A stretch of 64,000 nt of DNA from Psilocybe cubensis (lineage: Eukaryota), in the NCBI GenBank assembly GCA_017499595.2, contig CM039008.1, forward strand, positions 1,612,001 through 1,676,000, written 5' to 3'. Both the position numbers and the translations under genes were made by a program. Shown piece after piece: positions 1 to 64,000 of this stretch. Position 1 is the stretch's first letter, and each line of letters opens with the position of its first letter. The notes beneath the pieces are model-generated. The model did no database searches, was not told where the DNA came from, and saw nothing but the letters and a program-made list of their open reading frames with translations.

Positions 1-4
1 TGTT

Positions 5-3000
5 TTGGCGACACGACGAGCACTTTTCCGGGCAACCGCAGAGGAGGGATGTGACATGGCAGAGCATATCGCAAAGCTACGTCAATTCCAGGAGGAGCTG
101 CACATCATGGGCAGCATTGTTTCGGACAAAGATTTCGTCATGATTTTGCTCACCTCGTTGCCGGAATCTTGGGAGAATTATGCGTCATCCTTTTTGGGCT
201 CGAGCGGGAATCGTCCTACGCTCACTTCGCAAGAGCTTGTTGGTGTTCTCCTTGAAGAAGCTCGTCGTCGGAAGGAGCGTGGAGGTGATGGTGCCGGAGG
301 GACTACGCTTCAAGTTCGTGGAGGTCAAGGGTCGTCGGATGGAAAGGGTAATGGTTCGAGGGATGGCAGCGGCGGGAAGGAGTGCTATAATTGCCACAAG
401 ATGGGGCACATTTCGAAGGATTGCTAGGCGAAGGGCGGAGGTCGTGAAGGAAAGGGTCCAAGGGGGCGGAAGACGAAGAATAGAGGGCGGACGAATCAGG
501 CTCGGGAGGACGTCAACACTACGCTCAACGATGAGGTTGCGTACCACACGTACTCGACGTCGAACTTCTCTCGTTACGACTGGCTTTACGATTCTGCAAC
601 CACCAGTCACGTTTGTCCCGTCCGTGAAGCCTTCATCGAGTATACACCACTTGTTAATTCCTCCGTTCGTGGTGTCGGAAAGAGTCCAGCTATCATTGCA
701 GGCCGCGGAACAGTCATCCTCAACTTCGATGTCGACGGGCAGACGATTACTCATCGTTTGAAAGACGTTTTACACATCCCTGAAGCCGAAAATGCTTTGA
801 TGTCGCTCGGAAGGTTTGAGAGGGATGGGAGGAGCTCGTCGTTTAAGAATGGGAAGGTTCTTTTGATGGATGCGAAGGATAAGGTTATTGGAAAAGGGTC
901 AAAATGCGGTCAGATGTATATTCTTCACGCTCGCGCTCAGCTTAATTCAGGGGAACAGGTCAACTACGTCTCGCCGAAACTCACCTGGGATCAATGGCAT
1001 CGTCGTTTTGGCCATATCTCAGTGTCGTTGTTGCAGAAACTCGTCCGGAACGATCTCGTCGTTGGTCTTTCTGTGGACGAAACGTCTATTCCATCCCCAT
1101 CGTGCGAGGCGTGCATCCAAGCGAAGCAGACGCATAAACCTTTCCCTGGAGAAGCAGAAAATCGATCCACGGTTCCTGGAGAGCGAACCATGAGCGACAT
1201 ATGGGGTCCTATCGGAACACGCTCGGTAAATGGATTTTATTACTACATTACGTTTATGGACGACGCGAAGCGATACAACGGCGTGGTTTTCTTGAAGGAC
1301 AAGAAGGAGGCGGCGAAGGCGATTGAGAATCATGGGGAGCGAGTGAAGAGGAGGTTTGGGCAGTATCCGAGGTACATTTGCATGGACAATGGCAAGGAAC
1401 TCGTGAACGAGCGGATTAAGAAGTGGGCGGCGGAGAGAGGCATTGAAATCGAGACGACGGCGCCATATTCCCCATCTCAGAACGGCGTCGCAGAGCGCTA
1501 CAATCGTACGCTGTTGGAGCTAGCACGTGCGATGATTATTGCAAAGAATTTACCTCTCTTTCTCTGGGACGAAGCGGTCAATTATGCGAATTATTTACGC
1601 AACCGCGCGCCTACTCGAGCACTCGACGACAAGACACCATATGAAGGCTGGCACAACAAGAAACCGGATGTTTCTCACCTTCGGGAGTTCGGATGCGATG
1701 TATGGGTGTTAGACGAGACGAAGGGGCTTTCGAAGCTCAAGCCACGGTCGAAGAAGATGGTATTCGTTGGTTTTAACGAAGGCTCGAAGTCTGTGCGTTA
1801 TTACAATCCCAAATCGCGCACAGTGAAGTCATCGCGAAACGTATCGTTTAACGAAAACAAAACGCCGCAGAACGTCGAAATTCCTGGATTATCGTCTGAG
1901 GGGGAGCGTAACGAATCGACAGACGTTAAATCCAGCGAAAACGAGCCAGAAACCGTCAAGAACGAACCTATTTCGTCTACAGCACCAATTCCACAGCCCA
2001 GCATACGTCGATCAGCTCGTGAACACAATTTCATCGATTACAAGAAGGCAAACAACCCGAATGCTCGTTTACCGACTACACGATCCCAAACGACTCCAAA
2101 CGCACCACAAATCGCTACAAAATCGACCGAGACCTCGAGCGCAAAGTCTACAGCAACGGAGCAAGCAAACGTCGTCAAAGAACAGCTGTGGGGCGCGATT
2201 TTAGACGATTCGGAACGTGTCTTTGCCATGCGCGAATCGGACGTACCTCGGACACTTGAAGAAGCTTTGGAAAGCTGTGAGGCAGCTGCGTGGAAGGCAG
2301 CTATGGACGAAGAAATCGAGACGCTTTTACGGATGGGTACTTGGGAGATGATGAAGATTCCGGATGGAAGGAAACTGGTTGGATGCCGTTGGGTCTACGC
2401 GAAGAAACGGGACAAAAACGGGAACGTCATCAAGTACAAGGCCCGACTAGTCGTTCAGGGATGCTCTCAGAGACCTGGTACAGACTACAGCGAGGACGGA
2501 ACATTTGCACCAGTCATGCAATTCGACACGCTACGCTCCATCGGCAAAAGTGACCAGACCCCCAAATGCCTTTGATGCCTTTTACGGTAGGTCAATGTTT
2601 CATGTGACACGATAATTTCCCACGAAACATTTGAACAAAATTTGGAGGCGCCGCAAACATTTGGAGGGCATTTTGAGACTCTACAAACATTTGTGAACCT
2701 CGAAATTTATTAAAAATGATTTCGTATGCTTAAAGTCAATTTTTAATCATTTATTTGCCATAAAACATTACAAAAAACATTGAACAACAATAGAAACAAA
2801 GCACAAAACCTTGAATTCAAATTTACATCCATCCAAATGATTACATGGATTGAAATACATGCCAAACAATTACAGGGATTGCAATTCACACAAAATGATT
2901 TTGCAAGGAGAAATTTTGCTGACCGTAGCATTATTACATGACGTCAAGTCGAGTCAATTTCCGCAAAACCACGCCAGTCCATGTACAAATTAAATCGGAG

Positions 3001-5059
3001 ATTGAACCTCAGTTTTCTGTATAATAACTTGAGACATATTCACGACACGGCCCCCAGTCCCTTTCTTTCCACTTTCATTTCCACCGCTCTGATGACTGTA
3101 CTTGCTAGTGCGAAACATGCTTGCACACAGAGCAGAGCTTGAAGGTAAAGCACTATTGTTTACTTGTCTCATTGGGCAACTCCAACTAACCAAGTTCCAT
3201 TTCCTCTACCAGTACCTTGAATGACTATACAGCCATTTCTGTTAACTTAAATGTGAGTATATGCGCATATATGTGCATTTGACACGCATATATTTTACAT
3301 TTTGCTTACTATGATTCAATCGTTCTAGATCTTCTTCAATCAAATTATGCGAGTTATGGTAACCTTTTCACACGCTTGCCCGTTGGCTGTGTAGTCACAA
3401 ATCATATTGTTTCTGTGTAGCCTCTGTTGTATTAGAATCCTATTCAATGAAATTTCTCCTTTGATTACTATTTATATTGTGTGATTGCCTGAAGTGGCTG
3501 CTAGGAATAAAATATGAGCATTAGTGTGTGAACCAATTAAAATTTTGGGTCTCTCAAATGTTGTCCAAATGTTTTCGGGACTCTCAAAGGTTATCCAAAT
3601 GATTGGGTTATATTTAGAGCTACCTAAAACATTTGGTTTGAATCAAGGATTCGGAGTCTTTTAGACTTCCGAGTCTCTAATTAGTCAATATAAAAGGCCA
3701 TTTGGGCCTTGGGGCCTTTGGACGCCTCCAAATGCCTTGGCAAGGCATTTGGGGATCTTGTCCTTTTTGCCGATGTCGCTACTCGCATATTCGGCCGTAC
3801 ACAATCTCAAGATGCGTCAATTTGATATAAAGGGTGCATATTTGCACGGTTACATCTCGGAGGAGATTTATATGGTCCAACCACCCGGTTATGACGATGG
3901 CACTGGTCAGGCATGCCGTCTCATTCGTTCGCTTTACGGTCTCAAGCAGGCAGGAAACGTATGGAACCATGAACTCGATAATGCTCTCACTTCATTTGGT
4001 TTTACGAAACTCAAGAGCGATTACTGCTGCTACATCCGTCGAGCTGAAAACGGCGATTTTACAATTTTAGTTACCTGGGTGGACGACATAATCAGTTTCT
4101 CAACGAACGACTCGCTCAACGACCAGCTGGAGCGTGAATTAGGCTCGAAATTCGACGTTAAATCGATGGGTCAGCCCTCGATGATGCTAGGATTCAAGCT
4201 CGAGCAAAAGGACCATTACATTTCGCTCTCGCAAGCACACTACATCGACAAACTCCTCGAGAAGTTTGGTTTACAAGACGCGAACCCCGTTTCGACGCCT
4301 ATGGACCCGAACGTGCGATTGGATAAGGATGAAGGTGTTCGGGAGGATGGAGACGGTCAGGGGGAGGTTAATTCGCGTTTAGGATTCAGTTATGCAACGG
4401 TCATCGGCTCGCTCATGTATCTGGCACTCGGAACTCGTCCAGACATCGTGTTTGCGGTATACAAACTCGCGCAATTCACCAGCAAGCCAAAATCGACTCA
4501 TTGGACCGCTGTCAAACGTATATTTCGCTATCTGAAGGGCACGCGCAATCACAAACTCACTTACGGCGGCGATTCGCAAGTTTTGGACGTAAATCTCAAT
4601 GTTTATTGCGACGCCGATTGGGCTGAAAACTACGATCGGAAATCGACTAGCGGATACGTGGTTACTATAGCAGGCGGCGCTGTGGCATGGAGCTCGAAGA
4701 AACAGAATACGGTCGCACTTTCAACCGCTGAAGCCGAATACGTTTCCACAACACATGCGGCGAAGCAAGTCTTATGGCACCGCTCACTCTTCACGGAGCT
4801 CGGTTTCCACATTCCATCGACGTCAACCATCTTTACCGACAATACGGCAGCCATTTCAATTGCGCATCATCCAGAATTCCATGCCCGTACGAAGCACATT
4901 GACATTGCATTTCATTTCCTACGCGACTTGGTGGAGAAGAAGACGCTCAACACTGTTTACATCAACACTTCAAACAATTTGGCGGATATATTTACGAAGG
5001 CCTTACCTCGAGTTGCACACGACGGTTTCATTTTGCAGTTGGGAGTTTTGGCCGACTAA
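5..5059 (+). pseudogene. copia gag-pol polyprotein broken by an in-frame TAG (425-427) and an insertion (2539-3775)
   Basis: ORFs 5..427 and 758..2575 are in the same frame, with no other stop between 428 and 757. Removing 2539-3775 plus one TC copy restores ...FDTLRSLLAYSAV... into the 3737..5059 ORF. Confidence 0.93.
2539..3775. mobile_element. Non-autonomous TIR DNA transposon (CMC/CACTA-like) nested in the copia RT
   Basis: Left end CATCGGCAAAAGTGACCAGACCCCCAAATGCCTT versus reverse-complemented right end CATCGGCAAAAAGGACAAGATCCCCAAATGCCTT (30/34 identical). TC flanks both sides (2537-2538, 3776-3777). The interior is AT-rich and non-coding, with subterminal AACATTTG/CAAATG repeats. Confidence 0.93.
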
Positions 5060-5066
5060 GGGGGAG
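5058..5066 (+). other. Polypurine tract of the copia element
   Basis: AAGGGGGAG overlaps the pol stop codon and directly precedes TGTTGG. Confidence 0.9.
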
Positions 5067-5247
5067 TGTTGGAATGATAGTCGGCGAGCGACTTCGTCGC
5101 TAAGTCGTTATCTTTCTCTTGTAGTTTATCTTATCATATTTTTTCTAGATCATTCTACTACAGGTTCCGTAGCTACTGTAGGTACAGGTGTATAGTTACG
5201 TCGTGAATCGATATCTTTTACCACCACTGCGCATTTTACTTACAACA
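5067..5247 (+). repeat. 3' LTR (~181 bp)
   Basis: Starts TGTTG immediately after the PPT and ends CAACA (terminal inverted repeat). The end point cannot be confirmed without the 5' LTR. Candidate TSD is GTAAC (5248-5252). Confidence 0.75.
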
Positions 5248-5618
5248 GTAACCCAGAACTGTCTTAACATCGCCGATTCTATATCTTATCACACTCTCGG
5301 ATGACATGGGGTTGTAGGTTATTCGGTTGGAAAATACTGTCCCTGTAATTGAGGCTTAATAATCTGAATTTCACATAGTCAGAAGGAATTCGTCACCGAG
5401 CCTGCCACTGATTCTTGGTGCTTCATCAAGGCGCTCATGGGGCGACGGTGACAAATGTCATTAGCCCAATTTGGATTGGTGAGGTCATTTATGTCAGTGG
5501 CATGCCACGTTGAGCCCTGTCAAACATATAAATTGTCCAACGCATCTGCGTACACCATTCACAACATTGCAGTAGATATTTCTCGAAGTACCTCAGCTTC
5601 TAGTCATATATCGCCATC

Positions 5619-6963
5619 ATGCCCTGGAATGAGTGCAAACTTAACGATGGCAGGTCAATTAGAGACATATTTGCACTTGCAGACTGAGTATTCTTCATTT
5701 GTAGGTTATTCGATGCCTAGCATTGCGTGAGTTAGTTTTTGATTCAGCTTTGAAGTAGACATAGATCCTAACCTAACACTAGCTATGGCACATGGAGATG
5801 GGACGACAGTGATCTAAAGACAAGAAAATCCGTCGACTTCGCGAAACAAGCATTCTCTGTGGGCATACGTCACCTGGGTGCGATAGCCTTTGGCTCCTTG
5901 GGTATATAGGCGTGCTCACCGTGATCTTAACTGGATAAGATACTGCCCAGTACTACGCCAATGAGTTTGAAGCAGGGATCGCCATTCGCGAGACAGGCAT
6001 TCCTCGAGAACAAATATATGTTACCACAAAATGGAGCAAAGTGAATAACCTCGATATCACCACGTCGTGCAGAGATAGTCTGAAGGAGGCAAGTTACTCT
6101 ACCTTTTGACATACAGTGCTGGCATCTGATGGAGGTTTTTGTTACCATAGCTTGGCCTCGATTATGTTGATTTGTATTTGATCCATTGGCCTCATTTTTG
6201 CAATGATACCAGTATCGCAGCATGCTGGAAAGAAATGGAAAGACTGAAAGATAGTGGCTTAGCAAGGTAGGTTCTCGACATATTGCAACCTTCGTAAATT
6301 GCATACCACTCGAAATCTTTAGGAGTATTGGAGTCAGTAACTTCAAGGTAAAACATCTAGAAGAAGTCTTCGCCGTAGCAAAACATATACCTGCTGTTAA
6401 TCAGGTAACAGTTCAACTGATTGCAAATTAGGATCCGCTGACGAGCGCTGCACGCATAAAGATTTGCCTTCACCCATATGTATATGAGGAGCAACGCCCC
6501 ACACTTGACCTATGCAAAGAAAAAAACATTGTTATTGCAGCTTATAGCCCTCTCGAGTTTGTTTTTCGTGAAGAGTCAATACACCAACCAAAACTGATGG
6601 ATTGTCTATAGGCCTCTGAAGAAGAATCCGGAAGGGCCGTTGAAAAAGCCACTCAGTGAGATTTCTGATCGCCTTGGGGTTTCTATGGACCAGGTTCTGC
6701 TTGCTTGGATCAAGGCCAGGGGATACGTTCCCGTAACGTAAGTCATAACGCTGATTGACTCGTTTGCTAAAACCTTATTGTGTACCCAGGATGAGTACAA
6801 AGGAAGATAGGCTTCGAGGATACGTCAAAGCCGGAGATATCGGTGAGTTTTCTGCATTCCCATATGGCCAATGGTTGTGGGATTCATATGGTTGTCAACC
6901 TTTCCAGACCTTACGGAGGCCGACATTCGTGCTATCGACGAGGCAGGGGCGGCGGGACCTTGA
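5619..6963 (+). CDS. Aldo-keto reductase (paralogue 1), multi-exon
   Basis: Spliced by eye: [86 protein letters not shown]. The catalytic D/Y/K/H positions are present. Two introns need GC donors. Confidence 0.92.
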
Positions 6964-7134
6964 GCTTTTTCTTCCAGACAAGCGAATACCGACTTGAAAT
7001 CTTATATCAAACCTACTTTTTAACCTAGTCGGTGCAACAATGAGAATATAATGTCATGTTTACTAAGTACACTTAATGAAAGATCCTAGATCATCGGATT
7101 TGATTTCGGATTCAGAGTGCGTTGCCTTCTATAT

Positions 7135-8983
7135 CTACACCGGATCCCACAACAAGTCGTTCAAGGGCACGTCTACCTCCTTGGCCAGGAGTACAGCCGT
7201 TTCGTAGGATATAGAACATTTAAAATTAGGAGGGCCGTCCAACCTGTCCGCAGGAGTGGTCCGATGCAGAAGGCGCATAGAGGTAAGTTCAATGACCTAG
7301 CGAGCGATAAGCGATGGTGCGGAAACAACAGTGAAATAATAGTCACATACCGAAGAAAAAACCCCAACACGACCAATTTCCATGTCAGTATGCTCCCCAG
7401 CAATGTTAAAAAGGTCTGACGAGATTCGGGAGTCAGCGTCATTCTCTTCCAACAGTGCGCCCAGGATAGCAATCATACGATCAAGAGCAAAAGGCGTCGG
7501 GCCTAAGAGACGCTGTGATACCTGTACATACTTCGTGAATAACATAAGCACTAGCAAAAATGGCTCATAACATACCTTTGATGGGCCTTTCCCGCTCGGC
7601 TTGACAGCCTTTCTTTTCCTTTTCTTTTCGTCTAACCCTCTCCAGAACATGCGTATATCGGATTTCGGAGGGTTGGTAGAGGCCAAAAAGGATGCCAACA
7701 AGATAAACTTTGACATCCGAGGGAGACCCATTATACCCATCTGATCATGATATTCTGTCTGGATCGAAGGCAATTTGACCTGAAGAATCGTGCTGCCGGG
7801 CATGTTCAGCAGGTTAGGTGGTGGTTCGTTCGCCAGTGCCCAGTCAGTGGCGTTCGTCAGACGTGGAAGGAGGACTTCGAGGGCCGCTGAAATTGTGGGG
7901 TTGAAGAGCTTGTTGAGCCGCATCCTAGTGATTTCTGAGGGATTGTAGTTATTGGGAAGGTCAACTTCTATGTCTTCCAACTGGTCTAGAATTGGTTTGC
8001 AGAACCCTGGCCATCGTGCTGCTGCTATATAATGTAGTTCTTGAGGGTCATGTATGAATGAGAAGCAGATGTCACACAGGACGCTAGCGAAGTGGTCATA
8101 GAGTGATGTTAGGCCAGGGTGGTATGGGGTTGGTTGTGAAGAAGAGGTTGATATTGTAGCGAAATTTGAGATGAGACTTTGGACAACATCTTCTCAAAAG
8201 AATGAGCTTGGGTTGACGAAAGGTCAGGAGACAGGTCTTACTCTCTTTAGACGGAGATTGAACGTCGACGAAGTAAGGATCTGGGGATGCTCCAAGAGGT
8301 GGTCTGATATCCAGCCATCCAACCTGGGAGATGAACATTACGCATACATCAAGCCGCACCTGCAGTCAGTTTGTTAGTTACATTGGAAAAGTGAATGGCA
8401 CCCAATGACAGTCAGACGTGCTCACCAGCTCTGCGAGACGCGTCAGCGGAACCAGAAGTTCAGGAAGCGTTTCTTTCAGTCTCTCGACGCGCTCGACAAC
8501 GATGACGAGCCTCACATTATCATGACCTGAGTTAATTTGCTTCCCTTTGCCCTTATTCTTTCCGCTGCTAGTGCCGCCAGAAATCCCATTTTTCTTACAC
8601 AAGTGTTGATGTGCTGACCGAAGACCATGTAAAAAGCTGTCAAGGTTCTCATTCCACCGTACATCGCCATCTGTCGCTGACCAATTCTCACAACCGTCCT
8701 CCCAATCCGGTTCCCATTCCACCAGGCTATTGATGACGGATTCGTAAAATAATCTGGCGGTAAAGCATGCTATGCTGTCCACACGCGCGTAGTATATCTT
8801 CGAAGGACATTCCGATGCTGGTTGGTTGCGTAAGTCGCGTAAAAGCGCGTCGACGGCCCCCAGACTTGTGCCCAAGGCTTCTGTGTCCTGAACATATATA
8901 AAGGGTGGTGGATATGTCGACAGAAGAGTACTTATTTCGTACTGAAAACTTTCGTATCCGGGGTAAAGGCGTCTATCTCCCAT
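7135..8983 (-). CDS. ORC5: Origin recognition complex subunit 5, multi-exon
   Basis: N-terminal AAA-like region (PPFIYVQD, RLFYESVIN), then the ORC5_C signatures SKFILLASFLASTNPPKSDIRMF and PTPFALDRMIAIL. The last exon reads VIELTSMRLL..RLDG..FKCSISYE..LNDLLWDPV*. Confidence 0.88.
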
Positions 8984-9408
8984 ATAGATGTATGGTGCAA
9001 CCTCAGGAGATAAGAAGGACTAGCGTTCGAGATGATGAGGGTATGACACTGAGAGTCACCTAATCACGAGGGCCTCTTCTCAGGCTTGTTTGTGCCACAA
9101 TTGTTTTCAATCCCCGCCGTTTGATACGTACTTCTCATCAAGACTTTGCTTCGACCCCAACTCAACCTCAACGCCCCAACGCTCAACAACGATCGTAACT
9201 TTCAGTCTTCATCGGCCTTGCTTTTCTCCACTGTCAACCTTCAATTACTTTTATTCCATCGGTTACCTAAATCAAGAAAATATCAAACAAATAATGTCTG
9301 ATCATTTCTACTACTTGAAAGGTGCACAATATGTACATGACCAGCAATATTAATGATATCCTAGCGTCGGCGGGATAGTGTCCAGCCGCACCATTTAAAT
9401 GTGTCCCC

Positions 9409-10918
9409 TTAGACGACGTCGATGCCCAAATACGAGCAAACACCCAGGGCAATAGCGCCAGCAAAGAGAACTGCAGCTGTTCGTCGAACAATGGTGCGAG
9501 CGGTGAAGATACGCGTACCCTTCGCGCCAGCGTCGTCGATAGCTTTGATTTCATCATCGGTGAGAACTGAGCAATCAAAATAGCCGTAAGGATTGTCCAT
9601 TTAAAAAATTATGGATGTATGGAACTAACCTAGGTCGCCGGCTTCGAGGTAACCTTCGAGTCTGTACTTCTTGGAACTCGAGCTACAAAACAGAAGGAAG
9701 ATTAAGTTCTGAATGCCTGTACGTTGTTGGTCTTCATTAACTTACGTTAGGACCACAGCACCTTTCGCCTTGGCCCAGGCCAGCAAAATTTGGTCATCTG
9801 TCGCGTTGAGACGTTTGGCAGCTGCTTTAACGGGTTTATCAACAGGGCCCCCAGGGAATTGTGTGACTGGACTGAAGATGGAAAAGTCAGATTCAGAGTG
9901 CACACAGTAAATTGACAAGGTGTGTGGGGATGTGTGGGAATTTTCTGCGACATACATCAGCGGACTATAGGCCTCGTACACTATGCCCTTTTCGTTTAGA
10001 TATTCCAGAAGAGGTGCCTGTCGCTTGTAGGCATATGGATGTAGAATGATCTGTACAACAGAGGCGGAAATGACATTGTGACTCTGCTACAACTTGTAAA
10101 AGGCGTGCGCTACTTACCTGGTTCACGGCGGGAACAATCTTCGCAGAAGCCAATAAAGTATCTACATGTTCGATTTCAAAGTTGCTTATCCCAATGCTCC
10201 TGCGATAATGGCGCGCTTTAGAAATTTCAACATGTAAGGTGTATGCTATCATAGACCCACTTAACAAGGCCCGCGTTTTTGAGACCTTCCATTTGCCTCC
10301 ACGCAGTGGGAATATCCGGGACAGCGAGACGAGGGTGGTGGATGAGGTAAAGATCAATGTACTGCACACCCAACTATGATGGAACAAGCCAGGTTTAACG
10401 TGCTGGATTACAGACAAACGCTCCCTTGTCAAAACACGTACATTCTTCAAGCTGTTCTTGATGGAAGTCTCAATGTCCAGGCCATTGAGTCCGCTGTACT
10501 TGGTAGTGATGAAAATCTCGTCTCGTTTGAGTCCACTCTCATGAATCGCCTTGCCCGCCTCCTCTTCATTCCTATACGCCTGAGCAGTATCTGCATAGTA
10601 ATTAAAGCGTTAGCCATGATCACCTCATGTTGGTCGGACGCACCGATGTGATTGAATCCGACCGAGATAGCCTGGTCAACCTGGTCGACTGTTGTATCAC
10701 CGACTGGGATTTTCCAGGTTCCGAAGCTACAGAACAGAAAATGCGCCAAGAGCGAGTCAACCACTCTCCACTTAACAGATCCATAAACTCATACTCACCC
10801 AATACCTGGAATTTGATTGCCTAAACACATCCCAAGGCAACCAAAGCTCAGCCCCAGACGCCATCAGAGTAAAGTTGTGAAACTCGCCATCGTTAAACTT
10901 AATAATGTCCCAAGGCAT
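9409..10918 (-). CDS. Aldo-keto reductase (paralogue 2) with a C-terminal hydrophobic tail
   Basis: Exons MPWDIIKFNDG, FGTWKIP, SIGISNF..VPAVNQ, YEAYSPL, DQILLAWAKAKGAVVLT and IKAIDDAGAKG..RRTAAVLFAGAIALGVCSYLGIDVV*. Intron positions match paralogue 1. Confidence 0.9.
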
Positions 10919-11369
10919 CTTCGATTCACTGGGCGTTGGTGGAGAGTAATACTTCAGGTGCGTCGTCAAGGTTTGAAGACAAGGAGATAGCTGACGAAGC
11001 GACGAAAGCCACACATCTGCCAGGCGTGGAAACTCAGGTGCATAATGAGCGGCATGGTAATTTAGATCGAACTTCACAAGGGTCCACCCATTTTTAGAAT
11101 ATGATGTCGCCATCATGGTGGAGAATCAGCACTGAGTAGCGGTATCTCGTGACCGCATTTACTGGTTAGCTTGTTGTAGCCGACCAACTTTTAAAAGTGT
11201 TGAATATGAAGAAAAAGGGAGAGTGAGCTGGATACCTGGATGCACGAAGAACCACTAGGCTAACAGCATGAGAAATGTTGTAAACATGAGGATTGCGATA
11301 AATGTGTGAAATATACAGATTTTAGACCAAGTTTGGTCTAATTTTATACAAGGCTTCAAGCCAGGTCAT

Positions 11370-13034
11370 TTAATCTTTCGTAGCGTCAATTCTCTCGCTC
11401 GCATCGACCTCATATAGCACTTCAGTGCGAATAACGTATTTTGCACCTGATATAACGCCGCTTCCCTATAAATTCGTTAAATTTCAGATATATGAGCCGG
11501 GTATTCTCATAGTTTAGTAGCATAAAAAGAGTACACACGTACCTCATGCAACAGGCTTCCTTTGGCAGCGCCGTGGGGAAAGACGCAAACAGTACCGGTA
11601 CGTGGTTTTACGGGTCTGGCTTCAAGGATGCCCTGCGTGGAGGAAGGGAGAAAGAACGTTGTGCAGCCGCCATCGAAGTCATCATTAAGGTAGATAAGGA
11701 AGGTCAGCCTGGAGTATACTGTTGGGTCAGAGTCGTATACATATGTCGGCGGGTTAGTGGTGGAGTTTAGAGCGGATGATGGCCATGCACCGTCAATCTG
11801 TGATAGAATGGGATTCAAACTTTGAAATATGGTTGCTTAAAAATACAAACGCTTACATGTGGCCTGTACAGTGCACCAGGGCGATACCTGTACAACCTGA
11901 ATCGTGAGTTAATACCTTTCACTGCACCTCCGTGGACCGTCTGAGGAAGTAAATGAACAAGACGTTGATAGAGGGTAGTGATGAAAGAGGTATCAGCCAG
12001 CCAAATGAGATTGTGGGCAAGCACCGATGATAGCTGAGTGGCTGATCCAGCAATAGGTTCATCAGGTATGAGTCCCACTGATTCTGCAGCTTTTACCAGA
12101 GCCTCACATTCCTGGATCTCCAATGCGTCGTTAATAATGAATGCACCAGGGACTCCTGGAAGCTCGTGTCGCGTTGGTTGACGACTTCGTTCAGAGGATG
12201 GAAGGAGAGGGAATGTATTATCAGGAGAGAAGTAGATAATCGCAGGATGTTTGTTTGGAGGTCTGCGGTCAGGCCCTGGCGTGATTTGCAAAGGCACCAG
12301 AACTTTCGTAGCAGCGCTCGCAATGGCATCCGAATCAATATCTACGGTTCTTGCAGGCGGATCTGACTCTATTGTGAAGGGCGTGTACCAGCGCAACCGA
12401 CTTCCAGGTTCTATCTTTCCCCCATCTGAAGTGCTTGATTGTGCGATCATCTCTGGCTGTGTCGTCCGCAGAATGGCGTCCAAAACTTGCCACACTCTGT
12501 TTTCCTCTTGCTTCGACATCTTGGGAGACAGGACAGCGTCACACTCCCTCACCCATCGCTGGAGCGCACCTAGCTTAGGCACCTGTTCTCGAATTGCCAT
12601 CTCTGCCAGAAGCACGAGCGCATCGATGTGGCGCTGGTCGATCAGTGCTTTTGAGATGCGCGAGGTCAACGAGTTCCCTATGCAGCAGGTAAACGGCAAT
12701 GTAGGGACGCACAATTTTCAAGGTGGAAAACTCAAGCACCTGTTTGTGTTGCTTCGTTCGCGACCCGCCAGTAGTCGTGCACCGCGGTTTTGAAAGGTTT
12801 CAGTGCCTTCAAACCAATCAAGGATGGGTTGTTTGCAAGCATCAGCAGCGTGTCTGTCGTGGTCTCCAACTCATCTTCGTAAATAAGCCCTCCAATCATC
12901 CCTCCGGTCTGTACTAGGTTCACTGCTGCTGTCTCAGCTTTGCAGACGTCTAACTCGTTTTGCTTCAGTTTTTTCACTGTCTGAGGCAAAGTTTTCTCGG
13001 GGCCATTCTTTCGTTTCTTCGAGTTTTTTCCCAT
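11370..13034 (-). CDS. 2OG-Fe(II) dioxygenase (prolyl 4-hydroxylase-like) with a long N-terminal extension
   Basis: RFRLYRY..YRPH/IDG (HxD motif across an intron), TFLIYLNDDFDGGCTTF, LLHEG..AKYVIRTEVLY (distal His and 2OG-binding K/R). The N-terminus MGKNSKKRK is NLS-like. Confidence 0.88.
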
Positions 13035-13234
13035 GTTTAACGAAACTTTGGGATTTTTCAGTTTGAGGATGTATGATGATTATTCCCAAGTATCGTTGGA
13101 GAGTGGGGACGATGGAACAGAGCAAAGGTTGGGGCGAAGCAATCCCGTCGGCCCGAGATTTCCAAAAGTGAGAGACCCTGTCGGCCTCTGTCGGCAAGGG
13201 CCTAGACTTCCCGACTAGACTGTCACTCATATTC

Positions 13235-13645
13235 CAGCTACTTTCATATCAATAGGCCTAAAATGAAAATATACACATACAGGCGGACTTTAAACCTGTT
13301 GTAAGCGAGTCATTTCGGCTATGTTTCTATTTTGAGCTGTTTTGAACAGTGGCACGATCTTCAACGATGTGTTGACATATTGCCAAAGTCGAGAAAGAAA
13401 TGGCCTTAAAAATGTTTTTGGAGTGCAATCTGAATGACACAAAACCTAACACCATAGCGTCACCCTATAATCGACTCTGAAAAAATTATATTTTCCCCTA
13501 AACTTTTACGTGTTGTGTTCTATATATATGCCCGCCGAATATCTTGGCATATTGCCGGACTCACATCCAAGCTCCGCCAATTGAAATTTCATTCTCCGTG
13601 TATGTGTAAATTTTCATTTTAGGCCTATCGATATGAAAGTAGCTG
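13235..13645. mobile_element. MITE, 411 bp, 47-bp TIRs
   Basis: CAGCTACTTTCATATCAATAGGCCTAAAATGAAAATATACACATACA at the left end matches the reverse complement of the right end with 2 mismatches. TC flanks both sides (13233-13234, 13646-13647). No ORF. Confidence 0.92.
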
Positions 13646-14627
13646 TCAACGAATCATAATTTTGCTTTCAGCGTCACTATAATTATTACGTTCGTTGAGA
13701 CTGTTTGTGGGAACTGAATCCCAACGCGTTGAACCTTTTAATCAAAGGGACTAGTGTACGGCAAGAACACGCAGTTTCGAACACGCATTATCATTCTAAT
13801 TCGATTCGGACGGCGAGTAAAGGCTAAGTTCTCCTAAACTTCGCCTCGCACCTGCGCGTACTATGCTACCCATAAATCACAAAGTCAAAAAACTCGCCAG
13901 TTTAGCAGGTTGGATTTTTTGTGAATTTCAAACGCCCATACACGATCATGATATTGATGTATACGCACTTGGAGGCTGAGCCATGACTCACATTTGTGAG
14001 AGAATATACTAATTGAAAACGTAAAACAATGAAAGGATTACTTCTAGCCCATTCCTATTAATTTTACTAGTGTTACATAGTCTTTCGCAACAGCCATATC
14101 GCCGTAGGCTTGTTGTTCAAATGAAATTCAATGCGATGAACACAAGTGCTATAGGGATAAACATCTTCGATGCGGTGAAATCGGTTCCATGCGGGTTTTG
14201 CCAATGAGCGACAGTGCGGATGGGAACATTGGGAAGTACCGGATGGCAGCGAGTGTTACGTTGGTGTCATGAAAGTATATTCTCTCGAATCCCATCATGT
14301 AAGGCATCGCTTATGTCAATAGGATAGATTTGTTCCGTGTCTTCTTTTCGTATACTCGATCTTGACTCGATCGCTGGGCGCTTGATAAAGCCTATTTTTA
14401 GATTCCGAACTCCGGGTTACCACCAATTATCTAATGTGAACTTGAAAGGGAAGAAATTAACCGCCTCTAGGTAGAGGCACAAAAAACATATATAAGAAGC
14501 TCCATATTTCACTTAATCCATCAGCTCGCTAACTACCTCTCTAAGTAACAAGGTCAGTTACTCAATGTCTTGGTTATCCGCTTCCTGTACTTATTTTATT
14601 TTATATACGTTCACCAGCTACTCAACA

Positions 14628-15055
14628 ATGCAGTTCACTTTCGCCGCCATCGCCGCTGCCTTTGTCGCAGGTGCCCAGCTCGTCGCTGCTAGCCCTGCTC
14701 CTGCTGAGGAGGCCACAAACGCTGCTGACTTCGGCATCAACATTGGCTCCACGTTCAACAATGTCGTCGCCTGGGTTGACGGCCAAAGCAAGTGCAACAA
14801 CGTTGTCATCGCAGCCGTACGTTTGCTTAAACTTCCGGCATCATTCTGCCCTACTCACTATCCATGATGAACAATTAGGCCGGTACCAACTTTTGCGGTC
14901 ACTCGTTCAACCTGAACGGAAGGACCTTCACAGTCAATGGTTGCGGAGGTCCTCTCTGGGTCACCCAGGGTCCTTCCAACACTTTCTGGGCGAACTGCGG
15001 GTCGCTCTCTGAGGCGGATGCTTGCGGTGTTCACACCAACTGGCACTGCCTCTAA
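14628..15055 (+). CDS. Small secreted cysteine-rich protein (121 aa, 6 Cys)
   Basis: Signal peptide MQFTFAAIAAAFVAGAQLVAA. Exon 1 is 14628-14816, a GT-AG intron spans 14817-14878 and exon 2 is 14879-15055, ending ..ACGVHTNWHCL*. Third codon positions are C-biased. A TATATAA box lies near 14489 and a probable 5'UTR intron at ~14553-14617. Confidence 0.88.
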
Positions 15056-15690
15056 TTCAGGGTATTTGTATGGCTAAGGGTGCTTAAAGCGAATGCATCG
15101 GCCTCGGGACGTGCTGAACTTCGGAAAATATTCACTACATTGCACTGTAACCAAAAATAAATTTAGAAATATACGGTTGTCGCTTTGCTACATCTTTCTT
15201 TGCTTAACAAAGATAATAGTTAAGATTATTGGGAAGTGGAATATCGAATGGCCGCACAATTCATTAATATATGCAGTCGAGCATCTACAGGCGCCCATGG
15301 TTCGATTGATTCAGGATATAGCCCCTTTTGGAATCTAACATTGTGTTTTTATCCCGTTTTTTTTCTTTTTCTTTTGGTCTTTTGGTCTTTTCATGTTATT
15401 TGTTGACTTCAAATGCTTCGGCAAATCCCAAAATTGTGCTTATTATCTTGACGGTTGAAGCTAAATCACTAAATTTCTTAAGCCTCTGACTAAACTGTCA
15501 TAGCGATAAAAATGAAGATTTTGTATAACAAGGCACAAGTGCAAGTTCAAGTTAATATCGTTTAGAATACACATCATTGAAGAACATGCTACACTAATAA
15601 TCTTTCGATACATAGAAGATATAAATACAGAAGCATGCCGATGGAAGCAAACCAAAGGCGGGAGGGCGGGGCTATTCAAGTTGCACCCCT

Positions 15691-16700
15691 TCAAATTGAA
15701 CGACTCCGAGAATGAATCCCACGACCATTGTGCGTAGCGGGAGTAACATCTAGACGTTCTGACTTTAACTGATCGCCGATATCCACAGAGCACCCCTCTT
15801 CCCCACATGTCTGCCTTGGGTTGCCAACACACGAACACGCAAGTTGAGTAAACCCCGCCTCCTGTGCTCGCAGCTGCAGTCGAAGAAGGTTCTTCTTCGC
15901 CGCGTTGGATCTAGAGTGTAGCATTTGATTCAGATACTGCAACTCCTGGTGTTGTTCAAAATGCTGTCGTGCGGTTGCTTCGGCGCCAATGCACGCGTTT
16001 TTATACATCTGGGCTTTGTATATTGCGCTGAGAAATTCATATTCGGCTTTGAGATGGACGTCGATGGAAAGAGGTCTGGATGCGTAGTCGTTTTGCGAGT
16101 GTGAGTCCTGTTGAAGTAGATAGTTAAAGCAAAAAGATTAAGTGATTACCACAAATGAAATTCTTACAGAGAATGACTCCTTCTGACTGAGGTTCAGTTG
16201 AGCAATTGAGACTACAGGGACTGAGGTCCGCTCATGTATTGTGTTCAAGCCAATCGCCGGGCAATCCCTGCAAATCTCTTGCATCATCATCTTGTGCTAG
16301 TACAATATGAGTAAGCCCCAATGCCACGGATGGAAGAAAATATGGTAGCGTACCGTATTGGCTGTGTAGCACTTGAAGGTCGGGACATCATCGATCTGAT
16401 CATCATCAGTTTGGAACCTTGACTGCTTCGGAAAATACGGGGGTCGTTGTAGGCCAAAACATTTTTTCAAAACCTCTAGCAACCCGCAGGGCATGCGACC
16501 AAGTACAAGGATTATACAGAAACAACGAAGGGACGAAGAAGAAAGGAAGAATTTCGAGAGGGATCTCAGGTTCTTTTCTACATCGCAGGCCCCAGTCGCG
16601 GTCGTCGGACAAGAACTTCGCAGATGGAGTAATTTGATGGGTGGCGGAAAAATTTTCCTGCGAGGAGCGACACACAGTTGGTGCGCTTTTCCAATATTAA
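15691..16700 (-). CDS. Hypothetical multi-exon protein (start uncertain)
   Basis: Exons join in frame through GT-AG introns: ..TFKCYTANT|HKMMMQEICRDC..QKESFS|DSHSQNDYASRP..AQMYKNACIGAE..LRLQLRAQEAGF... No family recognised. Confidence 0.5.
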
Positions 16701-17273
16701 AGATGCGGTCATAGCGAGCCTCGACCGTCTTAAGGCGGGAATGAAATGTGGTTGCCCTGGAGGATGGCGCCTAGCCTTTGATTATTACTATTATATCCGG
16801 CCCTTTCAAAAACATCACATTGCTGAATTTGCAGAGAAGTGTGCAGTCTAAAGGGATTATTATCCATGCAAGCTATTAGATACTTACTTGTGCACAATAC
16901 GACGAACATACACACCCGTTCCTAGTACTCGAGGTTCAACAGACAGGTTCGATGCCCGATCTGTTCCTCTGGGGATTTGTTCGATTTCCAGTGATTTTTG
17001 TCATCCTGGATCTGAAAACTTGTGACTGGTGCGGTTATGGGTGCACTCTGGTGCACTCCGGGGTTTCGGGTCGACAGCCAGCGACAGCCATGGACGCGCT
17101 AAATGACAACCCTGACCCGTTCCTCGGAGTCAGAGGGAGTGATCACGCCGGCGGCCCGGCGCGCAATTCGCGTCAATGGCCTTGAGTTTACAGTTGTTTG
17201 TTAAGTGCCCAAATTCGGAAGGGTCGAAAAAAGTCAAGCACAACGGTTATCCAGGGTGAGCCATCCCCAAACA

Positions 17274-20200
17274 ATGTCCGCCGACACCGTCGACAAAAAG
17301 GAGGTCGAGGAGGGGTCAACGAATACCGTACCTCATGGGTGAGAACTTTCAGTCAAAATTTCTGCCATACCTGCGTTAATAAATCGATTCAAAAATTAGC
17401 TCGACCCTATTTGTCTCGAATTTGCCATATAATGCGACATCAGTCGATTTGCAGACCTTGTTCTCTGACATCGCACCTGTCAGATCCGCATTTGTTGTCA
17501 CAGAGCACGGAACTGGAGTGTCGAAGGGTGTCGGATACGTTTCATTCGCACTGAAGGAAGATGCGCAGGCTGCTTTTGAAAACATAACCAAGGAGGGCAT
17601 CAGTCTTGTAGGAAGAAAGTTGCGTGTACAGTGGGCAGACTCAAAGGTGCGTGCATTGTGCAAATCATGTTCAAATGTCATGTTCATTTCTCCGTAGCCT
17701 AAAGAAAAGGGAGAGAAGGGGGAAAGAAAAGAAGTCGTCAAGAAGGAACCCAAGCCCCGACCTGCACACCAACAACCTAGGCTTCCCCATGACCCCTTTG
17801 CAACACGTACTATCGTAATATCTGGACTACCTCCTGGTCTGGATTCCAAGGTGCTATGGAAAAAAATCAGGAAATACGAAGGAGCAGAAAAGGTCGATTG
17901 GCCAATAAAAGATGAAGAGGGAAACGAAGATCCTACAACAGGTTCGTCCCACCTTTTCAAAAACCATCAACTAACTAACATGACTTAGCCCATGTCCTAT
18001 ACACATCTTCTAGCCAGGCCTACGAAGCCGTCAACAAATTACACGCACATGTCTACAAAGGCTGCCTTCTTTCCGTAACCCTTAAAAAACGGCTCGACAC
18101 CCTTTCCAAACCTACTACCACGGTTGCCAAAGGCAGCGAGTCTCTGCCAACCTCTGGAAAAGGCAAAGCTGTAGCAGCGCCGAGCCATGCGAGTCGTCTT
18201 ATCGTGCGCAATATTCCTTTCAACGCTACCGAGCAGGATCTGCGAGCCATTTTTCTACCATACGGACCCATTTATTCAATACATATACCTCTGGATGATA
18301 AGGGTAACAAGAAAGACAAGGATCGCGAACCGGACGTGCCAGAAAGTAGCACGGCTGCGGCGTATGCGGCTGCTAAGAAGCCCAGGACGAAAGGATTCGC
18401 ATTTGTGTGGATGTTGAGTAAAAAAGATGCGGAGAGGGCGATGGAGGGTTGTAACGGTATGGTTATGCGTGCAGGGACCGCGGAGGCTCTTGTATCGGAG
18501 AAACAGAAAAAGAAAAAGCTTCTGCGGCTAGAAAAGAAGGCAGCAGCGAGGGCGGCCGGCAAGGAAGTGAAAGCTGAGAATGAGGGCGAGAACGAAGATG
18601 AAGACATGGACAAACCTAAGGCGGATGACAAACGTGCTACGGAACGTGTTATTGCGGTGGATTGGGCATTGAGTAAAGAAAAGTGGAAGGAAGAGAAAGC
18701 TAAGATGGATGAGGATATTGAAATGAGAAGTGCATCAGGTTCGGGTTCAAGTGACAGCGGTAGTAGCGCCGAGAGCGACGAGGAGAGCGATGGTGGTCTA
18801 GGAGTGCACGATGGAAGCGAAAGTGATAGTGATGATAGCGAGTCGGACGTATCCCGCGACGAGAGTGATGAGGAGGAACCCGTCAAACCTCAGCTACCGG
18901 CTCCAGAAGCTGGAACGACACTTTTCATCCGCAATATTCCTTTCAACGCTACAGAAGATGAACTGAGAACACTGTACGACCTCCGTGTCATTATCTCGCG
19001 TCCAACAACTAACATTTTTTTAATAGATTCCGTTCATTTGGCCCTCTTCGTTATGCACGTATCACCATGGATCACGAAACGGGTCGTTCAAGAGGTACTG
19101 GATTCGCCTGCTTCTGGAACATCGAAGATGCAGACAGAGCAGTACAACAAAGTGAACTGTTGCGTTCAGAAACGACCGGTCAAGCTGTTGCGGCAAGTAT
19201 AATGGTTTTCATCCGTTTTTCGAATTTTCTCTTATTTGCACTTTCCTTTTTCCAGCCGAAGAAAAATCCATTCTCCTTACCTTCAATTCTCACCCCCGAT
19301 CCTTCATCCAGCTTAGCCCAGAGTTTGGTGCTTCATGGACGAACTCTTGATGTTGTCAGAGCAGTTACAAGAGACGTCGCTGGTAAATTGAAGGAGACCA
19401 ATGAAAGAGCCCGCGAAAAAGCAGATAAAAGAAACATGTACCTCATTCGCGAAGGAGGTACAGCGACATCGATTTCTATTGCTTTCTGATTGCTGACCCC
19501 TTACTTGCTTTACTAGTTATTATGCCCAACACACCTGCGTCTGAGAACCTGACTCCGGCCGAGATTGAGCGACGCACAAGTTCTTTTAACGCTCGTCGTG
19601 CCCTTCTCAAGAGCAACCCCTCCTTGTTCATTTCCAAGACCCGTCTCAGTGTCCGCCAAATTCCCATATTTGTTACCGAGCGTATGGTCAAGCGCCTCGT
19701 AACACACTCAATCAAGGCATTCAACGCCGAAGTCAAACAGGGGACACGCGCACCTCTCAGCGCCGACGAGCTCGCCGACCCGCTAACTGAAAAACCCGCA
19801 GAACCAAAATTGCCCATCAAACTCAATGACGAATCTGAGTCGGAGGATGAGAACCAGGACAAGAAAAAGAAAAAGAAGAAAGGCAAATTCACTGGCCGCG
19901 ATACGGGCGTAAAACAGATTAAGATTGTACGTCAGGCCGAACGCATAGACCCAATCACCGGCAAGGGCCGGAGCAAAGGGTACGGTTTCGTTGAGATGCA
20001 TCGGCACTCCGACGCCCTACGTTTCCTTCGATGGGCAAACAATAACACGAACGTCAACGATCTATTCGATGCGTGGTGGAAGGACGAGTTAGAGAACATG
20101 CTCAAAGCGGAGAGGGCAAAGGATGCAGACGCGAGGGATGATGCTCGGATCAAGAGGTTGAAAGAAGAAATTGATAGGGCGGAGCAGCATCCTGGGGGCA

Positions 20201-20579
20201 AGAAAGGCAAAGGAACACTTATTGTGGAATTCTCAATTGAGAACATTCAAGTATTGCAGCGCAGGGCGGCAATGCAGAGCACTCAGAAAAATCCAGATGT
20301 AAGTACTATCAACAAACCTCAATATCTTTGGGATTAATGACTCCATATCAGGCTGCGATTAAAGGTCCATCGACGGACAAAAAACGTAAATCAGAGCCAG
20401 AGGAAAGGCATACCCAAAAATCTGATGAGCGATCTCCTAAAAAGCGTCGCACTGGAAATGAAAAGACCAAACCTGAGCCAGAAAAGGAAACCAAGTCAAT
20501 ACCCAGCAACCCATTGGGTTCTATAATCGGTAGAAAACGCAAGGAACGTAAGGCAGGAGGAAAGAAAGGGGGAAAGTAA
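17274..20579 (+). CDS. NOP4: Nucleolar multi-RRM protein Nop4/RBM28 (60S biogenesis)
   Basis: Multiple RRMs (TLFVSNLPYNAT..SKGVGYVSF; LIVRNIPFNAT..TKGFAFV; TLFIRNIPFNAT..SRGTGFACF; TRLSVRQIP..RSKGYGFVE), an acidic D/E/S linker, DKRNMYLIREG, NPSLFISKTRL, LIVEFSIEN and a basic C-terminus. Confidence 0.92.
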
Positions 20580-20851
20580 TTCTGGTAGTCGACTTTAATG
20601 TACCTTTCCTTTACATATCCTCTATTTTGCTCAATCTCTTATCTTCAGTGAATCTAAACAACAAGACACAGAAACCTTTCAGTGAAACTGAACCGACATT
20701 GTATGCTTCATCTAGACATGAAAATAATTGCTAATAATGTGATATGTATAAATACATGTGTGATGGATATGAATAGTTAGTACAAAAGAGAAAAATGTGT
20801 AGCGATGTCGAACGAGACTTAAAATTGGTACGCAAGCATGCTCATGCTCAT

Positions 20852-23800
20852 CTATTTGGCCTTAGCGTCGATTTGGGGTGCGTCTGGCGGCCGAAGGCCG
20901 CGAGTAGTCAACTTGGACACCTGTACAAACGCATCTAGCAAGCTAGGGACGACAAATGGTTCCTTGCATTCTCGACGAATGTCCTTTATGGCGTTCTCTG
21001 CTTCTTCCCGTAGTCGTTTCTCCCGCTTGAGTTCATTGCGAAGTCTAAAAATTTCTGCCTCCATTTCTGCTTGTGGAAAAAAAAGCAGCCATAAAGTTGA
21101 CGGAAGGAATGAAAAAAAGTATCAGCCAGTGTATCCATTATATACCACTACAGAGGCGACGTACCTTCTTCTGTCTGATGGCCGAGCATGATAGGCCGAG
21201 GTACAACACTTGAGTTGAGTGACTTGAGTTCAGCGATGACCACCGCTTCGCGCGCCATCTTCGCGGCAATCTCACGTTTGATGTCGGATGACTCTCTTAA
21301 GAGGGTCTGAATAGCCAGTAGCTCATCTTTGGTGTGCGTTGAAGGCCTCTTTCTCTTGTGCGTCTTGGGTGAGGTTGTTGATGACGATGACAATGAGGAG
21401 GCGGATTGAAATAGGGAGGACGAGGAAGACAAGGAAGGCGCGAGAGGCCCAGTGGATTCCGAGGGAATTGGGAAATCAGAGGTAATAAATGGTTCTACTG
21501 GTGGCTGTTGGTGCTGCTGCTGCTGTTCGGGGTTATGATACCAAGAGGCCCACTTCAAAGTATTGAACGCTGCAAGAGCAGTAGATACAGGATCAATGGC
21601 AGAGGGAGGCGGAGTAGGAAGTACAAAACCCTAATTTTTATTCAACCATATTAAATAGTTGCATCAACTGAGTGGCATATAGTTTAGCTAGGAGAGGACC
21701 TTACCGTCGTTGTGTCAACTTGCGGCGCCGGCCCACGGAAGGGTGGCACTTCGGAGCTGTCGTACCAACCCCATTGTTGCTGTTGCTGTTGCATGGACCC
21801 TCTCTCCTGCCATAATTGGTATGTCAGTTAAAAATGAGTGGAGAGTCAAATGAGAAGTGGCGGGTCGTACATATTGGTCCAGAGCTACCGGTGAAGGGGG
21901 TTGAGTTTGGTGCACGAGTTGGGATGACGACGACGAAGGGATTTGTGGCTCTGGCGCCTGGATATCAAATTATTTTATAGACTAATTTTGTGAGTTGCCA
22001 TGTGCAAACCTCAACTTTAAGAAGCGTTTGCTCTGTCGATGAATTATCAGACGCTTGCTGCGCGCGCGCTCGCTCGCTTTCCTTCGATTTCTATATCAAA
22101 GTCATGAGTTGGGGGAATGGAGGGATGCGCGACATGTACAAACAAGAGAGCTGAGGAATTCTTTAACAAGATTGGAGCCCTTGTTCTTATCCTGTTGCGC
22201 ATCTTTCTCATTGGTGGAGCTTTCAGCTGGTTGAAAGCGCGAGGGACGAATCCTGGTCTGTGTATTGCCATCTGTAGATGTGACTGACAAATTGGGAGCA
22301 TGGAAAGTGTGAAGAACAGTGGTATCCTCAGTGCATTCTTGTTTCTGCACGCAAGGAGAAGGAATAAATGTTATACTCGGAGAAGAGACATAGAAAAAAC
22401 GAACCACTGGAGGACTTTCCGGAGTTTTGTCAGGTTTGGTGTAACGGCCTTGTAATATCTTCTTATTAGAAAAAATGTTTAGTCCAGTACTTATAATGAT
22501 AAAATGATCGCAAAGTACTTACGGGTTCTGTGGGTAGACGACTCCTAGACTGTGGTTTGTACCACGATGATGATGCCTCTGTATTAATCTGACTGTAATA
22601 CGCTTTCTGCATGTGCCAGATTATCAATGCCACGTGTACGTAGATGAGAAAGATAACTGACAGGAGCTACTGGAGGAGCTTTACTCGCATTATGAACACT
22701 ATCCACATCCATTTTGACATCGTAAGTGGTTACAGGAGATCGTGTGGTATCGAATGGATTGGTAAAAACGGTTTGGACAGCTGCAATGCCTGACGAAGAT
22801 GGATTCAAGTCTGCAATACCGGTTTGCGATTGTGAAGACGTAGCAACGTTTCGCGGTGCCTTGAAGTTGGAAGTTCCAGGATCATAAGAGGTAGTTTGTG
22901 AGGAGTCTGAAGAGTAGGTATAGGTGAACATGGTGACAGCTGGCCAAGAAGCATTCTCAAGACCAGAGGGTGTCTGGGAGTGCTAAACGATGGAAATAGC
23001 CCACGAACCTTTTTGAGTCCCATCAGGAGGTTTTTGTGATCCAAAAATATCGGCGAAGGATGGGGAAGCTTGATTTTGGCTTATAGATGCGTTCTTCCCG
23101 CCAAAAGCGCCGGAAGAAGTTCCTTCATTACGTCTGCCGTTGTTCTTTTCACTAAAAGAGGTTGGATGGCCCCCCGACATGTTGGTACGGAACGATGTAC
23201 CAGTTTGAACAGTTTGACCAGTTGATGCGCTAGGTACTTTGGGGGTGACCTTCGTTGTATCTAAAGAAGAAATTTGAATGAACATTCTGGAAAACGGCAA
23301 AGGTGGCCAGTCTCGTTCTATACTAGGAGTGGAAAGCACAAACCTGTTTCGGTGCCAGGGAATATAGAAGAGACTTGTCCAACCTGAGTAGAAGGCTTGA
23401 AATTGAAATCAAATGGTTTAGATATGGGTAGGGTGGGTTTCGCGGTACCTAAGGAAAGCTCTAATGAATACCCTGAGATCCAACTATGATACTAGGAATC
23501 GAAAAAGACGAACTTATTTGGCTTTGGTTGATGTTCGGCGTGTTTTGCAATCCAAAACTATTGCGGAAGGATGAAGTAATGTGTTTCCCGATAGTCGAAG
23601 GTTTCTTCTTGCTATTAATTGAACTTGAAGTTGTCGGTTTGTTTCCATTGGTGGTGGGCCTGAGGCTTTGAGAACTTGACTGTGAGCGTACATTAATGTC
23701 TTCCTCCCCTTTCTTGTTCTCTGCATTTTGGGTTGTTGTATGGGACGTGTCAGATGTGCGAGGCCCCTTGGAATTGGATGGTATAGGTACATGGATTTTT

Positions 23801-24170
23801 TCAGGAGCCTTTCGGGGTGGCAAGGGTGGCAAGTTCTTGAAGGTCGGGAAAGGTTGCTCGGGTTCAGGAGACCTCGAAGGATCCTACAATATTGTAATAT
23901 GAAAAGATGCTTTGGAATGTTTGCAACCTGGTCTCACATCAGCGGGATCGATTTTGAACAATTTGTGAGGTCTTTCCCATGTCGTGTTGTGTTTCTTGAA
24001 GGGGAATGGCAAGCCATTTGAAGAGTGATTTACAGGTTGCGAAGAAGTTGACTTTGAGGGGTAGGATTGAGTGTACTCTTCTGGTAGTTTTCTTTTCTGT
24101 GGATATCTGCTCAAATGTATAAGTTGTCAATTGCATTCGGGTAAACCGGGAAGCGCACATGTATTTGACA
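20852..24170 (-). CDS. Hypothetical large S/P/T/Q-rich low-complexity protein with a C-terminal coiled coil (exon structure uncertain; possibly more than one gene)
   Basis: A chain of minus-strand ORFs separated by intron-like gaps. The last exon LKREKRLREEAENAIKDIRRECKEPFVVPSLLDAF resembles C-termini of agaric hypothetical proteins. Confidence 0.6.
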
Positions 24171-24954
24171 TTAAGATTCGAACTGCATTGATGTATGTAT
24201 TAGACGCCGTGGACTAGTGACACTGGGTAAAGAGAAATACATCGATAGTGACTGTAGAAGTTCTTCCGAGGGTTTGCTCTTCAGCGCGATGTGCTTATGA
24301 AGAGTCTATGATGCCCCTATGAGTTCATCTCGTCAAAACGCGACAGAGTACTAGGCACGCACCCCATCTTTTTGAACGGCGGGCCATACGCACTGAACAC
24401 ACCCGTGCGACACAAACGTCGTATTCTCTCTCTTTGGATGGGGTAGCTTGAGCGATGTCAAGTCTCCTCGAAATGTGGCGTCTGATTCCGGTGTGAATTT
24501 GGAGAAATACTGCGTAGCCTTTAGACCGAAGTATCGAATCTGCAGCTTTATTTCAAAGTCGCCTCCTGCTGAAAGAGCCATTTAGGGTCATCTATGACTC
24601 TCTAAAATAGGAGACGATTTTTGCCACTAAGAAGTAGGAGTTCGGTACGCAGTCGAGGGTCAAGTCGGTGTTTTTTTTATGGTTGCTATTGTAACTATTT
24701 TTAGGCAGGATAAGATAAATGTTTCACTTCTCACGATTTAATCTATTATGTTATCTTTGTAAAATATAACAGAACTGTTTCTTGTTGAACAAGTAGGGAA
24801 GAATAACATCTACAGCATTTCAAACTGTTTAAGTAAACGTTCTTCATAGTTGGTTCTGGTTGGTTCACAGCATCCTTTGGTCTGTTGCGTCGTATATCTA
24901 CCATATTCATTGCCTAAAAATTATATTGCATTAACCTTTATCTGCTGCTGATCC

Positions 24955-26576
24955 TTAATTTGCTGTATATAGCGGAGGCATTTCCACAATAGTATTCGAA
25001 GAAGAGTCTTCGGCCATAAAATTTGGGATCCGAAGACCGCTATCTTCGTGTATCACCGTCTGGGTAGGTCTGGGTACGGGGAACGGACGGTTTTCAGAAG
25101 GGATTCGAGGTAAAGCTGACAGTGGCCGTTGCATTAACGGCGGGTGGACAATACTGGTGGGCAAGGAATTAATTGGAGACGTTTGCCCTGGTCCATCGGC
25201 GGTGTACATTCCTATTGATTGAAGCTCGGTACTTAATGATCTTGGAGGTGGAGCAGAAGTGATTGATGCCTTCATTGCGGCCTCAACTGGCGTTGGTACA
25301 CTATGAAGCACGGCCGCGATTCGTGTGGAAGCCGTGACAGAGGTATTATGGAAATGATTTACGGGAACATACCGACGACCAGGAAATTGGCAGAATGGTT
25401 GGATCATAGCGGTGGAGTTGCCTTCATTGGGTTGTTCATGTCGTTTATGGCGCCGGCGCCTGTTAAAAATAAAATAGAACGCTATGGAGAGTATGATGAC
25501 GACGGTTGCTGCCCCAACCACCCCACCAATCACACCTTGAGTGTGGCTTTTATCCGTCGTGCTATCACCCTTGCCTTTAGCAGATGACGGCAAGAGGGTA
25601 GGACCGGGTATAGTCAGAACTGTTGATGGATTATCCAATGCAGAAGTCCCATTCTGAATGATAAGATAGTTGAGAGAGAGAGGTGCCGTCGACTCATTTC
25701 CCAGAAAGGTGACGGTAATTTCATGAGGACCTAACGCGTATCGAGCCGTTTGAAAAAATTCCTGGTTATATAAAGTGGTGTTCGAGTTCGCAGCAAGGCT
25801 GTTCAATGAAAAGACAACTGGATTTTGATCATCGACCGAATATGTGCCAAGCGTGGGGGAATGAGGAAACCCGGACGGGAATAAGGAATACCAACTGAGA
25901 GAACTGCCTAATCTCAGGCTTTGATTAGTATTGATTCAATATGAATTGAAAAAACTGACCAATGAAAGGAAATTTGACACTCGAATTGAACGTTCTTGTC
26001 ATATTGACCAAGTTCGCAGTACCATAAAAGTACTGCGCCCAACCATTGCTGTACTGCAGCGCTGGGTCCAGAGGATTCACATATATAACCTCATTGATGA
26101 GGGGTACCGATGCCGAAGGGACATACCGGATGCTATCAAACCAAAATGTCTGTCCATTAGAGGCCGTTGCGTTAACAGTAAGTGTGTGAGGTCCGTCTAC
26201 AAGTCTATCCTTTTCGCAAATTATCAAGTTATTTTCTCGCGATAGCGCCCCAATTGCCTTGCCAATGTTATTGTTATCAAGAAAGCAATCGAAAATGGGG
26301 TATGGGGTTCCCAAGTCGATGGTACCGATGACGGACACTTTTATCCCTAGCCCGCAGACATAGACATTAGTCTTGTTCAAGACCTCGATTCTGGCTAACG
26401 CACTGCTTACCATTGAAGGCAAAAGATAAACTTCCGTTCGTGGTGCCGTGTAAAGTGCTGAGGTAGGGTGGTCCAAAAGTTCCAAAGGTGTCCTGACTCC
26501 CATGGTCTTGAAACCAGCCTAGACTATATTGTACCCTAGGATCGGTGTCATCGACCACAATAGATCTAGTAGTCAT
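24955..26576 (-). CDS. Single-pass membrane protein with tandem beta-sandwich (galactose-binding-like) repeats
   Basis: Repeats IVVDDTDPRVQYSLGW..G.HTLTV..FWFDSIRY and YVNPLDPALQYSNGW..GPHEITV..LSLNYLII. The TM segment VIGGVVGAATVVIILSIAFYFIF is followed by RRRR. The tail has HEDSGLR and ends MPPLYT. Confidence 0.8.
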
Positions 26577-27903
26577 TTTGTCCTGTGTGGAGAAACGAAA
26601 GTTCGCCAATGAAAGTTTGAAAGGGTGATGAAACTGGGCGTATTCCAGCAGGGGTCGACCGTCGAGAACTTTACATAGAAGAAGCAGAGGCTGAAGAGTG
26701 CATCTGCAGTCCCGAGTCTTCAAATATCTCAACGGAAAGGTCTGATTCATCTGATTCTGTTTGTTCCCTTTGTCAAGCAAGGTCGAGAAACAGCATCCCT
26801 ATGCTCGGCGAAGGGTGATAACATTTTGGAGCGCTGACAACTTCATAGAAAATAAAGAACACTGGACAGGGGATTCGGCCATTGGTGCGATAATGGAAAA
26901 CGCCAATATTAGAACTCGATAGCCCGAGACACTTCGGCAGTAGCTCGCTCGTCAACCGTCTCATTTGTCGCATTCATTCTGATATGGCACAAAGCTTTAG
27001 TCTGCACCAACGCGATGCATTGCAAACCTTGCGGCAGATTGAAATGATAGCCCAACTGATCGAAAAATGAGGAACGTGTTTATTGGTTGCCCAATGCTGA
27101 CATCGTAGTCGTAGCGTTCTGAAGTCCGCTGAGATTTGTGTGTGCTGGAGTTCTCGTTCTGGACTTGGAAATCAGATTATTGCCATTGTTAATGGAAAAG
27201 GCTGTGCCAGAAATGCGACAGGGTCCATGTGCTTGAGTTGAGTCAAAAAGTCAAATCAAAGGTCAGGTCGAGGTGCCAGATTAGTAGCGCCGCAGCGCGT
27301 CTTTGTGACAACTTTGCCGTGATTGGGTATGAACACCCCGGACCCATCAGTCACATCGCCTAAAAACTCTAAGTACAGAAGCTTTAAGGAACTTGTGAGG
27401 TGATGACGCACGGGTACTGAACGGGAGCTTAAATGCGGGTACCTTGGCACAGTCGATGAGAAAGTAGGATTGGTACTTTGAGAGAATCGCGTGAAAATCA
27501 CAGACAATGTGTTGAATTTTGAAACAGTGAAGCCCTTATTTATGCCGTCTGAGTTTGAAATGGTGTGGGACTAAAGCATTATTAGTCTCTACTAACGATC
27601 TTGAGAAGTAATACAACTTGGAGGAGAAAGGATCCTCTCGACCAGTGGCAACGTATGTCCTAATATTTGAGCAAAGAAAATGTACAAGTCATTACCATTA
27701 CAAAAATGAATAAGTAAGACAAGTCCTAAAATAATTTGGCACACTCTAGAGTCTAAAATGTATTCAAATAATTCATTACTGTAATCTTATCTGGACATCT
27801 CCGGACTGCACCCATATCCCGTAATTGGCACAGTCTCCTTTCCGACTGACTACCACCACTCTACACTTGAATCCGCTCATCACAGCTTTTATTCGCGTAT
27901 ACC

Positions 27904-28452
27904 ATGTCGTGGCAAGGTATGCGCAGAAAATCATGTCAGGATTTCAATAACTTATATGTTCTCTATAGCTTACGTCGACAACAACCTCCTCGGAACCGGC
28001 AAGGTTGCCAAAGCTGCAATCCTTGGTTTGGCTGGAGGCGTGTGGGCTAAGTCGCCTGGTTTTGACGTATGTTTAAATGTAGCAGCATCTTAAGATCTGT
28101 CGCGAACGTGTTTCTCTTTCTAGATCACCCCTGAGGAGCAGAAAGCCATCATCGCTGGATTCTCAGCGCCCGACACCATTCAAGCCAGCGGTGTCCGTCT
28201 CGCAGGCCAAAAGTTTTACACACTTTTTGTAATTGATCGCACTATCCAGGCGAAGAAGGCGGTAAGTTTCCATAACTTTATGAATAAAATCGTGTTTGTG
28301 ATCGCGAGCATACGATACAGGCCGATGGCGTTGTCATTGTCAAGACTAAGCAAGCCGTGCTGGTCGCTGAATATGTCGGTCCCGTGCAAGCGCCCGAGGT
28401 CACACCCATCGTCGAAGGGCTCGCCGATTATCTGATCTCTGTTGGATATTAG
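27904..28452 (+). CDS. PFY1: Profilin (4 exons; absent from the ORF track)
   Basis: Spliced: MSWQ|AYVDNNLLGTGKVAKAAILGLAGGVWAKSPGFD|ITPEEQKAII..GVRLAGQKFY..AKKA|ADGVVIVKTKQAVLVAEY..VEGLADYLISVGY*. Confidence 0.97.
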
Positions 28453-28725
28453 ACATTACCCCATCCAACCACACCCACTGGAACGGAGAAAGTCGAATGA
28501 TGTTATCAAACTGCAATTACCCTTACTATGTATCTTTATCGCGCGCCGTTGTTCAATTCTATCTTCGCCTGCTCGCTTGTGATTTGTGCTCTCCCTCTCC
28601 AAACGCGACTCACGACGATGCCCGCTCAGCGGTCATCATACGGTTTTGTGAGTCATTGTTGAATCCGATCACAGAAAATCAGGCAGTAAATCGAGAAAAG
28701 AGAAGAAAGGAAAATATTTTAAAAA

Positions 28726-31700
28726 TTACAATATACTAATAAACCCATTATTACAGAACAAGCACCTTTGAACTGCTTCTAGGAGGTCTTCCACAACCCA
28801 CCCTTGTGCAATTTTTGGTAGATCCTTCTGCGCCGAGGGCGGAAGTAAAGCCTTTCGACTGCATCCTACGCAGGTCCGTACCCATGGCGTAGACAAGATA
28901 AAGGTCGTTACTGAGCAACGAGCTATGCAAAAATAAATAAGCAAAAATGGTGAATAAAGCAATTAACAAAGCCATACCCCATCTGTGCCCATTGCCACAT
29001 ACAGCTGTCGTGATATCTTCCAACGGTACGTCCATACCACAAGCAGGACACAATTCATTCAGTTTCGACGACAACCCCTCTGGAGTTCCCGATTCCGACG
29101 AAGATGGTGCGTTGAGGAGAGGCTGGATGAGTACAGATAGTTGATTTCCTTCTTCAGTTAGCTCGGGAGGACATCCATGGAGCAACGATTGCACAATCAT
29201 TCGGGACACGAATGGAATATCATTGGCTGGGCGATGAACGTTAGCTGTATGTGAAATAACAAACCGAGGGGCAGAATATTTACGTGTAAGTGATTTGATA
29301 GCAGCAATGAGATGGCGTATAATAGTGCGCAGGATGCGATAAGAGATGGCGTTGAGAAGATCTTGAGCAACGACTCCGCATTCCGTGCGACGCTCTTCGT
29401 TGCTAGCCAATTTCTTTTAAATTTCAAAGGAATGGCACATCAGATACCTGATTCAGAGATTTTTTGTCGAAGAAAGTGACGCGTACCCATGCAAAGTCGG
29501 CAAGCGAGAGTCTCATCCTCAAAGAGAGTAAATCGTCCCATCCAAATAATGAAGTAGACACCGAGTACCGAAATTGGCATCTGACATCATCATTGAGGAC
29601 TTCCTGCAGAGGAGGCACCGTGATTGTCTTGGACAAATCTTCCACCAACGGTCGCGTTGCTAAAATCTCCAAGAGTTTTGAGTGTAGGTTATGCAATTTC
29701 GCTGGGTCACGGAGGTGCAGCATGTACGGTCGAAGCAGGTAAAGAGGGGAATAACCTGATGCTGTGATAAAATTTCAGAGAAGGAATTACATCGTGAATA
29801 TGAGTTAAGGCATACATGCTTTTACTGTATTAAGAAGAGTGGCGAGATCTTGCAGCAGAAGCTCATCATTTTCATCCTCCCACATCGGTGTGACAATCAG
29901 CGTGGTTCTATGCTTTGCATCGTGCTTATAGCTGAAGTCAGAGGGACAAGCCGACCTGAACAAAAAGTAAAGTAACAATGTATGAACCAACCAAATTCAA
30001 AAAGCGAAACATTAAAAGCACGCACTCATACACCCACAGAAAGCAGGCATTGTCATCATATGACACCGCGCCGTTAACCTGGACCATATCCCTTCTATCC
30101 ACTGCACCTTTTTCCATCCTGACAAATATCCCGCGCGACACGCTCGACAGTCCATCCGACGTCAACTGCTCTCCGCCCGTATCGACTACAGTGCGCGTCG
30201 CCCAGACCGGGTCCGTCGAGAATGAGCGTAGAACGTGGAACGATCCGTCGAACAGTGTCACCACCAGCCTGTCTTGTTTGCGCAGGTACGTGAGTCCTGT
30301 GACAGGGTGCAAAGCAGACGCGTCGGAAGAAATTTTTTGAGTCTGTAGGCGAAGCGAGCGGAAGCCGGTCCAGTATGCTGTGGTTGTGGGGACATTATCT
30401 GAAGTGGCGGACCAAAGATTAACAAGACCTGGGTGGGAGGACACGAGAATCGGCTGAAGGACTGAAGGTGAGGATAGTTATAGATTGGGATTATAGCTAC
30501 TAACACTTCTGCCGGGGACATGGATCCAATGCAACGCAGTAATTCCAGTCCGTGATTCGGGCCCATATATCAAACTTGATTCATGTTCTAACTTGACTTG
30601 AATGTCATAGCTCTTCGAGAAAGAGAAGGTGGTCGTGTTTTCCTGTAATATTTGACTGATCTTGACTAATCCAACCGAGCCGTCGGATATACCGTATGCC
30701 AAATATCCTTCGCCTTATCTTGTACATGAGTAAAAATCTATTTAATGATAAAGAAATCCATACGTACAATGACCATGCACAACAGTGTTCCAACCTTGGA
30801 ACGCGGTATGAGTGATCCATTTGTCAGCGACTGCAAGTGTGGCCACAATTTCAGGATTGTCAGCCTTCCGATACCTACGTAGGCGTCAAGAAGGAAATAA
30901 ATCAGATTACAATAAAGTGACCTTAAAAAATTTAAACAGCCAGCTCGAGTCCCAAGTATTAATAAGGATGCATCTATCGATGGCTCAGGGACCAAACCAA
31001 AGTTAGGTCGAGGCGACCACTCGATACCTGGATGGCTCGAGTCAGCTTGATCAAATGGAAAGGGAAAGGGATTAGCTTACAGGCGGCCTGAGCTTGCAAG
31101 ATCGACGCAAGGTCCTCTTTTTCTTTGGTTGCAAAGTGATCCACAAGGAAGGAAGTCAGGTCGAAAATCTGTTCTGCGATGATTACATGAATTCAAAAAA
31201 TTCATGATAAACGTACATTAAACCATTCTCCCTTGAGGTAATTCTTTCCAGCTATCCAAAAATTGATGTCCATGTTGGAGCTAAGAGACACGAAAATGCA
31301 TCTTGATGGCCAACGTAAGGCTTTGTACACAGTTTTCGACGAAACGGCATACTCACCCACCATTTGACGCAACACCAACGGGCGAAATTGCCATTGATAT
31401 GACGGACATGTCAATTGAACCTAACGATACAGCACCCCAGGCTAAAGGTCTCAAGCATGGTATCAATTTCTTTCCGTTTTTCATGCACCAACTGCGCGTA
31501 TACCTTGCGAATACTCGGGCCATCTTGTAGGTGTAATTTTGTCATGCTGGATCATGGTCTTGAACCAACCAAGGACTGGTACATCCTTCCCCGGCGTCGC
31601 CTTGATGACAGAAGTGTTGTCAAAGTTTATGCCATGGTCGGGAGTCTATGGAACATTCAGATAAGAAAGTGGCACAAGGCGAAAAAAAGCCTCACGAAAA

Positions 31701-31821
31701 TTATACCGGAATTCTTCGTAATGAAGCATAATTGACCATCTGGGGACCACTGTACACACTTCAAGGATGGGTACGACGTGACAGTTGGAATGACCAGGGC
31801 CGAGTACAATGGTAGCGTCAT
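28726..31821 (-). CDS. Transcription factor IIIC subunit delta (TFIIIC90/Tfc8/Sfc9-like), multi-exon
   Basis: The N-terminus is MTLPLYSALVIP..VQWSPDGQLCF, followed by WD-like segments. The C-terminal zf-TFIIIC-type Cys pattern is CPAC..C.NGH.W.RCS.T..RTCVGC..CLFC. Confidence 0.78.
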
Positions 31822-32385
31822 TTAGAATTGGTGATCTTGAGATTGCTTTGAAACGCGTCTTATTCGTCCTTGTTGCGGAGATTCTCGACTGTTGCACATT
31901 GATGTTAAAACCAGACAATATGCATGAGACAGTTCAGATGGAAAAGAACCTTGGAATGCGGCTTGCAAGTCAGCGACGTCAAAAAAGATTCATGAAAGAT
32001 GAAGTTGCATTAAATGAATTGTTCAGAGGCTTTAAGATTCCGACAACGCGGCGTATCTATCGGTATGTACAAGACGCGAGCCGTAGACGTCACCATTCTA
32101 ATTTTCAGCTTTTAAAGCTCCGACAGAAAGGCATTGTGCCTTTCCGGGCTGTCGGGTGTCCCCTCATGCTCTGCTCTCATGCAATGTTTTAAAATCGCAC
32201 ATCTTATCATCTGTTTCACAGTTTGGCCTAATGCGCTCTCACGTTTGAAGGCTCTCACAGGAATGAGAATAGGTTGATGGTCCTATGTCAATGCTCCATT
32301 ATCTTTGAATGCTATATAACAGAAGCGCATAGCACTGGCATATGATGCTGCTTAGCTGGTCTTCTTTTCTTTTGCATATCAAACA

Positions 32386-33700
32386 ATGCCCTGGAAGCCT
32401 TTCACGCTCAACGATGGTCAGTTTCTTATTCTCGCAATTGTCCTGACTCCAAAACTCAGTGTATCTTTGGCCGTCCTTGTAATCCAGGAAATGTTATGCC
32501 CGGCATTGCGTACGTGGTACGACTGCTATAAAAACTCGCAGAGGGAAACTTGTCTTCATCCATTAGCTATGGAACCTGGCGTACAGGAAAGGATCAAGAG
32601 GCTATTGATTTTGCCCAGCAAGCCATTTCTGCTGGTATATACCATATAGGTTGGTATTCATTGGCACTAATTCCATGTTGATGTATTAATTGTGCATTGC
32701 TCTCCTATTTGCATTGACTAGACACTGCTCAGAACTATAGAAACGAAGCAGAAGCGGGGATTGCCATACGTGAAAGTGGCTTGCCACGGGAAAAGATCTT
32801 CGTGACAACTAAATGGTCTAGATTGAACGGCTTGGATATCGCGACATCGTTTCAAAACAGTTTAAAAGAGGTAAGTTTTTTAGAAAGATTCTGATAACGT
32901 GCAATGATATATCGGGTATCAAAGCTTAATATCTCTTACATCGACCTCTACTTGATTCATGGTGCGGAGTTGTGCGATGATATTCCATCCTGCTGGAAAG
33001 AAATGGAGAAAATAAAAGATTCGGGATTAGCGAAGTATGACTCGAAGTCTTTATCTTTTGCTTTCTCAACTCATGACATATATATATCAGGAGTATAGGC
33101 GTCAGCAATTTCGAGGTGGCTGACCTGGAACAGCTCTTCACTGTTTCGAAGTATACTCCTACCGTAAATCAGGTATATTAGTACGCCAGTATCTCTCCAT
33201 TACTCAAGATGACTGAAGTACCTGTGTATCTCTAGATTCTATTCCATCCCTACGTTTATGAGGAATCGTTGCCCATACTCGACATTTGCAAACAAGAGGG
33301 GATAATTGTTGAGGCTTATAGCCCATTAATGTAAATTCCTGTCCATGCTTTATTTCATTTGAAAAATGTGATATCTCATTCAACTCTATCCATTAGTCCC
33401 GTTACAAAGTATCCAGGGAAATCGGTTGACAAGATTTCCAGCTCTATTGCTAGGCGTCTCAGCGCAACTAATGATCAAGTTCTTCTCGCATGGGCAAAGG
33501 CCAAGGGTACAGTTCCTGTTACTAATAGCAAAAAGAAGCAGAGACTGGAGGGGTTTGTCAAAGCTGGTGACCTTAGTGAGTGTATTCACACGTTGTCCTA
33601 TCGAAGTTGAAACCAAATGCGAACATTGCTCTGACATCGTCTGTTAGTGTTAACGCCTGACGATATTGCTTCCATCGACGAAGCTGGGAAAGATGTCTGA
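32386..33700 (+). CDS. Aldo-keto reductase (paralogue 3)
   Basis: Exons MPWKPFTLNDG, YGTW, DTAQNYRNEAEAG..FVTTKW, YIDLYLIHG, SIGVSNF, VEAYSPL, DQVLLAWAKAKG..RLEGFVKAGD and IASIDEAGKDV*. Confidence 0.92.
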
Positions 33701-33899
33701 GGGCAGGCCAACAATTTTTTTGGGCCAAAGTGCCCGTAGTCTAGATTTTACGCAGAACCCTGTAAGATCATGACTTTTCGTTTCTTTAAAGGCGGTTGCA
33801 AGGCGTGCGTCGAGACTACACAAGGAGTTCATGCTTCATTCGGAACTTTCGAAGACCTAACAAAGTGGTTACGCTAAATTAAATACAACTTATTCATGT

Positions 33900-34802
33900 T
33901 CACTGGCTAAAGACCGTCCCCTCCATCACTTCTACAGCTCCTCCCGCCAGCTGTATTTTTTGAATTTTCTTGTCAGACCCGATGTCAACCGAAACTTCTA
34001 TCTCACTTCTCCTGCCCATCTCGACGCCTTGTACAATACTGATTTGATGGCTGCCCTCTCCACGTTTTTGAGCGAGCCATCCGCCAAGTGTGGATGCTGC
34101 AGAGCCAGTTGCAGGATCTTCTATGCCGTCAGAGAACAACCTAGTTCGTACTACACCATCCTTGGTCTGGTAAAACGCATAGAGCCCAACAAACCCTTGC
34201 CATTCCCCAAGATGCGAATCCGACAACTCGAACTGCTGGGAAGTTAGCTGAAGGCGGGAAAGTGCATCTTCAGAGGCAACTTCGACCAGGTAGAAAGTCA
34301 TTCCTTTGACTATGGACACTACAGGCTCCGCTCCATCGGCGCCAAAGATGTAGTCCGATCCGGACAGACGTGTTTGTTGCGCCTTGAACTCTGGAAGAGG
34401 GTGCGATGCGTGAACTTTGAAGTCGGTCGGAACCTCTATTCTCACTTTGCCTCCATCTGCTTTCACAACGGGTATGTTCCCCGCTTTGGTTCGGAGAGTG
34501 ACGCTCTCCCTAGTGGGATTCCGGGACAGCAAGTACCACCCGCTTCCCACAGTAGGGTGTCCAGCAAAGGGTAGCTCTCTGGTGGGGGTGAAGATATCTA
34601 TTGTCACAGGGGAATCCGCATCGGAGGTTTCGTGAAGAAAGACGGTTTCTGAGAAGTTGAACTCTCGTGCGATGATCTGTTTCTGGCTCTGCGTTAGACC
34701 ACCTTCGAGATCGCTGGGAATCCGGACGATCGCCAGTGGATTGCCGAGAAAGCGCGTCGAAGTGAAGACGTCGAGATTTGTGAATGCAAGTTTTGTTGCC
34801 AT
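33900..34802 (-). CDS. PhzF/PhzC family (diaminopimelate epimerase-like) isomerase, intronless, 300 aa
   Basis: Motifs DVFT..FLGNPLAIV, IAREFNFSETVF, IFTPTRELPFAGHPTVG, EDPATGSAA and QGVEMGRRS. Confidence 0.95.
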   Translation of the reverse strand: MATKLAFTNLDVFTSTRFLGNPLAIVRIPSDLEGGLTQSQKQIIAREFNFSETVFLHETSDADSPVTIDIFTPTRELPFAGHPTVGSGWYLLSRNPTRESVTLRTKAGNIPVVKADGGKVRIEVPTDFKVHASHPLPEFKAQQTRLSGSDYIFGADGAEPVVSIVKGMTFYLVEVASEDALSRLQLTSQQFELSDSHLGEWQGFVGLYAFYQTKDGVVRTRLFSDGIEDPATGSAASTLGGWLAQKRGEGSHQISIVQGVEMGRRSEIEVSVDIGSDKKIQKIQLAGGAVEVMEGTVFSQ

Positions 34803-35226
34803 ATCAGTCGATTCCAGATATTTTGTTAGGGTGTAGAACGTATCGCTTACACTGCTGGCAGCTATCCGTATATGACGAAAATATACGAATTAGAAACATG
34901 TTTCGTGTTTAAAAATTGATATTTTGTTGCCAAATATGTTTTATATATTGCCTCAAAAAAAGTATCATATACAAAATGTATTTTCAACCTATAATTTTCG
35001 ACTTTACTGGTGATATTTTGTACTAATATATGTAATAGTATATAAAAAGAATATTGATTCGTATTTTTTAGATAAATTCGTGACGCTTTTGTCACAACTT
35101 TTAAATTAGATATACGTTATGTTTCTGTCAAGTATTTTGGAGAATTTTCAATCATATATTCTGCCGATATTTTTTGTGCAAAAGAATATTTTCAAATTCA
35201 TAAAATGTATTATATATAAGTCACTT

Positions 35227-35256
35227 AGTGAGTCACTCAACAGTAAGTGACTCACT
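35227..35256. promoter_or_regulatory. Inverted pair of TGASTCA (Gcn4/CpcA/AP-1-type) sites
   Basis: AGTGAGTCACT (35227-35237) and AGTGACTCACT (35246-35256) form a perfect 11-bp inverted repeat with an 8-nt spacer, ~430 bp upstream of the PhzF start. Function is inferred. Confidence 0.45.
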
Positions 35257-35715
35257 GAGAAGTGACCGCTTATTAATCAATGCCAAGGTATAGTGAGTGG
35301 TGAGTCGCTTTTTCAGTGAGTTTCGTAGCGACATAACACAACCTGAGTGTATCCATTTCAACTCCTTATCATTGTCTTAAAGGTCTACGTGTATCTATTT
35401 TCCTTTTTCTTGAAGTCGAAGGTAACGTTTTCACTAAGTACATAGCATATAACTTGATTTTTTGACTTCCGGTAAACAGTGGAAGGAGATGGATTTATAA
35501 CTTTTCTTGTACAGTGATATTTTGCTAATACTGGCACTCTCAGCTATACAATGTGGATTGATTTGAAGGGACACGTTTCTTCAGAATAGTGCGTGATACA
35601 ATTTATTGTCATCCCGCAGGCCCCCGTATTTGTTATGAGTGAGTCTCTTTTTTGTTTGTGCTTCAAAATAAACGTCCAAAGCTACACCCTACAGACCCGC
35701 TCTATATTTTAGTGC

Positions 35716-35880
35716 ATGAACTCATCACCACCCATACCGCACCCAAACGCCAATGCATTCTCGTGGTATGTCAATTGTATGCGCGCACCCAGGGAGGTCC
35801 AGCAACACGAGCTCAGCAAGCAAGCCGGAAAAGTATGGAAAAGCATGTCCGACGAGGAGAAGAAACCATTCTATCTTGTC
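35716..35880 (+). pseudogene. Truncated HMG-box fragment
   Basis: IPHPNANAFSWY..ELSKQAGKVWKSMSDEEKKPFY matches HMG-box helices 1-2. Most of helix 3 and the YPxYKY tail are missing. Confidence 0.7.
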
Positions 35881-36329
35881 TGCAACGGCTTGCAGTTTTG
35901 CTCATTCGTGAATTTTTTGTCTGTGCAATTCTGCAGCGACCGTCTGACACCGTCCCTTCTGTCGCACTTTGACTCACCTTTGTTCTTTGTCGCCATCTTT
36001 GGGATTGTCTTCTTGTGTGCCGCTACTGGCCTTTCGATTCCAGTTGACGACGATATCCAAAACGCTCTTCAGCCTCAATACAAATTGGGGTGGTAGACTG
36101 GGGAGCCTCATTTGCACTGGTACACATACATACATAACCGATCATAACTGTGGATATTTCACCGTCTACGTCCCCTTTCACACCCGGTACACCTACCCGC
36201 CAGGAGCGCCATATCATTCCAGTACTATTAACACATCGCGGGCGTCCACACAAAATTGTACACGCTCACCGTTTCCGCATCGACGGCTACTTCAATCCTT
36301 TAACCTAACCCCACATAGTTGATACTCTA

Positions 36330-37653
36330 ATGGCTCCTCGACTCCGGGTCCTTGCAGGTACATCTCCTTCCTCGATGGTTCCCATAACACACCTCGTCAA
36401 CACTCCACATTCACACCCTATCCGCTCCGATTTGTTTGAAGGTGAATTGGTAGCGCAGATTCAGGGCATGACGGACGAACAGGGAAAAGTACACGAGTCT
36501 GAATATTTCAAGAGAGAAGATCGCGGCGGTGTTACATGGAGTATCGTTGTCCGAGGTGAGTTTGGTTTGCCTATTTTTGGTATTTCGAATTTGCACGATG
36601 TTCGAGTCGCGAGAAGGGGAAGGGTTATTCGTGTGATTCCGTGTGCTGACTTTCGGTGTTATTTTACGTTGGGTGGTGTGAAGGCCGGTTCCTCGTACTC
36701 TATTCAGCGGACGACATTTTATTCGGAAACACATTCGATAGGCCTCTCAAATTACCATGGGGAACAAGCGCGGTACTTAAATTCATGCAGTACGCTCATT
36801 TTATTTTTCTCTCCATCTCTCTCCATCTCTATATTTTTAACTTCAACTGATCTCCATTTCTATAGCTACATCGACCCAACTCTCAAACACGACCTCACAT
36901 CTTCCACCAAGCCATGGGCACTTTCACCACTAATATCGACCATGCCTCATTTCATGCACACGAGGATTCCACCTTCTTCCTCCTCATGTATGCTACCCCC
37001 CTTCTCAGCAAACCAGTCCATCCAAGACAGGAACTCTGGGCTGTACCTTGCCCTCTCTGATGAGCTCGATGAGGGAGATTCTGCATCCAGCTCATCAGGA
37101 ACATCATTCCGCTCTGCGTCCTCCTCCTCCGACAACGTTGCACCGGTAAGCCCGAGTCCCCTATCGACCGCCAGATCCAGCTCGAAGGGATCCTCAACCG
37201 GCGGCTCGAGCTTCTCTGTCAAATCCGCCATGCGCAAAGTCAAACCGAAGCATGCGCGGAGTACGCTTAGCACGGGCTCTTCTTCGTCGTCCGAGCAAGG
37301 AGAACGCCGTATGAAGCGTGAGCGGAAACTGCAGACGCTTTAGACAGCGTCGCAGCGGCGCAGCTACTTTGCGCAAAAAGCCCGCCGGCAGGTCTTCGGC
37401 CCGGAGGATGTGATCACGACCGATTTTTGTTATGGGTTTATCAGTTTTGCGCCGACGTTAGCTCCTGCAACTGCCCGGGGGATTGTCTTTTGACTTGATG
37501 AAGTATTGGGATGGACAGCCGGTTCGGTTTGTTTGTTGTGAGCGGGTGCGGAAGGAGGAAGGAGGAGAAGATAGGAACGGAAAGGAGCCATGGGGAAGGA
37601 TGTTTTGGTGTGTAGCTATCGAGATTGTGGATGAGGATGAGGATGTTAATTGA
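36330..37653 (+). pseudogene. DUF1769-family gene with an in-frame stop and a frameshift
   Basis: MAPRLRVLAG..SDLFEG..TWSIVVRG|RF..ADDILFGNTFDRPLKLPWG..IDPTL.HDL..PWALSPL. After TAG at 37341-37343 the frame continues (RRSYF..ITTDFCYGF). It then shifts near 37465 into LQLPGGLSFDLMKYWDGQPVRFVCC and ends at TGA 37651-37653. Confidence 0.8.
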
Positions 37654-38084
37654 GCTGGGTGGACTAGTCTTGGATTCAAACATCTTATAACATTTGTAAG
37701 GGACACTGTCGGACTTATTGGATAAAAAATCTATTAATATACCCCCAAACTTGCGGTCCCAGGTAACTTTTGAAAGTTTCAAACGGAATGTCGTAGAACT
37801 CGGAAAATGAAATTTGGATAAACTGTCATTTAATTGTTAATCTGGATTGGCAAATATCTCTACACAAACTACCCTGATGTTTGAAGCCCACATGACTCGG
37901 GCAAAGCTAAATGGTCGAAGTCGCCAATCATATACAGGTTTAGGGTTGTTGCCCGGTTTCACTGTGTTCGAGGTCACCATTTCAAAGTCAAGCGTAAGGA
38001 AATAGCTCAGATTTTCTTCTTCAATTGTGACTTATGTAGTAAACTTGGATTATTTGATTTTCAAATAGGATACCCGACGAAACC

Positions 38085-39146
38085 ATGGGCCTGCAAAACG
38101 TCGAGCACAATAAATGTCCACCTGATAATGTGGTTCTTCAATTCAAAGCATTGCGTCAGGCGTCATAAATACAAATTCAAACGATAAACGCCCAAGTAAA
38201 GCGTCTTAAAGCTAAATTAGCCGAACTCGAGGGAATTCTGCACATTATTTTTGAGCAATGCTTGACCGCGACTTGTTTCTAATACATCGTTTCAATGAAA
38301 TAGAGCGTTTTTTCTTTAATGTTGAATTCCATTTATCTGTAAAACCATATGCTATCTGATATGTAGTTTCTATTCTTTTCAGAATAAATGATGGCTATTA
38401 GTCCTTTAGTACAGGGGTGGACGCCATAACTTGGGACAGTCCTTCGGGTCCAGAGGATATGGTACAACTCTTGAAAACTATAAAATTGCGGTCAACGCTA
38501 CTCTCTCCTTATTCCAGTATCCCAAGGTCTTCCAGCGCTCTTTCAATCATTACACTCCTTGACACCGTACTTGATCAGCAATATGTTTAAACATTCCTTT
38601 TTCACCTTGTCGCTCTATATTCTTCAAATACTGAGTGCTGGAGTCATCCAAGCACTCGGCGCTCCAAATATTCTTCGGGGTAGAACAGCCGAACGTGCAA
38701 AAGATATGATATGAACTGGGAAAAGCATAAACACCGTTGCTGACGGTAGATTCTATTTTCAAGTACCGGCCTCCAACAAAGTAGGAGGAGGAGGATATGA
38801 CGACGAGTCTTCTGCCTCGCCTCCATGTCATAAATTCTCATGGCGTCCCATCGTCGAACAGAGAGATGACTCAAAAGGCAACGCTGCACTCGAAAGTACG
38901 CTCAACGATGTAGGAATTATGGATGGAATGTCTCTTATGCCGCGGATGACACGTCAGAAGAACATTGAGTCTAAGCGTAGAAAATATCGTCACCCCGGCA
39001 AGAAAGGCGACGGCTCGGAGCCTGACGACCAAAAACCGGACTTGAAACCTTGGAGGCATAAGGATAAGAAGTATGGAAACGAGAAGCCTGAGGAAAAGAA
39101 TGCTGTTCTTTTTGACGTCCAAGTGACCAGAGAACAAGCACATTAA
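38085..39146 (+). pseudogene. Degraded unknown gene (coiled-coil start, charged C-terminus)
   Basis: MGLQNVEH..LRQAS*IQIQTINAQVKRLKAKLAELEG reads through a stop. Further coding-like pieces with stops run to the K/R/E-rich ORF 38919..39146. Confidence 0.35.
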
Positions 39147-40839
39147 GACTCCCAGGAACCTGCTACCACAACAAAGCAGCCGGCTTCTGGAGGTTGTTTT
39201 ATCCAGGATGTGGTAGAAGTAGAAACTGGAGCGGATGGAGGGCGACGGTGGGACGTACATCAACATTAACTGTATTCATTCGCTAGGTATTTCTCGATCT
39301 AGTGTTTCATTCTTTCTACCCGTAGTCCTTTAGGCTTTGATCTGGTCATCTTTTGTTCGTATGTGGTAAATTACACGCTCGTTTTGTTTTGATATTCAAT
39401 GGTTTCGTCGATTGTATGAATTTCATTAATTATATACTTGGTTTTCACCTTACGGTCTTGTCTTTTTTTGTGAACGAATTCGCCTATGTGCCACACAGCC
39501 GTTGAGCTGCGGAGGAGTGGGATTGAAGGGGGTAAATGGCCAATGGCATCAATAGCTAGATAACTGATCTGTGACGACGGCTTCTTACTTACCTTGGTCG
39601 GGTGGGTATTGAGGTCGTAAATGACAACAGGCTCAAGACGGCATGGAAGGATTGTTGAGCCGCATAGCCCTTCAACTCGTTTTGATGTTATGATATAATT
39701 TTACTGGGTTATAGGTGCAGAATGGAAGAGAAATAGGTGGGGCAGGCAAAGGGTTGATGCAGGTCCAAGGTATGTCCATTGAGCTATAATTCAATTTGTG
39801 CAATGGCGATTGGATGAACCAGAAGCCCTTTTACGCAGGAAACTTGTTCATTCACTGGTCATATCCCTGGAGATGCGGTATGTTGATTGTACTAGGCTTG
39901 GAAGTGTTCCGATGAATGCACGACTCTGCCCGTCATTATCTGGGTGATGTCACCAAAAGGCGGGGAGGATCCATGCGCGAGCACTGTGTTTTCTGGAGGA
40001 GAAAGACATAAAACATATGAAACGCAGTTGTTGTTAAAGTAGTGGTTGCGGGCAAAATGGCAGGAAAGGGAAGTCGGCGTTGACTGAGTTTCAAAATGGA
40101 AAATGCGCGTTGGGCACAAGTCCTCTCTGATCGGGGCCATCACCGGCTGTGTTTTGTATTTTGTATGTTAGAGAAAGGACGCCCGCTTCTCACCCTGGAT
40201 CCGTGCCGATTCTGCAATAATTGCTCGGAATTGTACTTTTGTGCGTCCTTTTGCTTCAAGACCCTGCTTATGTCTTGAAGCTGACCGACCACCACCGCAA
40301 AGACCGCGTAACGAGCGTTCGTTTTCTCCTTTTCTTTCATCTCAACCAGCGACCCACCTTTCGCCCACCGATTATCACACGTCTTTGTCATTCTGCGCGG
40401 TTGAGTCAGCGGAGGAGGCACAGTCGGCGTCCCCACACGGGCTACAAGGTGAGTTGAACCTTGGTTCACACATTGCGTTCTGCAAGTACTGTATTCAAGT
40501 GCTCCAGGTTTGGTTTCCAGTGCTAATTTTGCTTTAATCCAATCAGTTTATTTTCGACAGAGACAAAGTCCGCGCGGGTGCCCTATCTGCGCCAACCTCG
40601 AGGCGTGCTTGTTCTAAACCAATTCTGAACTGCCATATACATTCCTGATCCCCCATTCCCCCGATTCCCACATTACATCGTGAGCTCCCCGGCTTCGCTG
40701 CACCTGCATTCAGAAAGCAGTTGATTGTTTCATTTGCGTCATTCGGCTTGCTTTGGCCTTTTGACTGCTTTCGTCTTGAACGTCGAAACAAACAACAATC
40801 GCTCAAACGAGCCCACGACCCCCTTCAACATAACCTGTA

Positions 40840-42276
40840 CATGGAGGTCTCAGCGATACAGCCTGTGGTGTCGCCTGTGCCTAGCGCTCATAACGGACGC
40901 TCTCAGAACAAGGTCAGTCACTTTTTCCCAACCGTTATTTGCACATGCACCGATCGTTGCGTTCAACTTTGTCTTTGTACTTACTCTTTATAACTGCTAT
41001 GTTGCTTGTGTAGACCCGTGGCTGCAGCACACATACGAACAAGCTTTCCTTTTCCCAAACGATCTCGTCACTCAAGGGCATCATTCGGATACCGAACCGC
41101 AGGAAGCTTTCCACACCCCGCATTCACTTCCACTCTCAGTCGCAAGATGATGCGGACAGCACCAAGTCCACCTCCAACCCCCATTTCACCTCCAGACCGC
41201 GGCCCACGCACGGCCTCTCGCACTCGCTCGACACGCAGGCCCATCTGCACTCGCGCATGCGGAGCACGGGTACTGCTGCGTCCAACGGGAGTGGAAATAT
41301 CGACGGCATTATCTCTGATACTGAAGACTACGATAAACAACAAAGGCGGAGGAGCAACATCAAGAATGACCCGTATGCGCAGTTCTCGCGCACGGCAGAG
41401 GGCCTGAACTATACTTACAAGCCATATATGTCCCAGCCGATGCTTGGCGCTGAGCTCTCCCGGGGCACTGGTGGGGATGAGTTGGTCACTGGTTATGATT
41501 CAGAGTCTGGCTCTGCTTCTGGGTCGGGATATGGAGGGGGTGGTTGTTCGCCTGTTGGGACAGGTGAGGGTGGAGGGAGGACTCCCTTAGGGTTTTCGGC
41601 AACATCACCACTAGCGCTGCCATCCCCATCGCCCTCTCCGACTCCAGTCTTATTGTCATCTCCTCCTGCTATACTCCCGGCGACGGAGGTAGCCTTTTCT
41701 TTGGGTGGAAAAGTGGAAGATACGTTAATCCAAGTGCAGCACGGCGATCAGGGAGATGAGGGGGAGAAGGAGGGGGATATTAATGATCTCTATGATGGCA
41801 AAGCTGGAGGTTCTCTTAACAACGCCGCACCTAGCGACACGAACACGGACACGAACACAAACACGAACATTGGTACTACTGCTAATACTGCACAATCTAC
41901 GACTCTAGCTCAAATTTCATCGTCTACATTTACACCTACGTCAACTATTCAAACTAATTCACATGCCCGCTCCAACTCACCCTTGCCATTATTACCTCTA
42001 CCTGATGGACCCTCTTCGTTGACATCTGCGTCTACATCCGGGGCAGCATTGCGCCCGCGTAGCAGCAACGGCAGCGGTAGAACACCTGCACCCAGACGTG
42101 CGTTACCGCCTCCGCCACCTGAATCACCAATATCTGCATCTTCTTCTGCGTCAGCCGCCCTCTTTGTTGATCATTTTAACAGGAATTCCACAACGTTAAA
42201 CAAAAGCCACCTTTCCATTCAATGCCCATCTCGATTACGTCCCCAGTCAGGCCGCCTACCTACAACACGCCCATGA
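40840..42276 (+). CDS. Hypothetical S/P/G/T-rich low-complexity protein
   Basis: A 339-aa ORF (41257..42276), open upstream to an AG acceptor near 41013, with a likely first exon MEVSAIQPVVSPVPSAHNGRSQNK|GT. No family recognised; it may be a fragment. Confidence 0.5.
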
Positions 42277-42544
42277 TCTCTTATTACTTCGTATATACCG
42301 ATCCTTCCTTGCACTTCCGACGGATTGTTCAGCCAGAGTCCAGAAATCATGTAATTCGGCCTATCAGCTTTCTTCTCTAGGCAACATACAAAACTGGCCA
42401 CCCAACACCGTCTTCTTCGACTTGCGATAATCCTTACCCCCGTGCCGACTATCTGGCACTAATGAAGCACACCATCTCAGAGCGAAAGCTTGAAGGAAAA
42501 AACTTGATGCAGCAGTATCGAGGTGCTTGTCGAGACAGCTATGA

Positions 42545-43310
42545 ACTTTGTTGGGAAAGATGACGCACAGATCTCGAAGATCACTCCAGCCAATGTGCGT
42601 CAACATTCTTCATCTTCAATGGAAGCCAGCTGGATGCAAACATGATGGGTGTTATACAATACCAGTGTTAATTTGGGATGTCACTAGTACCCGACGTTGT
42701 GAGGAAATGCCTGAGTCCCAGAGAAATGCTCGACTCCACCTCATGGGCGGCATCTTGTGCGTGTTCCTCCTTTTATTACCCATCCACTGACAATGCCATA
42801 ATAGTAAACCAGGAAAACCTGAAGAATGAGAGCAAATTGATTGTGCGTGAGATCATTGTCGAGCGCCCCCTTCGGTGAGTTTCCTTTTTTTCTCAACAAA
42901 AAACCCCTCCGACACAGCCAATGAATTTTTAGTGTATTTGTTCTCACTCCTCATTCCCGATATCCATCCAGTTGTGATTGTAATGATCTCGACATAATCC
43001 TCCACCTCTCCGTCTGCCATCCACACCATTAAACATTTCAATTACTCTTTCAACTTCCTCAGGCGTCGAGATGATTCCCCTCCGTTGGAACCAAACTTGT
43101 GAAACAATGGAGAAATTTGCCTGCGGGCATTACGCGTCGGGTGACACAACAAAAAGAAGTACGCGCGAGTTGGGCGGATTCCAATGGCGACACATCGATG
43201 ATTCGCTTGTGTTCAAGGGTGTGCTGTTCAACAAGGACATCCACCTGCATATGCAGCGTAAACTCAGCTTTCATATCCCGCCATTGTACATTACCGACTG
43301 CTCAACGACC
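42545..43310 (+). pseudogene. CCT3: Relic of the N-terminal part of chaperonin CCT gamma subunit
   Basis: Collinear, frameshifted pieces AQISKITPAN, VPDVVRKCLSPREML..LMGGIL, IVREIIVERP, DIHPVVI, SVGTKLVKQWRNL, KKYARVGRIP and IDDSLVFKGVLFNKDIH..MQRKL. These parallel CCT3 AQ.SNI.AAK / VADVIRTCLGP..MGGIL / ILREI.V.HP / IHPVVI / IGTKF..RW / KRYARVEKIPGG..DS.VL.GV.LNKD. Confidence 0.75.
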
Positions 43311-44083
43311 GCTATACGGCGCATGCACTCATTCCAATCTAGGGCAATGGCGGGATTAGTGCCAAGGCCAAGGCGGGACCCCCACGTGTGATTGTGGTGA
43401 CGTGACTACCCGTTCCAACGCGTCAGCACCCTTGTCGCCACCTGTCTCTCACCCCTCATCGAGTGCTCTCTGTTGCCGCTTTTTCGACGCCATCCACCAG
43501 CCACATTCCCATCGCAAGGAGTGACAACTCGGAGGATAGATATGCAAGTATTGGGAAAAGGTATCATATTGGGTTCTGGGTGCGTCACTACTCTTCTTTT
43601 TGAATGTCCCCACCCTTTCTTGCAATGGCAGCCTAGAAATACTCATGCCTGGGCATACACTGGGCTGTTCATGCTTCCCTTTTGATTTCTTTGAGGCTGT
43701 ATGGTAATGTGGGTCCTAATTCAATCCAATACCGAAAGATACACAAGGATAACAAATAAAAAAAATGAAATACTCAGAAACTACAAGCAAATCAAACAAC
43801 CACATGGAAGACAGAAAAGACGATACAAGCAAACAGGAAATAAAGAGAGGAAATGGATAAGAGCTACATCAGCTCCCAATCGGCTCCCTTCTCATGAAAC
43901 CGTTGGTACAAGCGTGCAGGGCTTCGTGTTGTGCATTGCTGCCCCCCTCTCTCCTGCTCCTCCTCCTTGATCGCTTCTTGTCCCCCATTTAACGTGGTGC
44001 TATCATCGTCATCCAAGATCCGTCATATTCATCCCTCCTCAACCGACGCATGGTGCCGGAGAAATGATGACGAGGCGATATGC

Positions 44084-44694
44084 TTAGTAGAGGCGGACGG
44101 GCTTGCCCATGATGGTCTTGATGTGAAGGGACTTGACGTTCTGCCAGTTCTTCTTGAGCAGCGAAACGAGGAAGTTGATGCCTGAGGCAGAAAGAATGAC
44201 GATTAAAGGAGTTTCAATTGAAAAAGTTCAGGGCGACTCACTCAGCATGACGTTTCCGAGGACCTCGTCGTCGTTCACCTGGACGTGGCCAACAGCAACA
44301 CCCAAGCAAAGAACCTTCTTGAGCTGGAACTTGATGGTGGAGCGAACCTCAGTGGGCTTGTTGGTGAGATCCTCAGCGTGGGAGACAGGTGGGGAACTTT
44401 CCAGCTTTAATGGATATGTCAGCAACTGTGGACGTATGAACAGATTGGAGCGAGACTGACCCTTGGAGAGACCAGACGGGGGATCTGGTTGATGAGGGCT
44501 TCGGAAGCAAGGAAAGCATCGTCCTTCTTGGCGAGCTTCTGGTTCTTGTTCACTTTCAAAAAACGCAATCTGTCAATATGGCTAATTCGCCCTGCGATAA
44601 TTTTCAGTACTCACTTCTTCAAGTCATCGACGCACATGTATTCGAGCTCAATCTGCTTAGCACGATTGATGTCGGCGGCATCAGCGAGAATGCA
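44084..44694 (-). pseudogene. RPL1: 5'-truncated, intron-retaining 60S ribosomal protein uL1 (RPL1/RPL10A) relic
   Basis: ILADAADINRAKQIELEYMCVDDLKK|..KLAKKDDAFLASEALINQIPR..GLSK|..VSHAEDL..EVRSTIKFQLKKVLCLGVAVGHV..|[31 protein letters not shown]. Three introns are retained, small deletions cause frameshifts, and no N-terminal exons are present. Confidence 0.93.
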
Positions 44695-45099
44695 ATTTCC
44701 AGGAATATGGTGTGTGGCTGTGGGGTACTTGATAGCTGATTGAGAAAGGCGATCAGGAGTTCGTCGGTTATGGTCCAATTACAAAGCCGATCAGTGGCAG
44801 GCTAAAAATTCTTTAAATTCATTTATGCTCAGAATTCCACAAGTATTTCGCTGTACACATGTAAAACGTAGATAATGTTTCTGTAGTAGTTGTGTGTAAC
44901 CTGCTTTAATATTCCAAACCAACGAAACTGAAGATTTCCTTCAACGCTGGTATTTCCGTCTCTCTAGGTAACCCTTTTTTCCCGCACGTCGCACATGAGT
45001 ATATTATATGAAAAACTCCAAGCCTGGATTTTTTTCTGAGATTAAACACGCAGGATTTGCAGCATAGATGGCCGCATCCAGGAAATCTTAGGTTATATT

Positions 45100-45859
45100 A
45101 GTATCAAATTGTTAAGCAATTAAAACTTCGAGACGCACAGTATCACCGAATCCTTTCCCATCAATTGATAGCACTTTGGGCACGATGATTTCTGAATAAT
45201 GAGTGTTTCTAACTGCTTCCGGCGTCAGAACAATCAGGGGGTTGATATTGCGAAGATGGTACATACATCCTGCAGTCTCTCTTCTGCTGTGTTCCGACCA
45301 GTTGAATCTTGACCTGAATTTATAAATATGTCCAAACTTTCGCTATATAGCTCTCACTGGTTTTGTCTCGGAAATAAGGATATCTAATGTCTTTACAAGC
45401 ACCTCAAGCTTATCAATTTCCTATGCAACTGTAAGTGTGAAAACTGCGTGACCATTTAATAACCATTGCGTACCTGCTGGCTTTCGGTGAACTGCTGGTA
45501 CTTCTATCCCACACGTCATAGCTTAGGACATGTTCTAAATAGCAGAGATGTTATAATAGATACCTGTTGAGCGTCTGCCTGAAACTCGTGTAATAGCCGT
45601 GTAGCTTCTTCTCTCTCTTCCTCCAGCTCAACAAGACACTACAACGGCAAGGTAAGGTCGATTGACCGGCGAAATGATGGAAACTCACAATTTCTGAGCC
45701 CTGTATCTTAGACATCTGGTGCGCTGCCTTATATCTTTGAAAGGATTCCGATGCACCCAACGCAACCTCCAATTCGTTCATCTCCATTTCAAAATCCTGC
45801 TGAGTTTCTGGTACATTCTGCATAAAGGTTAGTGTGTCATTAATTGATGGCAGATTCAA
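45100..45859 (-). CDS. Hypothetical acidic/coiled-coil protein, multi-exon (boundaries uncertain)
   Basis: ORF MNLPSINDT..QDFEMEMNELEVAL..SEI followed by a GTGAGT donor, then further helical exon-like segments (LEEEREEATRLLHEFQ, EIDKLEVLVKTL). Confidence 0.4.
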
Positions 45860-46559
45860 GAGACATTTGGCTTATTGGTGTTAGGTAGAAGCATAGAGAG
45901 TATCCCTCGTGCCCTTGAACCGGATTTGAACTTTGCCAGAGACATAACTGAAGGAGCAGTGGTGTATATAATGAGCTATAATCAATGGTATAAAGTTTCT
46001 TTATATAGTTTTGTCTCCAGTGTCCACCAGAAAGTGACATTTCCAGATCATGTTCGCACTCTGTATTGTGACCGTGTGTAGATATCCTCGAATGTTGTTG
46101 AACAAGCGCAATGCGACTCGCCAGGAACTGAACATGGTTGCGAACATGCCATATATCCAATGCAACAACAACAACCCTTGTTCTATAAAGGTCAATACAA
46201 CATACAGGGATGCCAGGGTTGCTGATATAGTGGTCACTTCGCAACAGATTGAAGATTCCGTCAGGCCGATCACTTGCATCGGACAGTCTTGGTAGACTAT
46301 TATTTCCTTGAAATAAAGTCAATGCAATTAATATGGAAACAACTTTCGCGTATACTGCACAAATGGTCACAACGACAGTGTGAGATCTCGTTTATGTAAA
46401 GTAAGCGATCATTTGCGACTCGATTATTACAGACGGAGTACTGGTACTGTGTGTCGGTGACCATAGGAACTATACTTTCCCTAAATTTGAGCGGGAAAGC
46501 ATAAAGCATAAATATTAGTTCAACAACCCCGAGATCGACGAGTTACAATCAGGTTCCCC

Positions 46560-47759
46560 ATGTCTCACTTTTCCTACTTGAATACACTTTACCACTACTT
46601 TCTGCACTTCAGACATCAATTCCTTGCGTACTTGAATTTGGAAGATGTCGCCAATGCACCGTTGGTAGTCCAGACACGATTTTCAGATTCAGCATGGCTT
46701 AAGCAGGTTATCTTGGTTGGAGAAGTCGCACCCGCTAGATCGGGAACAGCACTCGGAGACATAGGGAATGTAATCCACCTTGCTGCAAGTCATATTATTA
46801 ACTTGCAAATTGCTAAATTGACGTAGTGATTATTTATAGAACGGGACCCAACTCCGTACCGTGCAAGATGGAACATCTGTTCAGATTATTATCTCCCTTC
46901 GCAGGCCGTCCAATAACATTGCAGAAACAAATTTTATATGGGACGCGCAACTTACGCGCTTTCAGAATTTGGAGAATCTGATCAACCGGATATACATACC
47001 GTTTACGGTAAATGAAGCACTCTCTCTGGACCTGGTTGCGCGGCACAGAGCTAACTTGAACTAGAGATTCGGTGCCTCAAGAATTGTTTCCTTTGTGAGC
47101 AAGGTGGATGAAGAGGATATCGTGAATATCAAATTCGAAAAGTTTAGAGTATGGTATTTTTTCATCTCTCCAAACAATGTACTGTTCACAAGTGAGCCAT
47201 TCCCTTCGTAAGGAAAGGAGAGACGACGATGAAGTCGTTTATTGGCGTGATGTCGGACAGGGTGCGCATTTGAGTGCCTATAACGAACAACTAGGTTACC
47301 CACACTGACTATTTGGATATTTAGTTCGTAGCGGGGTCGTGTATTCTCACAGAGTTATGGACCACGAGCTATCGCCTTTTTTTGACTTGGAACACGATGT
47401 TCTTGTTCAACCTGAGGTATATGACGATTTGGGTCATCTCGTCCCGCCGTGGCTTCTTCAAAACGAGTTGCGACCAGGATCAATTGTTATGGTTGAAGCC
47501 GTTTTGATTCCCAGAGACGACTTTAGTTCACCCACGGATGCATCACGGGTGCGTTTGTCATCTTTAAACCTAACATCGTTTAAGAAGGTATCAATACTGA
47601 TCCGTTTAGAGCTTCGAAGCTTGGGGTAGACGCGTGCAGGTACTCAGAAGGGGCCAAAGCAAATCTGAGCAAAATATTTTACCAAAAATCTCGAATCACT
47701 GGCTGATGTCTCCCGGCTCGGGGAGGCCGGCAAAGAGGCATCGGAATGAGTCTGTATGA
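46560..47759 (+). CDS. Hypothetical agaric-family protein with an LVQ..D..G.LVPPW..LRPG.IV.V motif (possibly disrupted)
   Basis: Exon chain MSHFSYL..VILVGEVAP..GT.LG..GN|..VQIIISLRRP..|..FFDLEHDVLVQPEVYDDLGHLVPPWLLQNELRPGSIVMVEAVL|..RVQVLRRG..AKRHRNESV*. A TAG at 47062-47064 may lie in an intron or be a lesion. Confidence 0.55.
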
Positions 47760-48659
47760 GTTACCATAGCCGTACAACATGATATCGCCTTGCTGTAAGT
47801 AAGGCTCTCCCAGCCCATAATTATGTAAGAATGTTGAACCAAAGTTTGACTGTATTTTTGCAAGGGCATTATTACTAATATCTCATGTGTAATAGCAATA
47901 TTAAGTACCGTATAACGAGGAATTAGTGCCAGCCCCAGCCTCAACGGGATGAAGTTTGGGCTCAATCTAACCCAATGTCAAATAAAGATAGTTAAACTTG
48001 CACTGTACTGATTTATCCTCTAGAAAACCTTCTACTGGTTTTCTCAAAATGGTCTGTTTTATCTCCATATTACATCTACTAGTAGTATATCTACTACAAA
48101 TTGAGAAATATACGTGCCCATTCCATCCATTATTGGGTACTGCAATTCGATATCGTGCCCTCATTGACAATCGACAGTGTAGTAGGACAGCAAGGCGCTT
48201 GCCAACGGAGACGGCCACTAGTGAGAAATATATATCGGTATCATGATACTGTTGACGGATTTTCATTACGATATGTATTACACATCAAAATTCATAAGTA
48301 TCATGATGATTTCTCGCCTCGGATTATTGTGAATTACTTTGCAAACCGCTAGATCATGAGAATATGAGATATATATTATACATTACTTGCTTTGTAGAAC
48401 AGAGGCCTACGGCTTCTTAACTTCATACACACCGTCCAGGAAGTGACGTGTAATTTACCTTGTTATCTACGTCGATACAGAACTCAGAAGTAAATTACCT
48501 GTGTAGTAGGAACCACAACTGCAGCCTTCCACAGCATTGTCCAAAAGACAACCTGTTTTACCCATGACGCACACTAAAACATCCAGAATAACCATATATC
48601 TGGATTGCGGAATCTTCAAGAAACATTGTGCTAAGAAGGTCACCCCGCTGTTTGCCTGA

Positions 48660-49500
48660 CGCCAGCCACGCGGCAGAGTGTGTGTTGTGGTGGGTACGCA
48701 CAGCATGACAGGATTGCACGCGGGGCACTGCGTGTTCAGGTGGATTGGGCTTGGGGGTGCCCTGTGGCGTTCGTGGATATGGAAAGCTGGGATGGCAGGG
48801 AAGAGAGCACGACATGCAGCTGAGTGCGTGTCGTGATGAACAGTGGCGGCGGATGGCACAATACGAAGTGCTTTGTGTATTGTTATGGGCGACGGAAGAA
48901 GCAGCGGGGGGAGCAGAGGGTGGACTGAGAGTGGAGGAAACGACACGCGGTCGCGAAGGGGTGGACCGCAATGTGCATGTCATCGTGGGCAGAGAAGATG
49001 GAAGTGGAGTCGCGGAATGCGTATTGTGGTGGCGGGTGTGTGTGGATACGTTGTGTCGTGTTGTAGCGAGAGGAGCAAGCAACATGTGTAATGTGAAAGC
49101 GGAGGTGGCGTGGAAGCGCTGCGTGTCACATTGGGGGAGCGGCAGGGACGAGGTGAGTTGCCTGGGAGCGATATGCGGGAGGCGGCGGTGTATAGAGCAC
49201 AAAACCGTGACGCAGTGCCATGCGTGTTGTGTGAAGCGGAGAGTGTGGCGGGGTTGGGGGGCATGCAGTAAGACGCAGCATGTTGCTGTAGCAGAGAGTG
49301 GAGACATGTGCAGGCGCTCTGTGTCGTTATGGGCAAGGAGTTGAGGAGACGGGGTACAGAACAGAATACATACCGCCGTGCCTATCGCGGTGGGCGGAGA
49401 GGGCATAAGCAGCACAGAAGGATAGGGAACACAATGCGCCCCGAAGTGAGTGTCATGCATGTCGTGGTGGATGGAAAGAGCGGCGGAGTTAGCAGTTATC
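48660..49500. repeat. G/T-skewed low-complexity tract, probable degenerate repeat or TE interior
   Basis: Dense GTGT/GCG/GGAG short motifs and recurring (T)GTAGC(G/A)GAGAG and GCATG. The long ORFs on both strands are compositional artefacts. Confidence 0.5.
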
Positions 49501-50557
49501 GTTTAAGGAGGGGAATTGGGAGACGAGAGTGATGCTGTGGTCGGTAAATTACAGCGGTGGCAAGGTCGATGTCGACGACGAGGATTTCAAAGACAAGACC
49601 GATACTAGATTGAAAAATACCATGCCACAATTCCATACCTGTATCAATCGGCGCCTGTCTGCAGAAATGAAGAAGGAACGTGGAATACTTACCACTGGCA
49701 AATTTGGTTCCATGTGAATGACAACATTGAGTGGCCAGCATAAATCAGCGATGATATGGGTGCTATATGCATCATTAATAACAATCATCGATGTACTATT
49801 GACCATGATAACGGTTAAAACGGTCTCATCATGAAGCTGCCCAGCACTAAGATAGTTCTCGAGCCACGAGTCAAAATTATAGGTCATAAGAGACAATCAA
49901 ATGGAAACGAACTGTTGTCTTCGCCACTTCCGTAACCGTGATACGATAGACCGTTGATGGTGTTGTTGGCTTCCTCCCACCGTTTGCCTGGGAAATACTA
50001 ACAAAGGGACAGTTTCAAAAGGGGAAGAGTACCTGATCTGACTTCCGCCAGCGGCCAGTGGTACTTCATTGCTCACCCTCACCTTTCGACTGTTATTTGG
50101 AAAGCTGAGAATGCGGCGGGGGGCAAAAGGCCACAACGAACAGGAATACTGCTACTCGTTGTCAAATTGAAGGAGTGGTGGTGGGAGATGGGCGTGACAA
50201 GCATTGACTGCTTGACGTCGTTGAGGGAGCGGCGGGAAGGGACGGGCGACAACGGGTAGAGCCAAACTGGCTGCTTGTTGTCTCTATTGTCAGAGAGGGT
50301 CGGAGGCGACGTGAAGACAAACAGGGTGGGTGGTGGCAAGTACGAGACCAGCGGCTTAGATGATGAGACGGTGCTACCTCCATTAAAGGTCACGAGCTCA
50401 CTCGGGCAGCGGAAACCGGCCTGGATGCCGGTCCTCAAACGACGAAAAACGCGCGGTATATTTGCGGTATATTGATGAAGAAAAGAAAAGATTAAGTTCT
50501 TTCGAAGAACTCTCTAACATTTTGTTGAAACTAGTATGCTATTAAACCAAAATCTAG

Positions 50558-51840
50558 CTAAGGAAATGAAACTATGATTGTCATAATGTCCCAATCTGTA
50601 GTCGCAGATGGAAGTGCGAGTTCAATCTCTCTCTCGATTTGATGCCTCGCATCTTCTCGCTCCTGGTCACCGAGGATTCTCGAACTCCAACAATGTGCAT
50701 GGATAACCACTCCCTCTAGGTCTGGAAACATGTCTAAATTTAGAAAACTGTCCAAAACTGTCCACGGTCCCAGGTCGGACTGTATGTGTGCCCTGGAAAG
50801 ATTAACTTGGTCCAACTCAATAGTCAGATGCCGTAGATTGTCTGGCCACGCTTCCAAAATCGAGGTTATGTGTGCAATGTAGCGCCCTATTGGTACGGCT
50901 CTCGTGGTTGGATGCATATGGTCTCGATGTCCGTAGTGTAAAGTCAAATCAGTGAGATAAACATGATTTGGAAAGTTAAATGCTAGGCGCGCGGGAAAAT
51001 GTCGATTAAGATCTATCAGGTCAAACATTAAGTAAAAAATGAAACAGTCGAGGTAATGATATGGAACGCACCACATGGATCAAACATGACACATAGGCGC
51101 TCAATGCTTGATGAGAAGTGTTCTTCTAAAATATCAAATTCTTCTTTGAGGACCTGAGGCCCAGCAGTATCTGTCTGGTCGATACGTAGGCATAAGATCT
51201 TCAGAGAAGGTTCTTCACCATCCGTTGAATGGAGGCCGACCGGATATATTGTCCGAACAACCGATAACTTGTCGGTCTCAATGGTTTCAAGGCTTGGGAG
51301 TCGAAGGGCATTGGTATTCGAATATGTCATCGTATTTGATACCTCACAGGCAATGAGAGTCAAATCTACAATTGATGTCCCGTCGAGGATGTTCCTTGGG
51401 AGGTTTTCTACGTTGTTGAGCTTGAGCGATACCAATTGGTTGGATTTAAGAAGATTTCCGAAGGATCTTGTGATTTGTTGGTGCATAAACCAGTCAGAAT
51501 AGAACAGGGGACCAGATAAATAGAGCGTTTCCACCTGCAAACTGGGGTGACAAAGCATATCAAGAACAATATTGAGGTTTTGGAGAATTTGGATCTTCAT
51601 AGCGAGAGTCGGAGTATACACGGTGCCGACCTGAGCTTGCACATAGAGGATACGAACTCCTGGAAGAATACCAGTATCACAAAATTCCAGCAAACTGCGA
51701 AGGAGGAATAGTCTCAAATGGATTTCAAGTGCATTATTCCCCGCCACACATATAGTTTCAAAAAGATGGCGGTGTTCGGGCCAAGGAAATGAAGGCGAGG
51801 AGACCTCATTTTCGGGTTGCGCAACGAAGGTTAGTGACAT
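50558..51840 (-). CDS. F-box-like/LRR-like family paralogue A (lacks the N-terminal F-box-like motif), 2 exons
   Basis: Aligns by eye with 52696..54054 (LKLNNVENLPRNILDGTSIVDLTLIAC vs LRLCEVQDLPKDVLQGTSIIHLTVLDC; LEAWPDNLRHLTI vs LAAWPPSLQRLTL; EIELALPS vs EIKLALPT). The intron at ~51012-51068 is at the homologous position. Confidence 0.75.
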
Positions 51841-52695
51841 GGGGGTGTTGAGATGAAGGAAATGAGAAAGAATTTGTCGGAATATATTCTATGTGTCCAT
51901 CAGATGGGTAGAGCAAAATATTAACGCCCTGATTGATATATTGATGCCATGGCTGATCATATAATTAACGCCCTGACATGAACAATTCTTGGTGTCAACT
52001 TGCTGACATGTAGATGTGAAGTGTGCGATTTGGGGAGTAATGAGAACATACAAGGGCTCCAATGACCTGATCGTGATCGCAAGCTCCGTGCCCTATTGGA
52101 CTTGGACAACTTAAGGGAAATCTAGTATAAAAAAATCCTGGAATTAATCAAGCCACAAGTCATTGGCCGGAATAGCTAGTAGGCTTCGGCTCGATTGAGA
52201 TATTGTTCCTGTATGCCAGGTATTCGGGAGAGCTACGGCATAAATGAAAGTAGAGTTAAACATTTCGTCCAGTGCCAAACACACAGCTGTATATAAACCC
52301 TCCCTTATTGCAACTCAAGTGTACGTACCAAGCACATGCAAGTCACATTATGTGAACTCATGCTAATGGACTCTAGCTATACTCCTGACCATATAAAGAC
52401 TGCGCTACGAACCATGATGTCCGCGTGGCTTGTCAGAGGCTCCTGGGATCATTGTAGGTGAGCGATAATCGAGACATTGAATCCATTTTTGTTCCCCTCT
52501 CATTCTCATATAAAAGATGTATCGGGAACATGCTCTATTGGCGATGTACATTGGTGTCCTTTGCTATCTTTGCGGTCGGTCATCAAATAACCTTTTCGAC
52601 ATTTCGACAATGGATACATATAAATTATTACGTGATGATATGCCATCGACACAGCGCGTGGATAACTAAGTGATCATGACCACCTTGGTAGCCAG

Positions 52696-54054
52696 CTAAC
52701 GGCATGAAACTGCTACTGTCATCTTGCCCTGCTTGTGCAGAGTGGGAAGAGCCAGTTTGATTTCCTGCTCCATCCGAAGCTGTTCCACTTTGCGACTGTG
52801 GTTAGTCATAATATTGTTAGGAAATAGACAGAACGCCTTGATGTCGACACCACCGAGATGTGGAAAAATGTCCACGTTTAGTAGAATATCATCAAGTTTT
52901 GTCCATGCCTCGATTGGCATACCCAGCGATATGTCCTCTGCACAGTAAAATAGATTGTCAAAAATGAGTGTTAGTCGTTGAAGAGAGGGTGGCCACGCTG
53001 CGAGAACTGTGATCGCATGGCTGACGTATGCTTTAGTTGGCAATGACGTCCTTGACAGGTCTGTGGGTCCGTAACGCAGGGTCAAATAGTTGAAATTATT
53101 GAGTTTTGTAGAATAACTCATTGGTGGAGTTAGAAAAAGTTGAACAAGGTCTGTTGAGTCATGGGTTATGAGCACAAGAGGGTTAAAATGGAGGTAGCAG
53201 ATAATACCATTTGAATCAAACACAATATACAAACTCTTAACGGATGGAAAGAGCTCCGCCACTGTGTCGCATTCCTTGTTGAGACCCCCAAAAAAACAAG
53301 TTCTCATATCGATACGCAGGCATACAGATTTGAGGCAAGCTTCTCCATTGCTGATCATTGAACGCTGGGTCTCTGGATATAAAGCATGAACCATAGGAAG
53401 ATCGGTAGTTTCAATGGTTGCGATCTGAGAGAGAGGAAGATGGACATCCATAGCGCCCATGGTGTCGGATATGTTGCAATCAAGAACAGTCAAATGAATT
53501 ATTGATGTCCCTTGTAAGACGTCCTTGGGAAGGTCTTGCACTTCGCAAAGCCTAAGAGATAGCAATGTTGGGGAGCGGATCAGGTTTTGAAGGGATCGCA
53601 CAACCTTGGATGGTAGGGAAGAGAAAAGTGGGCCATGGAATTCAAAGGTGTGTAACCGAGCTTCTGAGTGACGAAATGCATTCAGAATGAAATCAAGGTC
53701 TTCGATTATTTGCTTGCAACGACTAGGCTCCGGATTGCCGAGAATGGAAGTAATGGGGGCAGACATTTGAAAAATTCGAATATGGCGGAGTATGCTAATT
53801 TCCATGTCTGGGAGATCAACGAGGCTGCGAAGGTGCTTTAATTTTACACGGAACGCATCCTCATCATCCTCAAAGAGGCTGATAAACTTGAAGAGGTATC
53901 GTTTTGCACTCCAGCGGAAGGTAGGCGAGACACGGAGACATGTGCGTAATGTCTGTGCACAATCCGGCTGGAGAATTATATAACCGCTATGGTCAGAGAC
54001 AATTGAATCAATAATTTGAGTCTGGATCTCTGGGGGGACTCTTTCTTGAGACAT
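52696..54054 (-). CDS. F-box-like/LRR-like protein, paralogue B
   Basis: The N-terminus VPPEIQTQIIDSI..TLRTCLRVSPTFRWSAKRYLF has the agaric F-box-like pattern, followed by LxxLxL repeats. The 452-aa ORF probably includes a 57-nt in-frame GT-AG intron (~53151-53207). Confidence 0.8.
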   Translation of the reverse strand: MSQERVPPEIQTQIIDSIVSDHSGYIILQPDCAQTLRTCLRVSPTFRWSAKRYLFKFISLFEDDEDAFRVKLKHLRSLVDLPDMEISILRHIRIFQMSAPITSILGNPEPSRCKQIIEDLDFILNAFRHSEARLHTFEFHGPLFSSLPSKVVRSLQNLIRSPTLLSLRLCEVQDLPKDVLQGTSIIHLTVLDCNISDTMGAMDVHLPLSQIATIETTDLPMVHALYPETQRSMISNGEACLKSVCLRIDMRTCFFGGLNKECDTVAELFPSVKSLYIVFDSNGIICYLHFNPLVLITHDSTDLVQLFLTPPMSYSTKLNNFNYLTLRYGPTDLSRTSLPTKAYVSHAITVLAAWPPSLQRLTLIFDNLFYCAEDISLGMPIEAWTKLDDILLNVDIFPHLGGVDIKAFCLFPNNIMTNHSRKVEQLRMEQEIKLALPTLHKQGKMTVAVSCR

Positions 54055-54565
54055 GGGGGTTCACATCATTTCGAGTACGATTTCTCAAATTTAAACAAAA
54101 CCATAGTAGGTTCACGGGATGCCAGGAGCTTGAACATCCAATGTAACTATGGTTTCTCGAAGTCTTGGCCTTCTATATACATCTTCGCCAACAATTGTAG
54201 ATCAGTAGTTTGTATACATTGCGACAAGTCGCTAAATTAGCGCCGATTGCCAACTTCGAAAACTTAGGTTATGCAAATGTTGATAACCAACCATTCCCGA
54301 TACAACCGACCTTAGGGAAATACGCATCACGTACCTGGAAATACTACATTGGTCGCATTTATCGTTTTATCGTGCATAATGAGCCACGGCGAGAGTGGAG
54401 TCATTACAGTTTCCCACGCGTATATTGCTTCTTTTGGTTTGCTCATCCTAGAAACAAAAAAATAAGCGAGTCGCATACCTTCAGGTATTGATCAGGTTCA
54501 AAATGTACCTTGCCTCATTGGCGACTCGTGAAAGATGTACAAATGCGACTGAATAAAGGTTTCAT

Positions 54566-54728
54566 TTTGGTAATTGACCAAACAATCAACCTTGTTCCAA
54601 AATCGTCCACGTACCTGTGAAATTGACACACTGTGACTTCGAAGTCAAGAGCGTACAAATGAAATTTGGTAATTGACCAAACAATCAACCTTGTTCCAAA
54701 ATCGTCCACGCACCTGTGAAATTGACAC
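54566..54728 (+). repeat. Direct repeat, two ~63-bp copies 99 bp apart
   Basis: TTTGGTAATTGACCAAACAATCAACCTTGTTCCAAAATCGTCCACG(T/C)ACCTGTGAAATTGACAC at 54566 and 54665, with one mismatch. Confidence 0.92.
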
Positions 54729-55176
54729 TCGGCACTGTGACGCGACTTCTAAATTGAACTTTGACCTGACTCTCTTTCCATCTATGGAAATTCGTCATCT
54801 AAATATAAAATCGAGCTAGGCGCCTCCTCACCGAACCTCACCCAACCATACTCGATCTTTATTCACGTGATAAAGAATTCCTGTTATCTACCTTCTGCTT
54901 CAATATGTTACACAGTGTCAATCGAGAGCCTCTTTCAATGTCTGCCGGCACAGATTGTTCCCCCTCACAGTCTTCAAAGTTGTTAGGACCGCAGACACGC
55001 GTTAAGTCCGTTTTGTGTTAAAATACGTTAAATTCTGACGCGTTAAATACAGTTACGTCGTTCTAAGCGCGCAAAGGCGAGTAAATGCTGTTTGTCTGCG
55101 CCATTATATCTTTCTGATTTAACCACTATAGAGTTACAGACCCAATAAAAGATTGGAGGACAGGGACGCGTCTCAG

Positions 55177-56245
55177 ATGCACCGGACCCAGCCTGCGGCC
55201 ACATACCTTGTTGGTCAATCTGTTGAGAAACAAGTAAGTTTCCCTGGTCCGTGTATTCCCAAGATATGTGTTGATATCTGACTCGTTATATTTGTGGCGG
55301 CTGTTTGATTGCAGAACGACAGTCGGATGTTACTTGACCACCAAGTGCCCGATAGTGTACAGTCAATATCGCATAAGCAGGCGGACCTAATCCCGGAGAC
55401 AGAGGTAAGAAAATTTTCTGCCTTTCTCTGTGTTCTCACCGTTGACGTGTCTAGTTCAGATTAGTGAATTAAACCAACCACAAGTCAATTGTCGAGACAT
55501 GCATAATGGGCCATGTGCTGGCCTTCAAGACATAAAACGCGACTATGAGAAGCATATTAATGCTGTTAATCATGACCGTGAACTTGAGAGAAAGGAATTG
55601 AGCGAGACAAAGATGATGCTCACTTCTTCTATGCTAGACTGTGCAACACTGCTCTCCGAATTCCAACAAGCAAAAGATGCATCAGACTCCCAGCGTGAAT
55701 ACTTCGAAACAATCATCCATACTTTATCGAATGAACTGGACGCAGCAAAGGCTACATATTGGAAAGACGTCCAGTCTGTCCTTCTTGATTACCAAAGGTC
55801 TGAGGCAAACCTTCGTATGATGCATGTTGAGACAATTGCAGCGCAGAGGACCCTTGAAGAGCGGTCAAAAACTATAACCGAACTTGAAGCTCGCTTGGGA
55901 TATGAGAGGGCAGCTCGTGAAAGGCTCGATGATGACCTTGCTATTGCGAAGAATGCTCTGGCCGGTGAGTGTAATGTCACAGATCAAACTCCGGCTAACC
56001 CAGGTCGTATTTTAGATGCCCTTGCTGGGGAATCTCGCCAGTTCGAGGCCCAACGCTCTAGAGAGCGATTAATGGAGGCTTTTATTACAAGGATGAGGGC
56101 CCAGGTCGCCGATGCTACACTTATTGATAAATATGAGAATACCTTCCACCAAATCCCGGAGGTCATCGATCTTATAGAGAGGCATCGTAATTTGGTGGAA
56201 ATTGTTGGAAGTTTTTCTACGGTCATTGAAGCAAGCGATCAATAA
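55177..56245 (+). CDS. Hypothetical coiled-coil protein, at least 3 exons (the true start may be further upstream, ~54938)
   Basis: MHRTQP..VEKQ|NDSRM..PETE|ISELNQ.. joins through phase-0 GT-AG introns into the heptad-rich ORF ending at 56245. Confidence 0.65.
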
Positions 56246-57359
56246 AAAAATGATGTAGATTATCTTTAGCTCTAATACCAGTAGGTAACTTCGAAGTATG
56301 CAATATCTAAAATGTGATTCAGTATATATGCTCTGGTAAAATAATGATACCCAGGAAGAACTCAACTCAAACCATACTCATGCCTCTCTTGAAAGTGAAA
56401 CACGGGTAAACATGGACAAGTTCAATCCATATGAATCTCCTTTACCCAATGGTGTGCCAAATTCCATCCCCAGCTGGGGCTGTTTAACCTCGACTGATGA
56501 AGAGATCGGAGTTGTTATCGAGGTGCATGTCGGGTCTGAAATCAAACTCAAACAAAGATGAAGAGTTACTACCACAAATCAAAATAATTTCTGGCACTTC
56601 ATCGGCTCTGCCTGCATATGCCTGCATCCACCGTAATATATAAAGATGTGACCATAAGTTTTATTGAGTGTAGAGACTCTGAGAAGGAAGAATTTCTCAT
56701 TATATGTCAAGGGAGAATAATCACAAACAGACATATAGGCAATGGGGTTTTGAAGACTCGTACATGCCATACGAAGTGGTGGCCCATCTACAAGTTTTCC
56801 CGTGTAGAAAGTGCGCTGTACAGTGTATATAAACACCGATGTCCAGGCATGCACGGCATAGACAGAATGCCGAAAAATGACTGTATATCTTTGGGATGAA
56901 GAAAGGTAAGAATAATCATACAAGGAACCTTCAGATATAAGTGAGGGAACAAATTATGTATAAGAGGGAGTGTTTGCTCTATGTAAGGGATTGTGATTTG
57001 TATATGTGGGCACCAAAACTATATGTATGGTACTGAAAATTGTATCCGAGGGTGCAACCTATGAATGTATGGATACTGGATTTATATGTTCGGAAACCAC
57101 CTTTCTCTATACTGGAAACCAGATTATGTATATGGAATTGTGCATAATTGCGACTTCTATGTATGGGAAAAAAAGTTTATAGATTGGTATTAAATGTGCA
57201 AACGGACAGCCATAGCACAGGTCCAACCTGGAAACACGTTAAATTGAAAACAGATATCAGCGAATTTGTTACTTACAAACGGATCGCCGCTCTTAGTAAA
57301 TGCCATGATACTACTCTGAACAAGACGGTAAATCAGCAACCGAAAAAAGAAGAATAAAA

Positions 57360-58840
57360 TCGCACCTATTACATCTCCCACTCTCCATCTTTCGCAAATT
57401 GCTCCGGGTGTTCAACAGGACAGGGAGGTACGTCCGGATCGCGTTCGAGACGTGCAGGTTGAGCACAGAGTCGTCCCACACACCCCTCTTTCGTACGTCC
57501 CTCCGACGCGTACCTGCCGCCTCCCAGGATGATGAGTGAGTTCTTGTGTTCAGTGTCCTGGTATCTCGGGAACCAATACTCATCACCACCGTCACCACCG
57601 TCCCACAATGTCAGCCATCCCAAAGAAAACGCGTTGACAGATGAACGCACAGCGCTGACTTGTCCTCTTGTAGGCTTGATCGCGTACGCCCCGCGCGGAA
57701 GTTGGGACTCCGTCGAGAACAAACCTACGTCCTGACCACCGGCGACAGATCCAGGCTCTCATTCAATACGTAATCAACAATATTTGCCGCGTCTTCTTCT
57801 TCGAGTCCGGCGAGGAAGGGCAAGAGATGTACAGCGTAGCCGTTAGTGGCGTGTATGACATACTCGCAAGTCAGTATTTCCTCGGGCATGTACAAGTTCC
57901 AACGACGGCACGGCTATTTTGATAATTCCTGCTCGATATTCGTGATGGATGTAACAGGGGTCTTGATGTGCAGCTCAACCGTCACCTTGGGTAGGGGAGT
58001 TTGGGCATCTTTGAAGAGATGGGTAACGAGTTTGCATGGCCAGAGATTGTGACCCCGTAGATGAACAGCAGAGTACCCAAGTTTAGGGTCCACATGTTAC
58101 TTCTGCGCGCAGGTCGAATCAGGTCGAAACGTAACAAGGAAAAGTAGGCTGACCTTGCTCAGCTTCTCATTGTCTATCCACTCAACTTTCGCGTCCGGCC
58201 AACAATCCCTGCGCTTTTGACCTTCTCCCAGTCATCCCGAAAGGCCTACTCTTCTATTTTGTTTCTGAATAACGTCAAATGACCAGCCTCGACCAAATCG
58301 ACTTCATGTTCCAGTCCATTCTGCTTGATGGACTTGACCATCCCGTTGGATGTATGAGCTTCTCACGCGAAGGATTTCAACGCTTCTGTTGTATTGTAGC
58401 GGGCTTGCAGAGCCGAGAAACCGTGGAAGGTAATGGGAGTCAGGTGTCCACCGTTTCTTCCTAAACTTTGTCATTCGAACCCATCCATTATTGAATCTTA
58501 AGAATCTTGCTTGTAGCACCCGAGCCTTTGAACGTTCAATTCAAAAATTCGACATGACAGATATAAGAAAAAGCTCACAAAATTGACGCGCTTCAAGAAT
58601 AACCACACTCCTCTGGCGTTCGTACTCTTTGAGAGAGTTGTCCTGGAGTAACTTGGACAAATGCCATGGAGTAACTTGGACAAATGCCAGGCGGCACTAA
58701 CGCCAGTGATACCGCCCCCGAATAAACAGATATTGGCGTCCGTTGTGAGCGCACTTGTGCTTCCATATTCTGAGAGGGTCTTTCTGTTTCTGCGACAGGA
58801 TCATGATGGAAGGACGCATCCAATCCAATGAAGTTCATTG
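57360..58840 (-). pseudogene. FAD-dependent oxidoreductase (DAO-like family) pseudogene
   Basis: Collinear, frameshifted motifs NICLFGGGITGVSAAWHLSK (Rossmann), LEARQF|.SGAT, GHNLWPCKLVTHLF, TPVTSI, YVIHATNGYAVHLLP, PTRGQVSAVR, EYWFPR and IILGGGR. Introns are retained and a 23-bp tandem duplication lies at 58644-58689. Confidence 0.85.
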
Positions 58841-60699
58841 AAACAAAACAAAGAGGTTCCCACGACTGAATAGTAGTGGGTTTTCTGCAGGTTTTCTGCG
58901 TCCATCCTAAATTTCGTGTGTTGCACCACGTAATTTATTCACACGATCACCATCTGTATCTGTATTTTGCGCCCGCCCACGATTTGTAATGCCCGCGTTA
59001 GCTTTAGGGCCACAAAATGCCCCTAAACCTCTATATAAGATATGTTGAGAGTAAGGGTGTTAAAGATCGGGATGGAAGTTTCGACAAGGAAGGATGTCAG
59101 AAATCCGTTGTTTTGGATATTCCGTGGGTGCGTAAGCTTTGGCGGGAGGTCTGAAAAGACCAAGGTTGAGACATCACGTGAGAGGCTGCCTTCGAGATGA
59201 CAGACGCGACACAACGCGATGCGAGAGGATGTAGAGGAGAGATGTGGGCCGCCAAAGGCCTGAATGTTTGGGTCAAACCAGGTGGAAACCAAAAGGGATC
59301 CAACGGTGGCTGTACCAAACATTGGAAAAATATAAAGAGGGAGAGGAGGGTGGGCAGAAACAAGGGGTGCTTGAAAAAAAAAAATTCGGCACACGGGGTT
59401 GTTTAATTTGGATAAGGACTCCGAGACCCCTCCCCCCCCTTCCTAAATTGGCAATAAGTAGTCACGTGTAGGTGCACGCGTTCACAAATAATCTCCTAAA
59501 TAAGTAAGAGTGATAATCTACTAAATAAGTAAGAGTGCCGGACATTACTAGGGACTGGATGCAACGCCTGCGCTTTTTAATACCATTGACTCTACCTCCT
59601 CCATTTCTTCTGCATTCATCATCAATACACATGCGTCCATTATGCCCCCAATGTGTGATGTGGACAATAGAAAAATGGGGGAAGGGGATAAATGTATGAA
59701 ATGTCTGGTGGTGCACTTTCAGCTAGAGTTACTAGGGTAAGGATGCAATGACTTACCTCTGCCAACTATTGATATTTCCAATGCCCACTACAATGTCCAA
59801 GATTTGAGTAGCAGAACGGCAACGGTTCACGAGGGTAGGTGTAATTGGAAAGCGGCAGGAAGTTGTTTGTTGATCGTGGCAAAATCGAGTGCGATGACAA
59901 TCCGTGACTGTGACAAAATATGCATGTGATACCCCTGATCATTGCTGCAAAATGCAACAAATCTGCAATGCAACCTGTAACGACAACTGACGACAACCTT
60001 TAGAAAGCTGGAATAGCAATAAAATGACTGTAGAGTGGTTTTATTACATGTACCATGCTTCAAAATTGGATAAAAACAATTATGAAATTAAAGCGACTTT
60101 TAATTCGGATAAGCCTGGTCTGGCCCCCCCCCTCCCCCCCCACCCTGTGTGCCGGCATTTGCCGGCGCGTACCCCTTGGGCAGAAAAGAAATTAAAAGCA
60201 AGGAGAAATTCGAACGAGTTTAACAAGCACCCTTGACAAGTAAGGGGAGAGAGACGAAGACGGTGAGGGATGTAAAACGAGGCTCATAGTTTAAATAGGA
60301 TGTATGTACAGATACACAGAGGAGTACTAGAAAATAAAAGAAGGTGATGCAAGGTGAAACCTGACAAAGTCAGGCACTTAAGTAGACATTGTAAATCATA
60401 AGCTGATAGAAGATTGATGAAGCGCTCAACTAGAAAAATCAAATTCTCGCTAATCTCTTATCCGTAGATGAGTGCGCAGCACTCATCGTGGAATATACTA
60501 CTTAATTTTACCACTTCGGCCCCAGGTGCGATAATTACGAACCACTTGTCACAACACGTGCAGTGTTTATGCCCAAGAAAGCGCGACTGCTGCTGTTATT
60601 CCGTCGTGCCCTTGTTATGATATTAACCGATCAAAACCACAGTGCGTCATCCAGCCAAATGAATCCACCCGGAAGAACAACCGTCCATTCCCCTGAAAG

Positions 60700-60850
60700 A
60701 AACTGAATACAACGTAAGTCTCAGCCGGAAGGAAACAAAGGCTATATTGTGAACCTGAATACAACGTAAGTCTGTAAACTAAGTCAGTCATTGTTCTACA
60801 AGCAACACAAAACTGAATGTATCTCAGCCGGAAGGAAACAAAGGCTGAGG
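60700..60850 (+). repeat. Interleaved short direct duplications
   Basis: CTGAATACAACGTAAGTCT occurs twice (~60703, ~60755) and TCTCAGCCGGAAGGAAACAAAGGCT occurs twice (~60719, ~60822). Confidence 0.85.
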
Positions 60851-61434
60851 TATCAGAAATGAGACAAATGACTATATGTGAGGAACACCTAGTTACAGAA
60901 GTAATCAGGAAAATTGAGAAGGTGATGTGTTGTATGTTGAAGGAAAGTGACCTGCTAAAGAGTGTGCATGAATAGGAGCTATTGGATCGAGTGGTCCGAA
61001 GACAGAAAAGGAAGGTGTGAATATAAAAAAGGAAAGAAAGAATGTGGAGATGATGAACGGAAAGCGCGTATTCCAACATCCCCTGCCCGTCAACGTCAAC
61101 TTCATGAACCGCGCCGTCTTATACAATATACATGTTGGATGTGCTTCAAGGTGCGTCTGTACAATCCACTATAATCATTCATTCCCCTGCTTACCACAAT
61201 CCTTTCACTCGTCTTCATATTGTCGGCCTTTGTTCTATGATCTCCACCTTCATGACCATCATGGATCACACTCAGTACTCACTGTGCTGTTGCACTCGGC
61301 AGACACTGCGACGAGAGCAGTCATGACTCCAGCATGCCTGGGTGTTAGAGCCGTCGGTCTAGGTGCGTCGCTAGCATTTTCTGTGTCGTGTGGCGCCCGT
61401 GCTTCTTTTGGGGAGAGAGTGCATAGTGAACAGG

Positions 61435-62215
61435 AGGGTCAGCACCCGCCCGCCGTCGAGGGTTTACAACTCACCGAGGGAGGCCTGGACAGGTGCGACT
61501 TGAGCATGTCAGGGTAAAGGTCATGAGCGAGTATGGCAAGGTACGTTGTCATTGTTCTGCTTGCTGATAATATCCATCAAGTACGTAGCAATAAGAGCGG
61601 GGTCAGCACCAGTTCATTGTTGATGGGTTAGCTCACCGACCTAGTCCAATAATGTCTACAGTATTCTCCGGTTCCAAGGGGCGATTCTAACTGGTCAGCG
61701 GGATTGGGTTGTGAGGGCGGCATGCATCGTGCTGGATTGGCTGATAATACCAAGCTGCAAAGTGACAATAGAGGGGGGGAGGGTCGTGGGCAGGTATGTC
61801 AAGATACCTTGTCATTGTTCTGCATGTTATGTGCCTGCGGCTTGCTGACAATACCTGTGTATAAAGAGAACGGGGTCAGCACCAGCACATCGTTGAATGT
61901 TTAGCGAGGTCCTTGACCTGCGCAGTGGCAAGAACGGGGTCAGTACCAGCGCGTCGTCAAAAGAGTACAGCTCACCACCGTAACCTACTCTGCACCGTCA
62001 AAACTGTCAAGCACAGAGTACAGGTCAGCACCAACACGTCGTCGAGAGGGTACAACACACCGTTGTAACCTATCCTCTAGCGTCAAGACTGTTAAGCACA
62101 GGTTCAGCCCTATTGCCGACAGAATACACAACTGCGCGGCTTACCGTCAAAGGGTGTTGTGTGGCTTCAATGCTCGACTATGCTGAGCCAGTGGGGTCAG
62201 TACCAGTGCGTTTCA
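61435..62215 (+). repeat. Dispersed degenerate repeat array (GGGGTCAG(C/T)ACCAG core, ~6 copies)
   Basis: Core copies lie near 61436, 61598, 61871, 61935, 62021 and 62193. Some extend into GTCGTC..GTACA.C.CACC..GTAACCTA. Confidence 0.75.
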
Positions 62216-64000
62216 CTGTCGTAGTCCGCTTTGCCGCGTCAAGACTCTAGATCACATTATTCATTAGCACCATCAATATCGGCAACTAGTCTCGACTCCA
62301 GACAATCCGGATATACCAGGTTTCACACGGTATACTCCGTAGATAGTCTGGTGGGGTTTAACCGTAAGGCAGTACATGAGAGCGAGCCTTGGCACATTTT
62401 GGCTGAAATAGGGAATAAAAGGTGCACGTGCAAGGCCTTGGCCAAACACCATCATTTATACTACCTTGGCGTCGACGCGTCGTTAATTAACACCCCTACT
62501 CTATTTAATAGTATTGAGTTGTAAAGAGCAGAATGACTTTGGAAAAGTAATCTATGCAGTATTTTTACCAGGCCAGATGATTTGAATCGAGACTGGTCAG
62601 CCAATACATGTATAAAAACATTAGTGTAGCTATGTTTCAAATCTCAATTTTTCTTACTCCATCTTCAAAATGCCTATTTCTTCAGAGGTTCAACAGTACA
62701 AAGCAGACAAAGCTCTTTTGAACATTCTTAGTGATCTCTCATGGAAAATACTTTGCAAAAGACCTTTGCTCTCTTGACGGCGTGGTTTGACTGGGTGTCA
62801 GTTTTGGCTGGCAAAAGATAATCGTGGAAGCAGGGCGCGGTAACGGTGTTTTGTTTTCGTCGTTTGTACATTTGCGAGGTGTGCAAGTTGTGTATGACAT
62901 AGTTGAAGAGAGTCTTTCAATCAGTCGTGCGTCATTCAACACGGACGCGACGGGCGATACGCGCAGGCTTGGTATCACATGGTAAATCTCACGTGAGACT
63001 TTTATTACCATTTTTATCGAAAAAGTGCCAAGAATCATTCTCATATACTCGCTCACGGCTAAACCGTACCAGTCTATATAGGTGAAATAGCTGGCGCTCG
63101 TCCCTCCTAGTATATCCAGATAAATTTCATCACATAATTTAAACTGACTAATACTCGGAGGCCACATGTGTAAGCTAGCTATCACCTATAGAGACTGGGT
63201 TCGAGTCTAATCGGCAACAGGCACAACCAAAACGACTTACCATCGAGGCGCAGGCACCATCAGAGGCCACAGACAGGGAGGAAAGGGTGCCCCTATTAGC
63301 CCCTATCCGATCTTTATCTGTACTTCTTGAAATTCCCGCTAAGAAAATTAATTGCTCTTCAGTATTTCGACAGGACAACGAATGTAGCTATAATAATTCC
63401 TCCTTGTACATAGTGTACTTGACAACTTGACAACATGATCCAATATTGCAGCGCACTTTACTTTGCCAAGCTGCATCAGGCACATCGTTCAAACCCGACC
63501 AATAGCACACTGTACAGGAAGTACCCTCTTTGTGATAGTTCTAGGTTCCTTTTGTACATATATAAGCGACAATGGTACACGCATTTTCTACATCTTTACC
63601 ATGGCAATAGTGACGTGCTTGAAAATTCTGTATCACACCATCAAACAATGCCTTCTTCAGATCGGACAACATTATTATTCACTCATCTCAGGAACTCCTA
63701 GCATGAGCTTCGACTCAATGAACTCTCTACCAGGAAACAACGTAAGCCATTGTCATGATAAACCGTCTCATTGTACAATATATAACTTATTCATAACGTC
63801 AGATGACTGATATGGTAGTGGAAAGTGCTGCTGAAGTCAGTACCTGATCATAAGTGTTTTGTTACAAAATGAAAATCTGATTCCCTTTGTTCCGCTCTAC
63901 AGCTCAGACTCGATAATCTTTTTACAATTGTTGATAATCATGCTGAGGTTGGTTCTGCTCCCTTAGTAAAGCCAATAAAGCACTAACACATTTTCATTGT

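Follow-up and report, generated by a model that had tools for sequence, protein, structure and literature searches.

A giant, probably autonomous CACTA-type transposon carrying captured gene fragments in Psilocybe cubensis

In a window of 64,000 nucleotides from contig C11 of the Psilocybe cubensis genome (G000), we found that a collage of damaged host-gene copies belongs, very probably, to one giant and probably autonomous CACTA/EnSpm cut-and-paste transposon that has serially captured gene fragments at the DNA level. The sequence-only reading of this window had proposed serial capture by a large element, which our results support for an element of CACTA type, but it placed the collage at 35700-58840, whereas the real unit starts at 34850 and extends 74 kb beyond the window. 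Its landmarks, in window positions unless a contig is named, are as follows:

33900..34802, minus strand: host PhzF-family gene outside the element, with its predicted ATG 47 bp from the insertion, which is upstream
34847..34849, plus strand: left target-site duplication TTA, with its right copy at G000:C11:1750223-1750225
34850..64000: first 29.2 kb of the giant CACTA element (G000:C11:1646850-1750222, 103,373 bp, CACTG...CAGTG)
34850..43685, plus strand: left terminal inverted repeat, 8,836 bp, beginning CACTG
G000:C11:1705601-1709249, plus strand: Tnp2 transposase gene, four predicted exons, 1,159 aa, about 30 kb outside the window
G000:C11:1741403-1750222, beyond the window: right inverted repeat, ending CAGTG

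Element copies and their distribution among strains

A second copy of 108,833 bp, with a TGG/TGG target duplication, is found on contig C12 and is 99.8% identical to the C11 copy. The insertion sites of the two copies are unrelated and show different 3-bp target duplications, and the 25-bp tip has exactly four perfect occurrences genome-wide (reversed control, 0). Their interiors are colinear and diverge by 0.24% (205 substitutions in 87,071 aligned bases); four nested insertions or indels of more than 200 bp also distinguish them. Among the interior transitions between copies, 118 of 174 are at CpG and 139 of 174 carry A/T in C11, suggesting that CpG decay is strongest in the C11 copy. Since the C11 arms (each ~8.8 kb, 99.5% identical) are 23 substitutions apart in their outer 8.66 kb, and this copy has acquired a Ty3 element, it is not brand new. 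The C12 arms are only 2 substitutions apart. At the inner end of the left arm, however, the assembly of that copy is interrupted by 100 N, and both the close match between its arms and its continuity could be partly a product of assembly; the C11 copy contains no N. The subterminal stretch 34893-35516 holds a few 9-mer direct and inverted repeats, counted without a shuffle control.

The C11 site is empty, with a single TTA, in all three DNA runs compared (X5, X7 and X13, from three studies), and the element is thus polymorphic for presence or absence among strains, a check that the sequence-only reading had suggested. X7 has zero depth across 24 bins within the element. In X13 the C11 empty site is supported by 18 reads and the C12 junction by 20, raw reads cover 30 of 30 bins of 31001-51000, and 24 reads cross the inner arm junction at 43685; X5 contigs also cover the element interior. 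The target duplications and empty sites suggest that the element has moved as one unit. A further run, X10, consisting of spliced contigs and guessed to be RNA, has depth in 11 of 30 bins and, within the element, only at 39005-42339; the two pieces listed there show 32 letter differences, which fits the C8 parent, and this depth is uninformative about cargo expression.

Captured gene relics and inverted arms

The cargo in the window consists of the following pieces, with identities to the parent loci in the same genome:

35734..35872, plus strand: HMG-box relic, 5' piece; parent G000:C9:2421556-2421668, 90%
35871..42160, plus strand: 6.3-kb block within the HMG relic; copied from G000:C8:829242-838596, 93-95%
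36331..37650, plus strand: Duc1 (DUF1769) relic, introns kept; PF08588, E 1e-18
41014..42160, plus strand: truncated 5' part (~1.1 kb) of a 1,723-aa parent frame; parent C8:837423-842591
42161..42566, plus strand: HMG relic, 3' exon, frameshifted; parent C9:2421907-2422318, 87%
42565..43258, plus strand: CCT3 relic, 5' part; parent C1:165387-166224, minus strand, 65-73% DNA identity
43727..44694, minus strand: RPL1 relic, 3' exons, three introns and downstream DNA; parent C1:228854-229924, 90-91%
49542..50101, minus strand: Argonaute relic; parent C3:445034-445602, 72%, with ArgoL1 and PAZ in its frame
50558-51888, minus strand: second F-box-like orphan copy, split into two frames
52696-54060, minus strand: F-box-like orphan gene, 454-aa open frame
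55409..56245, plus strand: orphan 278-aa frame, with a 72% aa paralogue near the right arm
56837..57214, no strand assigned: 378-bp piece of a dispersed repeat that occurs on most contigs
57215..58788, minus strand: FAD oxidoreductase (DAO family) relic; parent C12:2085432-2086967, 90%, with PF01266

All five relics named by the sequence-only reading (HMG box, DUF1769, 5' part of CCT3, 3' part of RPL1 and FAD oxidoreductase) were confirmed, but its inventory was incomplete, lacking the Argonaute relic and the piece of the 1,723-aa frame. The captured cargo is mostly decayed. Among 147 short frames scanned with Pfam, six have matches, four of these in the element. The HMG relic matches PF00505 (E 7e-5), the Duc1 relic, compared with the frame of its parent, is interrupted by two stops and shifts frame near 37464, and the FAD oxidoreductase relic has several frameshifts and stops. 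The HMG 3' exon runs into CCT3 in frame; we considered this as a new chimeric gene and rejected it, both parts being frameshifted and the frame being kept by chance in one case out of three.

The retained introns had been taken as a sign of DNA-level copying, and the parents bear this out. Three of the three RPL1 parent introns tested are kept with GT..AG boundaries (53/62, 56/56 and 51/60 bases identical), and the alignments of the Duc1, HMG and CCT3 relics to their parents also include intron DNA. The RPL1 3' part itself (44043-44694, minus strand) is 91% identical to its parent, and the one 5' coding exon of this parent that was tested has no match in 43600-47000. The C1 parent of the CCT3 relic is a Cpn60_TCP1 gene, and no parent closer than this 65-73% locus was found among the genome matches listed; the presence of intron DNA in the alignment favours this locus, or an ancestor of it, as the source, a divergent source being possible. 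For the F-box-like orphans (50558..54060), a third paralogue of which lies near the right arm, no parent was found in the genome outside the element; their Atlas look-alikes are F-box proteins (scores 0.95-0.97), a lead that comes without an alignment.

The relics are nested inside one another, with a younger block replacing 238 bp of an older relic, and the 6.3-kb block lacks a 3-kb stretch of its C8 parent that bears an F-box-like frame. The overlaps at three junctions measure 2, 0 and 2 bp; overlaps of 0-2 bp are often expected by chance and are no proof of template switching.

The HMG, Duc1 and CCT3 relics are located within the inverted repeats. Eight sites separate both C11 arms from both C12 arms, five of which can be polarised with the C8 parent: two are derived in both C11 arms and three in both C12 arms. 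The two arms of a copy therefore share derived mutations, suggesting that they homogenise each other. A single arm is not an element, since its inner end lacks the CAGTG tip and the tip occurs only four times genome-wide.

Transposase, alternative explanations and a proposed mechanism

The sequence-only reading saw neither a transposase nor a RepHel gene. This stands for the window, and no RepHel/helicase Pfam match was found among the element frames scanned, but a Tnp2 gene lies 30 kb outside. It scores 41.1 bits against PF02992 (Transposase_21, cut-off 28.6) and matches DUF4218 with E 5e-4 only, under the family cut-off. The 1,159-aa frame, from a splice model made by eye, is open in both copies with 7 differences between them, at odds with the earlier description of the element as non-autonomous. 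Residues D431 (120/120), D527 (118/119), C546 (119/119) and C549 (117/119) are kept in homologues, and at E926, the last catalytic E, 113 of 120 database homologues are gapped. No Transposase_24 match was found among the element frames scanned with Pfam, and the Plavaka transposase PF18759 reaches only 21.5 bits against a cut-off of 26.3; a Plavaka search of the genome gave 124 matches, 0 in either element copy. Nor was a match found among the frames scanned to Tet_JBP, the dioxygenase family whose genes lie within TET+ fungal DNA transposons, although a gene in short exons could escape such a scan.

Two sister giant CACTA families of 38.9 kb and ~50 kb are present in the same genome, with CACTGC tips, target duplications, arms of 1.66 and 10.7 kb, and transposases 50-51% identical to that of the element in exon 2. 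HPNHHMAMH or its H positions, together with WWTFPFER, are kept in both of their transposases, and PNHHMAMH and FPFER are identical in both. By per-frame tblastn, a beta-propeller-like gene and a 'GYSSDE' frame are common to the element and the sister families, and these two are candidates for the second (TnpA-like) gene. A Spt5-like gene common to the sister families has no match found in the 103-kb element, and the ends of a fifth transposase locus of the ~50-kb family, on C9, were not found in the two stretches examined.

The parental gene order preserved in the 6.3-kb C8 block would fit a single segmental duplication that has since decayed, or a fixed chromosomal site prone to templated insertions, but either is hardly credible: the parents, 65-95% identical to the relics, are scattered over C9, C8, C1 (two places, 63 kb apart), C12 and C3, the C11 site is empty in other strains, and the entire collage recurs on C12 between other flanks. 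Parents adjacent in the same order, which the sequence-only reading had named as the test for a single duplication, are thus refuted, its check for recurrence of the fragment order turned out positive, and its duplication sink or hotspot falls with the empty site. Collapsed or duplicated haplotypes, with lesions as sequence errors, are very improbable as well; the C12 copy has its gap, but X13 raw reads cover all 30 bins, the C12 junction and the inner arm junction, X5 contigs cover the interior, and all seven relic intervals compared match the C12 copy at 98.9-100% identity, with the same lesions in both. Since the parents are scattered, introns are retained, relics are nested and lesions are shared, the collage is neither a segmental duplication nor an assembly error. 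Helitrons carry a RepHel gene and have neither terminal inverted repeats nor target duplications. They and Starships both bear cargo in fungi, and Starships reach this size according to the account in PMC12134995, but the inverted CACTG ends and 3-bp target duplication leave a Helitron, which the sequence-only reading had entertained, or a Starship with a negligible chance. Moreover, neither RepHel nor a tyrosine-recombinase captain has a Pfam match among the frames scanned, which were part of those of 80 aa or more, and the 5' end, where a Starship captain would be, is occupied by the HMG and Duc1 relics.

Two long inverted arms flanking a unique interior would also be expected of a composite (macro)transposon, in which two smaller inverted elements mobilised the chromosomal DNA between them, a model described for Pack-CACTA in PMC6379663 and for 10-28 kb Ac macrotransposons in PMC9910405, as far as these accounts go. 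We consider it quite unlikely, because the arms lack an inner CAGTG tip, the transposase is located in the interior with none in the arms, and the interior, whose sequence is host-gene-derived, is a mosaic of many loci rather than one chromosomal segment and has three genes common to the two sister families. A larger, though still minor, chance goes to an element that is now immobile or dependent on transposase in trans, its giant form having moved once or twice by accident. Only two copies exist in the genome, they differ by 0.24% and by the four nested insertions or indels, and the C11 copy appears most affected by CpG decay; a sister-family transposase could have acted in trans. However, the transposase frame is open in both copies with all motifs, the tips are perfect, element presence varies among strains, and the ~50-kb sister family is present in four or more full copies whose target duplications differ.

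For the preferred reading of a giant, probably autonomous CACTA transposon, we propose that its own transposase would cut both tips and move the whole unit, with copy number rising when the donor gap is repaired from the sister strand. Cargo would enter piecewise, when the repair of a break in the element switches template to a distant host locus. A short ancestral inverted repeat may have grown to kilobases by copying of one end onto the other, and the arms would stay alike through recombination or gene conversion, so that captures near an end become doubled. The housekeeping fragments would be passengers, decaying partly via C-to-T change driven by CpG methylation, while the small gene core common to the sister families would be retained.

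Comparison with known systems

The element is a giant member of the known CACTA superfamily, far larger than the published CACTA sizes compared. CACTA/EnSpm termini read 5'-CAC..GTG-3' (CACTA/CACTG) in the descriptions of PMC12730594 and PMC12810828, and the element shares with the CMC/CMCT clade the CACTG tip, the 3-bp target duplication and a Tnp2 with D-D-E, C(2)C and H(3-4)H. Short terminal repeats with subterminal units of 10-20 bp are the norm, whereas the terminal repeats here are 8.8 kb. CNIRT6 of Cryptococcus neoformans, a fungal CACTA, is given as ~7.5 kb with 24-bp inverted repeats (PMC12810828), compared to 103-109 kb and 8.8-kb repeats here, and the largest sizes stated elsewhere are 30 kb for wheat (PMC4290129), 16-20 kb for Chondrus (PMC6431247) and 20.5 kb for soybean (PMC2613891). 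In the literature covered, which left most subscription papers, Repbase and supplements outside, we found no fungal CACTA of such size or with kilobase inverted repeats; the family table of a survey of fungal EnSpm families (PMC12730594) may bear on this size claim. A 2019 review states that DNA transposition efficiency drops above ~6 kb of cargo and mentions 100-200 kb for artificial constructs only (PMC6431247), whereas this natural cut-and-paste unit of 103-109 kb exceeds the largest CACTA in the literature compared by a factor of more than three. The sister families are half its size or less and have different cargo. Since the element holds nested captures of different ages and four arm copies that record homogenisation, the size limit of DDE transposition and the course of gene capture can be tested together.

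Drosophila Foldback elements have long inverted arms, and giant FB-flanked 'TE' elements occur. Like these (FB4, PMC8277862) and the maize Ac macrotransposons, the element combines large DNA, a cut-and-paste transposase and long inverted arms; unlike two elements around one host segment, its arms are not elements and its interior is an old mosaic with a gene core. It resembles Pack-CACTA, Pack-MULE and Pack-TIR elements, as portrayed in PMC6379663 and PMC8277862, in its intron-bearing host fragments from several loci, its inverted ends and its short junction overlaps, which have a reported median of 2 bp in Pack-TIRs (PMC8277862). However, Pack elements are defined as non-autonomous, Pack-MULEs being mostly 1-2 kb (PMC6431247), whereas this element has a transposase, is ~100 kb long and carries cargo also inside its inverted repeats.

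Starships are described from ascomycetes (PMC12134995). A 2026 preprint (10.64898/2025.12.30.697041) calls Starship-like elements uncharacterised in Basidiomycota, contrary to another 2026 paper that reports eight Starships in Tremella (PMC13066641). We tentatively entertain, as a possible but rather doubtful extension, that mushroom-forming fungi harbour a giant CACTA clade (39, 50 and 103-109 kb here) filling the Starship role with a DDE enzyme, in which kilobase self-homogenising arms would help to pair ends 100 kb apart, the conserved accessory core would support mobility, and working genes (F-box-like paralogues, a long HMG frame and a CFEM frame) would be carried between loci, strains and possibly species. 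As a candidate for gene movement on a large scale in mushrooms, the element is open to testing. It is like Starships in size, cargo load and presence/absence between strains, but where they move by a tyrosine recombinase captain its transposase is of the DDE type, its inverted arms are long and most of its host cargo is broken.

The element, its two copies and their occurrence among strains

The collage of damaged gene copies that the sequence-only reading bounded at 35700..58840 is part of a larger unit, which begins at window position 34850 and ends far outside the window, on the same contig, at C11:1750222. All near-identical genome matches to window DNA start at about 34850, and when downstream DNA is joined to the window, the inverted repeat of 34850-43685 closes at C11:1750222 with 99.5% identity. 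Recurrence of the same fragment order, proposed in that reading as a check, was found in a second colinear copy on contig C12. Both copies start with CACTG and end with CAGTG, flanked by target-site repeats of TTA at C11 and TGG at C12, and the 25-base tip occurs perfectly four times genome-wide and twice more with 3 mismatches (reversed control, 0).

The element and its contents (the window is C11:1612001-1676000; positions above 64000 extend window numbering into C11)
C11:1646850-1750222: copy starting in the window, 103,373 bp
C12:1794952-1903784: second copy, 108,833 bp
extended 93601-97249: Tnp2 transposase gene; Transposase_21 above the Pfam cut-off, weak DUF4218 match
extended 110370-113530: partial second copy of the transposase gene
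C11:1688256-1694634: nested Ty3 LTR retrotransposon, C11 copy only; identical 450-bp LTRs, CAGAT duplication
C12:1811223-1823470: 12.2-kb insertion, C12 copy only; LINE-type 1,414-aa endonuclease/reverse-transcriptase frame and 62-bp tandem array

Between the two interiors, 205 substitutions were counted over 87,071 aligned bases; an extra 750-bp piece is found in C11 and an extra 228-bp piece in C12. No N occurs in the C11 copy; in the C12 copy, the left arm is interrupted at its inner end by a gap of 100 N.

The earlier view of a non-autonomous element with no visible transposase is not supported, as the Tnp2 gene sits inside the element beyond the window and its model (four exons, three GT-AG introns) reads open through 1,159 aa whichever copy is used; the two versions show 7 differences. 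With exon 2 as query, 836 relatives were found among 8,000 candidates scored. Among the best 120 of these, 119 carry PF02992, and hardly any departs from the two aspartates or the C(2)C motif; the histidine and glutamate motifs are retained in both sister families, two smaller CACTA families of the same genome. PMC12730594 gives these motifs as features of EnSpm elements, and in ends, target duplication and transposase the element is of CACTA/EnSpm type.

Read support comes from 4 of 14 listed runs, aligned to 31001-51000 and drawn from four studies, none flagged as a possible source. The C11 site is empty in all three DNA sequencing runs (X5, X7 and X13), with 34849 joined directly to the right flank and one TTA. 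In X7, just 6 of 30 bins have depth, each containing flank or junction. X13 raw reads cover 30/30 bins, with 18 reads spanning the empty C11 site, 20 carrying the C12 right flank as a loose end, and the element interior at about half the flank depth. In X5, the empty site is accompanied by interior at 24 versus 41.5, which are contig depths and not copy numbers. Presence and absence across strains, a further check suggested from sequence, thus show that the C11 site is polymorphic, that the element is sometimes absent (as from the X7 bins), and that the C12 insertion is real in an independent sample. The empty C11 site and the C12 junction reads in X13 further indicate that the element moved as one unit, and target duplications together with empty sites support the view that a unit above 100 kb moved naturally by cut and paste.

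At C11 the element is inserted just upstream of a PhzF-family gene (window 33900-34849), 47 bp from its predicted ATG, so that 103 kb of element now separates the gene from its former upstream DNA; the insertion is possibly a strain-specific regulatory mutation. A contig from X10, a run of uncertain type, extends to 34839 near this gene (contigs cannot reveal transcript start). The C12 copy sits some 0.4 kb upstream of a gene on the minus strand (C12:1793177-1794532); the start of that gene looks FHA/Nbs1-like, and a Pfam scan at E 0.001 gave no match. To the left of the element, host DNA holds several aldo-keto-reductase-like genes, assigned by eye (window 6213-6269, 9742-10609, 32981-33037). 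Other repeats in the window are Copia-type retrotransposon frames at 428-5059 (integrase and RT-like by eye), broken over about 2575-3665 by DNA bearing inverted arms of 34 bp (2539-2572, 3742-3775), and a MITE-like 411-bp stretch at 13235-13645 with 47-bp inverted arms (96%). Genome-wide, one Plavaka family scored 272-278 bits in 13 near-identical matches spread over nine contigs, suggesting recent amplification.

Captured gene fragments and their decay

Searching the fungal genome (46.6 Mb, 21 contigs) confirmed the collage as real, with a parent elsewhere for each named relic: HMG on C9 (two pieces, 90% and 87%), Duc1/DUF1769 within a block derived from C8 (95% and 93%), CCT3 at C1:165-166 kb (65-73%), RPL1 at C1:229 kb (90-91%) and the FAD oxidoreductase at C12:2085 kb (90%). 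Pfam backs the parents' identities and also matches three of the relics directly; every named relic is frameshifted, truncated or both. These five stood, and two more had been overlooked: an Argonaute relic (72% identity to its parent) and a 1,723-aa frame represented by its 5' part. By hand-listed matches, repeats counted, 13,658 of 29,151 in-window element bases match DNA outside both copies. Atlas look-alikes for one gene are fungal, the top ones mostly Basidiomycota. Cargo past the window includes P450, sugar transporter and F-box gene pieces that match loci on C1, C9 and C12; RING, HMG and CFEM frames are also present there.

Since the parents are unlike in location and divergence, capture was serial. 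Introns are retained, as first read: the RPL1 parent, an open protein of 219 aa in a splice model, has all three introns tested present in the relic. Serial DNA-level capture by a large element, as originally proposed, is supported. Its order is readable once, where the HMG relic (87-90%) is interrupted by the C8 block (93-95%) and has lost 238 bp of its own sequence at the join; judged by this arrangement, the C8 block is younger than the relic that it splits. Overlaps of 2, 0 and 2 bases at three junctions examined agree with the models of gap filling and template switching outlined for Pack-TIR capture in PMC8277862, but are too short as proof.

Against the C8 parent, C-to-T/G-to-A changes exceed reverse transitions (93 versus 50 among 223 substitutions), and CpG sites hold 118 of 174 copy-to-copy transitions, a bias that would fit methylation. 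The last HMG exon runs in frame into the CCT3 relic via a 2-bp overlap (window 42541-42591), both parts being decayed. An old direct duplication within the element (52923-56300 versus extended 123950-128706) carries an F-box-like gene together with a 278-aa frame, at DNA identities of 65% and 85%, and its still long, open frames hint at selection.

Probable exchange between the arms

Because the HMG, Duc1 and CCT3 relics lie within the inverted repeat, four copies of each exist. Left and right arms have no differences common to both copies over the outer 8.66 kb and 5 in the inner 175 bp. At eight sites both C11 arms carry one base and both C12 arms another, and six of these sites lie inside the C8 alignment; when the six are polarised, one is uninformative, two show the derived base in both arms of C11 and three in both arms of C12. 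The same mutation in both arms of one copy requires exchange between arms. The C12 changes could be an assembly effect; for those in C11, there is no gap to account for them. The arms were also considered as separate elements, which was rejected since their inner ends lack the tip motif.

Sister families and known CACTA elements

Transposase relatives elsewhere in the genome (52-56%) mark two sister families.

Sister elements
C6:3225475-3264415 and C11:1990243-2029182: 38.9-kb element, 99.98% identical, 1.66-kb arms, Spt5-like KOW gene
C4:3848554-3898719, C11:2664375-2715878, C1:107413-156670, C3:2140896-2191515: ~50-kb family

The 38.9-kb element has the target duplication TAT/TAT at one locus and a mismatched TTG/TTA at its C11 copy. 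For the ~50-kb family, both ends were located at 4 of 5 loci (49.3-51.5 kb; duplications AAC, TCA, GAA and ATA), and no element ends were found in the stretches around the fifth transposase (C9:2337894). Its arms, 10.7 kb at the two loci measured, contain mitochondrial-carrier and Peroxin-3 pieces. All elements of these families start with CACTGC, and the three families share three genes; on these sequence features, the 103-kb element is one of a clade of related CACTA elements. Two short elements (C10:2752242-2752694 and C5:165938), with tips 77% like those of the 103-kb element, are possible MITE-like derivatives; they show no clear target duplication.

We conclude that this giant CACTA element is real and probably autonomous, its 8.8-kb arms filled with cargo and homogenising each other. 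Its identifiable cargo is mostly dead and only two copies are known. A literature search of limited coverage found no description of such a giant CACTA element. In the sources consulted, the fungal CACTA CNIRT6 is 7.5 kb with 24-bp repeats (PMC12810828), CACTA sizes are 16-20 kb (PMC6431247) or up to 30 kb (PMC4290129), and Ac macrotransposons span 10-28 kb (PMC9910405). The element is a variant within a known superfamily, both the superfamily and its gene capture being well established. Like Pack-CACTA elements it captures genes, but these by definition have no transposase, so its own transposase places it outside that definition, and it resembles Starships in size only.
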